Shown: positions 1-39,531 of the stretch, one piece after another
Position numbering within the stretch: the stretch's first letter is position 1
How the letters are laid out: each line of letters begins with the position of its first letter
Origin: an uncultured Gammaproteobacteria bacterium
Lineage (GTDB): Bacteria > Patescibacteriota > Patescibacteriia > Patescibacteriales > CAYMCJ01
Assembly (NCBI GenBank): GCA_964395755.1
Contig: CAYNBD010000001.1
Span: 1-39,531, forward strand
Direction of reading: 5' to 3'
DNA: 39,531 nt
Position numbers and translations under genes: made by a program
Notes under the pieces: generated by a model
The model's database searches: none
The model's input: the letters and a program-made list of their open reading frames with translations, nothing else
Told to the model about the DNA's origin: nothing

Positions 1-184
1 TGGCCATTGCCCCACGCGAACGGACGAAGGGGTTAAGCGTTGCAACGAAACCGGAGATTGTCCGTTTGCAGGTAGCGCTTCTAGGGTCGGCAGGAGACCA
101 TCGCTGCGGAGCAGTGCCGCTAAGGCAAGACAAAGAGCGGGGAGAGCGAGCCTGGCGCCGTCAATGTTGAACATAGCGGAATAA
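1..184 (+). other. GC-rich (about 60 percent) segment truncated by the window edge: 3' end of a plus-strand structured RNA or CDS
   Basis: Markedly more GC-rich than neighbouring DNA. Several hairpins, e.g. CGGAC...GTCCG and GCGG...CCGC. Plus frame 2 is open from the edge to TAA at 182-184, and a minus frame is also open, as expected for GC-rich sequence. A plus-strand terminator follows at 213-253. Confidence 0.3.
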
Positions 185-212
185 AATTAAAATTATTGAG
201 CGGTGATAAAAG

Positions 213-253
213 AGCTGGTTTTGGTCTTAAAAACCCGAGCCAGCTGTTTTTTT
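213..253 (+). terminator. Intrinsic terminator-like hairpin plus T-run
   Basis: AGCTGG(TTT)...(GAG)CCAGCT stem followed by TTTTTTT at 247-253. Confidence 0.6.
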
Positions 254-284
254 ATCGTAAATAACAGGTAAGCAAAAACAAAAT

Positions 285-318
285 AAAAAAGCCGGGGCGG
301 AAGCCGCGGCTGGGTTTT
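285..318 (-). terminator. Intrinsic terminator of the 327-737 gene
   Basis: Minus strand reads AGCCGCGGCTTCCGCCCCGGCT hairpin followed by TTTTTTATTTT, 9 nt after the stop codon. Confidence 0.65.
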
Positions 319-326
319 GGCTGACA

Positions 327-737
327 TTATTCATCAGCTGGATCTATCTTTTTCAATCCCTTGGAAATTTTTTGCACCTCCTGCAGTTTTTTTTGGTAAC
401 CATCCAGGTGATCATTAATACAAGCAACTGCATGACCGTATAAGCACTTCACTATCTCCTTCACGCTCGGATTAGGCCTCCCGTCGCCCATATAACGAAA
501 ATCAACTGCGAACCAAAATTGATTTTTCAAAGGGTCTATGAAATTCATTTGAATCTCCGGGCCGTAGGGGCCATCGTTAAAAGACGTAAATGTTATATCG
601 AAATTCTCTACCAGGTCGGTCGCTTCTCCCAGGCGGTTTAAGATCATAAGGCAAGCGGTGACTAATTTTGTAACAATGTCCGCCCGTACTTGCGGATGCA
701 AAGCAATCTTTATTTTCCTCGCCCTTTCCCCTCCCAT
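327..737 (-). CDS. Hypothetical protein, 136 aa, no recognisable motif
   Basis: Intact ORF with AGGAGGA Shine-Dalgarno 4 nt upstream of ATG and its own terminator. It is a singleton on the minus strand. Confidence 0.55.
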   Translation of the reverse strand: MGGERARKIKIALHPQVRADIVTKLVTACLMILNRLGEATDLVENFDITFTSFNDGPYGPEIQMNFIDPLKNQFWFAVDFRYMGDGRPNPSVKEIVKCLYGHAVACINDHLDGYQKKLQEVQKISKGLKKIDPADE

Positions 738-851
738 AACATCCTCCTTTTGGTGCTTAGCGCCTTTAATTTCTATGCCGGTATTGACATAGATATTTTT
801 GTCTTAGCACGGCTCCGCGAAAAAATCAAGTTTTATATTAGGGCAAGACAC

Positions 852-881
852 TTGACAGCCAGGCTTTTATTGCTCTATTAT
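852..881 (+). promoter_or_regulatory. Sigma70-like promoter (TTGACA-18 nt-TATTAT)
   Basis: TTGACA at 852-857 and TATTAT at 876-881. It faces the hairpin RNA at 904-999 and is divergent from the 327-737 gene. Confidence 0.55.
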
Positions 882-887
882 ATTTAT

Positions 888-999
888 ATCTGTTCATGTC
901 GTCGGGGGGTAGCAGTTGTCATTAGCAGTTGCATTTAAATGCACGAAGTAAGCGATATGGACAGTCAAAGCCCATCCTGCTACCCCCCCCTTATTTTTT
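888..999 (+). ncRNA. Candidate small RNA: long irregular hairpin closed by a G6/C8 clamp, then a U-tract
   Basis: GGGGGGTAGCAG (904-915) pairs with CTGCTACCCCCC (978-989). There is an internal TGCATTTAAATGCA hairpin and TTATTTTTT at 991-999. No plus-strand CDS lies upstream; only the promoter at 852-881. Confidence 0.4.
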
Positions 1000-1002
1000 C
1001 TC

Positions 1003-1032
1003 AAAACACCTTTGCAAATCAGGTGTTTTTTT
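1003..1032 (+). terminator. Second hairpin plus T-run
   Basis: AAAACACC TTTGCAAATC AGGTGTTTTTTT. Confidence 0.55.
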
Positions 1033-1033
1033 G

Positions 1034-1062
1034 TTGACATCAGGCCGGTTTTGCGGTAAAAT
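1034..1062 (+). promoter_or_regulatory. Near-consensus sigma70 promoter (TTGACA-17 nt-TAAAAT)
   Basis: TTGACA at 1034-1039 and TAAAAT at 1057-1062, about 75 nt upstream of the ATG at 1137. Confidence 0.7.
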
Positions 1063-1136
1063 ATAAACAGGTAATTGGAAGGTTGCCTAATTATTTTTTG
1101 TGAAAAATTTAAGCTAATATTAGATAAAATAAAAGT

Positions 1137-1781
1137 ATGATTATCAGTTGGTTAGGACAATCTTGTTTTAAAATCCAGGACAAAGTCGGGCCGGACGGAG
1201 TGACGGTCGTGACCGACCCGTTTGAAAAGAGCATCGGGCTGAAACCGCCCGGTTTCGAGGCCGATATCGTCACGGTCAGCCATGACCATTATGACCACAA
1301 TAACGTTCAGGCCGTGCGCGGCAATCCTTTTGTTATCAGGAGCGCGGGCGAGTATGATATCAAGGGCGTGATGGTTGAAGGCGTGGAAGCTTACCATGAC
1401 GGCAAACAGGGAGCGGAGCGGGGCAAGAACATTATTTACCGGATTGAGCTGGATGATATTACCGTGGCCCATTTAGGGGATTTGGGCCATATTTTGGACA
1501 ACAAGCAATTGGAAAGATTGTCCGGGGTGGACATTTTGTTAGTGCCGGTGGGAGGGAAATATACCGTGGACGCCAAAAAAGCGGTGGAAGTGGTTTCCCA
1601 GATTGAACCGCGCATTGTGATTCCCATGCACTATAAAATCAAGGGCCTGAAAGTTGATCTTGAGCCGGTGGACAAGTTCGTTAAGGAACTGGGCCTGAAG
1701 CCGACTTATGAGGAAAAGCTGAAAATCAGTAAGCGGGATTTGCCCCAGGAAGACATGGAGCTGGTGGTGTTGAGCGTGTAA
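1137..1781 (+). CDS. Metallo-beta-lactamase-fold metal-dependent hydrolase (UPF0173/UlaG-like)
   Basis: N-terminus MIISWLGQSCFKI, HxHxDH motif (VSHDHYDHNN), later HLGDLGH and PMHY. Confidence 0.8.
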   Translation: MIISWLGQSCFKIQDKVGPDGVTVVTDPFEKSIGLKPPGFEADIVTVSHDHYDHNNVQAVRGNPFVIRSAGEYDIKGVMVEGVEAYHDGKQGAERGKNIIYRIELDDITVAHLGDLGHILDNKQLERLSGVDILLVPVGGKYTVDAKKAVEVVSQIEPRIVIPMHYKIKGLKVDLEPVDKFVKELGLKPTYEEKLKISKRDLPQEDMELVVLSV

Positions 1782-1785
1782 CTTG

Positions 1786-1815
1786 TAACGCATAACGTGG
1801 AACATGGAACATTTT
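1786..1815. repeat. Stuttered-word spacer (TAACG x2, GGAACAT x2)
   Basis: GTAACGCATAACGTGGAACATGGAACAT directly after the stop codon. Confidence 0.6.
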
Positions 1816-1854
1816 GGTTATTTAATAAGAAGAAGTTGGATAATGGTTTAATAT

Positions 1855-1876
1855 CTCCCTCCTTACGAAGGAGGAG
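1855..1876 (+). terminator. Hairpin CTCCCTCCTT-ACG-AAGGAGGAG, possible terminator
   Basis: 7 bp perfect stem followed by a T-rich stretch. Confidence 0.4.
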
Positions 1877-1932
1877 TTAGGGGTGGTTTGGTTTATTATT
1901 AATCTTTTTACATAATTTTTAACATCATAATT

Positions 1933-2514
1933 ATGGCGAGGAGGAAAACAACAAAAAAAACAACTGCCAGGCAGGTTAAAGTCAGGGTGGAGAAAGGAAG
2001 CGCGGGCGGAAAGCGTGCCAACGCCGGGGTGAAGCAAGCAGAACTATTGGACATTAGCCGGGAATGGGAGAAAATGTCCGGGCTGGAAGAAGCGCCCGCA
2101 CCCGCGGAAATTAAGGGTTCCCGGCCGGACAGGCGCGGACGGGAAATGGCCGAGCAGGACAAAAAAGAATTCATGTGGGCCGTGGTCAGCTTTTTTATGA
2201 TTTTATTCATCGTTATTTGGGTTTTTAATTTAAAAAACGTTTTTAAGCCTACGGAAGAGGCCGCGACTGCAAATACTGAAAATAATGAAGGCGCGGTTGA
2301 CTGGAGCAAAGTCAGGGACGAGTTCAGCGCCACCATGGAAGAGATGCGCAACGCTTTTGACGAGTTTAACCAGGAGGTTGATAATTCAACGTCGACAGAG
2401 ACGCCGGCGGAAGAAAATATTAATAACGCTGTTCCGGCCGGCGGGGAAGAGAGCGGCAATGTTTCCGCGGAAGAAGTAAAAAAACTGGAAGATAAGCTGG
2501 AACAGGGGGAATGA
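1933..2514 (+). CDS. Hypothetical single-pass membrane protein, basic N-terminus and acidic C-terminus
   Basis: One hydrophobic segment (FMWAVVSFFMILFIVIWVF). No conserved motif recognised. Confidence 0.5.
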   Translation: MARRKTTKKTTARQVKVRVEKGSAGGKRANAGVKQAELLDISREWEKMSGLEEAPAPAEIKGSRPDRRGREMAEQDKKEFMWAVVSFFMILFIVIWVFNLKNVFKPTEEAATANTENNEGAVDWSKVRDEFSATMEEMRNAFDEFNQEVDNSTSTETPAEENINNAVPAGGEESGNVSAEEVKKLEDKLEQGE

Positions 2515-2581
2515 CACAATAAAAATGATAAAATAATTAAGTAAATTGGATTTATCACTTTATCAGTTATCTATATTGCTA

Positions 2582-2652
2582 CCCGTGGACGTCCTCGTCC
2601 ACCGGGCAACTGCCGTTGCCAACCGGAGGAGTGTCGGGGAGCTGGAGCTCCC
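2582..2652 (+). other. Cluster of three GC-rich hairpins in the gyrA leader
   Basis: CCCGTGGACG/CGTCCACCGGG (2582-2606), GGCAAC/GTTGCC (2605-2620), GGGAGCT/AGCTCCC (2637-2652). No U-tract. Confidence 0.45.
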
Positions 2653-2688
2653 TAACCAGCCATCTATTAGATTTTATTTAAAGATATT

Positions 2689-5460
2689 ATGGCGAAAAAA
2701 AAGACCGTCAAGAAAGTTAAGAAAAACCCAAAAAAGAAACCAACGGTGAAAAAAACCGCCCGGATTAAGGTTGCTAAAAAAGCAATCAAGCAGGCGGTTA
2801 AACCCAAAAAGCCGGCCGGTAAAATTGTTGAACCCGCGGTTAAGAAACCGGTTAAGCCGGTTGTTAAGAAATCCAAGGCAGTTCCGGTGAAGAAAATTTT
2901 GGCCGCTGTTCCGTCCCGACCCGTCGGGGAGGAAAAGAAACCAAAGAGCCCGGAGACGGAGGACAAACAGCCGGCCATGGCGGCCGCCAGGATCGTCAAC
3001 GGCAAGGAAAAAACCGCCTTCGGCCTGGTGGAGCCGCGGGCAATCGTAGAAGAGATGAATAAGTCGTATTTGGATTACGCCATGAGCGTGATTGTCAGCC
3101 GGGCCCTGCCGGATGTGCGCGACGGCCTAAAACCGGTACACCGCCGGATTTTATACGCGATGTGGAGCATCGGCCTTAGGCCGAGCGCGAAATTCAGAAA
3201 ATCCGCCACGGTCGTGGGTGAAGTTCTGGGCAAATACCATCCGCACGGCGATACCGCGGTTTACGATTCCATGGTCAGGATGGCCCAGGATTTTTCCCTG
3301 CGCTACCCCCTGGTGCGCGGCCAGGGCAATTTCGGTTCCATGGACGGCGACGGGGCCGCGGCCATGCGTTATACCGAGGCCAAGCTGGCGTCCATTGCCG
3401 AAGAATTATTATTTGACATTGAAAAAAATACGGTTGATTTCGCGCCTAATTTTGACGGCTCGCAAAAAGAGCCCCTGGTTTTGCCTTCCCGTTTGCCCAA
3501 CTTGCTTTTAAACGGCACCATGGGCATCGCAGTCGGCATGGCCACCAACATTCCGCCCCATAATCTGGGCGAGCTGGCCGGCGCCGTTACCCATTTGATT
3601 GACAAGCCGGAAGCGAGCGTGGAGGATTTGATGCAATACGTCCAGGGACCGGATTTTCCCACCGGCGGCGTTATTTATAACCGCCAGGACATTCTCCAGG
3701 CCTATGCCACCGGCAAGGGCGGGATCGTGATGCGCGGCCGGGCGGAAATCATAGAAACTAAAAGCGGCCTGTTCCAGATAATTATTACCGAGATTCCCTA
3801 CCAGGTGAACAAGGCCAGCTTAGTGGAGAAGATTGCCGAGCTGGTCAAGAACAAAAAACTGGAAGGCATCAAGGATTTGCGGGATGAATCGGACAAGGAA
3901 GGAGTGCGCATCGTGGTGGAACTCAAGAAAGACGCTTATCCAAAAAAAATACTGAATAGTTTATATAAACATACTCAGCTGCAGGAAATTTTCCACGTCA
4001 ATTCCCTGGCCCTGGTAGACGGCATCCAGCCCAAAGTGCTGACTTTGAAAATGATGCTGGAAGAATATATCAAGCACCGGGAAGAAGTGGTGCGGCGCCG
4101 GACCCAGTTTGATCTGGACAAAGCCCGGGACCGGGCCCATATCCTGGCCGGGCTGATGATCGCCCTAAACAAGATTGACGCCGTCATTAAGACCATCAAG
4201 GCCAGCCGCGACAAAGAGGTGGCGCGCAAGAATTTAATGCGCCAGTTTAAATTAACGGACAAGCAGGCGGTCGCCATCCTGGAAATGAAGCTGGCCACTT
4301 TGGCCAATCTGGAAAGGTTAAAAATAGAAACCGAACTCAAAGACAAGAAAAAATTAATTACGGAGCTGGAAGCGATTTTGAAATCCCGCGTCCGGATCAA
4401 GGGCATCATCAAGGAAGAATTGAAAGAGGTGGTAAGAAAGCACGGGGACGAACGCCGTACCAAAATCGTGGCGCACGGAGTCAAGGACATTTCCGTCGAA
4501 GACCTGGTGCCGAACGAGGAAACCATGGTAATGATGACCCGGGACGGCTATATCAAGCGCCTGTCGCCCGATACTTTCAAGGTGCAGGGCCGGGGCGGCA
4601 AAGGCGTCATTGGTTTAACCACTAAGGAAGAGGACATGGTTGAATTTTTATTTACTACCATGGCCCATAATGACATTTTGTTTTTTACCACCCGCGGCCG
4701 GGTATTCCAGCTCAAGGCCTATGAAATTCCCCAGGCTACCCGCACGGCCAAAGGCACGCCCATCGTTAATTTTCTCCAGCTTTTGGGCGAGGAAAGAATA
4801 ACTTCCATTCTGCCTTTGGATAAAATTTCCGCCAGCAAGTTTTTGTTTTTCGCCACGGAAAGAGGGCTGGTCAAGAAAGTGAAAATCGAGGCTTTCGCCA
4901 ATGTCCGGCGCTCCGGGCTGATTGCGATTAAAATCAGGCCGGAAGACAAGCTGATTTGGGCCAAGTCGACCGGCGGTAGCGACCACATTCAGCTGATTAC
5001 CGCCGGCGGGCAGGCGATCCGTTTTCGGGAAAGCGACGTCCGGGACATGGGTCGGAACGCGGCCGGGGTAATCGGCATTCGTCTGAAAAAGGACGATATC
5101 ATGGTTGGCATGGGGGTTATTAAGAGTGATAAGGAAAAATTAAAAAAATACCAGGTGTTAACGGTGATGGAGAACGGCTTTGGCAAGCGCACCCCCCTGA
5201 ATTTGTACAAAGTTCAGGGCCGGGGCGGCTCCGGCATCAAGACCGCCCGGGTAACGGCCAAGACCGGCAAGCTGACCAACGCTTTTGTCGTTAATGCCGA
5301 GAGCATGAAAGATAAGGACCTGATCGTAATTTCGGAAAAGGGCCAGGTAATCCGCCTGCCGTTTAAGACTGTGAACCAGACCGGGCGCGACACCCAGGGT
5401 GTGCGGGTAATGCGCTTTAAAAACGAGGGCGACAAAGTGGCGTGCGTGACGTGGACATAA
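2689..5460 (+). CDS. gyrA: DNA gyrase subunit A with an N-terminal lysine/proline-rich extension of about 96 aa
   Basis: [27 protein letters not shown]; catalytic Tyr in [10 protein letters not shown]; GyrA box QGRGGKG; six beta-pinwheel blades. Residues 1-96 are AKKK/KKPVKP repeats. An alternative ATG at 2977 would give a canonical-length protein. Confidence 0.95.
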
Positions 5461-5510
5461 AAAAATAAGAAAAATAAGAAAAATAAGAACGAGAAGAATC
5501 AGGAATCAGG
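5461..5510. repeat. Tandem AAAAATAAG x3 followed by AACGAGAAGAATCAGGAATCAGG
   Basis: Read directly. 5480-5499 is identical to the reverse complement of 6717-6736. Confidence 0.85.
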
Positions 5511-5537
5511 GTTGTTTAATACAATTGACAGTTATTT

Positions 5538-5619
5538 GTCATTGCGAGGATCCCCGACCGAACGAAGCGGGTGTCGGGGGACGAAGCAATCTCTATTTTG
5601 CATTTAGGTGATTTTAAAG
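5538..5619 (+). repeat. Dispersed element copy 1: GTCATTGCGAGG - variable GC hairpin - CGAAGCAATCTCT - ATTTAGGTGATTTTAAAG
   Basis: It shares both flanks and the 18 nt tail module with the minus-strand copy at 38107-38192. Its inner hairpin CCCCGAC/GTCGGGG is unique to this copy. Confidence 0.8.
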
Positions 5620-5625
5620 TATAAA
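5598..5625 (+). promoter_or_regulatory. Candidate promoter (TTGCAT-16 nt-TATAAA) partly built from the repeat tail module
   Basis: TTGCAT at 5598-5603 and TATAAA at 5620-5625, 32 nt upstream of the ATG at 5658. Confidence 0.4.
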
Positions 5626-5657
5626 TGTGAAGGCTAATATAATAATTTAATAAAACT

Positions 5658-6059
5658 ATGGTGGAAAATTTAAAACAATCAATGGAGGGAAAAGCACAAG
5701 AATCCCCCGAAGACCGGCTGCGCCGCATTGCCGCGGAAATTGATGACATCGTGGCTGACCATGAGGGAGCGATAGAGTCGGGTAAATCAGGGGCGGAGAC
5801 GGAAGCCAGACAAAAGTATGGCCGTCCTTCCCTGGAAGAAGAGCATAGTCTGCAATTGGTAAACACCTGGGTACCAGCATTAAAAGAATTAGCCGTGCGC
5901 AAAGATCTTAATTCTGGGTTGGTTGAAATGATAAAAGAGAAAGCCCAAATCGCGGCCGGCGCCTTGGAAAAGTTGGGTTTGGTTGGCCGGCTTGACTCCG
6001 AAAACAGGAGCTGGCTGGAAGGGTTTGTCGCCAGAAAGCTGGAAGATCAACGCAAATAA
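5658..6059 (+). CDS. Hypothetical protein, 133 aa
   Basis: Intact ORF with coding-like composition. No motif recognised. Confidence 0.5.
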   Translation: MVENLKQSMEGKAQESPEDRLRRIAAEIDDIVADHEGAIESGKSGAETEARQKYGRPSLEEEHSLQLVNTWVPALKELAVRKDLNSGLVEMIKEKAQIAAGALEKLGLVGRLDSENRSWLEGFVARKLEDQRK

Positions 6060-6096
6060 AAGACAACGATTAATCCCCTATAACCTTTTATACTCC

Positions 6097-6125
6097 TTGA
6101 CAATGCCGGGGAGATGTGCTAACCT
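6097..6125 (+). promoter_or_regulatory. Candidate promoter (TTGACA-17 nt-TAACCT)
   Basis: TTGACA at 6097-6102 with a weak -10 at 6120-6125. Confidence 0.35.
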
Positions 6126-6231
6126 ATGGTCATAATTAATTTAAGTGTTTTGTCAAACTTATTTTAAACTTTTCATTTAGCAGGAATTGATTTTAAACAT
6201 TAAGTTAAACAAAACCAAAAAAGTCATTAAA

Positions 6232-6411
6232 ATGGACAAAGATCAAAGATCTGACCAGGGTAATTCCTTTGGCCAGCGCCCGATGCATCAGGGAAAATGG
6301 CAGTGTGCCGGCTGTGGAGCCGAGATCACCGAATTGCCGTTTGAGCCTGACGGGCAGAGACCGATTTTCTGCCGCGATTGCTATCGCCAGAAAAGAGGCA
6401 ACCGTTTTTAA
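6232..6411 (+). CDS. Small CxxC...CxxC zinc-ribbon protein, 59 aa
   Basis: WQCAGCGAEITELPFEPDGQRPIFCRDCY is a two-CxxC knuckle pattern, like the CxxC-x17-CxxC domain common in CPR. I prefer the ATG at 6232 over the TTG at 6187. Confidence 0.6.
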   Translation: MDKDQRSDQGNSFGQRPMHQGKWQCAGCGAEITELPFEPDGQRPIFCRDCYRQKRGNRF

Positions 6412-6475
6412 AACAATATTAGTTTAGATAAACTATTTTGTTGTTCACTGATGATTTCTTTGAACATTGACGGAT

Positions 6476-6517
6476 AAAAAAACACCCGCCCCGGTAAAAC
6501 CGGAGCGGGTGTTTTTT
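6476..6517 (+). terminator. Intrinsic terminator
   Basis: ACACCCGC(C)CCGG TAAAA CCGG(A)GCGGGTGT followed by TTTTTT. Confidence 0.8.
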
Positions 6518-6633
6518 GACACTTTTTTGAAATTTTGCTAAGCTGTTATAACGTTTAAATAATTAACGGAATTTGCGTGTTTAATGTGCTGTACGGTATA
6601 TAAGTTTGGGTGTTCTGAATACTAATGAAGATG

Positions 6634-6737
6634 AAAGAAAAATAAGAGAAATAAGAAAAATAAAAAAATAAGAATGGTTAACCTACTTGCTCTTTTTATT
6701 CTTATTTTTCTTCTCGTTCTTCTCGTTCTTATTTTTT
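6634..6737. repeat. Imperfect palindrome built from AATAAGAA / GAACGAGAA words
   Basis: The left arm GAAAGAAAAATAAGAGAAATAAGAAAAATAAAAAAATAAGAA faces the right arm CTTTTTATTCTTATTTTTCTTCTCGTTCTTCTCGTTCTTATTTTTT. The same word family occurs at 5461-5510 and 27134-27208. Confidence 0.85.
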
Positions 6738-6776
6738 ATACCCTGGCATTCTGAATGCGTAATTTCTACTGCAAAT

Positions 6777-7742
6777 ATGAAAAAAATAATAATTTTAATT
6801 TCGGTGGTGGTAGTTTTGATTATCGGTTATAAGGTGGTTGACATAATGATGCCCCAAAACAAAATTATTTCCCCGGAAGAAGCTCGGGCCAAAGCCGAGA
6901 ATTTTATCAATGATAATTTAATGTCGCCCGGCACTTCGGCAACGGTCAAAGACGTGACTGACGAGGGCGATCTTTACAAGGTAGTGGTGTCGGTCGGCGA
7001 TCAGGACATCGATTCCTACATCAGCAAGGACGGCTCCAAGTTTTTTCCCCAGGCCCTGGAGATGCCGGCGGAAAGCCCGGAGCAATCCGCTGCCGCCCAG
7101 ACACAAGCCAGCGGCGCTAAAGTAGCGGTTCAAACCGACCGGCCGGTAGTGGAACTTTTCGTTATGAGCTACTGCCCTTACGGCACCCAGATAGAAAAAG
7201 GCATTTTGCCGGTTTTGGAAACCCTGGGTGATAAAATTGATTTTCAGTTGAAATTTTGCGACTATGCCATGCACGGCCAGCAAGAACTGAATGAAGAGCT
7301 TAACCAGTATTGTATCCAAAAGGAAGAGCCGGGCAAGCTGCTTGGATATTTAAGCGCTTTTTTGGAAGCGGGCGATTCCGGGGCGGCTTTAAGCCAGGCC
7401 GGCATTGACGCATCTAAAATCAATGTCTGCATCGCCGCCACCGACCAGAAGTTTAAAGTTACCGAGAAATATAATGACCAGACTACCTGGAGGGGCAGTT
7501 ACCCGGTATTTGACGTTGACAAAAGCGATAACGTCAAATACGGCGTCGGCGGTTCCCCTACCCTGGTTATCAACGGCCAAGAGGTCTCAAGCGGCCGGAG
7601 CCCAGCCGCCCTGTTGTCGACTATCTGTTCCGCTTTTAATGAAGCGCCGGCGGTCTGCGGGCAAAACCTTGCTACCGCTACCCCGGCTCCGGGCTTTGGT
7701 TATGATACGACCACCGGCAGCGCTTCCGGCAGCTGTAATTAA
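6777..7742 (+). CDS. Membrane-anchored thioredoxin-fold (DsbA/GILT-like) protein
   Basis: N-terminal TM MKKIIILISVVVVLIIGY. VELFVMSYCPYGTQ motif (CPYG, single Cys), later QYC and NVC. The start was moved from 6687 because 6687-6776 is the word palindrome. Confidence 0.5.
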   Translation: MKKIIILISVVVVLIIGYKVVDIMMPQNKIISPEEARAKAENFINDNLMSPGTSATVKDVTDEGDLYKVVVSVGDQDIDSYISKDGSKFFPQALEMPAESPEQSAAAQTQASGAKVAVQTDRPVVELFVMSYCPYGTQIEKGILPVLETLGDKIDFQLKFCDYAMHGQQELNEELNQYCIQKEEPGKLLGYLSAFLEAGDSGAALSQAGIDASKINVCIAATDQKFKVTEKYNDQTTWRGSYPVFDVDKSDNVKYGVGGSPTLVINGQEVSSGRSPAALLSTICSAFNEAPAVCGQNLATATPAPGFGYDTTTGSASGSCN

Positions 7743-7763
7743 AAGATGAAAGTATAATATATA

Positions 7764-7790
7764 AAACAGTCTCGAGAACGGGGCTGTTTT
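7764..7790 (+). terminator. Hairpin plus T-run
   Basis: AAAACAGTCTC GAGAAC GGGGCTGTTTT, with G-U pairs. Confidence 0.5.
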
Positions 7791-7827
7791 ATGTTTAATT
7801 TTTATTTGTTATAATGTAATTAGTAAG

Positions 7828-7928
7828 AAATTGGTAATTTGGAAAATGTTAAACCCCTGTGATGAACACGGGGCAGACAGACGACAGGCCCAAATTACCA
7901 ATTACCAATTACCAATTTCAAATTACCA
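7828..7928. repeat. Word palindrome (ATTACCA/TGGTAAT words) around a GC hairpin
   Basis: AAATTGGTAATTTGG ... CCCCTGTG/CACGGGG ... CCAAATTACCAATTACCAATTACCAATTTCAAATTACCA. Confidence 0.8.
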
Positions 7929-7951
7929 GTTTTTATTTTTCTTATTTTTTT

Positions 7952-8671
7952 ATGGCTTTAGTTTTTGACATTGAAACCGTGGGAGCGGATTTCGACCGCC
8001 TGGGCAAGACCACCCAGGATAGTTTGACGCGCTGGATCAGGCGCGAGGCCGGGGATGATGCCGGCAAATACGAGGTGATGTTCCGGGATTTAAAAGAAGG
8101 CCTGGGATTTTCGCCTTTGACCGGGGAAATTGTGGCTTTCGGGGTTTATGATACGGACAAACGCCAGGGCGCGGTTTATTTTCAGGCTCCGGAAATGAAG
8201 CTGAAAGAATGGAGCGCGGATACTTTTATTTTTAAACCCCGGACCGAGGCGGAAATGCTTAAGTCGTTTTGGCGGGGGGCGAAAGCTTACCGCGAGTTTG
8301 TCAGCTTTAACGGCCGCTCTTTTGACGCGCCTTTCATCATGCTTCGGTCGGCGGTTCATAAAATCAAGCCGACGAAAAATTTGATGTCTAACCGCTATTT
8401 GTCTTATCAGCCCAGCGCGGTCCGGCACATTGATTTATTGGACCAGTTGTCTTTTTACGGCGCGGTCCGGCGCCGGGGAAATCTGCACCTTTATTGCCAG
8501 GCGCTGGGAATAAAAAGCCCCAAGGCTTTCGGCGTGAGCGGCGACGACATTAAGCGGCTGTTTCAAGACAAGGAGTACAAGAAGATCGCCGCATACAACA
8601 GCTGGGATCTTTTGGCCACGGCCGCATTGTACAAACGCTGGGAAGAATATGTTAAAATTTCTAATTTCTAA
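7952..8671 (+). CDS. DEDD-type 3'-5' exonuclease (RNase H-like, PolB-exo/YprB-like)
   Basis: ExoI LVFDIETVG, ExoII FNGRSFDAPF, ExoIII YNSWDLLATAALY. The start was moved to ATG 7952 because 7859-7951 is repeat sequence. Confidence 0.7.
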   Translation: MALVFDIETVGADFDRLGKTTQDSLTRWIRREAGDDAGKYEVMFRDLKEGLGFSPLTGEIVAFGVYDTDKRQGAVYFQAPEMKLKEWSADTFIFKPRTEAEMLKSFWRGAKAYREFVSFNGRSFDAPFIMLRSAVHKIKPTKNLMSNRYLSYQPSAVRHIDLLDQLSFYGAVRRRGNLHLYCQALGIKSPKAFGVSGDDIKRLFQDKEYKKIAAYNSWDLLATAALYKRWEEYVKISNF

Positions 8672-8758
8672 TAAAATTTTAAATGCCAAGCGATTAAAGA
8701 TTAATGTTTTTGGCATCAAAAATTTTTGCATTAGACATTTTATTAGAAATTAGAAATT
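8656..8758. repeat. Perfect 22 nt inverted repeat (TTTCTAA words) enclosing an inner hairpin
   Basis: AATTTCTAATTTCTAATAAAAT (8656-8677) is the exact reverse complement of 8737-8758. The inner stem is ATGCCAA/TTGGCAT (8683-8716). The left arm overlaps the last codons of the exonuclease gene. Confidence 0.9.
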
Positions 8759-8776
8759 ATAATTTAGAAATTTTTT

Positions 8777-9340
8777 ATGTATTATCGCTTAAAATACGGA
8801 AAAAATTATTTATTGAAAATTGTCATTTTGACGGCGGCGGCGCTGGCGGCGGAAATAGTGGTTCTGCAGGCCGCAGGCAGGCCGGAAGATTTTGACATCG
8901 CCGTCGGCCAGGTCAATCACATTCCCTGGGCTTATGCCGTTACCAAGATTGAAGACGGCCGCATCATCGTCGGCAATATAAGCCGGGGATTTGAAATAAC
9001 CCTGCCCGCTGACTGGCAAGTCAGGCAAAATAAGCACCCCAGTTTTTACTTGGAAGAGGAGGGTGATTTAATTTGCGAGATAAAAAGCGACGTTGTCAAA
9101 TATGACAGCGAGGAGGAGGCGGAAACGGCCCGGGCCGAAGGTTTTACCAAGGTTTATCGGGACGGATTTCCGGCCGGGGTAAAAGAGGCAATTACCGCCG
9201 CCGGTAATCTTATTTATGAAACCCGGATTTATCTTGACCAGGCGGTTGTCAAATATATTTTGTTTGCTTCCAAGCCCGATATAGCCCGTTGCCGCCAGGA
9301 ATACAATCAGATTATGAGCAGCTGGTTGTATTATGAGTAG
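8777..9340 (+). CDS. Hypothetical membrane-anchored protein, 187 aa
   Basis: N-terminal hydrophobic segment LLKIVILTAAALAAEIVVL. No motif recognised. Confidence 0.5.
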   Translation: MYYRLKYGKNYLLKIVILTAAALAAEIVVLQAAGRPEDFDIAVGQVNHIPWAYAVTKIEDGRIIVGNISRGFEITLPADWQVRQNKHPSFYLEEEGDLICEIKSDVVKYDSEEEAETARAEGFTKVYRDGFPAGVKEAITAAGNLIYETRIYLDQAVVKYILFASKPDIARCRQEYNQIMSSWLYYE

Positions 9341-9474
9341 TATTTATGCAACGCGATGACTATGATTGTTTAAATTCATGAGATGGGTTTATTTTAATAA
9401 TAAAAAGGAAAATCAGAGTTATCTTTTGTCTCGTTTTTATACTATTGCATAATTTTTGCTATTTAAATAAGAAC

Positions 9475-9502
9475 TTGCTTTTTTTTGCGGTTAGTGTATA
9501 AT
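9475..9502 (+). promoter_or_regulatory. Strong sigma70-like promoter (TTGCTT-16 nt-TATAAT)
   Basis: TTGCTT at 9475-9480 and TATAAT at 9497-9502, about 340 nt upstream of rpsA. Confidence 0.6.
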
Positions 9503-9661
9503 ACAAAACAACTTGATATCAGCCTTTAATGAACCCTCCGGCTTTTAGGCGGTCGGGGGACTTTCCTGCAAAGGAAGGTTAAGAGTAATTTTTTATTTAC
9601 AGAATTTACGCGTTTTAAAAGCGAACATCCAAAAATTATTATTCTCACGGTTAAGTAAGAT

Positions 9662-9771
9662 TTGAAGTGAATATAATGCAAATCCGCAAATGTATGCGAA
9701 TACTTCAAATTACGGAATATGCAAATACGCCAACCATTCGCATAATAATTTGCAGCATTCGCATTATATTC
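9662..9771. repeat. Word palindrome (ATTCGCA/TGCGAAT words)
   Basis: GAATATAATGCAAATCCGCAAAT (9669-9691) faces ATTTGCAGCATTCGCATTATATTC (9748-9771). An inner TTGAAGT/ACTTCAA pair is also present. Confidence 0.8.
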
Positions 9772-9840
9772 ATCAATTTTACCCCGAGGGGGATGAATTT
9801 TCGGGGAAGGCGTTAGGCGCGTAAGTTATGACTTAATAAT

Positions 9841-11118
9841 ATGTTGGAAGATAGAAAAAAAACGAATAGCGGCGATGCTTTCCAAGCATTGTTGGATAAA
9901 GACAGCATTAAGGTGCCGCAAGTAGGTGACACGGTCAAAGGGACGGTCGTGGCCGCTTCCAAGGCCGAGGTTAAGCTTGACATTGACGGCGTTTTGGTCG
10001 GCGTGGTGCGCGGACCCGAGCTTTACGAGGAAGCCGATGAATACGCTAACTTAAAGCCGGGAGATATGGTGGAAGCGACCGTGATTGAGGAAGAGAATGA
10101 AAACGGGGAGCTGGAACTGTCTTTCCGGTACGCCGGCCAGGAAAAAGCTTTGGCCGCGGTTAAAGACGCTTTTGAAAATAAAAAAGTAATCACAGTGAAG
10201 GTGGTTGACGCCAACAAGGGTGGTCTTCTGGCTCGTTTTAAGCAGGTGCAGGGCTTTTTGCCGGTTTCGCAATTAGCGCCGGAAAATTATCCCCGGGTCA
10301 ACGGCGGAGACAAAAGTAAAATTTTGGAAAAACTGAAATCGTTTGTCGGCCAGGAATTTGAAGTAAAAATCATTACCCTGGACGAGAAGGAGGATAAGGT
10401 GATTTTTAGCGAAAAAGACGTTTGGAGTGAGAAGCAAAAAGACGTGATTGAAAAATATAAAGTCGGGACGGTGGTGGAAGGAACGATTACGGCCGTAACC
10501 GATTTCGGCGTGTTTATCAACTTCGGCGATAATCTTGAAGGCCTGATCCATATTTCCGAACTGGCCTGGCAGAGGATTGACAACCCGGCTGATTTGTTCA
10601 AGACCGGGGATAAGATTAAAGCCGAGGTTATCAGCCTGGACGGCTCCAAGATATTTTTAAGCGCCAAGAAGCTGATGAAGGATCCCTGGGAAAAAGCGGA
10701 AAAGAAATATCAGGCCGGCCAGGTGGTGAGCGGTACGATTTTGAAGGTTAATCCTTTTGGTTTGTTCGTTAAGCTGGATGATGATATTCACGGTTTGGCC
10801 CACATCAGTCAGCTGGGTCTGACCGCCGGTCAGAAAATCAACGACGTATTTAAGGCTGACGATAAGATAAGTCTGGAAGTCATCTCCATTGAACCCAAGG
10901 AGCATCGCCTGGGTTTGCGGGTCGCTAAAGATGCTAAGACGACGCCAAGAATACGCCCAACGACGCCAAAGGACGCCAAGGATGATGAAAAAGCAAACAG
11001 CAAACAGCGAACAGCGAACAAAGATGATAAGAAAATAGACGATGTCAAGGAAGAAAAAGATAAAAAGAAAGAAGATAAGAAAAAAGATAAAAAATCCAAA
11101 AAAACAACCAAAAAATAA
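9841..11118 (+). CDS. rpsA: 30S ribosomal protein S1 (four to five S1/OB repeats) with a K/D-rich C-terminal tail
   Basis: Repeated VG..V.G.V......G.FV motifs, e.g. VGTVVEGTITAVTDFGVFINF and AGQVVSGTILKVNPFGLFVKL. The tail is KDDKKIDDVKEEKDKKKEDKKKDKKSKK. Confidence 0.9.
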   Translation: MLEDRKKTNSGDAFQALLDKDSIKVPQVGDTVKGTVVAASKAEVKLDIDGVLVGVVRGPELYEEADEYANLKPGDMVEATVIEEENENGELELSFRYAGQEKALAAVKDAFENKKVITVKVVDANKGGLLARFKQVQGFLPVSQLAPENYPRVNGGDKSKILEKLKSFVGQEFEVKIITLDEKEDKVIFSEKDVWSEKQKDVIEKYKVGTVVEGTITAVTDFGVFINFGDNLEGLIHISELAWQRIDNPADLFKTGDKIKAEVISLDGSKIFLSAKKLMKDPWEKAEKKYQAGQVVSGTILKVNPFGLFVKLDDDIHGLAHISQLGLTAGQKINDVFKADDKISLEVISIEPKEHRLGLRVAKDAKTTPRIRPTTPKDAKDDEKANSKQRTANKDDKKIDDVKEEKDKKKEDKKKDKKSKKTTKK

Positions 11119-11124
11119 AATAAT

Positions 11125-11162
11125 AAAAAATCATTCCCGAAGCTTCGGGAATGATTTTTTAT
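11125..11162. terminator. Bidirectional intrinsic terminator
   Basis: AAAAAA TCATTCCCGAAGCTTCGGGAATGA TTTTTT, a perfect palindrome between convergent genes. Confidence 0.9.
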
Positions 11163-11185
11163 TGGAGTGGCTTTGAATTTTAATG

Positions 11186-11557
11186 TTATTTATTCTGAAC
11201 AGTCCTCCACTGTTTAAAATAATTACAAATACCATTATTATTTAATTTGATAATGAAAATACCATCAATATTTTGTTGTTCATTGCTTGGCAAAAACGTT
11301 CTCTTTACTTTCCAATTAGCCACGGCTAAATTGCCGGATGTGGAAATTATTTTAAAATTAAAAGTTATATTTTTTTGGTTTTTAGGAACGATTTTCCAAA
11401 GTTTATATACCGCATCCCAATTTTTACATGGTTTTTCAAAAACCGATTCATAATACTCAACGTCCTTGGAAAATAAGTTTACAGCTTCTTCCGGATTGCG
11501 GTTGCACCAGGCCCGGCCAAGTTTTGTGAACCATTTTTCAAATAATTTTTGTTCCAT
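11186..11557 (-). CDS. NTF2/SnoaL-like fold protein, 123 aa
   Basis: The size and pattern (W..A....D.......F..D..Y......, later strands with W) resemble SnoaL/DUF4440-type proteins. Very AT-rich relative to neighbours. Confidence 0.45.
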   Translation of the reverse strand: MEQKLFEKWFTKLGRAWCNRNPEEAVNLFSKDVEYYESVFEKPCKNWDAVYKLWKIVPKNQKNITFNFKIISTSGNLAVANWKVKRTFLPSNEQQNIDGIFIIKLNNNGICNYFKQWRTVQNK

Positions 11558-11560
11558 ATG

Positions 11561-11938
11561 TTAATTTTTTTCCAAATGTTCAATCACTTCGTCCAACATC
11601 GCTTTGATTTTATCTATTTCTTCCCGCTTGGTCGGTTGGCCGGTAAAAATTGAAAATTTTGATTTTAAGAATTCCTCAACTTTTTGTTTCAGATTGTCAT
11701 CCGCGATTATCTTATCCTGAACGGCTCTTTCCAGATCATGCATGATGGCGGCGATGAAATCTCCCTGGCGTTTATAGAGCTTATATTTTTCTTCTGCCGC
11801 GGAAGTATCGGCGTCGGGCTCGGCCGGGGTCAGATTTTCCGGTAATTCTTTTTTGAGCAGGCTAAACCTGTTCTCATAAAATTTTTTGTCAAAGGCGGGC
11901 TCATTGTTCGCCTTCGGTTTTTCCGGGTTCATATTCAT
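11561..11938 (-). CDS. Hypothetical protein, 125 aa
   Basis: Intact ORF 3 nt upstream of the next gene, so operon-like. No motif recognised. Confidence 0.5.
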   Translation of the reverse strand: MNMNPEKPKANNEPAFDKKFYENRFSLLKKELPENLTPAEPDADTSAAEEKYKLYKRQGDFIAAIMHDLERAVQDKIIADDNLKQKVEEFLKSKFSIFTGQPTKREEIDKIKAMLDEVIEHLEKN

Positions 11939-12031
11939 AGATTTGTTGACGTTATGATTGGCTTAAGTTTATAGGTTTATTTTATCATTATCAGACGGGA
12001 AAAGCAACGCTTGGCGCCCTGGTTTTAACGG

Positions 12032-12060
12032 TTGCCAAAAAGAAGATAATATTATATACT
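12032..12060 (+). promoter_or_regulatory. Sigma70-like promoter (TTGCCA-17 nt-TATACT)
   Basis: TTGCCA at 12032-12037 and TATACT at 12055-12060, 36 nt upstream of ftsH. Confidence 0.65.
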
Positions 12061-12096
12061 TATCCTTAGTTTTATTTATTAAAAAAATTTTATCAT

Positions 12097-13923
12097 ATGA
12101 AAAAACTTATTAAGAATTTTTTTATTTTCTTTATTGTTTTTCTGGCCATCGCGGCTTTGTTCAGTGCTTACGGCGGCAATGGGGATAAAGAACAGACGGT
12201 CGGGATTGAAACTCTGATTAGCCAGATAGACAACGGGGAAATTACGGCTATTTCGGTCCAGGGCGATGAACTGAAAATCACTTTGCAGAACGGGGGCGAA
12301 GAAATCGTTCAAAAAGAGACGGGCGAATCCTTGTCCGCGCTGCTCAATAATTTCGGCGTGGATAAAGAAAAATTATCCGCTATTAACATTGAAGTGCGAG
12401 ACGAATCCGGCTTAAATTACTGGCTGGTGACGATTTTGCCGTTTTTACTGCCCTTTCTATTAATCGGCGTATTTGTTTATTTTATGTTGCGCAGCGTTCA
12501 GGGCGCTAACAGCCGGGCGATGATGTTCGGTCAGTCCCAGGCCAAAGAATTCGGCCGCGACCAGAAAGACAAGGTTACTTTCGAGGACGTGGCCGGAGCC
12601 AAGGAAGCCAAGGAGGAATTAAAGGAAATCATTGAATTTTTGCGTTTTCCCAAAAAATTCCACGGATTGGGAGCGCGCATCCCGCGCGGGGTTTTGCTTT
12701 TGGGTGCGCCTGGAACCGGCAAGACCCTGATGGCCCGGGCCGTGGCCGGCGAGGCCCAGGTGCCTTTTTTTCATATTTCCGGGTCGGAATTTGTGGAGAT
12801 GTTCGTGGGCGTGGGCGCTTCCCGGGTGCGAGATTTATTCAAGCGGGCTAAAAAAAATGCGCCCTGCATTTTGTTTATTGATGAGATTGACGCGGTCGGG
12901 CGCCGGCGGGGAGCCGGTTTGGGCGGCTCGCACGATGAGCGTGAACAAACCCTTAATCAGATTTTGGTGGAGATGGACGGATTTGAGCCGCATACCAATG
13001 TTATCGTTATTGCCGCCACCAACCGGCCGGACGTCCTGGATCCGGCTTTGCTGCGACCGGGGCGCTTTGACCGCCGCATCGTGGTTGACGAGCCGGATAT
13101 CAAAGATCGGGAAGAAATATTAAAGGTTCATGCCCGGCGCAAACCCCTGTCTAAGGAAGTCAGCTTGCGCAGAATTGCCGAGCGCACTCCGGGTTTCAGC
13201 GGCGCCGACTTGTCTAATTTGTTGAACGAAGCCGCCATTTTGGCCGCCCGCCGGAACATGAAGATGATTAAAATGGAAGAATTATATGAGGCGATTGAAA
13301 AAGTAATGATGGGCCCGGAAAGAAAATCAAGAATTTTGTCAGAGGCAGAGAAAAAAATTACCGCTTATCACGAAGCCGGGCACGCTTTGGTCGCTCATTT
13401 TTTGCCCCATACGGACCCGGTGCATAAGATTTCCATTGTCGCCCGCGGTCAGGCCGGCGGCTATACTTTAAAATTGCCGGTGGAGGATAAACATATGCAT
13501 ACCAAGTCCGAATTCGTGGAAGAACTGGCCGTGCTTTTGGCCGGGCATGTGACGGAAAAAGAAATTTTCGGCGAGGTTACCACTGGCGCCACTTCTGATT
13601 TGCGCCGCGCCACCGCGTTGGCCCGGCAGTTGGTCACCGATTACGGCATGAGTGAAAATCTGGGGCCGCGCACTTTCGGTGAAAAAGAAGAGATGATATT
13701 TTTAGGCCGGGAAATTCATGAACAAAGGGATTACAGCGAAAAAGTGGCTGAGCAGATTGACAAGGAAATTTCCGATTTTATTGGCCAGGCCGTGAAGAGA
13801 GCCGACGGCATTATCAAGGCCAGGAATAAAGAATTGGCAAAGGTGGTGGCAGCCCTGCTGAAAAAGGAAACTTTGGAAAAAGAAGAATTTGAGCAGATTG
13901 TGGGCGAGAAAAGCAAGCGGTAA
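12097..13923 (+). CDS. ftsH: ATP-dependent zinc metalloprotease FtsH
   Basis: N-terminal TM segments, Walker A GAPGTGKT, Walker [32 protein letters not shown], zinc motif HEAGHA. Confidence 0.97.
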
Positions 13924-13932
13924 GAAGTAACC

Positions 13933-13975
13933 CGCCTTCGCCTTCTGGCTTCGGCGAGGCGAGGGAGGCCAGAAG
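13933..13975 (+). other. GC-rich alternative hairpins after ftsH, no U-tract
   Basis: CTTCTGGC/GCCAGAAG (13942-13975) competes with CGCCTTCGCC/GGCGAGGCG (13933-13961). Confidence 0.4.
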
Positions 13976-13982
13976 TAGGGAT

Positions 13983-14010
13983 TTGAAATTGAAGATTATT
14001 GTGTTATAAT
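13983..14010 (+). promoter_or_regulatory. Extended -10 promoter (TTGAAA-16 nt-TGtTATAAT)
   Basis: TTGAAA at 13983-13988, TG at 14002-14003, TATAAT at 14005-14010. Confidence 0.65.
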
Positions 14011-14081
14011 ATAGATGTATAATTTATTAGTGATTTTGGTTATTATCTTTATTCTATAATGCCAAAACAAGGGGGAAACAT

Positions 14082-15074
14082 ATGTCATTATACAGAGGAA
14101 TTTTGGGCCGGGCTTTAAAAATTACCTGGCGCCATAAATATTTATGGTTTTTCGGCTTGTTCGCGTCTTTGTTGGGCAACGGGGGTGAGTACGAGGTTTT
14201 ATTTCGCGGCTTAAGCGGAGATTCAGGCCAAAGTTTTTTTCCGTTTTGGCACAATCTCGCGCGTACCGGTTTGTTCAGCGGCCAGACTTTGGACAATATC
14301 AGCCAATTGTTTAAAAGCGATACTTTATCCATGGTAATTTTATTGCTGATCGGTTTGATAATTTTGGCTTTATTTTGTTTTTTGGTTTGGCTGACCATTA
14401 TGTCCCAGGGAGCCCTGGTGAGCAATTCCGCCGGTATTATCGCGGGCAAAGTCAGGGTGTTCAAAGACGGGATCGTTGCCGGCGTGAAAAATTTTTGGCC
14501 GGTGTTTGGTTTGAACATAATTATTAAGGCCATTATTTATTTGTCTTTTGTTTTAATCGGTTTGCCGGTGATATTCTCTCTTTTCCGGGGCAGTCGTCCG
14601 GGCGCTAACATTTTGTACGTCATTTTATTTATAATTTTTGTCCCCATCGCCATTGCCTTCTCTTTTATGATTAAATACGCCATTGCTTACGTCGTTATTA
14701 AGGGCAGCGGGTTTTTGCAATCCCTGTCCCAGGGCTGGAAATTATTTATAAAAAACTGGCTGGTCAGCGTGGAAATGGCCTTAGTACTTTTTTTTATAAA
14801 TTTTTTAGCGGGACTGGGTGTGATTTTACTAATTTCCATTTTGGCCATTCCTTTTCTGTTTTTGGCCCTGGTGTTTTATAAGTTAATGTCGCTGGTCGGT
14901 TTTTGGCTGGTGATATTTTTCGGCCTGGCCAGCTTTTTGTTTATTATTATGGTGGTTGGCGCTTCCCTGTCCGTTTTTCAGATTTCATCCTGGACTGGAT
15001 TATTCATTGAATTAAACGGCAAGGGCGGTGTCAGTAAAGTGGCCAGGGTTTTTAATTTAATCCAGGGAAAATAA
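14082..15074 (+). CDS. Polytopic integral membrane protein of unknown function
   Basis: About seven long hydrophobic segments. No catalytic motif recognised. Confidence 0.6.
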   Translation: MSLYRGILGRALKITWRHKYLWFFGLFASLLGNGGEYEVLFRGLSGDSGQSFFPFWHNLARTGLFSGQTLDNISQLFKSDTLSMVILLLIGLIILALFCFLVWLTIMSQGALVSNSAGIIAGKVRVFKDGIVAGVKNFWPVFGLNIIIKAIIYLSFVLIGLPVIFSLFRGSRPGANILYVILFIIFVPIAIAFSFMIKYAIAYVVIKGSGFLQSLSQGWKLFIKNWLVSVEMALVLFFINFLAGLGVILLISILAIPFLFLALVFYKLMSLVGFWLVIFFGLASFLFIIMVVGASLSVFQISSWTGLFIELNGKGGVSKVARVFNLIQGK

Positions 15075-15109
15075 AGTCGGCATCCGCAGATTGTTTGGAA
15101 TCCATATAT

Positions 15110-15149
15110 AATAAATAAAGAAGGCGGTCTTTGCCTTCTTTATTTATTT
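15110..15149 (+). terminator. Intrinsic terminator
   Basis: AATAAATAAAGAAGGC GGTCTTT GCCTTCTTTATTTATT. Confidence 0.8.
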
Positions 15150-15202
15150 GTGATATTCTGGTATGATAATAATAGCCGGCTGACGGCGGAAAATTAAATA
15201 CT

Positions 15203-16942
15203 ATGGGCAAGGATTTTCAATCAATTGAAGATTTAATCAGCGGTTCTTCCGACCAGAATGCGGATTTAAGCGATGAGCAGAGCACTCAAGCGAAATTCAG
15301 GGAGAAGCAGAAAGAAATAGCGACCAAAGAAGTGGAAAGGGCCACCCAGAAAAAGGCGGCTCTTTTCAAAGTGCATTACGTCAATTTGGTCGGTTTTCCG
15401 GTCAGTCCGGAAGCTTTGATGCTGATAGCGGAAGAAGAGGCCAGAAAAATGTCGTTGGTTTGTTTTTATTACGACGGCAGGAATTTGCGTCTGGCTACGA
15501 CTGATCCGGAAAATAAAGACATTGAAGCCAAGGCGCGGGATCTGGAAAAACAATATCACGCTGAGAGCAGTTTTTATCTGGTGTCGGAAAACAGTTTTAA
15601 TTATGTTTTGGAGTTATACAAAAAGCTGCCTAAAATCAGAGAATTTACCAAAGCGGTTAGAATCAGTCCGGAGGATTTGGCCAGATACAGCGAAAAATTT
15701 GCCACTTTTCAGGATTTGCAGCAGCAGATTGACGATGTGCCGACAACCGACGTCGTTACTCTGATTATGGCCGCCGCCATTAAGGCCGGCGCCTCCGATA
15801 TCCACATTGAGGCGGAGGAAAAGGAAATAAAAGTCCGTTTTCGGATTGACGGGATGTTGCATGACGTGGCAGGTTTGGAGATGGGGATATGGAAGAACAT
15901 CATTTCCCGGATGAAAATTTTAGCCGGGGCGAAAATCAACGTTAGCGACAAGCCGCAAGACGGCCGGATATCAATCCAGACCAAGAATGAGCGCATAGAT
16001 GTCAGAGCATCTTTTTTACCGACTAATTACGGCGAAAGCGTAGTGATGCGTTTATTGCGTTCCAGCGTAGTGAGCCTGCGGTTCGAGGACCTGGGAGTAA
16101 GGGGCAGGGCGTTTAAGCGCTTGGAGCGCGAGGTTGAACGCCCCAACGGGATGATCATCGTTACCGGTCCGACCGGTTCCGGCAAAACCACTACTCTATA
16201 CGCGGTTTTAAAGAAATTAAATAAGTCGGAAACGAAAATAATCACCATTGAGGACCCGATTGAGTACCAGCTTACCGGCATCAACCAATCGCAGGTGAGT
16301 GAAAAGTATACTTTTGCCAAAGCCTTAGCTTCAATTGTCCGCCAGGATCCGGATATATTGATGGTGGGGGAAATCCGCGATTTGGAAACGGCGGAAATCG
16401 CCATTCAGGCCGCTTTGACCGGCCATTTGGTTTTATCCACCATCCATACTAACGATGCGGCCGGCGCCATTCCCAGGTTTCTGTCCATGGGCGCCAAGCC
16501 GTTTTTATTGGCTCCGGCCATCAACGCCATTGTCGGCCAGCGCCTGGTCAGAAGAATTTGCCAGCATTGCAAACAAGAGGCCGAAGTGAGTACGGAAAAA
16601 AGAGAGCGGATTAAAAATATTTTGGAAAAATTACCGGCGGAAGAAAAAGCCCTGCTGCAAAAAGCGCACGGAGATAATTTGAGCAGACTGAATTTTTATC
16701 GGGGCGGCGGTTGTGAAAGCTGCCAGGGGATCGGTTATCAGGGAAGAATCGGGATTTATGAAATTATGATTATGAATAAGGACATTGAGAAGAACATTTT
16801 GTCCGAGAGAGTCAGTGAGTATGCTTTAGAGGAAATTGCCGTTAAGGACGGGATGGTTACCATGACCCAGGATGGGTTGCTCAAAGCCGTTGACGGTATT
16901 ACCAGCGTGGACGAAGTATTTAGGGTTTCGGAGGAAAAATGA
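15203..16942 (+). CDS. pilB: GspE/PilB-family secretion ATPase (type IV pilus assembly ATPase-like)
   Basis: Walker A GPTGSGKTTT, Asp box, Walker B ILMVGEIRD, His box LSTIHTND, tetracysteine CQHC...CESC. Confidence 0.9.
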   Translation: MGKDFQSIEDLISGSSDQNADLSDEQSTQAKFREKQKEIATKEVERATQKKAALFKVHYVNLVGFPVSPEALMLIAEEEARKMSLVCFYYDGRNLRLATTDPENKDIEAKARDLEKQYHAESSFYLVSENSFNYVLELYKKLPKIREFTKAVRISPEDLARYSEKFATFQDLQQQIDDVPTTDVVTLIMAAAIKAGASDIHIEAEEKEIKVRFRIDGMLHDVAGLEMGIWKNIISRMKILAGAKINVSDKPQDGRISIQTKNERIDVRASFLPTNYGESVVMRLLRSSVVSLRFEDLGVRGRAFKRLEREVERPNGMIIVTGPTGSGKTTTLYAVLKKLNKSETKIITIEDPIEYQLTGINQSQVSEKYTFAKALASIVRQDPDILMVGEIRDLETAEIAIQAALTGHLVLSTIHTNDAAGAIPRFLSMGAKPFLLAPAINAIVGQRLVRRICQHCKQEAEVSTEKRERIKNILEKLPAEEKALLQKAHGDNLSRLNFYRGGGCESCQGIGYQGRIGIYEIMIMNKDIEKNILSERVSEYALEEIAVKDGMVTMTQDGLLKAVDGITSVDEVFRVSEEK

Positions 16943-16947
16943 GGATA

Positions 16948-17110
16948 GACACGAAATAAACGAATGAACGTGAAAAGAACGAATTGAAATTTGAAATTAG
17001 AAATTGGATGATTAGTTTATTATCGCTGCGCTATTTATTAATTTATTGAATTTATTTAAGCCAATAAGCCAATAAATTAATAAACTAATAAATTAATTTC
17101 TGTTTTCTGT
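16948..17110. repeat. Successive stuttered words (ACGAA, GAAATT, AATAA/GCCAATAA, TTCTGT)
   Basis: GACACGAAATAAACGAATGAACGTGAAAAGAACGAATTGAAATTTGAAATTAGAAATTGG ... AAGCCAATAAGCCAATAAATTAATAAACTAATAAATTAATTTCTGTTTTCTGTAGTCTGTT. GAAAAGAACGAA is shared with 23325-23375. Confidence 0.8.
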
Positions 17111-17149
17111 AGTCTGTTGATTGTTTATGCTAATAACATTAGATTAGAT

Positions 17150-17719
17150 ATGATTAACAAAAAATTTATTCAAAAATTGAAAAAGGAATATGACAATTGG
17201 GAAAGCGAAAGGCGGCAGATTATCAGTTTGTCCAATCTCGTTTTGCACGGTTCCAAGCGGGTTATTTTTGCCCTGCACCGGGGCGACGTTAAGACTGCAG
17301 CCATGAAATTGGATGAAGTTGAAAAGTTGTTGTATCAATTGGAGAAAAAATTCGGTTTTATCAGGATTTTGGCAGAAGGGGCCTATCGGGCCGGGGCGGA
17401 GGAATACGTGGAAGCGAAGATGTTTTTGCGGGTGATGAAAGGAGACAAAGTTGATAAAATTAACAAGATTAAAGTTAATTTTGACGGTTATTTGGGCGGT
17501 ATTTGTGATTTAACCGGCGAGTTGGTGCGGCGGGCGGTTAATCTGGCTGCGGCCGGAAGAATAACGGAAGTGGAAAAAATAAAACAGGCCATCGGTGACA
17601 TTATGGCCGAGTTGGTTGAGTTTGATTTAACCGGCTATTTGCGCACCAAGTATGATCAAGCCAAAAGCAATTTAAAAAAAATTGAGCAGATTGATTATGA
17701 AATTAAGATAAGAAAGTAA
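17150..17719 (+). CDS. Translin-family protein
   Basis: GYLGGICDLTGELVRRAV matches the translin/TRAX signature (YLLG..DLTGEL.R). All-helical, 189 aa. I prefer ATG 17150 over TTG 17117. Confidence 0.65.
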   Translation: MINKKFIQKLKKEYDNWESERRQIISLSNLVLHGSKRVIFALHRGDVKTAAMKLDEVEKLLYQLEKKFGFIRILAEGAYRAGAEEYVEAKMFLRVMKGDKVDKINKIKVNFDGYLGGICDLTGELVRRAVNLAAAGRITEVEKIKQAIGDIMAELVEFDLTGYLRTKYDQAKSNLKKIEQIDYEIKIRK

Positions 17720-17730
17720 TTGGTTATCAT

Positions 17731-18870
17731 ATGCGAAAAAAATATTTCCAGGCGATTGCCGTGATGGTCGGTTACGTTATCGGTGTGGGAATGTTCGGTT
17801 TACCGTTTTTAATTTCCCGGGCCGGTTTGCTGGCCTTTTTTGTTTTGCTGGTTGTTTTGTCTTTGGCTCAGTATCTCATACATTTAATTTATGCCAACTT
17901 GATTTTGGTCACCAACGGTTATCACCGCTTGCCCGGTTATGTCGGGATTTATTTTGGCAAAAAGGGCAAGAATTTGGTTTTTATCGCCAAGCTGATAGGA
18001 AGCTACGGCGCCTTGTTGGCCTATATTATTATTACCGGCATTTTTCTTAATCAGCTGTTATCCCCCCTTATGGGCGGCAGTGAATTTATCTATGCTACCA
18101 TCCTGTTCGCCCTGGAGGCCTTGGTGGTTTTTTTCGGCATCGGCATGGTGGCCAGAGTGGAACTTTTTATGACTGCCTTTCTTTTGCTGGCGGTGATGAT
18201 GATCACTTGGCGGGGTTGGGGCGCGATTAATTTGGACAATTATACTTTAGTGAGCTGGCCTTTGTTTTTTATCCCTTACGGCGCCATGCTTTATGCCCTG
18301 GACGGCAGCGGGGCCTTGCCCCTGGTAGCCAAAATTTTAAACAAGAAGCGGGAGGATATGAAAAAGGTGGTGCGGATAGGTACTTTTTTGCCGGCATTGG
18401 TGATTATGGTTTTTGTTTTGGTGATTGTCGGGATCAGCGGCGGCCAGACCACCCCCGACGCTTTGGTCGGGGTGAGCGGGATACTTAAAGACGGCGTAAT
18501 ATTGTTTGCTCTTATTTTCGGAGTGCTTACCATGATAACCTCTTTTTTCGGCGTGGCGGAAGCGATCAAGGAAACTTTGTGGTGGGATTTTAAAATGAAT
18601 AAACATTGGTCCTGGGCTTTGGCCGTTTTTGTTCCTTATGCGCTGTATTTGTTAGGTTTTAAAAATTTAATTAACGTTATCGGTTTTTCCGGCGCCGTGG
18701 CCGGCGGTTTCTGCGCCATTATGCTGATGTTGGTATTTTTGAAATTGAAAAAAAGCAGAACCGAGTTGGCGCTTTTTAATTATAAGCCGGGGAAATTAAT
18801 TTCTTATTTTTTGCTTGGGCTTTTTGTTGCCGGAATAATTTACGAAATTTATTATTTTATTAATTTATAA
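17731..18870 (+). CDS. Amino acid permease-type transporter (about 11 TM)
   Basis: N-terminus AIAVMVGYVIGVGMFGLPFLISRAG is typical of the Trp/Tyr-permease / Aa_trans type. Multiple TM segments. Confidence 0.65.
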   Translation: MRKKYFQAIAVMVGYVIGVGMFGLPFLISRAGLLAFFVLLVVLSLAQYLIHLIYANLILVTNGYHRLPGYVGIYFGKKGKNLVFIAKLIGSYGALLAYIIITGIFLNQLLSPLMGGSEFIYATILFALEALVVFFGIGMVARVELFMTAFLLLAVMMITWRGWGAINLDNYTLVSWPLFFIPYGAMLYALDGSGALPLVAKILNKKREDMKKVVRIGTFLPALVIMVFVLVIVGISGGQTTPDALVGVSGILKDGVILFALIFGVLTMITSFFGVAEAIKETLWWDFKMNKHWSWALAVFVPYALYLLGFKNLINVIGFSGAVAGGFCAIMLMLVFLKLKKSRTELALFNYKPGKLISYFLLGLFVAGIIYEIYYFINL

Positions 18871-18963
18871 GCGGTTTATTAAAGCCACAACGATTTTATG
18901 CCCGCCTGTCCGTAATGGCAATAAACGCCCGGGCCCGTTATTAAATAATTCAATTAATATTAT

Positions 18964-20148
18964 ATGACGGTAAATATTTTTTTATTTTTAAGCTTCGTAT
19001 TTTTATTTACTTTTTTGGTGGGCAGGCTGATAGAAAAGGCTAGAGTTCCCTGGATTTTTTCCGCCTTGATTTTAGGCGCCTTATTGGCTGTTCATAATCC
19101 CTTTACCGCCATTACCGATTCTGGTATTTTTATTTTTTTAGCCAACCTGGGTATGTATTTTTTGCTTTTTATGATTGGGTTGGAAATTGATTTGGAAAAG
19201 TTTAAAAAAGCGAGTTTGTTTATTTTCAAGTCCACTTTTGTCATCATATTTCTTGAGGCGGCCTTCGGTTCCTTGCTGATTCATTACGTTTTTGGATATG
19301 CCTGGTTTATAGCTTTTATAGTTTCTTTATCTTTTGCTACCGTCGGTGAAGCGATATTAATTCCAATTTTGGACGAATTCAAAATAATAAATACTAAATT
19401 CGGGCAGAGCCTTATCGGCATCGGTACCCTGGACGATATTATTGAACTTATTTTGTTAATGATAGTTATTTTTTTAGTCGGCTCCCATGCCGCGGCAGGC
19501 TATCGGGCCGATGCTTTAATGACAGGGAATGTATTAGTTGTGTTGGTTTTATTATTTATTTTGTTTAGTTTGACTTATGGCATATCAAAATTTCGAAATA
19601 AAATTGAAAAGTTTAATCATTTTCCGATTGAAGTACTGTTTCTTTTTTCGCTTTTTCTCTTCTTTTTATATTTAGGGATTGGTGAGTATGCGCACGCCGC
19701 TCCGATCGCGGCTTTGCTGTCCGGAATCTCCATTAAGACTTTTGCTAATGCCAATAGACTGAAAGCAATAGAAAGCGAAATCAGGACAATGTGTTATGGT
19801 TTTTTTGCTCCCATCTTTTTTCTTTGGGCAGGGATAACCATGGACATTAAATATCTTATTGCCAGTCCTTTGCTTGTTTTGTTGATTATTATAGTATCTA
19901 ATGGCGTTAAATTATTGGGAAGCTACATCATGACCAGAAAGCAACTGGGAAACAAACAGTCAATACTGTTAGGCATTGGCTTGTCGGCCAGGTTTAGCAC
20001 CAGTATTGTTATTATCAAGATTTTGTTTGATAATAACATAATTGATAATAATATTTATTCGGTTATAATAGCTTCCAGCATAATATTTACGTTTATTATT
20101 CCGATATTATTTTCTTCTTTATTGGTGAAATGGAAAGTAAACGGATGA
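18964..20148 (+). CDS. Cation:proton antiporter (Na_H_Exchanger/CPA family)
   Basis: About 11-12 TM, GLEIDLEKFKK motif, ATVGEAILIPIL. Strongly AT-rich. Confidence 0.7.
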   Translation: MTVNIFLFLSFVFLFTFLVGRLIEKARVPWIFSALILGALLAVHNPFTAITDSGIFIFLANLGMYFLLFMIGLEIDLEKFKKASLFIFKSTFVIIFLEAAFGSLLIHYVFGYAWFIAFIVSLSFATVGEAILIPILDEFKIINTKFGQSLIGIGTLDDIIELILLMIVIFLVGSHAAAGYRADALMTGNVLVVLVLLFILFSLTYGISKFRNKIEKFNHFPIEVLFLFSLFLFFLYLGIGEYAHAAPIAALLSGISIKTFANANRLKAIESEIRTMCYGFFAPIFFLWAGITMDIKYLIASPLLVLLIIIVSNGVKLLGSYIMTRKQLGNKQSILLGIGLSARFSTSIVIIKILFDNNIIDNNIYSVIIASSIIFTFIIPILFSSLLVKWKVNG

Positions 20149-20263
20149 ACATATTTATCATCCGGGGAGGCAGAAAGAAGCCAGAGACTAAGTGGTATTC
20201 TATTTCTAAGCATGAAACCGACGAAATCTAATCGGGCGGCTGAAGTCGGTCCATTAATTTTTT

Positions 20264-20770
20264 ATGAAAATTTTAATAGTTTCCGACAGTCATGACAATA
20301 TTCCCAACATTGATAAAATGTTGAATTTTGCCCGACGGAAAAAAATCAAGATTATGTTGCATTGCGGTGACGTGTGCGCGCCCGGGGTGCTGGAATACAT
20401 TGTAAAAAATTTTAGCGGCGATATTTATCTGGTTTTCGGGAACGTTGACGGCGATCGGGAAGCGATGAGTCGTTTAGGCAAAAAAATTTCCCGCCTCCAT
20501 ATTGTGGGCGAAGAGGACGGACCGCGGATTAAAGGATTGGATTTGCATATCGGTATGACGCATTATCCGGCCCAGGCAGCGGCTTTGGCCAGAACGGGTA
20601 AATATGAAATTGTTTTTTACGGCCATGACCATAAACCCTGGGAGAAGACAGTGTCCGGTACCAGACTGGTTAATCCCGGTACTTTAGCCGGATTGTTCCA
20701 GAAAGCTACTTTTGCGGTCTGGGAAACGGAGACCGGAAAATTGGAATTAAAGCTATTACAATTAATGTAG
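20264..20770 (+). CDS. YfcE/MJ0936-family metallophosphoesterase
   Basis: MKILIVSDSHDN, HCGDV, GNVDGD, GHDHKP. Confidence 0.8.
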   Translation: MKILIVSDSHDNIPNIDKMLNFARRKKIKIMLHCGDVCAPGVLEYIVKNFSGDIYLVFGNVDGDREAMSRLGKKISRLHIVGEEDGPRIKGLDLHIGMTHYPAQAAALARTGKYEIVFYGHDHKPWEKTVSGTRLVNPGTLAGLFQKATFAVWETETGKLELKLLQLM

Positions 20771-20890
20771 TTAATTAGTGAGATAGTTGAATTAGTTAAA
20801 TAGTTAAGTCATTAACGAATGGTTTGTCGGCATTATTCTAGATGTATTAATCATAGGTTAACAATTGTCAATAATAGTTAATAGTGAGTG
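20771..20890. repeat. Stuttered-word spacer (TAGTTAA/TTAAT words)
   Basis: GTTAATTAGTGAGATAGTTGAATTAGTTAAATAGTTAAGTCATTAAC ... GTCAATAATAGTTAATAGTGAGTGGTTAAT. Confidence 0.7.
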
Positions 20891-20896
20891 GTTAAT

Positions 20897-21673
20897 ATGG
20901 ATAATGGTATCAAAAAAACAGCCCTGGCGGCGGTCAAAAAGGCTGGTCGTGTATTACTGGGCGAATATAAAAATTTTGACCGCCAGCGGATCAGACTAAA
21001 ATCGCATCACGAAATTTTAACCCGGGCTGATTTGTTGTCCGAAGAAATTATTATAAAAGAAATCAGAAAAAAATTCCCCCGGCACCGCATTTTATCCGAG
21101 GAAGCGGGCGAACTTAAGAGTACTTCCGACTATATCTGGATCATTGATCCTTTGGACGGCACCACCAATTTTTCCATGCATAATCCTTTGTGGTCGGTTT
21201 CGCTGGCCCTGGCTTACCGGGAAGAGTTGGTGATGGGGCTGGTTTACGCTCCGGTTTTGTCTGAATTATTCAGCGCGGCCAAGGGTCGGGGCGCTTATTT
21301 AAACGGCCGGAAGATTAAGGTTTCCGGCGCTCATGGCCCTAAGACTTTGAACACTTTTTGCCACGGCCGGGAAGAAAAGCACGTCAGGCAAGCGCTTAGA
21401 TATTACGCTTATCAAAAATTGCACGCCCTGGATTGCCGGCAATTGGGCAGTGCGGCGATTGAGCTGGCTTACGTAGCCAGTGGTCGGATTGAGTCAATCG
21501 TTATCCCGGGCGCCAACGCCTGGGACGTGGCCGCCGGCATTTTATTGGTCAGGGAAGCCGGTGGCCGGGTAACGGATTTTGCCGGCAAAGATTGGAATTT
21601 AAACGGCGGCGATATGATAGCCAGTAACGGCAGGGTGCACAGCGAGATTTTAGGAGTGTTGAGGAAAAAGTGA
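20897..21673 (+). CDS. Inositol monophosphatase-family phosphatase (SuhB/CysQ-like)
   Basis: SEE...W.IDPLDGTTNF motif and AWDVAAG motif. I prefer ATG 20897 over GTG 20888. Confidence 0.8.
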   Translation: MDNGIKKTALAAVKKAGRVLLGEYKNFDRQRIRLKSHHEILTRADLLSEEIIIKEIRKKFPRHRILSEEAGELKSTSDYIWIIDPLDGTTNFSMHNPLWSVSLALAYREELVMGLVYAPVLSELFSAAKGRGAYLNGRKIKVSGAHGPKTLNTFCHGREEKHVRQALRYYAYQKLHALDCRQLGSAAIELAYVASGRIESIVIPGANAWDVAAGILLVREAGGRVTDFAGKDWNLNGGDMIASNGRVHSEILGVLRKK

Positions 21674-21699
21674 AATTGTATTATTTTTGCCGGCCCAAA

Positions 21700-21769
21700 G
21701 TTATATGTTATAAGTTATATGTTATTGGCAGATTTTATAACCCATAACCGATAACATATAATCAATAAC
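21700..21769. repeat. Word palindrome (GTTATAT/ATAAC words)
   Basis: GTTATATGTTATAAGTTATATGTTAT faces ATAACCCATAACCGATAACATATAATCAATAAC. Confidence 0.8.
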
Positions 21770-21778
21770 CGTCTCCGT

Positions 21779-23356
21779 ATGTATTTTAAAGTTATCAAAA
21801 TATTTTTTATATTTTTTATTATATTATTTATTTCCGCTTGCGCTATGAAAGATAATAATTTAAAAAATGTCAGGCCGGCTTTGACGGCCGGGCAGTATTA
21901 TCCGGCCGCGCCCGCGTTGCTGGAAGAAAGAATTGCCGGTTTTTTGGACTCGGTGGCAGCAGTCGAAAATCCGGGCGCGGTGCGGGCGATAATGGCGCCT
22001 CATGCCGGTTTGGATTACAGCGGCCGGGTGGCGGCCAGCGCCTACAAACTTTTAAGCGGCCGAAAAATAAAGACGGCGGTGATAATCTGCAATTCCCATT
22101 CTTCTTATTTCCCGGGCGTGGCCATTGATGAGCATGACGGCTGGGAAACGCCTTTGGGTACGGTAGCGGTTGACCAGGAACTGGCGCGCAAATTGGCAGC
22201 CGCCAGCGCCGCGATTAATTTTAATGACGAGCCTTTTGTCGCCCCGGACCAGACCCTGGAAATTCAGCTGCCTTTCCTGCAGACCGTTTTGGCGGACGGG
22301 TTTAAAATTGTCCCCATATTTTTTGGCAATCAGGGAGATGAGAGCTATAAAGAACTGGCCCGGGCACTGAAAGAAAATTTAAGCGCCGATGATTTAGTAG
22401 TAATTTCCACCGATATGTCGCATTATCCGGCCTATGAAGATGCTAATCGGATTGACAGGCAAACCCTGGAGATTATCAAGGCGGCTGACACGAGCGCTTT
22501 AGAAAAGCATATCGCCGACACGGAGAGCCGGCATATTCCCGCCGAGCAAACCCTGTTGTGCGGGATTGACGGCGTAAAAACCGGGCTGGAATTATATAAG
22601 CTGGCCGGCTGGGGCGAGATTAAAATTTTGTCTTACGCCAATTCCGGCGATATTGCTATTGGCGACAAGGAGAGTGTTGTCGGTTATGGGGCAGTGGCGT
22701 TTTATGAGACGACAACAAACAACGAACAACAAACAACGAACAGCAAACAGACGGCAGGAACAGAAGATAGATTTGACAATTTATTAAATATGAAGCAGCA
22801 AAAAGAACTATTGGATATTGCCCGGAAGACCGTTGAGGCGTTCGTGACCACCGGCAAGATACCGGAATTTAAGGTTGAGGATGAGAGGTTAAATTTGCAG
22901 GAAGGAGCATTCGTGACTTTGCATAAAGACGGGCAGTTGCGGGGCTGTATCGGCCAGATTATGCCCGGCGATCAGCCTTTGTGGCAGGTGGTCAGGGATA
23001 TGGCCGCGGCCGCCTGCGCGGAAGATAACCGTTTTCAGCCGGTGAGCAAAGATGAGCTGGAAAAATTAACTTATGAAATCAGTGTTTTGTCCGCGCCGGA
23101 ATTGATTGCTGACTGGCAAAAAATTGAGTTAGGCAAGCACGGCGTCATTGTCCGCCAGGGGGTACATAGCGGCGTATTTTTACCTCAGGTAGCCGCGGAA
23201 ACCGGCTGGTCGCGGGAGGAATTTTTAAGCCAGCTTTGCTTTCAAAAAGCCGGCCTGGCCCCGGATTGCTATCGGGATAAAGATACGGAATTGCGAATAT
23301 TTACCGCCCAGGTGCTTGGGGAAACACACGAAAAGAACGAAGAAATACGAAAATAA
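21779..23356 (+). CDS. Fusion of a Memo-like domain (AmmeMemoRadiSam system protein B) and an AMMECR1 domain (protein A)
   Basis: N-terminal half has MAPHAGLDYSG. C-terminal half has GAFVTLHKDGQLRGCIGQ. The linker is TTTNNEQQTTNSKQTAG. A possible lipoprotein signal (ILFISAC) applies only if ATG 21779 is used; the alternative ATG 21845 removes it. Confidence 0.8.
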   Translation: MYFKVIKIFFIFFIILFISACAMKDNNLKNVRPALTAGQYYPAAPALLEERIAGFLDSVAAVENPGAVRAIMAPHAGLDYSGRVAASAYKLLSGRKIKTAVIICNSHSSYFPGVAIDEHDGWETPLGTVAVDQELARKLAAASAAINFNDEPFVAPDQTLEIQLPFLQTVLADGFKIVPIFFGNQGDESYKELARALKENLSADDLVVISTDMSHYPAYEDANRIDRQTLEIIKAADTSALEKHIADTESRHIPAEQTLLCGIDGVKTGLELYKLAGWGEIKILSYANSGDIAIGDKESVVGYGAVAFYETTTNNEQQTTNSKQTAGTEDRFDNLLNMKQQKELLDIARKTVEAFVTTGKIPEFKVEDERLNLQEGAFVTLHKDGQLRGCIGQIMPGDQPLWQVVRDMAAAACAEDNRFQPVSKDELEKLTYEISVLSAPELIADWQKIELGKHGVIVRQGVHSGVFLPQVAAETGWSREEFLSQLCFQKAGLAPDCYRDKDTELRIFTAQVLGETHEKNEEIRK

Positions 23357-23383
23357 CGAAAATACGAATATTGTATTCAGCAT

Positions 23384-23411
23384 TTGACGAAAGTTGCAGT
23401 TGCGGTAAAGT
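23384..23411 (+). promoter_or_regulatory. Candidate promoter (TTGACG-16 nt-TAAAGT)
   Basis: TTGACG at 23384-23389 and TAAAGT at 23406-23411. Confidence 0.45.
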
Positions 23412-23417
23412 TGAATA

Positions 23418-23579
23418 TATTTTAATCAAAATAATCATCAGAGAATAAGGCAAGAGTATCGTTAGCGTGGCCGCAGATTATAATCCGCCGATTAGATATA
23501 CTCCCTTATTCCTCTGTTCCCCTCCATCTACGGACGGGCTGGGGGCTAACCGTTTTTTGGTATCCCCCTTGTTATTTTT
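23418..23579 (+). ncRNA. Candidate small RNA of about 160 nt (long hairpin plus terminator)
   Basis: CAGAGAATAAGGCAAGAGTAT (23439-23459) pairs with ATACTCCCTTATTCCTCTG (23498-23516), 17 bp. GGGGG...CCCCC hairpin at 23541-23568, then TTGTTATTTTT. No ORF. A separate rny promoter lies downstream. Confidence 0.4.
23541..23579 (+). terminator. Terminator-like hairpin plus T-rich tail
   Basis: GGGGGCTAACC GTTTTTT GGTATCCCCC TTGTTATTTTT. Confidence 0.45.
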
Positions 23580-23593
23580 GCTTAAAGAGCCTC

Positions 23594-23622
23594 TTTACAA
23601 AGCCATAGGTTTGTGATAGAAT
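23594..23622 (+). promoter_or_regulatory. Extended -10 promoter for rny (TTTACA-17 nt-TGaTAGAAT)
   Basis: TTTACA at 23594-23599, TG at 23614-23615, TAGAAT at 23617-23622. It predicts a 5' UTR of about 230 nt. Confidence 0.6.
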
Positions 23623-23856
23623 AAGTTTTAGTTAAATTATTAAAGAATTCTGTTGTTAAGGGAGAGGTTGGGATAGACACAAAAATGTTTTTAATTTTAG
23701 CAAAAAATTGTGAAAATTAATAAATTTTTAGATTATTTTCTTCAAGTCCAAATAAAAACATTTTTAGGCCGGGAAATTATTAAAAATTTCTAGGTCGGGT
23801 TATTTTGGTGTGATAAAATAACTTCATTAACCACCCTAACAACAGAAGATTGATTT

Positions 23857-25371
23857 ATGGAATACGCGACATATCTTGTTCTGGCTGTGGGCGGTTTTTT
23901 TGTTGGCTACTGGATAAGGAAGAGAAAGGCTCTATCCGAGGTCGGAAGCGCTGAAGCCAAGGCGCAGAAAATTTTAGACGAGACTAAAACCAAGCAGCAG
24001 GAATTATTGCTTAAAGCCCAGGACAAGGCCCTCAAAATCATTGATGAAGCCAAAAAAGAGGAGGAAGGACGGCGGCGGGAGATAAATAATCTTCAGGCCC
24101 GGCTGGAAAAACGGGAAACCGCTTTTTCCCAAAAATTGTTGGAATTGCAGGACAAGCAGCAGCAGCTTTATGACAAGGTTAATAGAGTTGAAGAAGTCAA
24201 GGAAAAAATAAAACAGATTAAGGAAGAGCAGCTGGCCAAACTGGAAAAAATCGCCAAAATGTCCAAAGATGAAGCCCGGGAAGTTTTATTCAAAAACGTA
24301 TCCGAGAACATTAAGGAAGATTTAATGGTACGGATTAACAAGCTGGAAAAAGAAGCCAGCGAGTCGCTGGAAGAAAAAGCCCGGGATTTGCTCGCTGCCG
24401 CCATGCAGAGGCTGGTTTCGGCCTACACGCCGGAAATCACCACCACCACGGTTGATTTGCCCAGTGACGAAATGAAAGGCCGGGTCATCGGCCGGGAAGG
24501 GCGCAACATCAAAGTGATTGAGCAGTTAACCGGTACGGAAATTATCGTTGATGACACTCCCAACGTCATCACGGTTTCCGGTTTTTCCCCGATCAGGCGG
24601 CACGTGGCCAAAAGGGCCCTGGACCGTTTAATCAAAGACGGCCGGATTCAGCCCACCAAAATAGAAGCGGCCGTAGAAGACGCCCGCAAAGAACTGGCCC
24701 TGGACATTAAAAAAGCCGGGGAAGAGGCTTTGTACGAAGTCGGTTTGACCGGTTTTGATCCCAAGCTGGTGCAGATTGTCGGACGCTTGAAATATCGCTC
24801 CAGTTACGGCCAGAACGCTTTGCGCCATTCTTTGGAAGTGGCCCATCTGTCCGCTTTGTTGGCGGAAGAGCTGGGAGCGGACGTAACCGTCGCCAAGAAA
24901 GCCGGTTTACTCCATGATATCGGCAAGGCGGTTGACCATGAGGTCCAGGGCACGCATCCGGAAATCGGGCGCGATATCGCCAAAAAATTCAAACTGCCGC
25001 AGGAAATTATTGATCCGATTGAAACCCATCATGATGACAAGCCGCGCGGCCTGGTGTCCGTGATTGTCAAAGTGGCGGACGCCATTTCCGCGGCCCGGCC
25101 CGGCGCCCGGCGTGACACTTATGAGCAGTATCTGCAGCGCCTGGAAGAACTGGAAAAAATAGCCACTTCTTTTGCCGGCGTGGATAAAACCTACGCGATC
25201 CAGGCCGGCCGGGAAGTCAGGGTGTTCGTGATGCCGGAAGAGATTGACGACTTGAAAGCCCATAACCTGGCCCGTGACATTGCCAAAAAAATCGAGCAGG
25301 AATTAAAATATCCGGGCGAAATTAAAGTCAATGTTATCCGGGAAATGCGGGTGACGGAATATGCCAGATAA
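23857..25371 (+). CDS. rny: Ribonuclease Y
   Basis: N-terminal TM, long coiled coil, KH domain (GRVIGREGRNIKVIEQLTG), HD domain (LLHDIGKA, HHDD). Confidence 0.93.
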   Translation: MEYATYLVLAVGGFFVGYWIRKRKALSEVGSAEAKAQKILDETKTKQQELLLKAQDKALKIIDEAKKEEEGRRREINNLQARLEKRETAFSQKLLELQDKQQQLYDKVNRVEEVKEKIKQIKEEQLAKLEKIAKMSKDEAREVLFKNVSENIKEDLMVRINKLEKEASESLEEKARDLLAAAMQRLVSAYTPEITTTTVDLPSDEMKGRVIGREGRNIKVIEQLTGTEIIVDDTPNVITVSGFSPIRRHVAKRALDRLIKDGRIQPTKIEAAVEDARKELALDIKKAGEEALYEVGLTGFDPKLVQIVGRLKYRSSYGQNALRHSLEVAHLSALLAEELGADVTVAKKAGLLHDIGKAVDHEVQGTHPEIGRDIAKKFKLPQEIIDPIETHHDDKPRGLVSVIVKVADAISAARPGARRDTYEQYLQRLEELEKIATSFAGVDKTYAIQAGREVRVFVMPEEIDDLKAHNLARDIAKKIEQELKYPGEIKVNVIREMRVTEYAR

Positions 25372-25396
25372 AATAAAAGATACAATATCAAAAATA

Positions 25397-25430
25397 AAAA
25401 AGAGGGAGCGGTGCAAACCGTTCCCCTTTT
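25397..25430. terminator. Bidirectional terminator between convergent genes
   Basis: AAAAGAGGGAGCGG TGCAAA CCGTTCCCCTTTT. Confidence 0.7.
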
Positions 25431-25436
25431 GATTGT

Positions 25437-25919
25437 TTAATAAATTTTAAACCTGAATTCGTAAGTATCTTTGCCGATTTTTTTTGGTTTTTTCAATTCT
25501 ACCCGGAAATGTTTTAGCTCTTTAGTGTTCTTTAGATGCCAGCCTTGACAGGGACATATTATTTGAGAAGAATGTGTCGGATAGCCAATGATTACCACTT
25601 CAACCAAAGCCCGGGTTGCTATCTGTTTTCCGTATTCTAAATAATATTCCGTAGAGCCGGCGGTTGTATCCGGCATCTTCGTCTTGATAATAGATAGTCC
25701 CCAATCAATGTATTCCTGAATCAAATCCTGAATCAGTTGGAAAGTGTCCGGCTGGCGCGGATCTATCCCCGGACTAAGGCGATAAACTACCCTCACCCGG
25801 CTACCCTTTTTTGCAAATGCTTGGGAATAAGCAAAACCACAAGCTTTAGCGATACATTCCCACAAAACGTGGTCATAGGTTTCAATCGCCCGGTTAATCA
25901 TTTCCTGGGTTTTTTCCAT
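25437..25919 (-). CDS. Hypothetical protein, 160 aa, no recognisable motif
   Basis: Intact ORF with a strong GAGGAGGAG Shine-Dalgarno. It lies on the opposite strand between rny and the ymdB-like gene. Confidence 0.55.
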   Translation of the reverse strand: MEKTQEMINRAIETYDHVLWECIAKACGFAYSQAFAKKGSRVRVVYRLSPGIDPRQPDTFQLIQDLIQEYIDWGLSIIKTKMPDTTAGSTEYYLEYGKQIATRALVEVVIIGYPTHSSQIICPCQGWHLKNTKELKHFRVELKKPKKIGKDTYEFRFKIY

Positions 25920-25924
25920 GATGC

Positions 25925-26165
25925 TCCTCCTCGTTTTTAGAGGGTTTGAGCGCGACAGGTACCCTGGGGAAAATAACTTGGCCGGGGCACTCCGGCTGTT
26001 ATTTCCTTTCCCGGGGTGAACGCCGTTGCTTTACAGCCGGAAGCAAGAGAGGGTCTTCTGACAGCGGAATTCAGCCACCCGGACTTACGTCCGCCTCTAA
26101 ATTCATATCAGTTCCGTTCTTGTTCGTCTGCCCCGCCTGTCAACGGGAATTTTTTAAAGAACTTC
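25925..26165 (-). ncRNA. Candidate structured 5' leader (riboswitch-like) of the 160 aa gene
   Basis: GC-rich and non-coding. The closing helix is GACAGG/CCTGTC (26136-26141 with 25954-25959). On the minus strand there is a CGGAC-GUAA-GUCCG hairpin with a GNRA loop (26080-26093). The loop of hairpin 26026-26046 is complementary over 8 nt to 25992-25999. A CCCUCU tract lies next to the SD. Confidence 0.4.
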
Positions 26166-26172
26166 AAATTAG

Positions 26173-26199
26173 CTTATACTTTAACAATAAAAATGTCAA
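26173..26199 (-). promoter_or_regulatory. Weak candidate promoter (TTGACA-15 nt-TATAAG) for the leader
   Basis: Reverse complement of TGTCAA (26194-26199) and CTTATA (26173-26178). The 15 nt spacer is suboptimal. Confidence 0.3.
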
Positions 26200-26240
26200 A
26201 TATTTGCCTAAAAAATAAACTTATGTTAGCATAAAACTAT

Positions 26241-26297
26241 AATCCGAATGCTCCGAATATTTATAAATAAATTATTTCGGTCATTCGGAGCATTTGG
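26241..26297. repeat. Word palindrome (CCGAAT/ATTCGG words)
   Basis: AATCCGAATGCTCCGAATAT faces TATTTCGGTCATTCGGAGCATTTGG. Confidence 0.8.
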
Positions 26298-26326
26298 ATA
26301 TATTTGTAGATTTGGATTATATTTTT

Positions 26327-27127
26327 ATGAGAAATATTAAAATCATTTTCATCGGCGACATTAGCGGCCGCATCGGCCGGCAGGCCGTGGCTAAAATTTT
26401 GCCCAAAATTAAAAAGCAGTACCAGCCGGATTTGGTCATTGCGAATGCGGACAACATTGCCCATGGTTCCGGCATTACCGAAGATACTCTTAAAGAGTTA
26501 ATGGCGGTCGGGATTGATTATTTTACCAACGGCGACCATTGTTTTGATCGGGCCAAGCAACTGGAATGCTACGATAAGCTGCCGGTTATCAGACCGGCTA
26601 ATTATTCGCCGGAAGCGCCCGGCAAAGGGTATGCTGTTTTGAAAATTAGGGGGCAAAAATTTTTACTGCTTAATTTAATCGGCCGGGTGTTTATGGACAA
26701 GGACCATGAATGTCCGTTTAGGCAGGCCGGGGAAATTTTGGCTATGTTTGCAAAAGAAAATTTATCTGCTATAATAATTGATATGCATGCCGAAGCCACC
26801 TCGGAAAAAGTTTCCCTGGCTCATTATCTGGACGGACGGGTGAGCGCGGTTCTGGGCACGCATACCCATGTTATGACCGCGGACGCGAACATTACGGATC
26901 AGGGCACGGCTTACTTGACTGATGTCGGCATGACCGGAGCCGCGGATGAATGCATAGGCGTAGCTAAGGAAGGCATTATCAAGACATTTTTGAGCCAGAT
27001 CAAGTATCCGCACGTGATTCCGGAAAAAGGCCGGGCCATGCTCAACGCGGTTTTGGTGGAGATAAATCCCAGGAATGCCCGGGCAACCGTGATTAAACCG
27101 ATTATTAAATTTGTTAATATAAAATAA
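26327..27127 (+). CDS. ymdB: YmdB-like metallophosphoesterase (2',3'-cyclic-nucleotide 2'-phosphodiesterase family, TIGR00282)
   Basis: IIFIGDISGRIGR, NADNIAHGSGIT, TNGDHCFD, DMHAEATSEK, GTHTHVMTAD, TDVGMTG. I prefer ATG 26327 over TTG 26294. Confidence 0.85.
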   Translation: MRNIKIIFIGDISGRIGRQAVAKILPKIKKQYQPDLVIANADNIAHGSGITEDTLKELMAVGIDYFTNGDHCFDRAKQLECYDKLPVIRPANYSPEAPGKGYAVLKIRGQKFLLLNLIGRVFMDKDHECPFRQAGEILAMFAKENLSAIIIDMHAEATSEKVSLAHYLDGRVSAVLGTHTHVMTADANITDQGTAYLTDVGMTGAADECIGVAKEGIIKTFLSQIKYPHVIPEKGRAMLNAVLVEINPRNARATVIKPIIKFVNIK

Positions 27128-27133
27128 TTTTAA

Positions 27134-27208
27134 AAAGAGAAATAAGTAAAATAAGAAAAATAAGAAATATTTTTTATTCTTTCGCTTATTCTTATTTTCT
27201 TATTTATT
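27134..27208. repeat. Palindrome of AATAAGAA words (third locus of this family)
   Basis: AGAGAAATAAGTAAAATAAGAAAAATAAGAAAT faces TTATTCTTTCGCTTATTCTTATTTTCTTATTT. Confidence 0.85.
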
Positions 27209-27221
27209 AATTTATAAAACT

Positions 27222-27515
27222 ATGAATAAAGCAGGTTTAATTGAAAAAATTGCGGCCGGAGCGGCCGTAACCAAAAAGCAGGCCGAAGAGATGCTGGAAA
27301 CCCTGGTGAGCACCATCATCAAGGAAATCAAGGCCGGCAAAGAAGTTACCATTACCGGCTTTGGCACTTTTTTGGCCCGCACCCGCCATGCCCGCCGGGG
27401 CGTTAATCCGCAAAAGCCCTCGGAAAGGATTCAGATCCCGGAAGTGACAGTGGCTAAATTCAAGACCGGCAAAACCCTGAAAGACGCCCTTAAAGGCAAA
27501 CGTTCCGATTATTAA
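27222..27515 (+). CDS. hup: HU-family DNA-binding protein
   Basis: MNKAGLIEKIA...ITGFGTF..R.R.AR.GVNPQ....I.IP......FK.GK.LKDAL. Confidence 0.9.
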   Translation: MNKAGLIEKIAAGAAVTKKQAEEMLETLVSTIIKEIKAGKEVTITGFGTFLARTRHARRGVNPQKPSERIQIPEVTVAKFKTGKTLKDALKGKRSDY

Positions 27516-27533
27516 TTTGAGACGCGGTTAAAT

Positions 27534-27577
27534 AAAACCAAAAAGACAGCCCTATTTTTAGGGGTGTCTTTTTGGTT
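27534..27577. terminator. Bidirectional terminator shared by hup and the tRNA operon
   Basis: AAAACCAAAAAGACAGCCC TATTTTTA GGGGTGTCTTTTTGGTT. Confidence 0.8.
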
Positions 27578-27578
27578 G

Positions 27579-27651
27579 TGCGCCCAGGAGGATTCGAACC
27601 CCCGACCGTTTGCTTAAGAGGCAACTGCTCTACCAGCTGAGCTATGAGCGC
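27579..27651 (-). tRNA. tRNA-Lys (anticodon CTT), 73 nt, no encoded CCA
   Basis: Hand-folded cloverleaf: acceptor GCGCTCA/TGGGCGC, D stem GCTC/GAGC, anticodon loop CTCTTAA, T arm GGGGG-TTCGAAT-CCTCC, discriminator A. Confidence 0.85.
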
Positions 27652-27657
27652 TCATTT

Positions 27658-27738
27658 AGTTATAAAGTTTAAAGTAGAAAGTTATAAAATAAATTTTAAC
27701 ACTTTTAACTTTACAACTTTATAATTTTTACTAATTAG
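27658..27738. repeat. Word palindrome (AAGTT/AACTT words) between tRNA-Met and tRNA-Lys
   Basis: AGTTATAAAGTTTAAAGTAGAAAGTTATAAAA faces TTTTAACACTTTTAACTTTACAACTTTATAA. Confidence 0.8.
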
Positions 27739-27812
27739 TAGCTGGGGTGGGGATTGAACCCACGACCTTAGCGTTATGAGTGCTACGCTCTAACCAACTG
27801 AGCTACCCAGCC
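27739..27812 (-). tRNA. tRNA with CAT anticodon (elongator Met or lysidine-type Ile2), 74 nt
   Basis: Acceptor GGCTGGG/CCCAGCT (G1-U72 wobble), D arm GCTC-AGTTGGTTA-GAGC, anticodon loop CTCATAA, T arm GTGGG-TTCAATC-CCCAC. It lacks the three G-C pairs of initiator anticodon stems. Confidence 0.8.
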
Positions 27813-27815
27813 ATG

Positions 27816-27887
27816 TGCTCCCGTCAGGACTCGAACCCAAAATCCTTGGTCCGAAGCCAAGTGTGATATCCATTTCACCACGGGAGC
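27816..27887 (-). tRNA. tRNA-Arg (anticodon TCG), 72 nt
   Basis: Acceptor GCTCCCG/CGGGAGC, D arm GTGA-AATGGATA-TCAC, anticodon stem CTTGG/CCAAG with loop CTTCGGA, T loop TTCGAGT. Confidence 0.85.
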
Positions 27888-27909
27888 AAATATGTTGCTA
27901 ACATATTTT

Positions 27910-27939
27910 ATTATAAAAAACTCCGTTGCTGGAGTTCAA
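27910..27939 (-). promoter_or_regulatory. Promoter of the tRNA operon (TTGAAC-18 nt-TATAAT)
   Basis: Minus strand reads TTGAAC TCCAGCAACGGAGTTTTT TATAAT, about 20 nt upstream of tRNA-Arg. Confidence 0.6.
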
Positions 27940-27985
27940 AATTATACTAACACAATCCGAGAGAAAAATCAAGTCCGTCGTCGTC

Positions 27986-28024
27986 AATTACAGAGTTAAC
28001 TCTGTAATTAACAATGATCAATGA
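27986..28024. repeat. Perfect 24 nt palindrome plus tandem CAATGAT x2
   Basis: AATTACAGAGTT|AACTCTGTAATT (27986-28009), then AACAATGATCAATGATCAA. Confidence 0.85.
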
Positions 28025-28402
28025 TCAACTGTTCTTTCGGCTGGCTTTTCTGGCGCCGTCTTCATTAGAGCCGAAATGATGGGCGATTTCATGCCTGACC
28101 GTGCTGGTTACTTTTTCCCTGACCTCTGCTTCGTTGGCGCTATGCGCGCAAATCGGCTGGCGAAAAATCGTAATCCGGTCCGGCAAAACCGGGCCGAAGT
28201 TAAGCCTTTTGGCCTGGCAGTAGCCCTCAAACAAGCCGAATAAAGTGTATCGGCTTTTTCTTCCCACCTTGCCCAACTGCTCCGGCGTTGGGTAATCTTC
28301 GACGAAAATAGCCGCGTTATTAATTTTGGCTTTAATATTATTCGGTAAATTATCCAGAGCTTCAACTACTAATTGTTCAAATTTTTCTTTGTCTATATTC
28401 AT
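28025..28402 (-). CDS. Zincin-like metallopeptidase family protein (Zincin_1/DUF1025-like)
   Basis: HEIAHHFG zinc motif near the C-terminus. Size and N-terminal FE.LV.EAL..LP pattern are typical of the family. There is a 4 nt overlap (ATGA) with the upstream methyltransferase gene. Confidence 0.7.
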   Translation of the reverse strand: MNIDKEKFEQLVVEALDNLPNNIKAKINNAAIFVEDYPTPEQLGKVGRKSRYTLFGLFEGYCQAKRLNFGPVLPDRITIFRQPICAHSANEAEVREKVTSTVRHEIAHHFGSNEDGARKASRKNS

Positions 28403-29091
28403 TTTTTTAAAAGCGCGTAATAATTAAATTTATCTTTGTAAAGTTTTTCAATTTTCAGCCCGGCTTGGCGGCTGATTTTTTTCAGTTCGCGCTTGGTAAA
28501 AGCGTGGTAATATCTTTTGACTATATTACTGAAGCCGGAAAAAATAATGTCGCCCCAGTCCATCTTGTTTTTTTTAATAATTTTTAAGAGGGCGAATTTA
28601 AAAATAATTTTTCTGAATTTATGCTGCGGCCACATATTCCAGACGGCGATAATGATTTTGCCGTTTTTATTCAGCTTGTTTTTAAGCTGCCTTAAGGCCT
28701 GGACGCGCAGATTTTTTCCCGGCAGATGATGCAGGACCGCCAGGCAGAAAACGTAATCAAAATTTATTTCCGGAATTTGCCCCAGCTCCAGGATATCGCC
28801 GCAGACGAATTTATTGTGCGGATGATTAACGCGGGCGGTTTTTAAAATATTTGCACTGCTGTCTACGCCCAGATAGTCTATGTTTCTGCCGGCTAGGATT
28901 TTTAACAGCCGGCCGTTGCCGCAGCCTATATCCAGGACTTTATCGCTATCTTTTACCTGCTGGCTTAATTTTACCAATTCCGCCCACAGCAGCCCGGAAT
29001 TTTTATTTCTGGTTTTATTAAATTCTACGGCCACTGCGTCGTAGTTCTTTTGCACCAGTTTTAGCAGTTGTTTTTGCGTATCGGTATCCAT
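28399..29091 (-). CDS. Class I SAM-dependent methyltransferase
   Basis: Motif I VLDIGCGNGRL, motif II D.VFC, post-I LGVD. The start was moved to ATG 29091 because 29092-29139 is the ATTCGCG palindrome. Confidence 0.8.
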   Translation of the reverse strand: MDTDTQKQLLKLVQKNYDAVAVEFNKTRNKNSGLLWAELVKLSQQVKDSDKVLDIGCGNGRLLKILAGRNIDYLGVDSSANILKTARVNHPHNKFVCGDILELGQIPEINFDYVFCLAVLHHLPGKNLRVQALRQLKNKLNKNGKIIIAVWNMWPQHKFRKIIFKFALLKIIKKNKMDWGDIIFSGFSNIVKRYYHAFTKRELKKISRQAGLKIEKLYKDKFNYYALLKK

Positions 29092-29101
29092 AGGTGTTAT
29101 A

Positions 29102-29145
29102 ACGCGAATGACGCGAATTATACTATCATTCGCGTTCATTCGCGT
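29102..29145. repeat. Word palindrome (ACGCGAAT/ATTCGCGT words) directly after the recQ stop
   Basis: ACGCGAATGACGCGAAT (29102-29118) faces ATTCGCGTTCATTCGCGT (29128-29145). Confidence 0.85.
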
Positions 29146-29146
29146 A

Positions 29147-31279
29147 TTAGTGTTCTCTCCTAAATTTCGCCAGCGTTAATCTAATGTCATCATATTCTGC
29201 TTCTTCACCCAGATATTCATAGATCGGTTTTAACTTGGCAAAGCCCACTTCCCGGCCGGCAGCGATTATTTTTTTCTGTAAGCCGGGCTTGACGAGCTCA
29301 TTGATTTTTCCCGGTTTAATCAGCCCTTTTTCCAGTAAAAAGCAAAGATGGTTGGCGATTGTACTTGCTTGCAGTTCTCTTTTTTGGGCAATTTCCGGCA
29401 TGGTTAGCCCCTTATTAAATAATTCTAAAGTTTCCAATTGGGTCAGCTTGGTATTCAAGGTTGATTTATGCTCCCCCGGAGTTGATATATTGCCGCCATT
29501 GGACTTTTGTCTTTTTATTTTATAACTTTCAGTTTTTCTGCCGGGAGCGTCGTTTTTTCTTTGGTAGCCATTGGCGGTTAAGCAATTATCGCATTTTTTG
29601 CAGGCGGGAGCATCGGTATCGCCGAAATAATTCAGAATGTATTTTTGCCGGCAGTAAAAATGATAAACATAATCTTCCATTTTGTCCAGTTTGGCGTAGG
29701 CGTTTTTTAACTTGGCGCGCAAAGCGGAAAAATCGATTTTTAATTCTTGCGGCTTGACCCTTTTAAGAATGTTGATTTCCGTGCCTTTGAAGGGCGGTTG
29801 ATATTCGGCCCTGCCACCCTCCGACAGTTTGCGCAGCAGGCGCAACAAAGATTCTTTTTTAACTTGCAGGATGCCGGCGGTTGCTTCCGGGTTAAAATGC
29901 CAGCCCTTTTTCAATTCCGCGGCAAAACGGTTCTGCATTTTTTTTATAATTTCAGCCTGCTTTTTAGCCCGACTGCCGAGTGAATTTAAAATAGAATTGA
30001 AATCTGTTTTTAATTTCAAGTAAGCATTGGCGGTTTTTTCATTGGGCCGGGAAATATAGCCTTCCCGCTCCAGAATTTTTAAAGAAGTGCCGATTGCCAT
30101 TTCCGGCACCTGCTCGGACAGCCTGGTTGCCAGCTCGGCATAGGTAATTAAAGCCGTATCCGCATCATTAGCCGTTAAAGTTTCATAGACTTCCAGGATG
30201 ATTTCCGGCGGGGGATTGTCGCCTTTGATAAAAAATTCCCGCAAATGGCGGTCGCGGGGCGAATAGAGCAACAAGCAAAAACTGGGCTTGCCGTCCCGTC
30301 CGGCCCGGCCGGCTTCCTGGTAATAAGCTTCAATCGTGCCGGGCATGTCGTAATGAATGACAAAGCGGGTATCCGGCTTGTCAATGCCCAGGCCGAAAGC
30401 ATTAGTGGCGACGATTATTTTTACCCGGCCGCTCATAAAATTTTCCTGAACCCATTTTCTGTCTTCCGGATACATGCCGGCGTGATAAGCGACCGCTTCA
30501 ATATCATGTTCAAGTAAAATTTGAGTTAGTTCGTCAACTTTGGCCCGCGTACCCACATAAATAATTCCGGCGCCGTCCGGGGCGCTGGATATGGCATCAA
30601 GCACCAGTTGGGGCTTCATAGCCTCGCTGGCCTGGATAACCCCGAATTGCAAATTAGGGCGGGCAAAACCGGTGATAATCAGGTTAGGATTAATTATTCC
30701 TAACTGCGCTATTATATCTTCTCTGACTTCAGGCGTGGCCGTGGCAGTCAAAGCCACTACGGTGGGGTGGCCGATAAGTTCAATCGTCTGCCTTAATTTT
30801 AAATAGCTGGGCCGGAAGTCATGCCCCCATTGGCTGATGCAATGGGCTTCGTCAATGGCGAATAAGCTGACGTTGATGCCGGCCAGGGCGTTTAAAAATT
30901 CCCGGTTGTAAAATCTTTCCGGCGCGATGTAGAGAAGTTTGTATAAGCCGGCTTTGACGTCTCGCAGGCGCTGGTCGGTTTCGGCCGGAGTCAGGGAAGA
31001 ATTGATAAAGGTAGCCGGCAGACCCTGTTTTTCCAGGCCGTCAACCTGGTCTTTCATCAGGGCAATCAGGGGGGAGATAACAATCGTAATGCCGTCTAGG
31101 ACCAGACTGGGCAGCTGGTAAATCAGGGATTTGCCCCCGCCGGTGGGCATAATCACCAGGGTATTTTTTCCGGCCAGGATATTATCAAGCGCTTCTTCTT
31201 GCCCGGGCCAGAAGCTCTTAAAACCGTAATGAAGTTTTAGCAGTTCGGTTAGTTGTTGTTTTTTGTTGTTATTTAACAT
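29147..31279 (-). CDS. recQ: ATP-dependent DNA helicase RecQ with a C-terminal HTH extension
   Basis: FWPGQEEA, Walker A MPTGGGKSL, DEAH box DEAHCISQWGHDFRP, zinc-binding CRQ...CKKCDNC, C-terminal helix-turn-helix-like region (TMPEIAQKRELQASTIANHL). Confidence 0.93.
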   Translation of the reverse strand: MLNNNKKQQLTELLKLHYGFKSFWPGQEEALDNILAGKNTLVIMPTGGGKSLIYQLPSLVLDGITIVISPLIALMKDQVDGLEKQGLPATFINSSLTPAETDQRLRDVKAGLYKLLYIAPERFYNREFLNALAGINVSLFAIDEAHCISQWGHDFRPSYLKLRQTIELIGHPTVVALTATATPEVREDIIAQLGIINPNLIITGFARPNLQFGVIQASEAMKPQLVLDAISSAPDGAGIIYVGTRAKVDELTQILLEHDIEAVAYHAGMYPEDRKWVQENFMSGRVKIIVATNAFGLGIDKPDTRFVIHYDMPGTIEAYYQEAGRAGRDGKPSFCLLLYSPRDRHLREFFIKGDNPPPEIILEVYETLTANDADTALITYAELATRLSEQVPEMAIGTSLKILEREGYISRPNEKTANAYLKLKTDFNSILNSLGSRAKKQAEIIKKMQNRFAAELKKGWHFNPEATAGILQVKKESLLRLLRKLSEGGRAEYQPPFKGTEINILKRVKPQELKIDFSALRAKLKNAYAKLDKMEDYVYHFYCRQKYILNYFGDTDAPACKKCDNCLTANGYQRKNDAPGRKTESYKIKRQKSNGGNISTPGEHKSTLNTKLTQLETLELFNKGLTMPEIAQKRELQASTIANHLCFLLEKGLIKPGKINELVKPGLQKKIIAAGREVGFAKLKPIYEYLGEEAEYDDIRLTLAKFRREH

Positions 31280-31351
31280 TTTATTAGATATTTAAATATC
31301 ATTGATGGTGTTATCGGCTTTGATGATAATTTAATGAGGGGGTTTAATGAT

Positions 31352-31383
31352 GGTGTTAAACACCCTATAGGGTGTTTAACACC
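31352..31383. promoter_or_regulatory. Perfect 32 nt palindrome in the divergent recQ / amidohydrolase control region (candidate operator)
   Basis: GGTGTTAAACACCCTA|TAGGGTGTTTAACACC, 16+16 nt with no mismatch. Confidence 0.5.
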
Positions 31384-31437
31384 TTGTTTAATGGAACTTA
31401 GTTCCGTTATAGTTCTGTTCTTTGCGCATAAATAAAA

Positions 31438-31466
31438 TTGACAAAAGCGAATTTATCAACTAACTT
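31438..31466 (+). promoter_or_regulatory. Candidate promoter (TTGACA-17 nt-TAACTT)
   Basis: TTGACA at 31438-31443 and TAACTT at 31461-31466. Confidence 0.45.
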
Positions 31467-31490
31467 AAGAGTAGCAAATTTGAGGGATTT

Positions 31491-31530
31491 GAGCAAAAGA
31501 GAGGGCGGCTTTGCTCTTTACATAAATTTA
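31491..31530 (+). promoter_or_regulatory. Terminator-like hairpin inside the leader of the dihydroorotase-like gene (possible attenuator)
   Basis: GAGCAAA-AGAGAGGGCGGC-TTTGCTC followed by TTTACATAAATTT. Confidence 0.35.
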
Positions 31531-31558
31531 TAAATATAAAGGAGAAAGGAGCCATAAA

Positions 31559-32647
31559 ATGGCGGAAAAAATATTTTTTAGTATTCCTAAAAATGTTATA
31601 AATTTACATTGTCATGGCAGGGGCTTTAAACAAAGGCATAGAGCGACTATTTTACAGTTGCTTACCGAAGCTAAAAAGGGCTTGGTAAGCATTCTGGCTT
31701 TTATGCCCAATACAATTCCCCCGATTGCGGATATCCCCATGCTTAGCGCCTGTTTGAATTTGGTAAAGCGCGCCCGGAAGAAATTAAGTATTTCCCGTGA
31801 ACAGAAAGTTTGGTTCGGGGTAACCGATGATAATTTATCAGCCTGCGAACAGGCTTTGGAATTTGATGAGGTTATTGGTTTAAAAATTTATCCTTTGGCT
31901 GCGGACGGTAAGCCTGTAACTACCGGAACTATCGGGGTAAAATATGATAAAACAATAAAGAGAGCTATGGAGTTGGCGCGGACGGCGGGAAAAGCGGTGG
32001 CGGTTCATTGTGATGATCCGGCTATTATTGCCCGTTTTGGCAATACGATTGAGGCCGAAGTCAGTTATGTAAAAAAGATTTTGAGTTGGGCGCGTGAAGT
32101 AGAAGGGGTTAAAATAGTAATTGTGCATGTTTCCTGCAAAAAAAGCGCGGATTTAATACTGGCGGCCCAGGCAGAGGGCATAAAGGTTATGCTGGAATTA
32201 TGTTCTCATTATTTATGGTTTGATAATGAAGGCACCAACTGGAATCCTGCATTAGACTCCGCATTTTACCATTGTTTTAATAATTTGCGCGGGGCGAAGG
32301 ACCGAGAATATCTCGTTAGTCTTTTAAAAACAGATAATCTTTTGCTAATGGTCAGTACGGATGACGCTTGGCATACTGCGGAAGAAAAATTAAGCGCCAA
32401 ACGCCCGAGAGGCTTGCCTTCAATCAGGGAAATGGTTCCTTTAATGGTTACTTTGGCGGTTGAGAACGGAATTTCCGCGGAAAGAGTGGCCCAGCTTATT
32501 TCTTATAATGCCAGTGATTTTTTTAATATCCCCGTATCAAAAGAATTGGTAAATTACGAGTGGGAGCGAAAAGCGGATGATATATTGTATAATGGTGGTA
32601 CGGTGACTAATCCCTGGAATGGTTCCAAATTATTTTTTCCCGTTTGA
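31559..32647 (+). CDS. Dihydroorotase-like cyclic amidohydrolase
   Basis: HxH (NLHCHGRG), GLKIYP (candidate carbamylated Lys), AVHCDD, IVHVS, STDDAWH (the position of DHAPH). Strong GGAG SD. It is convergent with the pyrK-pyrD fusion. Confidence 0.55.
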   Translation: MAEKIFFSIPKNVINLHCHGRGFKQRHRATILQLLTEAKKGLVSILAFMPNTIPPIADIPMLSACLNLVKRARKKLSISREQKVWFGVTDDNLSACEQALEFDEVIGLKIYPLAADGKPVTTGTIGVKYDKTIKRAMELARTAGKAVAVHCDDPAIIARFGNTIEAEVSYVKKILSWAREVEGVKIVIVHVSCKKSADLILAAQAEGIKVMLELCSHYLWFDNEGTNWNPALDSAFYHCFNNLRGAKDREYLVSLLKTDNLLLMVSTDDAWHTAEEKLSAKRPRGLPSIREMVPLMVTLAVENGISAERVAQLISYNASDFFNIPVSKELVNYEWERKADDILYNGGTVTNPWNGSKLFFPV

Positions 32648-32659
32648 AAATTATTCCAT

Positions 32660-32704
32660 AAAAAGAGGCCGGCTTTATTTGTTTCATAAGCCGACCTTAT
32701 TTTT
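32660..32704. terminator. Bidirectional terminator between convergent genes
   Basis: AAAAAGAGGCCGGCTTTAT TTGTTTC ATAAGCCGACCTTATTTTT. Confidence 0.65.
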
Positions 32705-34480
32705 TTATGGCAGCGGTTTTTTTAAGCTGCCGATTAACTCCCGGATACTATTTAACCCTTTCCGCTTGAGAAATTTTAATATTTCAGCTTCCAGATTTTG
32801 CATGACACAGGGATTAATTAAAAGACCGGTACCGATACCGACCGCCGTAGCCCCGGTAATGATGTATTCTAAAACGTCCCGATAATCAGTTATTCCTCCC
32901 AGGCCGATAATGGGAATTTTAACGGCTTTTACTGTCCGGTAAACAAGATAAAGGGTAATCGGTTTGATTGCCGGGCCGGACAAACCGCCGGAAAGATTAG
33001 CCAGTTTCGGGGTTTGGGTTTCAATGTCAATGGCCAGGCCCTGGTAAGTATTGGCGACGGTCAGGGCGTCAGCGCCCGCTTCTTCGGCTGCTTTGGCAAT
33101 AACCGTTATGTCGGTTACCAAAGGCGCCAGTTTGACGATGATAAATTTATTCGGCGCGGCCATACAAACGGTTTGGGTAACCTCAAAAGTGCTTTCCGGA
33201 GACTGACCGAAGTTCATGCCATTGGCATGAATGTTGGGGCAGGAGACATTTACTTCAAGGGCGGTAATGTCGGTTTTGGCCAAGGCGAGGGCTATTTTTC
33301 GGAATTCCTCAATTGAATTTCCAAAAATATTTACCACCACTGGTTTTCCTAAGGCCAGCCATAAGGATAGTTCTTTGGACAAAGATGCTTCCAAACCAAT
33401 GTTTTCCAAACCAATGGCATTGAGCATGCCGCTGGCCGTTTCGCAGGTTCTCGGCGCCGGATTGCCCAAACAAGGAAGTAAACCTACGCCCTTGGTTACA
33501 ACTGTCCCGGCCCGGTTTACGTTTTTTTGTTCGTTGGCCGTTTCAGCCGACAGGCAACCGGAAGCGTTCATCCAGGGATAAGCCAAGGTAAGTTGTTTCC
33601 CGTTTTGTCCGACCAGAGTTACGCTTAGAGGATTGGTATCCGCCGTGGTTAAAGTAACCGGAGCGGCTGGCGATTGATAAGACGGAATAATTTTTCCCCA
33701 GTTTATCAGAGCGGCATCAAAAGCCGGTCCGTCTTGGCAGACATGCTGGACTTTTTCCTGGCCGTTGACCCGAACAAAGACCGCGCAACTCTTGCAGGAA
33801 CCGAGGCCACAGGCCATGTGTCTTTCTAAAACAACCAGGCATTGATTATTGTTCTGCCGGGCGATTTTAGCCACCTCTTTTAACATTGCCAGCAGACCGC
33901 AGGCAACCACGATTGGATTATCGACGTTGCCTCTAAGTTCATCTGCCAGTAAATCAGTCACCAAACCGTTATTTGTTCCACCGCCTTTTTCCGTAATTAT
34001 CCTGGTTATGCAACCATAAGCCCTGAAATCAGGGGCGCAGATAATTTGCGTTTTGTCTTGTCCGCCAAGCAAAACCTTTACATCTTTGCCCGCTTGCTTC
34101 AGCGCACGGCTAAAGCGTGTTAAAGCCGGAGCACCCATGCCGCCGGCAACCAGAATATAATGTTTAGCTTCGGGGTCTATAGGTATGGGTTTTCCTAATG
34201 GCCCTAGCATCTTAATTTTATTTCCCGGTTGCAGTTCGGAATAAGACCCGGTGTTTGGCCCTACGATTTTGATTAGGACGGTTATAAATTTTTCATTTAC
34301 GTTATAAACCGAAAACGGCCGTCCCAAGATTGAGCCCGGAGCTTTGGGCGCCAGTTTTAAGAATTGTCCGGGAGCGAAGTATATATTTTCCGGGTTTGAG
34401 AATTGTAAATAGAATATATCCGGGTTATTATTGACTCGCCGGACTTCCATCACACTCGTTTCTTGCTCTTTGGCTGTCAT
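32705..34480 (-). CDS. pyrD: Fused dihydroorotate dehydrogenase: electron-transfer subunit (PyrK-like) plus class 1B catalytic subunit (PyrD)
   Basis: N-terminal half: RPFSV, LVAGGMGAPAL, 2Fe-2S cysteines MACGLGSCKSCAV...CQDGP. C-terminal half: NASGC, TKGV, NAIGLEN, NVSCPN, VKLAP, GGLSGPAIKP, IIGLGGI. Confidence 0.85.
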   Translation of the reverse strand: MTAKEQETSVMEVRRVNNNPDIFYLQFSNPENIYFAPGQFLKLAPKAPGSILGRPFSVYNVNEKFITVLIKIVGPNTGSYSELQPGNKIKMLGPLGKPIPIDPEAKHYILVAGGMGAPALTRFSRALKQAGKDVKVLLGGQDKTQIICAPDFRAYGCITRIITEKGGGTNNGLVTDLLADELRGNVDNPIVVACGLLAMLKEVAKIARQNNNQCLVVLERHMACGLGSCKSCAVFVRVNGQEKVQHVCQDGPAFDAALINWGKIIPSYQSPAAPVTLTTADTNPLSVTLVGQNGKQLTLAYPWMNASGCLSAETANEQKNVNRAGTVVTKGVGLLPCLGNPAPRTCETASGMLNAIGLENIGLEASLSKELSLWLALGKPVVVNIFGNSIEEFRKIALALAKTDITALEVNVSCPNIHANGMNFGQSPESTFEVTQTVCMAAPNKFIIVKLAPLVTDITVIAKAAEEAGADALTVANTYQGLAIDIETQTPKLANLSGGLSGPAIKPITLYLVYRTVKAVKIPIIGLGGITDYRDVLEYIITGATAVGIGTGLLINPCVMQNLEAEILKFLKRKGLNSIRELIGSLKKPLP

Positions 34481-34546
34481 TTTTTCCTCCCGCTAAATTT
34501 GTTATAAATTTTTAAAGGAGCGTCTCCTTTTTTTTGTGCTACCCAA

Positions 34547-34575
34547 ATATTAAATTATATAATCCTTTGTGTCAA
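34547..34575 (-). promoter_or_regulatory. Promoter of the pyrK-pyrD fusion (TTGACA-17 nt-TAATAT)
   Basis: Minus strand reads TTGACA CAAAGGATTATATAATT TAATAT. The leader contains an A8 run and the hairpin AAGGAG-ACG-CTCCTT. Confidence 0.6.
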
Positions 34576-34580
34576 ATTAT

Positions 34581-34611
34581 AAAACCCGCCAATTCGCTCG
34601 GCGGGTTTTTT
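34581..34611 (-). terminator. Terminator of the glyA-folD operon
   Basis: AAAACCCGCC AATTCGCTC GGCGGGTTTT, T-rich on both sides. Confidence 0.75.
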
Positions 34612-34634
34612 ATTTGCAGAGATATCTTTAGAGA

Positions 34635-35555
34635 TTACTGCTTTCTTATATTTTTGATTTTTTCCAGAATATCATCCAGGCCGTTTAAATTTTTCTTTAA
34701 TTCTGGTTCTAAATTAACGCTGGTCAATAAATTTTTTTGCGCTTCTATCTGGGTGATTAATTTATCAAATATTTCGGTTTCCTCCTGGCTTGGTTCAGCC
34801 GTCAAATTATAATTCATGCCTGCCAACAGCTGATTGAGTTCTTCCTGGGATAAGCCCAGGCAGAAGATGGGGATATTTTTGATTGTTTTTCTTACTAATT
34901 TCATCTCACCGCTTTCTTTCTCTTTGCCAAAGGTCAAGCCGTAGTCCAGTTTACTGCCGCCCTGCCGCAACTTGTTGTTTATCTTATTAAATTTTTCTTT
35001 GAGACGTTGTTTATCATTTTCGGATCCGCCCACCCTGATTTCGTCAAAAGCGCAGATGACCTGTCCGGTTTCTTTGTCCACCAGGACATTGTCAATACCG
35101 TTATGATAATCGTCATAAACGGACGCCCTGACCACCAGAAATTTATCCTTTAGTATTTTGTAAAAAATACCGGTAGTGGCCATTTCCATTAAGGAGCCGG
35201 AGCTTCTTTTTTTATTTTCTTGCCAGATTTGCCGGATTTCATCCGGAGCGGAAGTGCCATAATAATTTTGCACTGATTCTTTTGCCGGGTCAGGAGCATA
35301 TCTTTTTTGTTGATCCGCGATATATTGATCGTCTCTGGCGATTTTTTCCGCCGATATAATGCCGGCAAATGATTTCCTGGCAATCGTACAGTCAGGATTA
35401 ATCAATTTGCCCTGTTCGGCCTGATTTTTTTTGGCATCATTATTTATCTCTTCGGAAATTTTTCCTAATAGATTATTGAGATTCTCAAAATAGGACTCCG
35501 GTGTCCTGGGTATTTGCTCTTTTTGGTTGGTTGTAGTTTTAAAATTTTCAAGCAT
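34635..35555 (-). CDS. Hypothetical protein, 306 aa, last gene of the glyA-folD operon
   Basis: Intact ORF starting 3 nt after the folD stop. No motif recognised. Confidence 0.55.
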   Translation of the reverse strand: MLENFKTTTNQKEQIPRTPESYFENLNNLLGKISEEINNDAKKNQAEQGKLINPDCTIARKSFAGIISAEKIARDDQYIADQQKRYAPDPAKESVQNYYGTSAPDEIRQIWQENKKRSSGSLMEMATTGIFYKILKDKFLVVRASVYDDYHNGIDNVLVDKETGQVICAFDEIRVGGSENDKQRLKEKFNKINNKLRQGGSKLDYGLTFGKEKESGEMKLVRKTIKNIPIFCLGLSQEELNQLLAGMNYNLTAEPSQEETEIFDKLITQIEAQKNLLTSVNLEPELKKNLNGLDDILEKIKNIRKQ

Positions 35556-35558
35556 ATT

Positions 35559-36410
35559 TTACGCTTTCGCATGTCTTTGTTTATATAATGCCAGGGTGTT
35601 TTTGAAAAGCATGGCGATGGTTAAGGGGCCGACCCCGCCCGGTACGGGCGTAATATAGCCGGCGCGGTCTTTAACGCTGTCAAAATCCACGTCGCCATAG
35701 ACTTTTTTGCCTTGTTTGGTAATGCCGATGTCAATGATAACCGCGTCTTTTTTGACCATCTCTTTTTTAATGAATGCAGGCCGGCCGACAGCGGTGATGA
35801 GGATATCGGCCTGGCTGGTTGTTTCTTTTAAATCCGAGCTGTCCGGATGAATTATTTTAACCTTTGCCCCGCGGCAGGCCAGGACTTTGGCCAGACTTTG
35901 GCCGAAAATGTCGGAATTGACGATTAAGCAGACCTGTTTGTTTTGAAGTTCATATTTAATATTTTTTAAAATCTCAAAAATTACTTGAAAAACCGGCGGC
36001 ATCACCTGTGAGTGCTCGCAGGTTGAGAGCAATATTTTTAAATTATCGGGCTGAAAGCGGTCTACGTCTTTAGCCGGTTTTATGGCTTTAATTATTTTAT
36101 CCGTGTTTAAACCGGCTGGCAAAGGTAATTGCACTAAAATAGCGTCAATTAGTTGGTCGTTATTTAGATGCTCAATGGCGGTAATGATTTCTTCTTCTTT
36201 GGTAGCGGCGGCACAGCGGTAGGCATGGGTATCAATCCCGACTTTTTTGGCTTCTTTCTCTTTCAGCTGCACGTAAAGTTTTGAATCTTCCCTCTCACCC
36301 ACTAAAATAATGGCTAAATTGGGCCGGGGACCGTTTAATTTAACTATTTCTTCAACGATTTCATCTTTAATTTTTTCCGCGATTTTTGCGCCGTCAATTA
36401 TTATAGCCAT
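35559..36410 (-). CDS. folD: Bifunctional methylenetetrahydrofolate dehydrogenase/cyclohydrolase FolD
   Basis: MAIIIDGAKIA, LAIILVG...S..YV..K, ILVQLPLP, GR....G, TPVPGGVGPLTIAML. Confidence 0.95.
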   Translation of the reverse strand: MAIIIDGAKIAEKIKDEIVEEIVKLNGPRPNLAIILVGEREDSKLYVQLKEKEAKKVGIDTHAYRCAAATKEEEIITAIEHLNNDQLIDAILVQLPLPAGLNTDKIIKAIKPAKDVDRFQPDNLKILLSTCEHSQVMPPVFQVIFEILKNIKYELQNKQVCLIVNSDIFGQSLAKVLACRGAKVKIIHPDSSDLKETTSQADILITAVGRPAFIKKEMVKKDAVIIDIGITKQGKKVYGDVDFDSVKDRAGYITPVPGGVGPLTIAMLFKNTLALYKQRHAKA

Positions 36411-36476
36411 AAAGTTTCAAGGCACCAAAGTTTCTTTTGATGCCTTGTGGTTTCCAATTGAAATAAAGATTCATAG

Positions 36477-36764
36477 TTATGCTCCTTTCTGCACTTTAAG
36501 TATTTTTTCGGCTTCGCCAAGTACTTTTTGCATCTCCAATAAATTCATTTCAAAGCCTTTTTTGATTTTATAGTCAGTCACAGTTTTGAGCAAAGCAATG
36601 TATCCTTTCATAATTTTTCGGGCTTGGGCGATGATTTCTTCAAAAGTCCATGAGTTGAATCCTCGGCCGCTTTCCAGCTGCGGTTTCCATTCGCCGAAAT
36701 CCATGAATAATTCATCTAATTTTCTCTCGGTTTCAATTGGAAATTTTAATTTTTTACTCGCCAT
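36477..36764 (-). CDS. Hypothetical helical protein, 95 aa, between glyA and folD
   Basis: ATG 36764 is preceded by AAGGAGGA. The longer ORF start at 36830 would overlap the glyA 3' end. No motif recognised. Confidence 0.5.
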   Translation of the reverse strand: MASKKLKFPIETERKLDELFMDFGEWKPQLESGRGFNSWTFEEIIAQARKIMKGYIALLKTVTDYKIKKGFEMNLLEMQKVLGEAEKILKVQKGA

Positions 36765-36786
36765 TTTAGTCCTCCTTGGTTTTAGA

Positions 36787-38034
36787 TTATATGCTGGGAA
36801 TCGGGAATTGTTTGCACATTTCCCGGACATCGGCTTTTATTTTATTTAAAACCTCAATTTCATTTTTATGTTCTATCGCCCGGTTAATCCAGGAAGCGAT
36901 TTTTTTTATTTCGTTCTCTTTCATGCCGCGGCTGGTGATTGCCGGCGTGCCGAAACGGACGCCGGAGGGATTCATGGGCGGGTTGGGGTCATTGGGTACG
37001 GTGGAGCGGCTGACGGAAATACCGACTTTGTCCAGAATTTCTTCCGCGTCCCGACCGCGCAAATTTTTGCTGGTCATATTAACCACCATTAGATGATTAT
37101 CAGTCCCGTTGGAAACCAGCCGGAAGCCGAGGTTCATAAATTCTTGGGCCAGGGTTTCAGCATTTTTAATTACCTGGCGGGCGTATTTTTTGAATTCCGG
37201 CTTTAGGGCTTCGCCAAAAGCCACGGCTTTGGCGGCGTTAATGTGGTCATGCGGCCCGCCCTGCATTCCCGGAAAAACGGCTTTGTCCACCTGTTTAGCC
37301 CATTTTTCCCGGCACATTATGATAGCGCCTCGGGGGCCGCGCAGGGTTTTATGGGTAGTGGTAGTTACGACATCAAAAAACGGCACCGGATTATTCATTT
37401 CTCCGGCCGCAATCAGCCCGGCCGTGTGGGCGATGTCGGCGAAAGTGTAAGCATTGACTTCATCGGCAATTTCTTTAAATTTTTTCCATTCCACTTCCCG
37501 CGGGTAAGCGCTATAGCCGGCCACGATCATTTTCGGTTTTTCTTTTTGGGCGATTTGTCTGACTGCTTCCATATCAATCCGGCCGCTTTGGGGATTAACT
37601 TCGTATTGGAAGAAGTTATAAAGCATGCCGGAGAAATTAACGGGGTGCCCGTGGGAAAGATGGCCGCCGTGGTCAAGCTTTAAGCCCAGGACTTTATCTC
37701 CCGGTTTTAGAAAGGCCATATAAACAGACGCATTGGCCGGTGAACCGGAAAGAGGCTGGACATTGACGTGCTCGGCGGAAAAAAGTTTTTTCGCCCGTTC
37801 GATAGCTATAGTCTCCACCTTGTCTATGTTTTGGTTGCCGCCATAATAGCGGTGTCCGGGATAGCCCTCGCTGTATTTATTGGTTAAAACCGTTGCCATG
37901 GCTTCCAGCACCGCTTTAGACGCGTAATTTTCCGAAGCGATTAGTTCCATTTCTTCGCTTTGTCTTTTTATTTCCTGCTTGATGGCCGCCATAATTTCCG
38001 GGTCCTCTGCGGATAGATTTTTATAATCAAACAT
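36787..38034 (-). CDS. glyA: Serine hydroxymethyltransferase
   Basis: LIASENY, YSEGYPG.RYYGG, TTTTHKTLRGPRG (PLP lysine), GGPH, NPSG.R.GTPA.T.RG. Confidence 0.97.
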   Translation of the reverse strand: MFDYKNLSAEDPEIMAAIKQEIKRQSEEMELIASENYASKAVLEAMATVLTNKYSEGYPGHRYYGGNQNIDKVETIAIERAKKLFSAEHVNVQPLSGSPANASVYMAFLKPGDKVLGLKLDHGGHLSHGHPVNFSGMLYNFFQYEVNPQSGRIDMEAVRQIAQKEKPKMIVAGYSAYPREVEWKKFKEIADEVNAYTFADIAHTAGLIAAGEMNNPVPFFDVVTTTTHKTLRGPRGAIIMCREKWAKQVDKAVFPGMQGGPHDHINAAKAVAFGEALKPEFKKYARQVIKNAETLAQEFMNLGFRLVSNGTDNHLMVVNMTSKNLRGRDAEEILDKVGISVSRSTVPNDPNPPMNPSGVRFGTPAITSRGMKENEIKKIASWINRAIEHKNEIEVLNKIKADVREMCKQFPIPSI

Positions 38035-38068
38035 AAAGTTGTTGTTTATTTAGAACTTACGCGTTTAC

Positions 38069-38192
38069 TGTCATTGCGACACCCGCCCGCTGGCGGGGAA
38101 GCAATCTCTTTAAAATCACCTAAATATAATTACAGAGGTTGCTTCGCCCCCCGCACCAGTTTTTCAAACTGGAGCGGGGCTCCTCGCAATGA
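38069..38192. repeat. Inverted pair of the conserved-flank / variable-hairpin element
   Basis: The short plus copy (38069-38108) is GTCATTGCGAC-CCCGCC/GGCGGG-AAGCAATCTCT. The long minus copy (38107-38192) is GTCATTGCGAGG-CCCCGCTCCAGTTT/AAACTGGTGCGGGG-CGAAGCAACCTCT-ATTTAGGTGATTTTAAAG. Confidence 0.85.
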
Positions 38193-38250
38193 CGAATAAA
38201 GGCGGTGATTTAACCAAATGCGCAAGTATTAAATTAATAAATTAGAGTTT

Positions 38251-38646
38251 TTATTTCAGAAAACCGAAATGCTTTAGAGCGGGAATGATGTTCGGAGCCA
38301 AGTCAGACGGTAAATTATCAATATCCAGCCAGGCCCACTCCCGGATGTCAGGCCCAGGCTTTATTTCTCCCTCGCGTTCGGCCAGGAAATGAACCAAGAT
38401 AACGTCAATCACGCCCTCCGGTTTTTCTTTGCGGGCAAAGGTGATAAATGGTTGCTCATTCAGGATTTTAGTATCAATGCCCAGTTCTTCTTTAGCTCGT
38501 TTTTGGGCCGCTGCGGCTAAACTTAAGTTAAAATCATCCATTTGGCCGCCGCAGAATTTCCAGAAATTCGTGTCGCCGTGCTTGTCCAGGAGCGCTTGTC
38601 CGTTTTCCACGATCACCGGCCCGGCAGCGATTATGGTTTTTTGCAT
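38251..38646 (-). CDS. NUDIX hydrolase
   Basis: Nudix-box-like GGQMDDFNLSLAAAAQKRAKEELGI, 131 aa. Confidence 0.7.
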   Translation of the reverse strand: MQKTIIAAGPVIVENGQALLDKHGDTNFWKFCGGQMDDFNLSLAAAAQKRAKEELGIDTKILNEQPFITFARKEKPEGVIDVILVHFLAEREGEIKPGPDIREWAWLDIDNLPSDLAPNIIPALKHFGFLK

Positions 38647-38718
38647 ATATTTAAATTACAAATACACAAATTTAATCACAAATAACACAAATACTATATT
38701 TGTAATTTGTAATTTTTA
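38647..38718. repeat. Word palindrome (ACAAAT/ATTTGT words)
   Basis: AATTACAAATACACAAATTTAATCACAAATAACACAAATACT faces ATATTTGTAATTTGTAATTT. Confidence 0.8.
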
Positions 38719-39312
38719 TTATTTATATAATTTTTTATAAGTCATTTTTTCTAACCCTTGCCACCAGTCGGTAAATTTGGTTTTTTTCAGCTCGGCTATT
38801 ATTTTTTTGGCTGATTCGGTTTCCAGCGCCCGGGCGACGTTGCTAATCCATCGGTCCATCATCGGGTAGCCCAAATCAAGGTATTCTTTGGCCTGGAAAG
38901 CCGCCTCCAACCAATCGGCGTCTTTGGCGATAATCCCTTCCCTGGTTGTACGGTTTTCATATTCCTGGAAATAGCGTTTCCATTTTTTTTCTATTTCTGC
39001 GCCTAAATTTTTTGTCTGGTCGTAGAAAGCCATGGCTTCCGCCTCTTCAACGGAAAAATAACGGGCGCCGATTTTATTTTGGTCGCCAATCCTGACTTCG
39101 CCGTTGTCGTGGATAATAAGCATAGTTGCCACTTTTTCCGGGTTGGCGTCGCCTTCCATTATTGCCAGGATATAGCCGATTTGCGCGGCCCGCAAAGCAT
39201 GCTCGGCGACCGTGTCCGGATTTTTTACGCCGGCCATCTGAAAGCCGCTTCTTCTTTGTCTTTTTAGCTGGTTGATTTCAAAGATAAAATCAACGATTTT
39301 TTTCGTGTTCAT
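38719..39312 (-). CDS. HD-domain phosphohydrolase (YfbR/HD_3-like)
   Basis: VAEHALRAAQIGYILA (His) and LIHDNGEVRIGD (HD dyad), 197 aa. Confidence 0.75.
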   Translation of the reverse strand: MNTKKIVDFIFEINQLKRQRRSGFQMAGVKNPDTVAEHALRAAQIGYILAIMEGDANPEKVATMLIIHDNGEVRIGDQNKIGARYFSVEEAEAMAFYDQTKNLGAEIEKKWKRYFQEYENRTTREGIIAKDADWLEAAFQAKEYLDLGYPMMDRWISNVARALETESAKKIIAELKKTKFTDWWQGLEKMTYKKLYK

Positions 39313-39531
39313 ACTTTTATTTTAGCAGGCTTTTATCAGATATTCAACCTTTTTACGTTATTGCCTTACGGCAACCCGCACTACAAATGCGGGACATCCG
39401 AATAACGCCCTCTAGCTCTTGGCGCAGGCGGAGCAGTTAAGCTGCCCGCAGGGTAAACGCCCTGCGGTGTAGCAATTCGCATTTTACCATATAAGTATCT
39501 TGTAGCCGGTAGCCGAACTTGCGGTAGTAAT
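39313..39531. other. GC-rich multi-hairpin non-coding segment running to the window edge
   Basis: Hairpins TTGCC-TTAC-GGCAA, CCCGC...GCGGG, GCAG...CTGC and CCGCAGGG-TAAAC-GCCCTGCGG. A minus-strand frame entering from the right edge stops at 39484-39486, so most of this lies between two co-directional minus genes. Confidence 0.4.

Follow-up and report, generated by a model that had tools for sequence, protein, structure and literature searches.

The window analysed here is a whole MAG contig of 39,531 nt, and its host is a Patescibacteria bacterium near Candidatus Falkowbacteria. Its genes include gyrA, rpsA, ymdB, hup and recQ, and the only Rfam matches, at the gathering threshold and at E <= 0.1, were three tRNAs. 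Between the genes lie arrays of short words repeated with small variations (stutter), some of them facing a reverse-complement copy with which they could fold into a hairpin. A preliminary description had listed 15 such spacers and held that almost every spacer carries its own palindrome. The observation is real, since stutter and inverted repeats both exceed shuffled controls, but it was overstated in extent: about one third of the spacers qualify, and convergent spacers have classical terminators instead. About 10 of the 15 loci combine stutter with a hairpin; a further 2 have a single arm, and the remaining 3 are weak cases. The combination is clear at 6634-6737, 7828-7928, 8656-8758, 16948-17110, 21700-21769, 27134-27208, 27658-27738, 29102-29145 and 38647-38718, and a hairpin with weak stutter is found at 9662-9771 and 26241-26297.

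On the forward strand, the first element (1786-1815) is a weak one-armed stutter of AACATGG, 2.7 copies, with no hairpin (z 0). Directly 3' of the gyrA stop lies the one-armed array (AAAAATAAG)x3, AACGAGAAG, (GAATCAG)x2 (5461-5510; TRF 59; T = 20, P = 0.00; E = 0), which has no inverted partner in cis and has a 20-mer in common, in inverted orientation, with positions 6717-6736. These belong to a stutter hairpin of AAGAAAAAT-type 9-mers at 6634-6737 (z -3.6; inverted repeats scoring 13 and 12), with arms at about 6635-6674 and 6691-6737, which is situated 3' of a terminator (6477-6517) and 40 nt upstream of a start at 6777. The stutter hairpin of GGTAATT and CCAATTAC heptamers at 7828-7928 has stutter arms flanking an inner GC-rich hairpin and is bordered by a terminator (7759-7794) on one side and a start (7952) on the other. 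At 8652-8762 (z -6.3; score 23), 38-nt arms of ATTTCTA and ATTAGAA heptamers begin in the last codons of the gene at 7952-8671, whose stop codon itself belongs to the word, and end 15 nt before the start at 8777. A long hairpin of irregularly spaced TGCGAAT and ATTCGCA words (9662-9773; z -4.5; score 13) sits in the long leader of rpsA (S1); its stutter is weak and its tandem score not significant. The composite stutter region at 16948-17110 (T = 18; z -2.0) contains ACGAA-, TTGAAAT-, TAAGCCAA- and AATAAATT-type words and a 15-bp inverted repeat, and the TAGTTAA-type words at 20771-20890 (TRF 46-57; z -1.1; P = 0.22) are a weak case, the two sides being poorly complementary. In the stutter hairpin at 21698-21768 (z -4.4), (A[AT]GTTAT)n faces (ATAACnn)n, with a constant 5-nt core and two variable positions per heptamer. 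Directly after a conserved promoter-like block, TTGnnn-17-TAGCAT (about 26205-26233), ATCCGAAT and ATTCGGAG words with weak stutter form a hairpin (26242-26299; z -6.6), and the array runs on to the ymdB start. The whole ymdB-to-hup spacer is occupied by a stutter hairpin of AAATAAGAA and TTCTTATTT (27134-27208).

Four elements are on the reverse strand: a stutter hairpin of AAAGTT-type words in the tRNA-Met/tRNA-Lys spacer (27652-27737; z -4.3); a short-loop 10-bp hairpin with 2.4 copies of CAATGAT (27986-28024; z -5.7), which lies just 3' of the stop of the gene at 28025-28402 and is more like an ordinary 3' hairpin; a hairpin of ACGCGAATGA units occupying the whole recQ-to-methyltransferase spacer (29093-29146; z -5.6); and a stutter hairpin of ACAAAT and ATTTGTA that fills a 72-nt co-directional spacer (38647-38718). 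By contrast, the convergent spacer at 11122-11163 holds a classical bidirectional terminator, and further terminators lie at 15110-15148 and 27536-27577. Some arrays extend into coding sequence, at the tails and linkers of ORFs: a forward-strand ACAACAA heptamer stutter at 22712-22749 encodes the linker from a Memo to an AMMECR1 domain, and related in-ORF arrays occur at 10941-11020 and 23328-23368.

Stutter in the window was measured as a tandem score for periods 5-10 against 100 dinucleotide shuffles in the 34 spacers of at least 25 nt. In 10-11 of these it lay above all shuffles, so that the arrays are longer than composition predicts (about 0 spacers when shuffled), and TRF recovered the same arrays. 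AT-rich inverted repeats with long loops were present in about 12 of the 34 spacers. Ungapped inverted repeats numbered 20 in the window spacers versus 1.1 in shuffles, and the spacers of 129 non-redundant related loci (1.45 Mb in total) contained 321 inverted repeats versus 24 in shuffles. Array density was 1.6 per kb in intergenic and 0.12 per kb in coding DNA. An inverted partner was found for 28 of 99 arrays, versus about 1 expected by chance from shuffled flanks and a single array with a non-adjacent direct partner; about two thirds of arrays are solitary, which contradicts the claim that these spacers are usually palindromic. Nor are the elements an assembly artefact, since an independent JGI contig (L076) is 100% identical over 7632-9104, with two elements inside, the one at 8652-8762 among them, and many independent assemblies of relatives have the same architecture.

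The period was 7 in 57 of the 99 arrays (p = 4e-20 versus a uniform distribution), and within arrays the units alternate to give 14-nt higher-order patterns. Vocabulary is large: 53 genome/unit combinations gave about 45 different canonical heptamers, and at least 10 words are in use within the window alone. The preliminary view that the word mostly differs between loci is thus borne out in part, but window words reappear in other genomes, also at non-orthologous sites, and the AAATAAGAA family is found in four window spacers (5461, 6634, 7930 and 27134) in both orientations, with a 20-mer shared in inverted orientation. This is the only family that recurs within the 39.5-kb contig, the part by which the genome is known here and to which word-family copy numbers refer. 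Heptamers with an AATT core are enriched 4.8-fold, and other AT palindromes are not enriched; AATT is missing from half of the heptamer words, and cores vary by locus (ATAAG, CGAAT, GTTAT, AAGTT). Among the 129 related loci, arrays are present in Falkow-, Magasanik-, Moran- and Kuenenbacteria-like genomes; Kaiserbacteria-like loci have none, nor do several loci of 31-33% GC. These last are equally AT-rich, so AT-richness alone is not sufficient for arrays.

Arrays are concentrated in co-directional spacers (0.85 per kb versus 0.28 elsewhere; p = 1e-5) and are least dense in divergent spacers, where promoters lie close together. Median distances are 10 nt from the stop codon to the left arm and 19 nt from the end of the right arm to the start, and elements often span the spacer from stop to start or directly follow a conserved promoter-like block. 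Such blocks were assigned by eye and from one block conserved in three genomes; a generic promoter scan did not rise above chance. The stutter arms average 22.5 nt, and this length, the co-directional enrichment and the single tRNA spacer agree with what an RNase III-type processing hairpin requires, at least about 20 bp of double-stranded RNA within a co-transcribed spacer. Compared with ordinary inverted repeats, the stutter repeats have longer loops (median 34.5 versus 6 nt) and a lower arm GC (0.20 versus 0.38), and no T-run follows the arms (mean 2.96 T in the next 8 nt; at least 6 T in 1 of 25). They therefore form a class distinct from GC-clamped terminators, as first described, and a stutter hairpin is not an intrinsic terminator, having neither a GC-rich stem with a short loop of 3-8 nt nor a U/T tract right behind the 3' arm.

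Words turn over fast, and presence or absence differs even between genomes that are 89% and 99.5% identical. The hairpin at 29093-29146 is absent from the orthologous L160 spacer, and in L085 the spacer corresponding to 16948-17110 has a GGTAATT hairpin instead. Where the hairpin is retained, words change and the fold stays, the pattern that the preliminary description had proposed looking for. In five pairwise or three-way comparisons, 81-98% of arm positions are kept while cores and loops diverge, and the four-fold sites of the adjacent ymdB are 38-58% identical, that is, saturated. The ymdB-to-hup hairpin and its L163 ortholog agree at 31 of 32 arm positions, with four-fold sites 58% identical. 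Among changes in paired columns, 3 were compensatory and 6 were one-sided, giving G.U on the transcribed strand, while another 2 broke a pair; preservation is favoured in these counts because RNAalifold picks pairs valid in all sequences. Between the tRNA-spacer hairpin and L156, 1 change is compensatory, 2 give G.U and none breaks a pair, and between L165 and L166 compensatory changes alter the word with pairing kept. In the pooled strand test, stutter hairpins showed no sense-strand G.U excess (56 versus 60; mean dE 0.01), whereas ordinary hairpins in the same spacers did (192 versus 126; p = 3e-4), and a bias as strong as theirs is excluded (p = 0.005). The absent asymmetry fits either elements whose symmetry lies in the DNA itself or elements of too recent origin to bear a mark of selection. 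In some hairpins the arms have diverged unit by unit and show periodic mismatches (21698-21768 and L141), which speaks against selection on pairing.

The origin of the elements is displayed upstream of ymdB, where L160 has one ATTTGGATT unit, L164 has 4-5 and the window has 5, along with an inverted arm in which part of the leader already present is copied. This series, together with the 14-nt higher-order units, shows an origin by local slippage and templated inverted copying in situ, one of the processes that the preliminary description had suggested. A short word by a gene boundary is amplified through replication slippage, mostly about 7 nt at a time but also 8-9 nt, and the array or part of it is then copied nearby in inverted orientation, most simply by template switching, which leaves two arms separated by 10-50 nt. 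Slippage continues within each arm, with the result that words change fast and higher-order 14-mers appear. For a subset of elements, the orthologous comparisons show changes that we ascribe to selection holding the two arms complementary. The hairpin would form in RNA and mark cistron boundaries, in 5' leaders, intercistronic spacers and one tRNA spacer of co-transcribed genes. It might act as a processing or stability element, either the site of a double-strand-specific RNase or a block to exonucleases, or might insulate the AU-rich translation start just 3' of it. Taken as a whole, we consider it an even call that these are lineage-specific AT-rich RNA stem-loops which arose in situ through slippage and inverted copying, are under selection and mark cistron boundaries. 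The enrichment of AATT-cored heptamers is left unexplained by this model.

A neutral origin, in which AT-rich spacers slip by about 7 nt and now and then undergo fold-back template switching, yielding functionless by-products that persist where DNA is unconstrained, is improbable in our judgment but deserves serious weight. It would account for the missing G.U asymmetry, the solitary majority of arrays, the fast turnover, the low density in divergent spacers and the leakage into ORFs, and heptanucleotides are cited as the commonest long simple-sequence repeats in many prokaryotes, with slippage proposed (PMC4679880, citing Mrazek 2007). It is harder to reconcile with arms conserved beside saturated four-fold sites through changes that mostly preserve pairing, with the 28 to 1 ratio of inverted to non-adjacent direct partners, and with the equally AT-rich CPR loci that lack arrays. 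At the opposite extreme, it is a speculative and rather improbable idea that one CPR branch has self-renewing transcript punctuation, in which hairpins arising de novo by 7-nt-step slippage and inverted templating are read in heptad register, through AATT-cored words, by a putative dedicated protein or RNase and partly replace the conventional promoters, terminators and ribosome-binding signals of streamlined genomes.

Two further readings seem to us quite unlikely. MITE- or REPIN-like mobile elements, with the stuttered arms as terminal inverted repeats moving between spacers, would explain why a GGTAATT...CCAAATTACC element lies in three non-orthologous spacers (window, L141 and L085) with homologous arms and inner 10-mer and unrelated cores, why the AAATAAGAA family recurs in both orientations and why relatives differ in presence or absence. 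Copies at unrelated sites, as in MITEs, thus exist for the GGTAATT element, but neither the three elements nor the filled and empty ymdB sites showed fixed termini or target-site duplications; arms vary in length by whole units, genomes of about 1 Mb would need many transposases to move dozens of words, the ymdB leader series is growth from resident sequence, and the window ORFs that were examined included no transposase. We are just as doubtful of iterons, that is, 4-5-nt cores (often AATT) spaced 7 nt apart, direct and inverted, and bound in heptad register by a protein such as a ribbon-helix-helix (omega repressor-like) or an OB-fold/cold-shock protein at about 7 nt per domain. The strong period-7 peak, the selective AATT enrichment, the invariant core with 1-2 variable positions in some arrays and the window-L163 comparison, which conserves sequence and not pairing alone, are in its favour; on the other hand, the word-altering compensatory changes between L165 and L166 point to structure, and no candidate protein was found. 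The 7-bp period and both orientations of omega-type heptad iterons are present, yet the word differs between loci, and a single sequence-specific reader cannot fit them all because half of the heptamers lack AATT and cores differ. That the hairpins are the organism's Rho-independent terminators is highly improbable: they do lie 3' of genes, and a GC-rich hairpin is nested inside some of them (7828-7928; L010 and L014), but apart from their loops, arm GC and lack of T-runs, separate classical terminators dominate the convergent spacers and several elements stand 3' of both a terminator and a promoter-like block.

The CPR/Patescibacteria make up a large, mostly uncultured share of bacterial diversity whose transcription and RNA-processing organisation is almost unstudied. 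If the stem-loops are selected RNA elements, they allow cistron boundaries and leaders in one CPR branch to be mapped from sequence and are a case of functional structure arising from scratch by slippage, with the fold outlasting the words; if they are neutral, they still report an unusual, lineage-specific 7-nt slippage regime. In practice they extend or fuse ORFs at linkers and tails, make start and stop calls less certain, and concentrate variation between strains, which makes them potential markers.

The nearest known relatives are long simple-sequence repeats with 5-11-nt units, heptanucleotides foremost, for which slippage is presumed (Mrazek 2007, via PMC4679880 and PMC4692102). As represented there, they share imperfect intergenic tandem arrays, a commonest period of 7 and copy number and sequence that vary fast between relatives; they differ in that here 28% of arrays are paired inverted into hairpins and words are locus-specific within one genome, and those surveys, as cited, do not take in the CPR lineage of the window. 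Inverted pairs of heptamer repeats able to form stem-loops have been noted, few of them, in Xanthomonas, where as in Nostoc the GGGAATC-type repeats are G-rich (PMC4692102), and S1, Csp or CsrA have been put forward as proteins that might read the TAACTGA repeats of Beggiatoaceae (PMC4679880). The preliminary statement that no formal description was known has to be qualified: our literature search found none for CPR bacteria, but over-represented intergenic heptanucleotide repeats, with slippage as the proposed cause, are described in other bacteria by these two sources. Cyanobacterial STRR and the GGGAATC-type and TAACTGA repeats are likewise tandem heptamers in spacers, often near start codons, but those genomes use one or few fixed words whereas the lineage of the window has a large AT-rich, locus-specific vocabulary.

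REP hairpins stabilise upstream mRNA. REPINs consist of two inverted units with a spacer between them (PMC3116915). Like the elements described here, REP/BIME and REPIN sequences are extragenic imperfect palindromes common between co-directional operon genes. REP and REPIN are high-copy families of conserved sequence spread by RAYT transposases; neither such a sequence nor a transposase is evident in the window contig, where the arms are internally tandem-repetitive. Rickettsia palindromic elements are a conserved mobile family, similar in being hairpin-forming repeats of a reduced genome that also occur within protein-coding genes; the in-ORF pieces here differ in being one-armed heptamer arrays in linkers and tails. 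For the intercistronic RNase III hairpins of phage T7 and the stem-loops of chloroplast polycistronic mRNAs, a cleavage or stabilising role has been demonstrated experimentally. Those hairpins are not built of tandem words, and the corresponding role in the window is one that we infer; in both settings, however, long spacer-specific stem-loops that are not terminators, conserved in structure over sequence, would punctuate polycistronic RNA.

A curated gene map of the window yielded 34 spacers of at least 25 nt. The tandem score (periods 5-10) exceeded that of all 100 dinucleotide-preserving shuffles in 10-11 of them, and TRF recovered the same arrays. Twenty-two of the 34 folded better than all 60 shuffles, many of these being ordinary terminators, and an ungapped inverted-repeat search of the spacers returned 20 inverted repeats versus 1.1 in shuffles. 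The stutter-hairpin feature is real, although the claim in the preliminary description that almost every spacer carries one was too strong, about one third being correct. The inverted repeats fell into two classes. The first has GC-rich stems, loops of 3-7 nt and flanking A and T runs, and consists of classical terminators (6477-6517, 11122-11163, 15110-15148 and 27536-27577). The second has AT-rich arms around loops of 11-61 nt and scores high for tandem repetition; it is the class originally described and is, as proposed, distinct from GC-clamped terminators. Array density in the window was 1.6 per kb in intergenic versus 0.12 per kb in coding DNA. About ten of the 15 spacers first listed combine stutter with a hairpin; the remainder are one-armed, having stutter without a hairpin (5461-5510 and 1786-1815), weak (20771-20890) or ordinary (27986-28024, a short-loop hairpin with a small tandem repeat). 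That the word mostly differs between loci holds only in part: a AAATAAGAA family is found in four window spacers, two of which have a common 20-mer in opposite orientation.

The window, a complete NCBI MAG contig of 39,531 bp, carries housekeeping genes (gyrA, rpsA, ftsH, pilB-like, rny, ymdB, hup, recQ and three tRNAs), and its closest relatives are Patescibacteria labelled Candidatus Falkowbacteria, at ~69-73% amino-acid identity. Genome and metagenome scans and a protein search for close strains found only an identical 1.5-kb JGI contig and otherwise at most ~73% amino-acid identity; an exact-protein look-up with the gene at 8777-9340 gave zero matches. Spacer evolution at strain level was therefore traced in strain pairs among the relatives in place of the window's own spacers. 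Since the JGI contig matches the window with 100% identity across 7632-9104, including two elements, and the same spacer architecture is seen in assemblies from many unrelated projects, the elements are not assembly artefacts, a possibility raised in the preliminary description. We retrieved 155 loci surrounding exonuclease-gene orthologues (the window gene is 7952-8671) and 12 more around ymdB. The survey statistics cover the exonuclease-gene loci and the window; de-duplication left 129 loci with 1,125 spacers in 1.45 Mb.

Spacers of these 129 loci contained 321 inverted repeats versus 24 in shuffles. In the 38 classed as stutter the median loop was 34.5 nt, and the arms were 22.5 nt long with a GC of 0.20, compared with a loop of 6 nt and a GC of 0.38 for the others. 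An inverted partner lay within 150 nt of 28 of the 99 arrays, versus a non-adjacent direct partner for one and a shuffled-flank expectation of about one, and pairing of arrays is thus highly non-random; two thirds of the arrays were solitary. Arrays were present in the closest relatives (MAGs labelled Falkow-, Magasanik-, Moran-, Kuenen- and Yanofskybacteria) and essentially missing from Kaiserbacteria-like loci and from several loci of only 31-33% GC, so the trait is lineage-specific and AT-richness is not its cause.

The elements may well be RNA stem-loops under selection, marking leaders and the boundaries of cistrons, with slippage and inverted copying building and remodelling them. We hold this reading with middling confidence; the evidence on selection and its level conflicts. 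The hairpin of the ymdB-hup spacer (window 27134-27208) is identical at 31 of 32 arm positions between the window and one relative (L163), and a TTAGTTAC hairpin is common to this spacer in three others (L160, L156 and L164), with 20-25 pairs conserved. Between L165 and L166, two compensatory changes in the hairpin of this spacer convert GCGAAT/ATTCGT to TCAAAT/ATTTGA. The tRNA spacer hairpin, compared between the window and L156, has 28 pairs with one compensatory change, two G.U changes and none broken. Over all orthologous hairpins we counted three compensatory changes, six changes on one side only that gave G.U in the transcribed strand, and two breaks, a small sample in which RNAalifold prefers pairs valid in all sequences. 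In these genome pairs ymdB has just 38-58% identity at four-fold degenerate sites, and the hairpin cores diverge. The conserved arms and pairing-keeping changes count for selection on pairing, which these comparisons establish for a subset of the hairpins. In L156 the ymdB-hup spacer contains, in addition to the TTAGTTAC hairpin, a second, much longer near-perfect hairpin of ~160 nt, gacctactgcataataa...ttattatgcagtaggtc (6790-6950).

In a pooled strand test, G.U pairs of stutter hairpins were symmetrical (56 sense versus 60 antisense; mean dE 0.01), while ordinary hairpins gave 192 versus 126 (p = 3e-4). A bias as strong as that of ordinary hairpins was excluded for the stutter class (p = 0.005), and this symmetry disfavours an RNA-level constraint on it. 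That the elements are a neutral by-product would agree with such symmetry and less well with the maintained pairing of orthologous hairpins, and we consider it unlikely.

The words turn over while the hairpin persists, as had been anticipated. Orthologous spacers beside the exonuclease gene hold hairpins built from different words: the window has ATTACCA and ATTTCTA, L011 has AAATAAGA and TTTTCAA, L007 has ATAACCA, L009 has GATACAA, L005 has ATAACGC and L008 has AATCGRC. L005 and L008 are 89% identical, yet have unrelated elements in the same spacer. In a pair that is 99.5% identical (L014 and L100), AAGTG words were swapped for AAGCT words at one spacer; every substitution and most indels fall either there or in the final 140 nt of the coding sequence upstream (L014 10431-10608). 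The pattern resembles a localised recombination tract or a hypervariable site where stutter words were exchanged. The region upstream of ymdB forms a graded series across genomes: one ATTTGGATT unit adjoining the start codon in L160, 4-5 units in L164, and five units plus an inverted arm in the window, where the arm is the reverse complement of the array and of part of the resident leader. This series directly supports the earlier suggestion that slippage or templated duplication generates hairpins in situ, and it documents both steps of origin, stutter first and templated inverted copying second. Alternating units (TTAAAAC/TTGAAGC and AAGTTAT/ATGTTAT) indicate slippage of 14-nt higher-order units.

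The origin of an element is not always local, since a GGTAATT...CCAAATTACC element occurs in three non-orthologous spacers (window, L141 and L085) with homologous arms and unrelated cores. Mobile, MITE-like elements could produce such a distribution; no target-site duplications were seen by eye in these spacers or in the ymdB comparison, and mobility seems to us improbable beside the graded ymdB series.

Array periods were strongly skewed, with period 7 in 57 of 99 arrays, period 8 in 19 and period 9 in 14 (p = 4e-20 versus uniform). AATT lies inside 29 of the 57 heptamer units versus 6.1 expected (4.8-fold; p = 5e-14); TTAA, TATA and ATAT were not enriched in these units, which rules out palindromic micro-homology as the cause. 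AATT-cored heptamers (AAAATTG, AAATTAG, AATTACC and others) recur in up to six genomes. Arrays serving as protein sites read in heptad register would fit the period and the AATT core, and fit poorly with words that differ between loci; we think this similarly improbable.

Co-directional spacers held 0.85 arrays per kb, three times the 0.28 per kb recorded for the convergent and divergent classes (p = 1e-5), and convergent spacers were enriched in ordinary inverted repeats. In co-directional spacers the left arm begins a median of 10 nt past the stop, the right arm stops short of the start by a median of 19 nt, and elements frequently take up the entire spacer (window 8652-8762, 29093-29146 and 38647-38718; L085 12020-12107; L141 548-661). 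The tRNA-Met/tRNA-Lys spacer of the window holds one element. In longer spacers the stop is followed by a GC-rich terminator, then a promoter-like block and then the stutter hairpin, ahead of the next start (window 6412-6776 and 7743-7951; L007 and L009). Inspection for a purine/pyrimidine or orientation rule distinguishing the arm near the stop from that near the start found none. A generic promoter/terminator scan gave 14 promoters versus 9.0 +/- 3.4 expected, not above chance, and promoter placement is based on inspection and on a block conserved in three genomes with saturated four-fold sites. This promoter-like TTGnnn-17-TAGCAT block, within AAAAAACTTATGTTAGCATA, lies upstream of ymdB (window 26203-26243; L160 3055-3090; L156 5783-5815). 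The leader downstream of it measures 25 nt in L160, ~92 nt in the window and ~190 nt in L156, and the hairpin starts just past the block. Terminators, suggested by the hairpin form and intergenic position, are a very improbable identity, because stutter hairpins have no T-run after the 3' arm, in a test that separated the classes poorly because the detected arms had taken in A/T runs.

For selected stem-loops, stutter would arise in situ by slippage, templated inverted copying would then supply the second arm, and both processes would go on remodelling the structures. From position and geometry only, we infer a molecular role in processing, stability or start-region insulation.

Stutter also touches coding sequence. 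Heptamer stutter occurs within ORFs (22712-22749, 23328-23368 and 10941-11020); in ORF 21779-23356, the linker joining the Memo (36-305) and AMMECR1 (346-512) domains is encoded by ACAACAA units (amino acids 312-324), and ACGAAAATA units extend across the stop codon. The S1 C-terminal tail contains ACGCCAA and AAACAGC units. This suggests that proteins have taken up spacers as linkers and tails, and such uptake may have fused two genes. The last codons and stop codon of the exonuclease gene belong to an ATTTCTA array (8656-8671), and in L141 the first GTAATT unit likewise takes in the stop codon; here the repeats shape gene ends.

Other elements were seen in the window. A GC-rich repeat, cattgcgag...gaagcaatctc, with an adjacent 18-mer occurs in two spacers in opposite orientation (5532-5619 and 38108-38199) and looks like a separate dispersed element. 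The strongly structured, GC-rich 25920-26240, in a divergent spacer (spacer z -6.2) and without an Rfam match, may be an unannotated RNA, and a 12-bp GC-rich inverted repeat, ggggggtagcag / ctgctacccccc, across 61 nt with tandem TAGCAGTTGCAT (904-988) may be a small structured RNA. A perfect 14-bp palindrome with a loop of 4, ggtgttaaacaccc / gggtgtttaacacc (31352-31383), in the divergent spacer between recQ and the gene at 31559, looks like an operator.

The Rfam search (gathering threshold and E <= 0.1) matched only tRNAs. Integron attC sites, CRISPR arrays and DNA-uptake sequences were dropped on account of the housekeeping genes, the lack of a conserved core site and the lack of a single genome-wide word. 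A literature search for stutter hairpins in CPR bacteria found no description. Known extragenic palindromes include the REP/REPIN hairpins (PMC3116915). Intergenic heptanucleotide repeats are over-represented in other bacteria, with slippage proposed (Mrazek 2007, as cited in PMC4679880), and single-word heptamer systems established there include STRR, TAACTGA (PMC4679880) and GGGAATC, the last with occasional inverted pairs (PMC4692102). What appears to be new is, first, that tandem-word arms which are AT-rich and specific to their locus combine with inverted pairing in leaders and intercistronic spacers; second, the confinement of this combination to one CPR branch; and third, evidence of fast turnover as well as of long-term conservation.

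Follow-up and report, generated by a model that had tools for sequence, protein, structure and literature searches.

The dispersed element at 5538-5619 on the forward strand of the window (the whole analyzed stretch of 39,531 nucleotides, which is contig C1 of a 0.9-Mb Patescibacteria genome of 74 contigs and 43.6% GC) is probably a truncated DNA hairpin repeat of the SRM (Ssn-related motif) kind, named after the Ssn enzymes, small single-domain GIY-YIG nucleases of single-stranded DNA. As such, it would be a variant of an already known selfish or genome-shaping repeat. The doublets and half elements of the same family are probably non-autonomous derivatives that depend on a nuclease.

Architecture of the two copies in the window

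Copy 1 features a solo, SRM-like Y arm at 5538-5591 on the forward strand, as judged by sequence and DNA fold. The arm opens with a GTC tag (5538-5540), continues with an outer stem in which ATTGC (5541-5545) pairs with GCAAT (5586-5590), and carries a C at 5591, immediately 3' of the palindrome. Its interior consists of a GA/GAA internal loop and a variable inner hairpin, CCCCGAC...GTCGGGG. In terms of modules, GTCATTGCGAGG covers 5538-5549, the hairpin CCCCGAC/GTCGGGG follows, and CGAAGCAATCTCT covers 5582-5594. The loop module ACCGAACGAAG(C/T)G is common to copy 1 and to arms at C33:9874 and C40:5160. Downstream of the arm, the 3' flank TCT and a 7-nt spacer, ATTTTGC (5595-5601), make up the stretch 5592-5601 on the same strand, which by alignment is the conserved part of the A-type core (consensus ..TTTGCA..) and contains a -35-like TTG. 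The tail ATTTAGGTGATTTTAAAG (5602-5619, forward strand) is the remainder of this A-type doublet core. Copy 1 is a half doublet: arm and core are present, the second arm is absent, and the element has a clean end at 5619, after AAAG. In full doublets, the tail abuts the 3' end of a second, inverted arm, with AATCTCT directly joined to TTAAAATCACCTAAAT. Folded as single-stranded DNA, copy 1 forms the ATTGC/GCAAT stem and the inner hairpin, with a z of -0.9 that is no better than shuffles.

The element begins 78 nt after the gyrA stop codon, and its downstream neighbor is a 133-aa gene with its ATG at 5658. This gene has one homolog only among 41 relatives (49% identity, in another context), no exact record, and no relatives in a metagenome scan. 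Between the gyrA stop codon and copy 1 lies an A-rich stuttered repeat, (AAAAATAAG)n, at 5461-5510.

The preliminary description had the unit recur at 38107-38192 on the other strand with the same order and spacing. The same modules do recur there in the same order; however, the span is 38108-38193, and the spacer is 8 nt long in copy 2 versus 7 nt in copy 1. Read along the reverse strand, copy 2 is laid out as arm (38193-38134), spacer (38133-38126), and tail (38125-38108). Its Y arm, that of a full A-type doublet (38137-38193, reverse strand), carries the inner hairpin CCCCGC-CCAGTTTGAAAAACTGG-GCGGGG, and its A-type core (38108-38133, reverse strand) combines the 8-nt spacer GTAATTAT with the tail ATTTAGGTGATTTTAAAG. 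Common to both copies are GTCATTGCGAGG, the hairpin, CGAAGCAA(T/C)CTCT, and the identical 18-nt tail. For the tail, 2 matches were observed, a number reached in 0 of 100 shuffles, and GTCATTGCGAG at up to one mismatch gave 4 matches versus 0.42 expected.

A third copy had also been counted. An arm is indeed present at 38070-38106 on the forward strand (GTCATTGCGAC-CCCGCCCGCTGGCGGG-GAAGCAATC), but it is the X arm, the inverted partner of copy 2. Because this inverted arm abuts the tail, copy 2 is an inverted doublet of arm, core, and arm. When single-stranded, the doublet adopts a four-way fold (z = -9.2 and -9.4).

The arm family and its probable partner genes

A structured genome search with the form GTCATTGCGA(G), variable hairpin, (A/T)AGCAATC(Y)C yielded about 20 arms at 13 loci, with the plan GTC, ATTGC, variable hairpin, GCAAT, C. 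All 20 start with GTCATTGCGA at up to one mismatch, most of them preceded by T or C, and ATTGC...GCAAT then C is found in 19 of 20, copy 2 having GCAAC then C. Whether the flanks mark many loci, a check that the preliminary description had proposed, is answered by 16 exact GTCATTGCGAG matches and these arms in the genome, together with arms in 18 of 41 related genomes, where a reversed-pattern control gave 0 matches. The inner hairpins differ in sequence yet pair, with a median z of -2.95 versus shuffles and 10 of 19 individually significant. The loop position is filled by a few recurring modules: CCGCCAGCTGGCGG (C1:38070, C3:7074, C43:8232, and C48:2332), CCAGTTTGAAAAACTGG (C1:38193, C48:2407, and C68:1586), and ACCGAACGAAGYG (C1:5538, C33:9874, and C40:5160). 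These modules are common to arms at separate loci and to the relatives G017 and G007, as if small palindromes nested inside the arm loops.

Eight of the 13 loci are inverted doublets around a core of about 25-50 nt, and the remainder are solo arms. Of 15 repeat loci, 13 are intergenic, that is, between ORFs, often 10-40 nt from gene ends. The doublet cores belong to two types, A (with the tail) and B, each conserved and asymmetric. Type A (..AATCTCT, 8-11 nt, TTAGGTGATTTTAAAG, AGAGATT..) is found at both C1 loci, C4, C43, and C33:9874; type B (..AATCCCGTGAATAGCC...ACGGGATT..) at C3, C40, C48, C59, and C68. Because the "tail" of the preliminary description occurs in the core across A-type loci, it belongs to the A-type core. 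The arm-plus-tail unit nevertheless proved real as a unit: the nearest relative of copy 1 is the half element at C33:9874, a second solo copy that has the loop module GACCGAACGAAG.G.GT.TCGGGGGACGAAGCAATCTCT and the core in common with it, and the unit has therefore been copied as such. Two further observations concern the same group of repeats. At C33:9965-9990, a perfect 22-nt palindrome, TGTACAGAGATATCTCTGTACA, takes the place of the missing arm of this second half element. At C32:6059-6130, two arms of yet another type, the third and NTS-like (GTCATTCCCGCC...GGCGGGAATCCAG), are nested, and their neighborhood lacks an Ssn gene.

The genome holds six GIY-YIG matches. Two of them, on C48 and C62, are single-domain proteins of about 100 aa with intact GIY, YIG, R, and E motifs and the C-terminus REKxIK...NPxW. 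The C48 Ssn-like ORF (C48:1849-2163; GIY..YIG..R..E intact; PF01541, 3.9e-11) is followed, after 17 nt, by three clustered ATTGCGAG arms, which are present on its 3' side only; its protein has no NCBIfam family and no PDB sequence relative. At C62:1922-2290 and C62:2315-2611, four or more clustered arms of a sister repeat (GTCATTCCGA...GGAATCCCTTAAA; also GTCATTCCGA..GGAATCCC) lie immediately upstream of the second Ssn-like gene. Judged by sequence, the C62 gene and the sister repeat, whose stem is different, provide this genome with a second putative nuclease/arm pair. The remaining four GIY-YIG ORFs (C50:980-1189, C17:16246-16452, C8:13560-13769, and C56:374-553) are tRNA-associated and weakly similar to group I intron endonucleases (TIGR01453). 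They sit inside or against tRNA genes and run into tRNA-like sequence; 5' tRNA fragments recur at the C8 locus, which also has a run of N.

Among the 41 relatives, homologs of the C48 protein occur in 27. The minimal arm in these genomes is GTCATTGCGA-GCGAAGC-GAAGCAATC, and the arm loop takes unrelated inserts of 3 to 45 nt. At the fetched loci, the homolog gene is typically bracketed in the order arm (forward), gene, arm (reverse), and the arm type varies with the protein: ATTGCGAG arms bracket the closest C48 homologs, the canonical Neisseria-type NTS GTCATTCCCGCGAAAGCGGGAATCCAG brackets homologs 50-60% identical to the C48 protein, and ATTCTGAG and ATCCTGG arm types bracket other homologs. 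The co-occurrence of arm and gene is moderate only, with a C48 homolog at E<=1e-20 in 10 of the 18 arm-bearing genomes; G007 holds 23 arms yet only a weak match, at a contig end.

In the relative G011, a 395-bp arm-gene-arm unit occurs at two loci (L017 and L037; C10:36454-36846 and C12:18902-19294; ends TGTCATTGCGAG...CTCGCAATGACA) with 395 of 395 positions identical and unrelated flanks. The repeats of the family are inverted; no target-site duplication was seen at these two identical insertions, and no empty site was found, also for the doublets. In both copies, the conserved REKQIK motif contains the same in-frame TAG, which would mean a recent duplication of an already disabled copy or readthrough of the stop.

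Beyond the relatives, the minimal arm GTCATTGCGAGSGNAGCGAAGCAATC, a 26-mer, is exact in >120 contigs from many phyla, including Alpha-, Gamma-, and Deltaproteobacteria, Bacteroidota, Chloroflexi, Planctomycetota, Omnitrophota, and others. Three of these contigs also hold an Ssn-like gene, which in two of the three lies 10-12 nt from the arm. For the tail, exact and degenerate searches of the genome and of metagenome contigs returned only the G002 copies, a MAG221-type family, and chance AT-rich matches, and a 2-mismatch scan of 316 genomes of the same order stayed near the noise level of the control. In MAG221 and two other Parcubacteria MAGs, a similar tail, AATCTCT joined to TTAAAAGCATCTAAAT, abuts a different arm type (GTCATTCCCGA...TCGGGAAT); because of this, the 3' flank TCTCTTTAAAA may be a functional part of some arms. 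These MAGs (MAG221 being G139; L062-L099) contain at least 19 copies of GTCATTCCCGACACAC...TCGGGAATCTCT with TTAAAAGCATCTAAAT, followed by a conserved AT-rich stretch (TATTTTTTAAAATAATGGTTGTTAATATA)—a larger repeat unit that is often located at contig ends. A Shine-Dalgarno-like AGGTGAT in the tail was considered and rejected; it is not conserved in the C33, C43, G002, or MAG221 copies.

Comparison with known repeat systems

SsnA cuts single-stranded DNA upstream of the NTS (the Neisseria Transformation Sequence, one of the SRM), in one orientation only, and the characterized Ssn enzyme family acts on single-stranded DNA, not on RNA (Chenal et al., Nat Commun 2025, PMC11893778). Cleavage depends on the three bases 5' of the palindrome, GTC in Neisseria meningitidis, and binding in this species depends on the C that follows the palindrome (PMC11893778). 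The loop of the NTS is dispensable and extendable, the repeats of Ssn systems are rare inside genes, and the arrangement NTS-ssnA-NTS resembles an insertion sequence (PMC11893778).

The arms described here have the same frame as the SRM/NTS CGTCATTCCCGCGMAVGCGGGAATCYRG, namely (Y)GTC, ATT-stem, loop, stem-AAT, and C; in both, the loop is free to vary, and the copies are intergenic and clustered. The gene bracketed by arms in the relatives parallels NTS-ssnA-NTS. The published architectural features are all seen in the arms, among them three SRM traits: GTC 5' of the palindrome, C after it, and adjacency to a single-domain GIY-YIG gene. The arms differ from the SRM in their ATTGC/GCAAT stem with the GA/GAA internal loop, in loop inserts that reach about 45 nt, in their arrangement as inverted doublets that lack a gene and have a conserved core of one of two types, and in a copy number of about 20 in a 0.9-Mb Patescibacteria genome, not hundreds. 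The published degenerate SRM pattern, HGTCWYN(0-2)YYVSBRHN(0-5)WNVSBRGN(0-2)RNCYNB, recognizes the NTS control; copy 1, the minimal arm, and the C62 type all escape it, and its 1 match in the whole genome is a chance one. Since this pattern misses the arms, they are filed, by analogy, as a variant of the SRM design and not as a strict SRM member.

Each arm comprises the GTC, the 5-bp outer stem (ATTGC/GCAAT), a loop that can take any self-pairing insert, and the C after the stem. By analogy with the SRM, it would fold when the DNA is single-stranded, as in replication, repair, or uptake, and the folded arm would be bound by the C48 nuclease and cut just 5' of GTC, as in Neisseria SsnA. Doublets and half elements may spread or persist through this nuclease. 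Copy 1 itself would have no dedicated cellular function, and any -35 contribution to the downstream gene would be incidental.

Read as an SRM variant, the family extends the partnership of Ssn nuclease and hairpin repeat, published in 2025, to the Patescibacteria. Genome surveys with the published pattern would undercount such repeats, because this pattern misses the arm design and the same 26-mer is exact in many phyla. The published idea of NTS-ssn-NTS as a tiny insertion sequence gains support from the doublets that lack a gene, from the half elements, and from the duplicated arm-gene-arm unit with its 100% identity. For annotation, 5538-5619 is a repeat, not an RNA gene, and the promoter call is unproven.

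The preliminary description had proposed a REP/MITE-like repeat. The general form stands: a genome-wide, intergenic, hairpin-forming DNA repeat whose arms pair up as inverted doublets and for which a parent form with a gene exists. As partner enzyme, however, neither a RAYT nor a DDE transposase fits; it is most likely a GIY-YIG nuclease of the Ssn type. Correia elements of Neisseria are bacterial MITEs able to create promoters or terminators at their insertion sites. The present repeats resemble them in being gene-less units of about 85-160 bp with terminal inverted repeats and possible outward -35 signals, and differ from them in that no target-site duplication was seen at the two G011 sites, a DDE transposase parent is absent, and the ends are structured hairpins.

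Regulatory and other readings

Copy 1 could be regarded as a mobile regulatory cassette whose -35 box TTGCAT, together with the flanking TATAAA, drives the 133-aa gene at 5658, although this is unlikely. The spacing given in the preliminary description is correct: TTGCAT (5598-5603) and TATAAA (5620-5625) are 16 nt apart, and the predicted hybrid promoter TTGCAT-16-TATAAA (5598-5625, forward strand) has its -35 box inside the element and its -10 box in the flank. The TTG is present at the -35-like place in 5 of 7 A-type cores, which is conservation by descent, and all seven A-type copies read arm, tail, and downstream gene start. In addition, a consensus -35 box, TTGACA, lies at 5526-5531, 6 nt upstream of copy 1, and TTGACA-17-TAAAAT stands upstream of the G003 ortholog (L008 1400-1470), where the element is absent, so that an older promoter may have been split by the insertion. 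However, the distance between TTGACA and TATAAT is 24 nt, not 17, once the element is removed. The -35 box reaches only 3 of 6 consensus positions and the whole promoter 8 of 12, and a scan of 5300-6200 returned no forward-strand promoter, with 1 promoter-like match versus 1.4 in shuffles. A competing perfect TATAAT at 5638-5643 (forward strand), separated by 14 nt from the ATG at 5658, is at least as good a -10 box as TATAAA. As the preliminary description stated, the other copy is without a -10 box: the tail of copy 2 is followed by AGAGATTGC, which belongs to the second arm. Because full doublets have a second arm at the -10 place, the element itself carries no promoter. The orientation bias, finally, fits strand-specific insertion on single-stranded DNA equally well.

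This bias concerns seven A-type copies, five in this genome and two in G002, all of which are co-directional with their flanking genes and run from Y arm through tail to the next gene start. The B-type doublets between co-directional genes (n=3) also have a single orientation, and the opposite orientation relative to genes is seen as well, in further arms and B-type doublets. The uniform A-type orientation is not predicted by a purely neutral element. It could stem from strand-specific insertion on single-stranded DNA or from a transcription-related role, n=7 being too few to choose between them. The A-type unit might go further and be a strand-specific micro-element that is mobilized by Ssn on single-stranded DNA, inserts in one orientation between co-directional genes, and rebuilds promoters with its -35-like core, but this is unlikely. 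If true, Ssn repeats would supply ultra-small genomes with portable regulatory parts.

A terminator or 3'-end stabilizer role has been proposed for REP elements. Such a role at the RNA level, with the arm and its U-rich flank acting on the upstream gene gyrA, is doubtful for copy 1. Its position 78 nt after the gyrA stop codon, the CTCTATTTTGCATTT after the outer stem, and the reading of all A-type copies in the transcription direction of the upstream gene fit this role. Yet the scan found no terminator-like site at either C1 locus, copy 2, C4, and C43 lack a T-rich flank, the fold of the solo arm (z = -0.9) does not exceed that of shuffles, and other arms and B-type doublets are placed in the opposite orientation.

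The assignment to a truncated repeat of the SRM kind also has to be weighed against a REP/REPIN family mobilized by a RAYT, an IS200/IS605-like Y1 transposase. With REP, BIME, and REPIN elements, the repeats have in common the short hairpin with a 5' tag, the inverted doublets, and the intergenic position, and with REP/RAYT systems the single partner gene flanked by its own repeats. The doublet architecture is REPIN-like, and three Y1_Tnp-like ORFs exist in the genome. Mobilization by a RAYT is nonetheless highly improbable: 0 arms lie within 3 kb of these three ORFs, the 5' tag is GTC and not GTAG, and the arms enclose no gene but that of a GIY-YIG nuclease, which takes the partner place that a Y1 transposase has in REP/RAYT systems.

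A small RNA gene family, the other suggestion of the preliminary description, has the conserved hairpin, compensatory variation, and intergenic position on its side, but is hardly tenable given the lack of any Rfam match, both at the gathering threshold and at E<=1, the reverse-complement (strand) symmetry of the doublets, solo arms in both orientations relative to genes, no promoter or terminator framing the unit in the scan, the acceptance of unrelated loop inserts of 3 to 45 nt, and the action of the Ssn family on single-stranded DNA.

Gene direction and GC skew switch together near 26-28 kb of the window. Between 26000 and 28500, around a tRNA cluster at 27579-27887, the genes change from the forward to the reverse strand and the GC skew falls from about +0.15 to about 0; this switch is a possible replication landmark.

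Follow-up and report, generated by a model that had tools for sequence, protein, structure and literature searches.

The 955-nt gap between rny and ymdB in the window (the whole 39,531-nt stretch of DNA analyzed here) probably constitutes a self-contained, translationally switched trans-editing module, in which a large structured leader RNA precedes the gene for a small protein with the fold of AlaX and alanyl-tRNA synthetase (AlaRS) editing domains. The unit lies on the minus strand, opposite to its two neighbors, and would comprise, in order, a sigma-70-type promoter (~26171–26199), the leader (26152–25920), the protein gene (25919–25437) and a terminator shared with rny. Here we define the anatomy of this module, the fold and motifs of its protein, the conservation and covariation of its RNA and, within the available sequences, the exclusive linkage between the two.

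The genes flanking the gap are co-oriented on the plus strand. The genome is that of a Falkowbacteria-like member of the Patescibacteria. Upstream lies rny (23857–25371), encoding RNase Y (Pfam RNase_Y_N 8e-32, KH, HD), which shares 85% identity with the nearest relative among MAGs of Patescibacteria and Falkowbacteria; downstream lies a ymdB-like phosphodiesterase gene (26327–27127; PF13277 YmdB 3e-91). An earlier reading of the sequence alone (hereafter the sequence-only reading) had placed these genes about 950 nt apart and had assigned to the gap (25372–26326) a bidirectional terminator, a minus-strand gene of 160 codons, a GC-rich structured region and a palindrome, all of which are present. 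In Bacillus subtilis and many other Firmicutes, rny (ymdA) is directly followed by ymdB in one operon, and the window retains this order and orientation. Across 80 related Patescibacteria loci, ymdB follows rny in the same orientation at 28, with a gap of 9–301 nt at 24 of the 28; it does so in 11 of the 15 closest relatives, including the closest of all (L010, gap 55 nt). The spacings of as little as 9–55 nt seen in the closest relatives fit co-transcription, as in the B. subtilis operon, and the data support rny–ymdB as a conserved adjacent pair in this lineage.

Comparing the rny–ymdB interval across relatives, as the sequence-only reading had suggested, also bears on its proposal that the gene and its RNA are an accessory module inserted into this pair. 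The 160-aa gene occurs at none of the 80 related rny loci, and so is not a conserved core gene of this position; its absence supports the view that gene and RNA form an accessory module inserted between rny and ymdB. The proposal needs amending in one respect, in that the insertion is shared with a second lineage (L098–L101), where gene and leader occupy the same rny–ymdB site in the same orientation. Relative to the window, RNase Y in these loci is 82% identical and the inserted protein 55% identical. It follows that the module either is old, with patchy loss, or has been exchanged between lineages. In other relatives, the spacer holds unrelated small ORFs or GC-rich palindromic inserts; it is a general variable spot where accessory genes of this lineage have landed repeatedly.

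Such a variable spacer, filled elsewhere with unrelated ORFs and palindromes, and the patchy distribution of the module would also suit a non-functional or selfish insert, for example a decaying orphan ORF, the remains of a mobile element, or cargo linked to phages or defence, with no part in translation quality control. We consider this reading highly improbable. We found no terminal repeats, transposase genes or mobile-element signatures flanking the insert, and the module has no match in the PADLOC (defence) or PHROGs (phage protein) libraries. In addition, the ORF is intact, with catalytic-type motifs conserved across the ~30 clusters of its family, and the leader is under strong purifying and compensatory selection.

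Unlike in the B. subtilis operon, a terminator and a region with a divergent promoter come between the two genes in the window and in L098, so ymdB is presumably transcribed from its own promoter. The terminator is an intrinsic, bidirectional hairpin at 25404–25425 (9 bp, 6 GC in a terminator scan) that is common to rny on the plus strand and the AlaX-like gene on the minus strand. It carries a T-run on the plus strand, and the A-run that precedes it provides a U-run on the minus strand, where the fold (−17.4 kcal/mol, z = −4.3) is followed by UCUUUUUUAUUUUU. Our reading of the sequence predicts a module promoter at 26171–26199 on the minus strand, with TTGACA (26199–26194) and TAAGCT (26176–26171) separated by 17 nt; a TTGAC[ACT]-17-TAnnnT pattern ends 6–26 nt upstream of the leader at seven loci, the window included. 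A putative plus-strand promoter for ymdB (TTGCCT, 17 nt, TAGCAT; 26204–26232) is likewise predicted by inspection only, and its motif CTTATGTTAGCATA is found again ahead of ymdB in L056 and L017 and, as the reverse complement, in L098. A further departure from the B. subtilis arrangement is that ymdB in the window has its own long 5' UTR hairpin, an imperfect structure on the plus strand (26230–26329; −29.5 kcal/mol, z = −4.4) that takes in the ymdB AUG and contains the palindrome, a pair of 17-nt arms at 26242–26258 and 26283–26299 with 94% complementarity (inverted repeats I1 and I2).

The minus-strand gene (25437–25919), preceded by a GGAGG Shine-Dalgarno sequence at ~25925–25931, encodes a protein of 160 aa that the sequence-only reading had regarded as an orphan with no recognisable domain. 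Both descriptions have to be revised. The AlphaFold and Foldseek check recommended with that reading revealed an AlaX/AlaRS editing fold: the AF2 model (pLDDT 78.8, pTM 0.77) matches the AlaRS editing domain 2zze and the AlaX-S structures 1v7o and 1wnu over its full length (E ~1e-7, TM 0.66–0.74), and the matches to 2zze, 1v7o, 1wnu, 2e1b and 1tje all have a probability of 1.0, with E from 1e-7 to 2e-4 and TMq of 0.6–0.72. The entries 1v7o, 1wnu and 1wxo are structures of AlaX-S (AlaXp type I, e.g. Pyrococcus horikoshii PH0574). At the level of sequence, the protein matches Pfam tRNA_SAD (PF07973) with E = 3e-4 and 21.1 bits, below the curated cut-off of 24 bits, and NCBIfam AlaXM with 12.2 bits against a cut-off of 300; among 27 family members, 13 match PF07973 at E < 0.1, the best at 3.9e-6. 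Searches of PDB sequences with the single sequence and with two profiles returned chance matches only and no AlaX. The relationship to AlaX is thus visible only through the fold and short motifs.

These motifs set the protein both close to and apart from AlaX-S. Like AlaX-S and the editing domains of AlaRS and ThrRS-N2, it has the same fold throughout (TM ~0.7), and it is free-standing at ~155–160 aa. Its CxGxH motif is held as C124-Q-G-W-H128, with C124 and H128 conserved in at least 90% of 27 members (alignment A3), and the first histidine of the HxxxH helix, His17, is invariant in the family. In contrast to AlaX-S, HxxxH itself is replaced by HxxxE (H17-V-L-W-E21): position 21 is a glutamate in most members and a histidine only in P0025, P0029 and P0032. 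The CxGxH motif has been defined as a Zn-binding/catalytic motif, and HxxxH, which also binds Zn, has been described as universally conserved (PMC12003907). The family further differs from AlaX-S in its low identity (14–17%) and in the possession of an additional CPC cysteine and an invariant DH..W motif. The 160-aa protein is, judging from the structural model, a divergent AlaX-S-type editing domain and a family variant, not a canonical member. By analogy with AlaX, which acts on Ser- or Gly-tRNA(Ala), it most likely hydrolyses a mis-acylated tRNA; deacylase activity is not assured because HxxxE replaces HxxxH and the Pfam score lies below the cut-off.

Far from being an orphan, the protein belongs to a small and rare family that comprises ~30 clusters at 50% identity among 1.8 billion representatives. 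An exhaustive HMM search was needed to recover this family, a word-index homology search having returned only 2–5 relatives. Its sources so far are groundwater and sediment metagenomes and MAGs only, and the taxonomic assignment (Patescibacteria) is for the lineage of the window alone.

The region between the putative module promoter and the gene is GC-rich (0.53–0.59 across ~25940–26150, compared with 0.23–0.30 in the flanking spacer) and folds stably on the minus strand (z = −3.0). It corresponds to a structured 5' leader RNA of ~235 nt (25920–26152, minus strand) containing helices P1, P2, P3/P4 and P5, a pseudoknot and a Shine-Dalgarno hairpin, P6. We checked 15 distinct loci for which upstream sequence was available, and in every one a homologous RNA of 220–240 nt precedes the family gene, as it does in near-identical copies; the gene neighborhoods of these loci are unrelated. 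Six leaders from other loci were used to build a covariance model (CM), which matched held-out sequences in L102 (1.7e-13), L094 (3.8e-13), L107 (2.5e-11), L098 (3e-7) and the window (5e-4). A second CM, also built without the window, matched 25917–26152 on the minus strand over its full length (45.7 bits, E = 1e-10). Matches fall on the strand of the gene only, directly upstream of homologous genes and always ending at the gene AUG, in agreement with the suggestion of the sequence-only reading that the GC-rich region is the 5' leader of the gene. Between L001 and L009, the leaders are 83% identical and the proteins 55% identical, which speaks for selection on the RNA.

The second CM had no match at E < 0.1 across the viral loci used as a control (744 kb) and produced one weak match only (E 6e-4) in the 80 rny loci without the gene. 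Weak matches in L020 and L061 were both AT-rich and partial; that in L020 proved spurious in the alignment, and that in L061 was set aside provisionally. As a negative control, a degenerate DNA pattern of the leader gave more than 120 chance matches in viral contigs, none of which the CM confirmed. With Rfam 15 (4227 models), nothing in the window reached the gathering thresholds and the gap yielded only chance-level matches at E ≤ 10; the leader of L009 had no match at E ≤ 1, seven other related loci had none at all, and the region upstream of rny likewise gave nothing. T-box, tmRNA, tRNA, 6S and SRP identities for the GC-rich region were rejected: CM matches are absent, ARAGORN finds three tRNAs only, elsewhere at 27578–27887, and the conserved bulge pairs in cis. 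The leader is thus an undescribed RNA class that is exclusively linked to this gene family within the available sequences, a linkage counted on loci found through the protein.

From its 5' end, the leader forms hairpin P1, a long arm composed of P2, P3 and P4, and a second long hairpin, P5, and its core of ~190 nt is a multi-helix structure with a long-range pseudoknot. In a 15-sequence CM alignment (A8), the 59 pairs of the model are 90.6% paired compared with 39–46% when the strands are slid, 49 pairs show compensatory changes and none of 500 shuffles reaches this level, although these pair counts are inflated by the fitting of the alignment to the structure. When the sequences are aligned by MAFFT, blind to structure, pairing across the pseudoknot, lower P5 and P6 reaches 88.9%, compared with 35–44% when slid, again with 0 of 500 shuffles reaching the observed value; this test covers 19 pairs only, 16 of which are compensatory. 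A column-by-column search for helices in an initial MAFFT alignment missed P1–P4 because of register shifts, and iterated covariance models overcame this problem.

P1 (26131–26148, minus strand; UCCCG/CGGGG) is 90.6% paired across A8 columns 5–11 with 20–26, with compensatory changes in five of seven pairs. Its loop, UUGACAGG (26136–26143), forms the 5' strand of the pseudoknot. The 3' strand (CCUGUC, 25954–25959, minus strand) is a 6-nt bulge of P5 that pairs with the P1 loop ~180 nt upstream. In MAFFT alignment A4, the pseudoknot (columns 15–20 with 219–224) is 97% paired, with changes on both sides in 6/6 pairs. Of 14 leaders, 13 have it as 6–8 contiguous base pairs, with nine different sequences, and it is poor in the leader of L108.

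The same hairpin bears on the possibility that the GC-rich region is instead an independent sRNA or some other plus-strand element, whether a transcript ending at ~26131–26155 or a leader of ymdB. The plus strand also folds well (z = −2.5), and a U-run follows the P1 hairpin on that strand, which had led the sequence-only reading to count a plus-strand hairpin with a U-run at ~26131–26148 as part of the structure. That hairpin is in fact the covarying helix P1 of the minus-strand leader, and we therefore rejected a plus-strand sRNA or terminator at 26131–26155. A plus-strand origin is hardly credible in other respects too: CM matches are confined to the strand of the gene and end at its AUG in every locus, the covarying G·U pairs in P1, P2 and the pseudoknot would become A·C on the other strand, and promoter-like hexamers lie just upstream on the minus strand.

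At its 3' end, the leader offers two competing pairings. On its 5' side, the P5 base helix consists of GGCGU (26020–26024, minus strand), which pairs with GCGCU at 25949–25953 and may serve as an anti-sequestor; the helix is 96% paired in A8 (columns 168–172 with 275–279). The same GCGCU stretch is also the 5' strand of P6 (GCGCUC...GAGGAGGAGCA, 25922–25953, minus strand), the hairpin that sequesters the Shine-Dalgarno sequence. P6 contains GGAGG, appears in the minimum-free-energy fold of the window and is 91.8% paired in A8 (columns 276–280 with 303–307), with compensatory changes in three of five pairs; the window itself has a C·A mismatch at the covarying position. In general terms, the sequence AYGCUC just 3' of the P5 bulge can pair either with an upstream GGCRU, forming the P5 base, or with a downstream GAGCRU, forming P6. 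Column 276 of A8 covaries with both partners: with column 171, ten leaders have GC and five AU, none being broken, and with column 307, six have CG and five UA. Constrained folds place the two states 1–9 kcal/mol apart, with P6 favored when the pseudoknot is ignored.

With its covarying structure in a co-oriented 5' UTR, the RNA belongs among structured cis-regulatory leaders, and the mutually exclusive P5 base helix and P6 at the ribosome-binding site have the form of an expression platform, whose functional consequence we infer. These alignments point to a translational switch that an effector would turn on. In the default fold, P6 would bury GGAGG and block initiation; an effector that stabilises the pseudoknotted core would deprive P6 of its 5' strand, allowing the gene to be translated. 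As candidate effectors, we consider a small molecule connected with mischarging, a tRNA and the AlaX-like protein itself.

Tentatively, the leader may represent a new riboswitch class, in which the ~190-nt core acts as an aptamer for a small molecule that signals mischarging and turns on translation of the AlaX-like protein. Candidate ligands would be amino acids that are non-cognate or non-proteinogenic, or products of their breakdown, and the gene neighborhoods of the leader loci offer no consistent clue to the ligand. Metabolite riboswitches usually control several gene types, and linkage of an RNA to a single family is more typical of autoregulatory protein-binding leaders. The single-family linkage of this RNA thus counts against a metabolite riboswitch.

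That linkage, one-to-one between RNA and a single protein family across unrelated genomic contexts, is what an autoregulatory operator would be expected to show. The anatomy would be identical, with only the effector differing: the AlaX-like protein would bind its own leader, perhaps at the nGUGnC-loop hairpins in P4 and P5 or at a tRNA-like surface, and would feed back on translation by shifting the balance between the P5 base and P6, much as in the leaders of E. coli thrS and of ribosomal-protein genes. A protein fold of the tRNA-binding type and the similar GUG-containing loops on two hairpins in A8 are in keeping with such an operator, and the leader of E. coli thrS is likewise specific to one protein. 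On the other hand, the ~190-nt pseudoknotted core exceeds most protein-binding operators in size, and A8 contains no convincing tRNA mimic; an NCCA-like tail after P2 and an acceptor-like G·U pair were sought as signs of tRNA-acceptor mimicry, and neither is conserved. We regard autoregulation as possible, if somewhat unlikely.

Less probable still is that the leader senses a charged, uncharged or mischarged tRNA directly, as a T-box-like riboregulator of new architecture. The regulated gene is predicted to act on aminoacyl-tRNA, and the length of 220–240 nt and the competition between a bulged helix and a sequestor helix recall translational T-boxes, in which a bulged helix competes with a sequestor helix in this way. 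However, the bulge that would receive the 3' end of a tRNA pairs in cis with the P1 loop, with covariation; we found neither a conserved specifier-like triplet nor a UGGN bulge; and the Rfam T-box model RF00230 is unmatched at E ≤ 1 in related loci and E ≤ 10 in the gap of the window. Taken with the E. coli thrS operator, T-boxes resemble the leader in being cis-acting leaders that act on the translation or transcription of genes for tRNA charging or fidelity, with competing helices near the ribosome-binding site. The leader described here differs from both in that it has neither sequence nor CM similarity to them, lacks an anticodon-arm mimic, specifier loop or T-box bulge, and is dominated by a long-range pseudoknot.

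The closest parallel to the proposed module is CtdA, a standalone B3/B4-fold canavanyl-tRNA(Arg) deacylase under the control of guanidine-I and guanidine-IV riboswitches (PMC10018355). In both systems, a structured 5' leader stands before the gene for a standalone protein that edits aminoacyl-tRNA and is placed in charge of its expression, and the proposed logic, by which proofreading would be induced upon a threat of mischarging, is the same. CtdA differs in its protein fold and in its use of known riboswitch classes with a known ligand, which control other genes too, whereas the leader in the window is a new class seen only with the AlaX-like family.

Regulated free-standing tRNA proofreading has barely been explored, and CtdA is the only precedent that we found. 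The module adds to it a protein of the AlaX type that is rare, departs from the usual metal-site motif and always occurs with a large, conserved, pseudoknotted RNA bearing the hallmarks of a translational switch, and it illustrates that a conserved rny–ymdB operon can be split and rewired. Whatever the effector, 15 diverse examples and a structure model define the leader well, and its pseudoknot and switch helices can be tested. Should the effector be the protein or a tRNA, the leader would be a new case of RNA-mimicry feedback in translation fidelity. If it is a metabolite, the leader would found a new class of riboswitches and would indicate a mischarging stress of importance to Patescibacteria; these ultra-small bacteria would then possess ligand-inducible translation quality control governed by an RNA sensor unrelated to known classes.

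In the window, the co-oriented genes rny (23857-25371, plus strand) and ymdB (26327-27127, plus strand), both assigned by Pfam, are separated by 955 nt. Within this gap, terminator scanning and folding locate a strong hairpin with U-runs on both strands (25404-25425), beside which lies a minus-strand ORF of 160 aa (25437-25919) with a GGAGG Shine-Dalgarno sequence before its start. The GC content reaches 53–59% at ~25940-26150, compared with 23–30% in the rest of the spacer, and an inverted repeat occupies 26242-26299. Each of these features, from the split gene pair to the palindrome, had been described in the sequence-only reading and is found in the window; its view that an accessory gene-plus-RNA module was put into a conserved pair is also right in outline. 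Of 80 related loci with an RNase Y homologue, each species being represented by one genome, 28 have ymdB after rny; the gap is 9–301 nt in 24 of these 28, and L010, the closest relative, has 55 nt. In most of the remaining relatives, rny is directly followed by the HU gene, which comes after ymdB in the window.

The further suggestion that the 160-aa gene is an orphan with no domain does not hold. Word-index searches with the protein return almost no relatives, and only 32 come from 1.8 billion cluster representatives scanned exhaustively with a profile; the Pfam tRNA_SAD profile matches 13 of 27 family members and is sub-threshold for the window protein (E = 3e-4). The AlphaFold model (pLDDT 78.8, pTM 0.77) matches over its whole length, with a probability of 1.0, E values down to 1e-7 and TM of about 0.7, the editing domains of AlaRS, the free-standing AlaX-S of Pyrococcus horikoshii, AlaX-M, the N2 domain of ThrRS and the mitoribosomal protein mL39. 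Two motifs of the Zn site, HxxxH and CxGxH, define the AlaX/AlaRS–ThrRS editing superfamily (PMC12003907). CxGxH (CQGWH in the window protein) is retained in the family, as is the first histidine of HxxxH, while the second is replaced by glutamate in most members (H17-V-L-W-E21 in the window) and is a histidine in only three divergent ones. The fold match, the retained CxGxH and the HxxxE variant therefore point to a divergent, variant member of the superfamily. Model and motifs together mark the protein as a rare homologue of AlaX-type trans-editing proteins, with HxxxE as a variant site and a predicted activity. Searches of PADLOC and PHROGs gave no match for it.

The window genome is placed by sequence in the Patescibacteria (CPR), near Candidatus Falkowbacteria; RNase Y shares 85% identity with the enzyme of a Patescibacteria-group MAG and 73–80% with those of many Falkowbacteria MAGs. 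A homologue of the 160-aa protein is encoded in none of the 80 RNase Y loci (0/80), and a covariance model (CM) of the RNA leader preceding the gene finds no leader among them apart from one weak match. This match (L061:6979-7123, minus strand; 23.8 bits, E = 6e-4), just 3′ of the HU gene, is AT-rich, lies in a Falkowbacteria MAG without the AlaX-like gene and is probably a chance hit or a degenerate remnant. The module is not confined to the window genome: a second lineage (contigs L098-L101) carries it too, with the homologue P0015 (55% identical to the window protein) encoded in the ymdB-rny gap and oriented against both genes. RNase Y and YmdB of this lineage are 82% and 68% identical to those of the window. 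A 1-kb contig of another metagenome (L090) holds a 99% identical copy. A rough tree of RNase Y places the window beside L010 and L015, and L098 beside L023, all in one small clade, so the module was either ancestral to the clade and lost several times or exchanged among its members.

Four relatives have wider rny-ymdB gaps of 500–850 nt, occupied by small, unrelated ORFs or by palindromic DNA rich in GC. The variable spacers are L068:4998-5846, L078:6516-7278, L086:6507-7005, L056:3110-3858, L016:5479-5778 and L018:6516-6710; those of three relatives contain small unrelated ORFs of 122 aa (minus strand), 230 aa and 124 aa (both plus strand), and those of further relatives contain non-coding inserts that are GC-rich palindromic or repeat-containing. 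Such contents mark the spacer as a recurrent landing site and a variable hot spot of this lineage. L098 also encodes, between promoter and leader RNA, a 65-aa ORF (4542-4739, plus strand) with a good RBS and two CxxC pairs resembling a zinc ribbon; the window lacks this ORF, and PHROGs gives no match to it.

A non-coding stretch of 220–320 nt precedes the gene in every family member with retrievable upstream sequence. Gene and leader occur together in varied neighbourhoods: with murD/murC and an HTH gene; with genes for a CCA-adding enzyme and a 2-hydroxyacid dehydrogenase and rluD; with secG and dsbA; with dsbA and uvrA; and with a Metallophos gene. A first CM, built from six leaders, recovers the remaining ones, including that of the window at E = 5e-4. 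A second, built from nine sequences with the window left out, aligns end to end with 25917-26152 on the minus strand (45.7 bits, E = 1e-10), recovers L098, L110, L111 and L113 as well, and has zero matches at E < 0.1 across unrelated viral loci totalling 744 kb. By these sequence comparisons, the stretches are homologous. Rfam 15 has no family matching the window or eight other loci, and no account of a leader RNA like this turned up in our literature searches. In seven loci, counting the window, a promoter-like site of the form TTGAC[ACT]-17-TAnnnT ends 6–26 nt 5′ of the leader; in the window, the predicted elements are TTGACA (26199-26194) and TAAGCT (26176-26171) on the minus strand. Selection on the RNA is strong: the leaders L001:3874-4096 and L009:142-363 are 83% identical in nucleotides, whereas their proteins are only 55% identical. 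In this pair, the coding sequence evolves faster than the RNA.

A long-range pairing that had not been expected emerged from RNAalifold, run on 11 leaders in a plain MAFFT alignment. In the window, the loop of the first hairpin (GACAGG, 26141-26136) pairs with CCUGUC (25959-25954) about 180 nt downstream, forming a pseudoknot between the P1 loop and a bulge in P5. In the structure-blind MAFFT alignment, its six base pairs reach 97% pairing, each with changes on both sides. Adding lower P5 and the start-proximal hairpin P6 gives 19 pairs, 88.9% paired against 35–44% when slid, with 0 of 500 shuffles as high. Direct reading finds 6–8 contiguous pseudoknot pairs in 13 of 14 leaders, in nine different sequences, L108 being the outlier. 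The full model (P1, the pseudoknot, a 10-bp P2, P3, P4 with a conserved AGG...GUGU internal loop, and P5 in three tiers with an nGUGnC apical loop) comprises 59 pairs, 90.6% paired in the 15-sequence CM alignment against 39–46% when slid; 49 of the 59 show compensatory change (0/500 shuffles). Since the CM alignment is fitted to the model, the MAFFT-based result is the cleaner test. In the minimal variant L113 (324-470), which helps to delimit the core, a short hairpin takes the place of P3/P4, so the core consists of the elements retained there: P1, the pseudoknot, P2, P5 and P6, the last as GCAC/GUGC rather than GCUC/GAGC.

Directly 3′ of the pseudoknot strand lies the sequence AYGCUC (GCGCUC in the window, 25953-25948), which has two possible partners. 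With GGCRU (26024-26020) it closes the base of P5 (96% paired; the Y/R column is never broken, with GC in 10 and AU in five). With GAGCRU just 5′ of the start codon it forms P6, which encloses the Shine-Dalgarno sequence (91.8% paired; CG in six, UA in five and four mismatches, the window among them). The two helices cannot coexist, and covariation of one column with both partners is the signature of a sequestor and anti-sequestor. When only nested pairs are folded, the P6 state comes out ahead by 1–9 kcal/mol in 14 of 15 leaders; the 6–8-bp pseudoknot together with a bound effector might plausibly shift the equilibrium away from it. The absence of a U-run after P6 indicates translational control. 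The least secure step is that the pseudoknotted state would be the ON state. Overall, the strongly covarying, pseudoknotted leader looks like a translational switch.

As to the effector, a small molecule is one candidate: a core this large and complex would suit a riboswitch, and there is precedent in CtdA, an editing protein controlled by guanidine riboswitches (PMC10018355). Autoregulation by the AlaX-like protein itself fits just as well, given the strict pairing of one RNA with one protein family and the two similar GUG loops in the leader. A tRNA acting in a T-box-like manner is unlikely, because the sole conserved bulge is already engaged in cis and neither T-box features nor T-box CM matches are present. 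Genes adjoining the module across loci give no consistent pointer to a ligand.

The AT-rich region 26153-26326 contains two predicted back-to-back promoters. The motif CTTATGTTAGCATA at 26217-26233 looks like the extended -10 (TGT-TAGCAT) of a ymdB-specific promoter; it recurs in the L056 and L017 spacers and at L098:4431-4447 (reverse complement), and is present even where ymdB is close to rny. With the terminator and its own predicted promoter, ymdB is thus uncoupled from rny in the two module-carrying genomes. Its 5′ UTR forms a 100-nt imperfect hairpin (26230-26329, plus strand; -29.5 kcal/mol, z = -4.4) that holds the palindrome and includes the ymdB AUG in its 3′ arm, and which may provide separate translational or processing control once ymdB is uncoupled. 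The equivalent UTR in L098 is also palindromic, with a different sequence.

The spacer upstream of rny (23357-23856) is unusually long at 500 nt, with a GC-richer patch at ~23460-23560; Rfam gives nothing better than E = 0.88 there, and possible readings are a small RNA or a leader for rny. 5′ of this spacer, 21779-23356 (plus strand) encodes a Memo-like (AmmeMemoRadiSam B) and AMMECR1 fusion with an N-terminal lipoprotein-like signal, whereas clpP is the upstream neighbour in L098, so synteny 5′ of rny differs between the module-bearing lineages. A 200-aa protein at 17117-17719 (plus strand) has a Pfam match to Translin (PF01997, E = 1.9e-21). This family is mainly eukaryotic and archaeal, and its presence may therefore be unusual in a Patescibacteria genome.

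Structured regulatory leaders and free-standing editing domains are known kinds of thing. The leader itself appears to be a new, undescribed class of RNA, and one that is ready for experiment.

Follow-up and report, generated by a model that had tools for sequence, protein, structure and literature searches.

We analysed a stretch of 39,531 nt from an uncultured Gammaproteobacteria bacterium (hereafter, the window). On its minus strand, the window contains an ORF of 160 amino acids, flanked by a divergent ymdB-like gene (plus strand, from 26327) and by the convergent gene for RNase Y (plus strand, ending at 25371). The 400-nt spacer upstream of the ORF consists of two halves that differ in G+C content. 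The region 26160-26330 has 20-27% G+C, as in the other spacers of the window, and the half adjoining the ORF (25920-26150; hereafter, the leader) has 53-59%, against 13-27% in the neighboring spacers. On the gene strand (minus, 26147-25917), the leader is non-coding and has 55-59% G+C. These results agree with the original prediction, made from the sequence of the window alone, of a non-coding region with an atypical base composition. The features of the unit are as follows.

26199-26194 and 26176-26171, minus strand: promoter-like site, TTGACA and TAAGCT separated by 17 nt (read from the sequence).
26147-25917, minus strand: leader, up to and including the start codon.
25919-25437, minus strand: ORF of 160 amino acids, AlaX-like (see below).
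25404-25425, both strands: G+C-rich hairpin flanked by T-runs, between the convergent genes for RNase Y and the AlaX-like protein (found by a scan on the plus strand and by reading the sequence on the minus strand).

Transcription is predicted to start near 26164. A promoter scan with default rules did not list the TTGACA/TAAGCT site upstream of the leader; the same TTGACA-N17-TAnnnT layout was seen by eye upstream of most of the homologous leaders described below. The hairpin at 25404-25425 is probably the end of a monocistronic AlaX-like transcript and a bidirectional terminator common with the RNase Y gene. From the promoter-like site, the G+C-rich leader, and the hairpin with its T-runs, we therefore describe the unit as a putative promoter, a leader of about 245 nt, one gene, and a terminator. 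The leader folds better than shuffled sequences do (z = -2.8 for the minus strand and -2.2 for the plus strand), which, taken alone, is weak evidence for a functional structure.

Two ORFs on the plus strand, of 90 (25946-26218) and 72 (26016-26234) amino acids, lie wholly over the leader. The covariation at the RNA level and the indels, which are not multiples of three, suggest that both are shadow ORFs. Upstream of the leader promoter, the AT-rich divergent region that extends to the ymdB-like gene contains a 17-nt inverted repeat (ATCCGAATGCTCCGAAT / ATTCGGAGCATTTGGAT, 26242-26258 and 26283-26299; 94% complementary, 24 nt apart), which could be an operator or a hairpin and which is the source of spurious miRNA-type matches in the Rfam searches. 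A cluster of the genes for tRNA-Lys(CTT), tRNA-Met(CAT), and tRNA-Arg(TCG) is located 1.4 kb upstream of the leader (27578-27887, minus strand).

The 160-aa gene had been called an orphan. A search with the single protein sequence gave 3 matches, a profile search gave 30 relatives, all unannotated, and an exhaustive HMMER search of 1.84 billion protein representatives gave 31 family members. HMMER gave no connection between this family and canonical AlaX, and sequence searches of the PDB with the protein and with its profile gave nothing useful. We then compared an AlphaFold2 model of the protein, built on 24 homologues (pLDDT 89.4, pTM 0.84), with the PDB by using Foldseek. The best matches were AlaX-S (1wnu, 1v7o, and 1v4p), a trans-editing protein of archaea, and the editing domains of AlaRS and ThrRS (E 3e-8 to 1e-3, TM 0.55-0.73, probability 1.0). 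Since the model has the fold of AlaX and of the AlaRS/ThrRS editing domains, we regard the gene as a divergent AlaX-like gene instead of an orphan.

With the Pfam family PF07973 (tRNA_SAD), the protein scores 21.1 bits, below the gathering cut-off of 24; weak sub-threshold matches over the segment CPCxGxHLxNT were obtained for 15 of 24 members (best E 2e-5). H17, C122, C124, and H128 are invariant in the family, and E13 is nearly so. We presume that E13xxxH17...C124xxxH128 corresponds to the AlaX zinc site HxxxH...CxxxH, which suggests that the protein has an ExxxH...CxxxH variant of this site. Judging from the modeled fold, the protein presumably acts on aminoacyl-tRNA.

We collected 17 distinct leaders, namely that of the window and those of loci L001, L011, L012, L014-L017, and L021-L029; the DNA of homologues P0036-P0050 lies outside this set. 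The leader was present at every homologous locus for which upstream DNA was obtained (17 of 17 sequences), in each case as 215-260 nt of non-coding sequence from a conserved 5' hairpin to the ATG. As the neighboring genes all differ among the loci (Mur ligases, ribosomal proteins, LepA, UvrB, SecG, transketolase, and others), the leader and the gene travel as a unit. The motif was seen only before this one gene family, and the loci were collected through that protein. A search with nhmmer found no second copy of the leader in the window or in any homologous locus. Two DNA-pattern scans of viral contigs gave 0 matches and 33 chance matches, respectively, and none of the latter fits the leader HMM.

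The leader of the window is the most divergent of the 17 (43-48% identity to the others; 53 bits against the family HMM). The leaders represent about three clades; thus, the independent compensatory events are fewer than the cell counts given below suggest. Most source contigs are from groundwater metagenomes (Rifle and Hainich). The only species-representative genome with the gene is that of L012 (CAYTIK010000028.1), a MAG labelled 'uncultured Bdellovibrionales'. The genes for tRNAs flank the unit also in L012, L024, and L028; those near the homologous loci have no consistent identity. Between the promoter and P1, some of the leaders form an additional small hairpin (CUGCC-UUU-GGCAG, or GGUGU-N7-GCACC with UUAACAA after it; L023 at about 2245-2262, L024 at about 780-796, L017 at about 1410-1428, and L025 at about 800-818), which the window does not have. 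In addition, the public gene calls P0004, P0006, P0017, P0019, and P0020 (at loci such as L016, L014, L028, and L029) start 30-60 codons early and translate the leader. These overlong calls are annotation artefacts that arise from the high G+C content and the scarcity of stop codons in the leader.

When a sequence-only MAFFT alignment was scanned blind for complementary columns in stacks, three long-range helices were obtained; averaged base-pair probabilities added P1, P2, P3, and P5. Because MAFFT alone misaligns P1 and P2 (the P1 loops vary in length, and gaps follow CAG), a hand alignment was made by segments, with 33 segments per leader, whose concatenation matches the raw sequences. RNAalifold, which cannot draw pseudoknots, drew the pseudoknot as a nested helix.

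Seven covarying helices were obtained: P1, P2, P3, P5, P6a, P6b, and a pseudoknot between a loop and a bulge. The original prediction had called for covariation in homologous upstream regions, and it was found across the 17 leaders. In the hand alignment, 95.8% of 787 cells are paired, compared with 74.8% in column shuffles (none of 1000 shuffles was as good), and 43 of 61 pairs have changed on both sides. When the 3' partner was slid by 1-3 nt, only 13-55% were paired, against 86-100% for the proposed pairs. The sequence-only MAFFT alignment (A4) gave 92%, against 29-40% when slid. By helix, the paired cells were 100% in P1, the pseudoknot, and P2, 98% in P3, 99% in P5, 88% in P6a, and 91% in P6b. 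As G.U cells outnumber A.C cells (61 vs 9), the RNA is on the gene strand. About 30 bases in junctions and loops are near-invariant, as in aptamers.

In the window, the elements of the leader, all on the minus strand and listed from 5' to 3', are as follows.

26147-26144 and 26135-26132: P1 hairpin, CCCG and CGGG, with a loop of UU and GACAGG.
26141-26136: 5' strand of the pseudoknot, GACAGG, in the P1 loop and directly adjoining the 3' strand of P1.
26131-26128 and 26036-26033: P2, (G)CAG and CUG(U), closing the long irregular P2 domain (26131-26034).
26122-26118 and 26048-26044: P2 extension in the window, CAAGA and UCUUG, from constrained MFE folds.
26113-26109: near-invariant junction AACUG, inside the P2 domain.
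26111-26106 and 26063-26058: outer part of the P3 arm, CUGAUA and UGUCAG (the arm spans 26111-26058).
26104-26100 and 26071-26067: inner part of the P3 arm, GAAUU and AAUUC.
26053-26045: conserved pyrimidine tract CCCUCUCUU, inside the P2 domain.
26025-26020: 5' strand of P6a (anti-sequestor), CGGCGU, of which GGCGU (26024-26020) pairs with GCGCU (25953-25949).
26017-26010 and 25968-25961: P6b, ACCCCGGG and CCCAGGGU, enclosing the P5 arm.
26003-25998 and 25977-25972: P5 arm, AAUAAC and GUUAUU, 99% paired.
25996-25981: P5 inner hairpin, GCCGG-AGUGCC-CCGGC.
25959-25954: 3' strand of the pseudoknot, CCUGUC, which bulges (6 nt) from the 3' side of P6 where P6b meets P6a.
25953-25948: switch strand GCGCUC (AYGCUC in the consensus), six bases that immediately follow the 3' strand of the pseudoknot.
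25943-25940 and 25932-25929: Shine-Dalgarno (SD) hairpin, CCUC and GAGG, within 25947-25917.
25932-25924: Shine-Dalgarno GAGGAGGAG, in the 3' half of the SD hairpin.
25919-25917: start codon AUG.

This analysis shows that about 210 nt of the leader form a conserved core with a pseudoknot between the P1 loop and the P6 bulge, a P2 domain containing P3, and P6b around P5. P1 has 14 distinct strand pairs, with both sides changed at five of six positions. The original prediction had GACAGG and CCUGUC, extended by GGGG/CCCC, as the closing helix of a nested domain. The pairing of these two strands was confirmed in all 17 leaders, with both sides changed at four of six positions in the MAFFT and hand alignments (variants include AAUAGG/CCUAUU, GAUGAG/CUCAUC, GAUGGG/CCCAUC, and GACGGG/CCCGUC), but it forms a pseudoknot and not the closing helix. 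The extension does not hold: CGGG (26135-26132) is the 3' strand of P1, paired with CCCG (26147-26144), and CCC belongs to P6b. Each of the 17 leaders has the geometry of an H-type pseudoknot, with a loop 1 of 1-2 nt, a stem of 6-8 bp, and a 5' strand that abuts the return strand of P1. This geometry would stack P1 on the pseudoknot, whose duplex energy is -4 to -9.5 kcal/mol.

P2 occurs in 10 distinct versions of 3-8 bp (e.g., CAGGCG/CGCUUG, CAGGUGC/GUAUCUG, and CAGGUAAA/UUUAUCUG), with a mean pairing probability of 0.59; the helix is short in the window but extended there by CAAGA/UCUUG, and it has 5-10 bp in the other leaders. The P2 domain also contains the tract CCRGAY...CCUCUU as well as the P3 arm, and its interior pairs differently from lineage to lineage. 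A second copy of CRGAY was considered as the partner of RUCUG (the b-t hairpin); it pairs in most leaders, though less well, but fails in L014, L015, and L028 and shows no compensation in L026. Because P2 (the a-t pairing) compensates where the b-t hairpin does not, we preferred P2, and the b-t hairpin is a possible alternative conformer. We also rejected an anti-SD as the main role of CCUCUU, whose partners in the folds are GG and a stretch of purines on the 5' side of AACUG. The triplets ACU, ACG, and ACC in AACUG, considered as a specifier codon for Thr, were rejected as well: L024 breaks the series, and the changes in L021 and L029 seem to be compensatory ones that keep the pairing. Among the 17 leaders, we found no triplet with the behavior of a codon, and the variants of AACUG fit pairing better.

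In P3, all seven positions have changed on both sides; the outer CUG/CRG pairing of this arm is weak and no better than in shuffles. An A-rich linker separates the P2 domain from P6a, in which position 2 is G-C in five and A-U in five distinct versions. P6b has both sides changed at 13 of 14 positions and was also recovered blind on the MAFFT alignment. The terminal loops of P3 and P5 (26079-26072 and 25991-25986 in the window) are usually alike, of the UGUGG/UGUGU/GGUGG type, with CGUUU in a minority of the P5 loops, and they could be repeated sites for docking or for protein binding.

Thus, the predicted multi-helix leader is conserved and covarying, whereas roughly half of the helices proposed for it were wrong or lineage-specific. 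The CGGAC-GUAA-GUCCG hairpin exists (26093-26080) as an insert in the P3 loop, which also carries a GGUGG element, but it is specific to a lineage; group A lacks it, and group B has a different hairpin. The AGAGG...CCUCU helix lacks conservation, and the MFE structure does not contain it. The UUGCUU/AAGCAA hairpin and the loop pairing proposed for it, between CCGGCUGU and ACAGCCGG, are specific to the window; CUG of that loop forms the 3' strand of the conserved helix P2, and ACAGCCGG falls within P5. Pseudoknot potential had been noted at this hairpin loop; the leader does contain a long-range pseudoknot, formed by GACAGG and CCUGUC.

At the 3' end of the leader, the switch strand AYGCUC has two mutually exclusive partners, GAGCRU in the middle of the leader (P6a) and a near-identical GAGCAU beside the AUG. 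In the window, it pairs either with 26024-26020 (P6a) or with GAGC at 25926-25923 (the base of the SD hairpin); the sequestor GAGCAU ends 1-4 nt before the AUG (25926-25921 in the window). Both pairings beat the shuffled and slid controls, the base of the SD hairpin being 86% paired. P6a is compensated in L028 (GAACAU/AUGUUC), and the SD hairpin in L014 and L015 (ACGCCC/GGGCGU). A second CCCUCU tract, 7 nt upstream of the SD, had been suggested as able to sequester it, and this was borne out: CCUC (25943-25940) pairs with GAGG of the SD (25932-25929) in a conserved SD hairpin, and the counterparts of these strands co-change in other leaders (by eye; UCC/GGA, UCCUG/CAGGA, and UCUU/GAGA).

The exchange of AYGCUC looks like a translational switch. 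As in the expression platform of a riboswitch, exclusive helices overlap the SD, and both pairings covary; as in an aptamer domain, the structured part of the leader is conserved and covarying. The unconstrained MFE structure includes the SD hairpin in 16 of 17 leaders, and the nested energies, which ignore tertiary structure, favor the SD hairpin (OFF) by 0.7-11 kcal/mol (mean 4.8). From these energies and MFE structures we infer the direction of the switch, namely an OFF state by default and an ON state stabilized by an effector. The pseudoknot can form in both states; therefore, it does not by itself discriminate between ON and OFF.

We searched Rfam 15 for known relatives of the leader. 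At gathering scores, the whole window gave only three tRNAs, all outside the leader; nothing was found on the leader at E<=10 in 25400-26400 of the window, nor on the leaders of ten homologous loci at E<=1. Thus, T-box, preQ1, glycine, guanidine, tRNA-like, and other curated families are excluded at this sensitivity, and the leader fold matches none of the 4227 Rfam families. This agrees with the failure of the original prediction to assign it to any known riboswitch class. The resemblance to preQ1-I remarked on there was not substantiated, as the family model gave no match; the sequence ACCCUCUAAAAAC makes up the loop of the SD hairpin together with its 5' half. Literature searches on AlaX or Patescibacteria together with riboswitches or T-boxes gave no description of the motif. 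We rate the leader as a structured regulatory leader of a new class; regulators of this general kind are known.

As to what the leader responds to, we tentatively put forward, as a possibility of somewhat less than even chance, that it is a new class of cis-acting translational control leader of a riboswitch-like kind, with a small-molecule effector linked to tRNA mischarging. Without the effector, the SD hairpin would win and translation would be off. Binding of the effector to the pseudoknotted core would stabilize P6a, which would keep AYGCUC from the sequestor strand and leave the ribosome-binding site free, giving an ON switch; ligand-stabilized tertiary structure plausibly could bridge the gap of 0.7-11 kcal/mol to the OFF state. 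Our best single guess for the effector would be an amino acid, either near-cognate or non-proteinogenic, or an indicator of such an amino acid, and the leader would then be an orphan riboswitch. A small-molecule riboswitch agrees with the size of the leader, its pseudoknot, its many invariant junction bases, and its textbook expression platform, and the guanidine riboswitches of CtdA provide a precedent (PMC10018355). However, the motif was seen before one protein family only, as is typical of autoregulatory leaders but unusual among metabolite riboswitches; protein autoregulation fits this linkage equally well. The encoded AlaX-like protein would bind its own 5' UTR and shift the balance between P6a and the SD hairpin, so that excess protein would cause feedback repression, by analogy with ribosomal-protein leaders or the E. 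coli thrS operator. The strict coupling of the motif to one gene family in otherwise unrelated neighborhoods points in this direction, and so does the RNA-binding editing-domain fold seen in the model of the product. By analogy, the stack of P1 on the pseudoknot would be a coaxial helix of 10-14 bp, the size of an acceptor arm, and the UGUGK-type sequences seen by eye in the P3 and P5 loops of most leaders could be repeated protein sites. The leader, however, is larger and more intricate than most protein-binding leaders (seven helices, a pseudoknot, and many invariant junction bases), it has no NCCA-like 3' mimic, and covariance models found no tRNA-like element or other match in it at E<=10; the P1 loops are also without the U33/R37 pattern. 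On balance, we consider autoregulation rather unlikely.

Given that the product presumably serves in the quality control of tRNA, the effector might instead be a tRNA (Ala, Thr, or Ser) that docks on the P2/P3 stem and P6, with its binding or charging state stabilizing P6a in a functionally T-box-like manner. The outline is indeed that of a translational T-box, namely an irregular stem with conserved internal loops and a bulged anti-sequestor that competes with an SD sequestor. The details argue against it and make it improbable: the Rfam T-box model gave no match in the 11 leaders searched; the bulge, located on the 3' strand, is not a UGGN box and is filled in cis, with covariation, by the P1 loop; no conserved codon-like triplet was found (the ACG and ACC variants of AACUG are broken by L024); and the nearby tRNA genes have no consistent identity. 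A leader that works independently of any effector, setting a fixed low level of translation, protecting the 5' end of the mRNA, or serving as an RNA thermometer or as a timer of co-transcriptional folding, would agree with the SD hairpin being the MFE state in 16 of 17 leaders, and RNA thermometers are known to work by the melting of an SD hairpin. For such a role, however, the SD hairpin alone would suffice; the conservation of a pseudoknotted core of 200 nt and a covarying anti-sequestor strand that duplicates the sequestor sequence would be left unexplained, and we give this reading little credence. Finally, a terminator scan lists the P5 inner hairpin GCCGG-AGUGCC-CCGGC with the following CAAGUUAUUUU (25996-25971) as terminator-like, as if transcription were attenuated within the leader. 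In the other leaders, the U-rich tract is located 8-20 nt past the P5 hairpin and serves as the covarying 3' strand of P6b; a U-run is missing from L026, and no alternative anti-terminator was found, so that attenuation is very improbable.

Returning to the riboswitch-like reading, and widening it to include tRNA, we consider it possible, though still short of an even bet, that the leader either represents a new class of riboswitch or is the first RNA other than a T-box to read the status of tRNA, and that it turns on a divergent AlaX-like enzyme under the threat of mischarging, e.g., by excess serine or glycine or by a non-proteinogenic amino acid. Structured leaders that hide a ribosome-binding site are already known; the covariation here is unusually clean and includes a pseudoknot and a three-strand switch, and the gene linked to the leader represents a rare branch of the AlaX editing-domain superfamily that had no annotation. 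A metabolite effector would indicate the substrate of this editing enzyme and add an amino-acid-type riboswitch class; if the effector is the encoded protein or a tRNA, the leader would be a new way to regulate proofreading. Should it sense mischarging, the leader would be the first RNA sensor dedicated to quality control in translation. Whatever the effector, the supposed orphan gene is re-annotated, and wrong public gene calls that run into the leader are flagged.

Among known systems, the translational T-box (e.g., actinobacterial ileS; RF00230) is likewise a long structured leader of a tRNA-related gene, with a long irregular stem upstream and a bulged anti-sequestor set against an SD-hiding hairpin. 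The leader studied here does not match the RF00230 covariance model and has neither a T-box sequence nor a UGGN bulge, nor any triplet that behaves as a specifier codon. The seven-nucleotide UGGN bulge of the T-box pairs with the NCCA end of a tRNA, whereas the bulge of this leader (CCUGUC, CCUAUU, or CUCAUC) is located on the 3' strand and has the P1 loop as its partner in cis. The cobalamin riboswitch has a kissing loop with a regulatory role (L5-L13), by which its sensor core is connected to the part controlling the ribosome-binding site. That system and this leader have in common a long-range loop pairing tied to control of the ribosome-binding site and a comparable size of about 200 nt. 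The sequences and helices are unrelated, with no Rfam match, and in this leader the pseudoknot does not include the SD, the three-strand exchange being adjacent to it. Like this leader, the E. coli thrS operator and the ribosomal-protein leaders are tied to one gene with an RNA-binding product and act at the level of translation initiation, but they are smaller and mimic a recognizable part of the natural RNA ligand.

The closest relative of the regulated protein is AlaX-S (Pyrococcus horikoshii PH0574; 1wnu and 1v7o), which is alike in fold and size (TM 0.65-0.71) and presumably shares the CxxxH motif (C124 and H128 in the 160-aa protein). The two differ in sequence, with 15-18% identity, and presumably in the first His of HxxxH, which would be Glu in the 160-aa protein (E13xxxH17). 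CtdA, a stand-alone editing protein, is controlled by guanidine riboswitches (PMC10018355). Its leaders differ from the one described here in that the latter matches no guanidine family, and the proteins differ in fold (B3/B4 in CtdA, AlaX/tRNA_SAD here). In both, a structured leader precedes the gene for a free-standing aminoacyl-tRNA editing factor, a presumed one in the present case, and guanidine-I/IV and CtdA (PMC10018355) are thus a precedent for the control of such a factor by a structured leader.

Follow-up and report, generated by a model that had tools for sequence, protein, structure and literature searches.

Hairpin repeats beside gyrA and glyA are probably a variant of the DNA repeats linked to Ssn nucleases

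The 39.5-kb window (the whole stretch of DNA that was analysed) harbours three hairpin repeats, here named copies A, B and C, which are a variant of the known Ssn-linked repeats, and neither a new RNA nor a classical REP. They probably represent DNA hairpin repeats of the 'Ssn-related motif' (SRM) kind, with the Ssn nucleases as cognate family; that an Ssn of the same genome would recognise them, and that copies B and C would form a gene-less cassette, we infer. The elements of the window belong to a very large family distributed over many phyla and phages. Its link to Ssn-homologous genes is tight and specific: inverted pairs of the repeat enclose these genes. The element is composed of an unpaired (T/C)GTC tag, an ATTGC/GCAAT helix, a purine-rich loop, a free apical hairpin, and a C after the palindrome. 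Among the roles proposed in an earlier note on this DNA, that of a nuclease target is the best current reading, with an Ssn-type GIY-YIG gene bracketed by repeats.

Reading of the sequence and pattern searches revealed three copies of (T/C)GTC-ATTGC-GA…GAA-GCAA(T/C)-CTCT in the window, spanning 41-61 nt with tag and tail counted, and all three fold as hairpins. The earlier description of three copies with shared flanks and different GC-rich stems was thus confirmed, as each copy has its own GC-rich apical stem. The window contains exactly three instances of the 3' flank GAAGCAAYCTC versus 0.93 expected, an expectation that allows one mismatch. The flanks ATTGC and GCAAT pair into a 5-bp basal helix in both RNA and DNA folding, and since they are complementary, the unit has a helix at its base, followed by a purine-rich internal loop and, at the top, a hairpin that varies. 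A C follows the palindrome directly in the three copies (GCAAT-C in A and B, GCAAC-C in C). Copies B and C fold better than shuffled sequences (z = -2.6 to -4.2), and for copy A alone no advantage over shuffles was seen (z = -0.5 to -0.9). The two strands of the motif are markedly unlike, with a GA/GAA loop on one, and UC/UUC on the other. All copies of the window are intergenic, and located between co-directional genes.

Copy A (5537-5594, plus strand) is found downstream of gyrA. It possesses a T-GTC tag (GTC at 5538-5540), a basal helix of ATTGC (5541-5545) and GCAAT (5586-5590), an internal loop GAGGAT/GACGAA, an apical stem of CCCCGAC (5552-5558) and GTCGGGG (5573-5579), and a CTCT tail (5591-5594). 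Copy B (38069-38109, plus strand) belongs to a short subtype, and lies antisense to the transcription of glyA and the NUDIX gene. Its T-GTC tag (GTC at 38070-38072) is followed by ATTGC (38073-38077), which pairs with GCAAT (38101-38105); the internal loop is GACA/GAA, the apical stem of CCCGCC (38082-38087) and GGCGGG (38092-38097) is closed by the loop CGCT, and the CTCT tail lies at 38106-38109. Copy C (38134-38194, minus strand), a paralogue of copy A, is sense to glyA/NUDIX transcription. It carries a C-GTC tag (GTC at 38191-38193), a basal helix of ATTGC (38186-38190) and GCAAC (38138-38142) with an A·C mismatch at its base, an internal loop GAGGAG/GGCGAA, an interrupted apical stem of 6+7 bp with a GAA triloop, and a CTCT tail (38134-38137). 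Of the stem positions reported previously, 5552-5579 was correct and the minus-strand stem is present; the stem of copy B had been placed one base off.

Copies A and C are alike over about 90 nt, including TTATT upstream, CCCCG…CGGGG, and an 18-nt 3' extension, and only their apex differs. The cores, previously described as a different stem in each copy, differ at the apex alone in this pair. The extension ATTTAGGTGATTTTAAAG is located at 5602-5619 on the plus strand for copy A, 7 nt past CTCT, and at 38108-38125 on the minus strand for copy C, in the B/C spacer and with a 2-nt overlap with the tail of copy B; over the two copies its distance from CTCT is 7-8 nt. A Shine-Dalgarno-like AGGTGA is present inside it. 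Two exact copies of the 18-mer were found in the window versus 0.12 expected, and none in 2.08 Mb of fetched loci. Since conservation in the family reaches 5' only to TG-TC and 3' only to CTC, the extension appears to be specific to the lineage of the window, and to lie outside the family consensus. As an idea, it may be the remnant of the 5'-UTR and ribosome-binding site of a lost ssn gene.

The genes glyA (36787-38034, minus strand) and NUDIX (38251-38646, minus strand) are separated by a spacer of 216 nt, which houses copies B and C. According to pair-geometry counts and the composite fold, the two copies form a tail-to-tail (convergent) dimer at 38069-38194, and not a head-to-head pair as had been supposed: their 3' CTCT ends point at each other, with 24 nt between the two tails. 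The composite palindrome proposed for this region holds as an inverted pair in the NUDIX-glyA spacer, but the palindrome is only partial, because the cores differ. Folded as a single ssDNA strand, the region adopts a four-way structure (-40.3 kcal/mol, z = -8.8). In genome loci, tail-to-tail pairs with gaps of 9-68 nt (46) were more frequent than head-to-head (11) and direct pairs (24). The B/C geometry equals that of the commonest repeat–ssn–repeat cassette, with a short spacer replacing the gene of about 290 bp. NUDIX-glyA synteny is not conserved in the nearest relatives (about 70% amino-acid identity). No copy of the element was present in roughly 67 kb of sequence from these relatives (Patescibacteria; NUDIX orthologues about 70% identical).

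The family was searched with the pattern GTCATTGCGA-N6-36-GAAGCAAYCTC in a viral collection and in a collection with one genome per species, and matched over 120 contigs in each of the two. The genome contigs cover about 20 phyla among the matches listed, including Chloroflexota, Patescibacteria, Bacteroidota, Cyanobacteria, Planctomycetota, Omnitrophota, Nitrospirota, Firmicutes, Desulfobacterota, Alpha- and Gammaproteobacteria, Atribacterota, and others. Isolate genomes with the element include those of Sporomusa malonica, Chryseobacterium herbae, Anabaena cylindrica, and Chloroflexus islandicus. Spurious ORFs are routinely translated from the repeat.

The 720 copies in the fetched loci contain 472 distinct cores, with lengths from 5 to about 50 nt. 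The commonest core, GCGAAGC, gives a minimal element of 28 nt, and is followed by GGAGCGCAGCGAC; the cores GCGCAGC, GCGTAGC, and GCGGAGC are also present. GCGNAGC is known as an exceptionally stable DNA mini-hairpin motif (PMC13037366). Triloops, chiefly GAA, GCA, GTA, and GGA, account for 127 of about 297 loops, and GNA triloops closed by C-G dominate the longer cores. Nearest-neighbour folding of the cores under-detects the 2-bp GCGNAGC mini-hairpins, and stem lengths were directly compared with those of shuffled cores. Perfect stems of at least 5 bp were found in 23% of 444 unique cores versus 3.4% of shuffled cores, and stems of at least 6 bp in 12.6% versus 0.7%; none of 50 shuffle replicates reached the observed mean. 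The 167 stems of at least 4 bp comprise 109 distinct arm sequences. By these results, the proposal that pairing is kept while the sequence is replaced holds for the family as a whole.

The basal helix also covaries, with the compensatory variants ACTGC/GCAGT (seven times), ATCGC/GCGAT, ACCGC/GCGGT, ATGGC/GCCAT, and ATTCT/AGAAT, while GTC, GA, GAA, and TCTC are unchanged. GTC is fixed by the search pattern, and is still retained in variants with an altered basal helix. Position -1 is occupied by T in 67% of the family copies.

Clustering of ORFs near the elements yielded only phage structural genes in phage contigs, and one notable small family, GIY-YIG proteins of 96 aa, in genome contigs. The three GIY-YIG genes detected in the 240 pattern-selected loci were all bracketed by inverted copies, one of them by the cousin motif GTCATTCTGAG…CGAAGAATCTC. 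As an independent test, 80 metagenomic loci were picked solely for relatives of the GIY-YIG protein, 67 of them with enough flank. An element was present within 120 nt of the gene in 62 of these 67 loci (49 upstream, 49 downstream, 36 both). The density of elements was 7.74 per kb within this distance versus 0.62 per kb farther away, a 12-fold difference. The commonest cassette consists of a sense element, the gene, and an antisense element; 19 tail-to-tail pairs, 298-344 nt apart, bracket ssn genes, and eight pairs show the mirror layout.

The element-associated proteins have 95-96 aa, and GIY-YIG (PF01541) is their only Pfam match. The GIY-YIG protein of locus L144 shares 44% identity over 89 of 94 residues with the SsnA orthologue of N. 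gonorrhoeae (E = 2e-26 pairwise, 9e-17 against a 7.3-Gb database). This orthologue is encoded by a 94-aa ORF flanked by the NTS repeats CGTCATTCCCGC…GCGGGAATC; the N. gonorrhoeae chromosome that carries it is filed under plasmid records. The associated proteins fall within the published definition of Ssn homologues (E < 1e-10, at least 75% coverage; PMC11893778). Judged by homology, the partner of the element is a predicted single-domain GIY-YIG nuclease of the Ssn family, of about 95 aa. The element-linked protein family comprises at least 8000 clusters at E < 1e-10, and Ssn proteins are 60-73% identical between named phyla, which points to horizontal spread. The nearest deposited structure is that of the UPF0213 protein 1zg2 (E = 1.5e-7), and no Ssn structure is deposited. 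Tblastn and Pfam scans of the 34 ORFs detected no ssn gene in the 39.5-kb window, and none of the best 120 named Ssn homologues carries a Patescibacteria label. The phage contigs possess many copies of the element, and no ssn gene.

In Neisseria meningitidis, SsnA is a GIY-YIG protein of 94 aa with a single domain (CDD cd10448; Chenal et al. 2025, Nat Commun 16:2388, PMC11893778). It binds and cuts the Neisseria Transformation Sequence (NTS), CGTCATTCCCGCGMAVGCGGGAATCYRG, which includes dRS3, as ssDNA only, and not as dsDNA, RNA, or the reverse strand. The cut lies a few nucleotides upstream of the GTC tag. Cleavage depends most on the three nucleotides before the palindrome, and binding on the C just after it. 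In Neisseria, the Ssn system restricts transformation by NTS-bearing DNA. Across phyla, 71% of ssnA homologues have at least one flanking SRM, and 42% have SRMs on both sides; the authors likened NTS-ssnA-NTS to an insertion sequence and to RAYT-REP (all PMC11893778).

By analogy, an Ssn encoded outside the window, or formerly present, would recognise copies A, B and C when they are single-stranded, a state which may arise in replication, repair or DNA uptake, and would nick just upstream of each GTC. The elements would be non-autonomous, REP-like passengers of the repeat–ssn–repeat cassette, and the B/C dimer a putative gene-less cassette. In Neisseria, a change of the palindrome sequence that keeps the hairpin abolishes activity (PMC11893778), and for this reason the tolerance of arbitrary apices is something we infer: the variable apex may be tolerated because recognition would rest on the tag, the basal helix, and the 3' C.

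Orthologous sites with and without the element were found among the fetched loci (L032 vs L102, L022/L049 vs L118, and L191 vs L228); the 29-nt indel between L032 and L102 starts exactly at GTC. In 19 same-site pairs the cores differ while base and flanks are unchanged, and one phage intergenic site carries GCGAAGCC, TCCCGATTTATCGGGA or CCCTGAGCTCGGCAAAGGG depending on the relative. The A/C pair of the window shows the same pattern, with the base kept and the apex replaced. These turnover data fit a mobile or convertible element. The whole-apex swaps fit a replacement or template-switch process as well as selection, and covariation need therefore not reflect selection on each stem. Selection on structure, as advanced in the earlier note, is one route to the covariation, and replacement explains the same-site swaps equally well.

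Other explanations were weighed against the Ssn-linked DNA repeat. The elements could be transcribed, as a small structured RNA or as a hairpin for 3'-end formation or processing of mRNA, insulating the NUDIX/glyA (or gyrA/downstream) messages; such a role would suit stable hairpins which in the window are all intergenic between co-directional genes, and many REPs have been argued to be transcribed and to act as RNA elements (PMC3733652). Nevertheless, Rfam detected only three tRNAs in the window at the gathering threshold, and with E up to 10 the matches at the elements were at chance level (E of at least 0.6, far below gathering scores). Terminator and promoter scans revealed no terminator-like (T-runs included) or promoter-like site within the elements; the region of copy A has one promoter-like match, located downstream of the copy, and matches of this kind are as frequent in shuffles. 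Given the asymmetry of the motif, an RNA function should show an orientation preference, and none was seen: copy B is antisense, and between co-directional genes 56 sense and 50 antisense elements were counted in phage contigs, and 55 and 43 in genome contigs, counts which use crude ORF calls (longest-ORF tiling), so that 'inside gene' categories are to be disregarded. Moreover, G·T (70) and A·C (58) mismatches are similarly frequent, triloops, mostly of GNA type, outnumber the tetraloops typical of RNA, and RNA is ignored by SsnA (PMC11893778). The family of small structured RNAs suggested earlier is thus disfavoured, and a transcribed element as the explanation is quite improbable, while the elements may still have a secondary RNA role. 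A hammerhead or other ribozyme, suggested by the GUC, lacked a three-way junction core by eye and an Rfam match, and in a K-turn reading of the internal loop the basal helix was out of register by eye; these readings were rejected.

The earlier note had also compared the elements with REP/BIME sequences, and had proposed a RAYT/TnpA-REP gene as partner. The organisation as inverted dimers supports the comparison, and short hairpins outside genes, each with an unpaired tag at the 5' end, orthologous sites that differ in the presence or absence of a copy, and an overall logic like that of REPINs (PMC3337134; PMC3733652) would all be expected of classical REPs mobilised by a RAYT, an IS200/IS605-like tyrosine transposase. 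However, the tag is (T/C)GTC and not GTAG, no Y1 transposase domain was detected by Pfam in the 34 ORFs of the window, no transposase family recurs beside the element in the 240 loci, and the gene bracketed by repeats encodes a GIY-YIG nuclease. Furthermore, repeats with CGTC/TGTC tags occur without a linked transposase (PMC3733652). Mobilisation by a RAYT is therefore extremely improbable. The absence of an ssn gene from the window, of elements from its relatives, and of ssn from phage contigs with copies would agree with neutral relics or passengers, left by horizontal transfer or ssn loss without a current partner here, whose paired apices arose by a mutational process (template switching at quasi-palindromes, or gene conversion between copies), and not through selection or recognition; whole-apex swaps at identical sites with base and flanks unchanged, and the folding of copy A, no better than shuffles with nearest-neighbour parameters, are in line with this. 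On the other hand, all three copies of the window have kept the GTC tag, the GA and GAA bases of the loop, and the 3' C intact, and the A·C mismatch of copy C is the sole change in the basal helix, which argues against long neutral decay. In addition, an Ssn homologue is encoded by 81% of the genomes in which SRMs exceed 200 (PMC11893778). Relics are improbable in our judgement, and they would concern activity in one genome, leaving the identity of the element unaffected.

Regarding the origin of the variable apex, we consider as a rather doubtful reading that it is actively generated at the tip of the hairpin, and that the SRM class is a self-renewing ssDNA element which spreads across phyla and phages and swaps its apex in place. 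As candidate processes, the strand could be resynthesised by fold-back or template switching after an Ssn-dependent nick, or copies could convert one another via the conserved basal arms of 10-11 nt. If so, the near-identical base in about 20 phyla and the 60-73% identity of the Ssn proteins would mark one of the most widely transferred bacterial mobile units, undescribed as such.

For the window itself the message is modest, since its elements are ordinary members of a known repeat kind, and not a regulatory device of glyA. Through this identification, a repeat present in many phyla acquires a concrete identity and a partner protein open to testing; these phyla include Patescibacteria (candidate-phyla-radiation), and the repeat is also present in phages. 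In this class, a conserved recognition module (tag, basal helix, G·A loop, and 3' C) is distinct from the free apex, a division of use for studies of Ssn specificity and for the design of tools that cut ssDNA. How such repeats move and diversify could be studied in related phages, where same-site apex swaps and empty sites occur naturally. The hypervariable apex, and the extent of the spread across phyla and phages, are worth following.

Similar to the SRM/NTS repeats, the window-type element is a directional hairpin repeat (20-50 nt in SRMs, 41-61 nt in the window), extragenic and of high copy number, with an unpaired GTC directly 5' of a palindrome starting with AT, and a conserved C directly after it. 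Both surround a GIY-YIG gene of about 95 aa as inverted copies, the protein being 44% identical to the Neisseria SsnA. However, the palindrome is ATTGC-GA(G)…(C)GAA-GCAAT in the window-type element and ATTCCCGCG…CGCGGGAAT in Neisseria, a purine-rich (G·A-type) internal loop and an apex of arbitrary sequence and length are present, and the tail is CTC instead of CYRG. The window-type element is also mostly tail-to-tail, whereas the Neisseria ssnA locus is mostly head-to-head, and phage contigs contain the window-type element in abundance. The published SRM search string HGTCWYN(0-2)YYVSBRHN(0-5)WNVSBRGN(0-2)RNCYNB, a search heuristic and not a functional definition, matches the Neisseria NTS control and none of the 720 copies, nor any in the window, which indicates a distinct variant. 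Since a whole class of sites, and a very large one, escapes the string, Ssn target surveys are incomplete.

Palindromic repeats with CGTC/TGTC tags, including dRS3 of Neisseria and RPE-4 and RPE-6 of Rickettsia, have been described without a linked transposase (Di Nocera, De Gregorio, Rocco 2013, BMC Genomics 14:522, PMC3733652). The window-type element shares with them the tag, the A-T start of the stem, a short unpaired tail, frequent dimers, and the lack of a transposase. In contrast, the four families described there have continuous stems of 8-9 bp, loops of 4-5 nt, and a CCA tail, all lacking in the window-type element, and they form mostly head-to-head dimers, mainly in Alphaproteobacteria, against 46 tail-to-tail and 11 head-to-head pairs here. 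ATTGC/GCAAT does not appear in the text of PMC3733652, full-text literature searches with the motif sequence and the spurious peptide LRFARND gave primer noise or nothing, and nothing relevant was found in the literature on GIY-YIG with REP or RAYT. The window-type element has the architecture of the CGTC/TGTC super-family, and is not one of its four described families.

The commonest core is exactly the GCGAAGC of the mini-hairpin DNA GCGNAGC / GCGNNAGC (PMC13037366); the latter is a physico-chemical motif and not a genetic element, and here it is just the apex of a larger unit. With the REP/REPIN-RAYT systems (Nunvar 2010; Bertels and Rainey 2011; PMC3337134), the window-type element shares tagged short hairpins, inverted doublets as the apparent unit, and an enzyme gene flanked by its own repeats, which far outnumber the gene. 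They differ in the enzyme and the tag, an HUH/Y1 transposase with a GTAG (GT[AG]G) tag in the former, and a GIY-YIG nuclease with a (T/C)GTC tag in the latter. REPs are homogeneous per genome and lineage-specific, whereas the window-type element keeps the same base over about 20 phyla, with an apex that is specific to each copy.

The hairpin repeat is abundant in viral contigs (L001-L120), where it lies between phage structural genes, including those for portal, scaffold, capsid and terminase. One example is L016 (133-6161), and up to five copies within 6.5 kb were found among these contigs. Among the matches listed, none of the viral contigs L001-L120 encodes a homologue of Ssn, the small GIY-YIG nuclease. 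At one orthologous intergenic site of related phages, three unrelated apical cores were present, while the basal arms and the flanks were identical (L049 at 4799, L088 at 719, L100 at 5450, L113 at 6511, L057 at 1556, and L104 at 6728). Empty sites in relatives were also detected, in the comparisons of L102 with L032, L118 with L022, and L228 with L191.

Orphan 5′ half-sites, consisting of GTCATTGCGAG without a 3′ partner, occur a few nucleotides upstream of complete hairpin-repeat elements. They were found at 5022-5074 in L144, the locus encoding a 96-aa GIY-YIG protein, around 2242-2300 in the viral contig L006, and at 1425-1485 in locus L246. These half-sites look like footprints of recombination or of abortive events at the hairpin element.

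Ssn homologues from distant phyla, among those listed (P0121-P0240), share 60-73% identity with the Planctomycetota query; the phyla named are Omnitrophota, Deferribacterota, Nitrospirota, Bacteroidota, Chloroflexota, and KSB1. At least 8000 clusters of Ssn homologues had E values below 1e-10. Such identity across distant phyla suggests that horizontal transfer of Ssn homologues is frequent.

Copy A of the hairpin repeat (window 5537-5594, forward strand) is directly preceded on its 5′ side by an A-rich simple repeat, (AATAAGAAA)n. Repeats of this type have a 9-nt period and recur across several intergenic regions of the window, at 5448-5508, 6625-6676 and 27116-27176 on the forward strand, with their complements at 6683-6740, 7923-7954, and 27171-27203. 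An AT-rich inverted repeat of 38 nt is located between two ORFs, with arms (8652-8689 and 8725-8762) that are 87% complementary and 35 nt apart. The exact 19-mer ATTTTTAGGCCGGGAAATT is present in two copies 10 kb apart (13698-13716 and 23760-23778), together with two degenerate copies (18779-18797 and 23786-23804), and may represent another dispersed motif.

In the GyrA ORF (window 2689-5460, forward strand), about 137 residues precede the start of the topoisomerase domain, and the DNA upstream of this domain is enriched in lysine codons (repeat copies at 2700-2742). As an alternative to a lysine-rich N-terminal stretch, the start codon may be mis-assigned. A Pfam match to Translin (PF01997; E = 1.9e-21) was obtained for the ORF at 17117-17719 (forward strand). 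Translin is a family of ssDNA/RNA-binding proteins; since it is better known from eukaryotes and archaea, this match is unexpected in a Patescibacteria-like window. Three clustered tRNA genes are located at 27579-27887 on the reverse strand.

A cousin motif with the sequence GTCAT(T/C)CTGAG…CGAAG(A/G)ATCTC brackets Ssn-type genes as well, in loci L182 (4057-4431) and L326 (440-1060), the latter from a Planktothrix plasmid. The gene in L326 is flanked by an MmeI-type restriction-modification gene on one side, and by DISARM drmA on the other. The cousin motif and the hairpin repeat have in common the tag, the GA/GAA loop, and the tail, whereas the basal helix differs.
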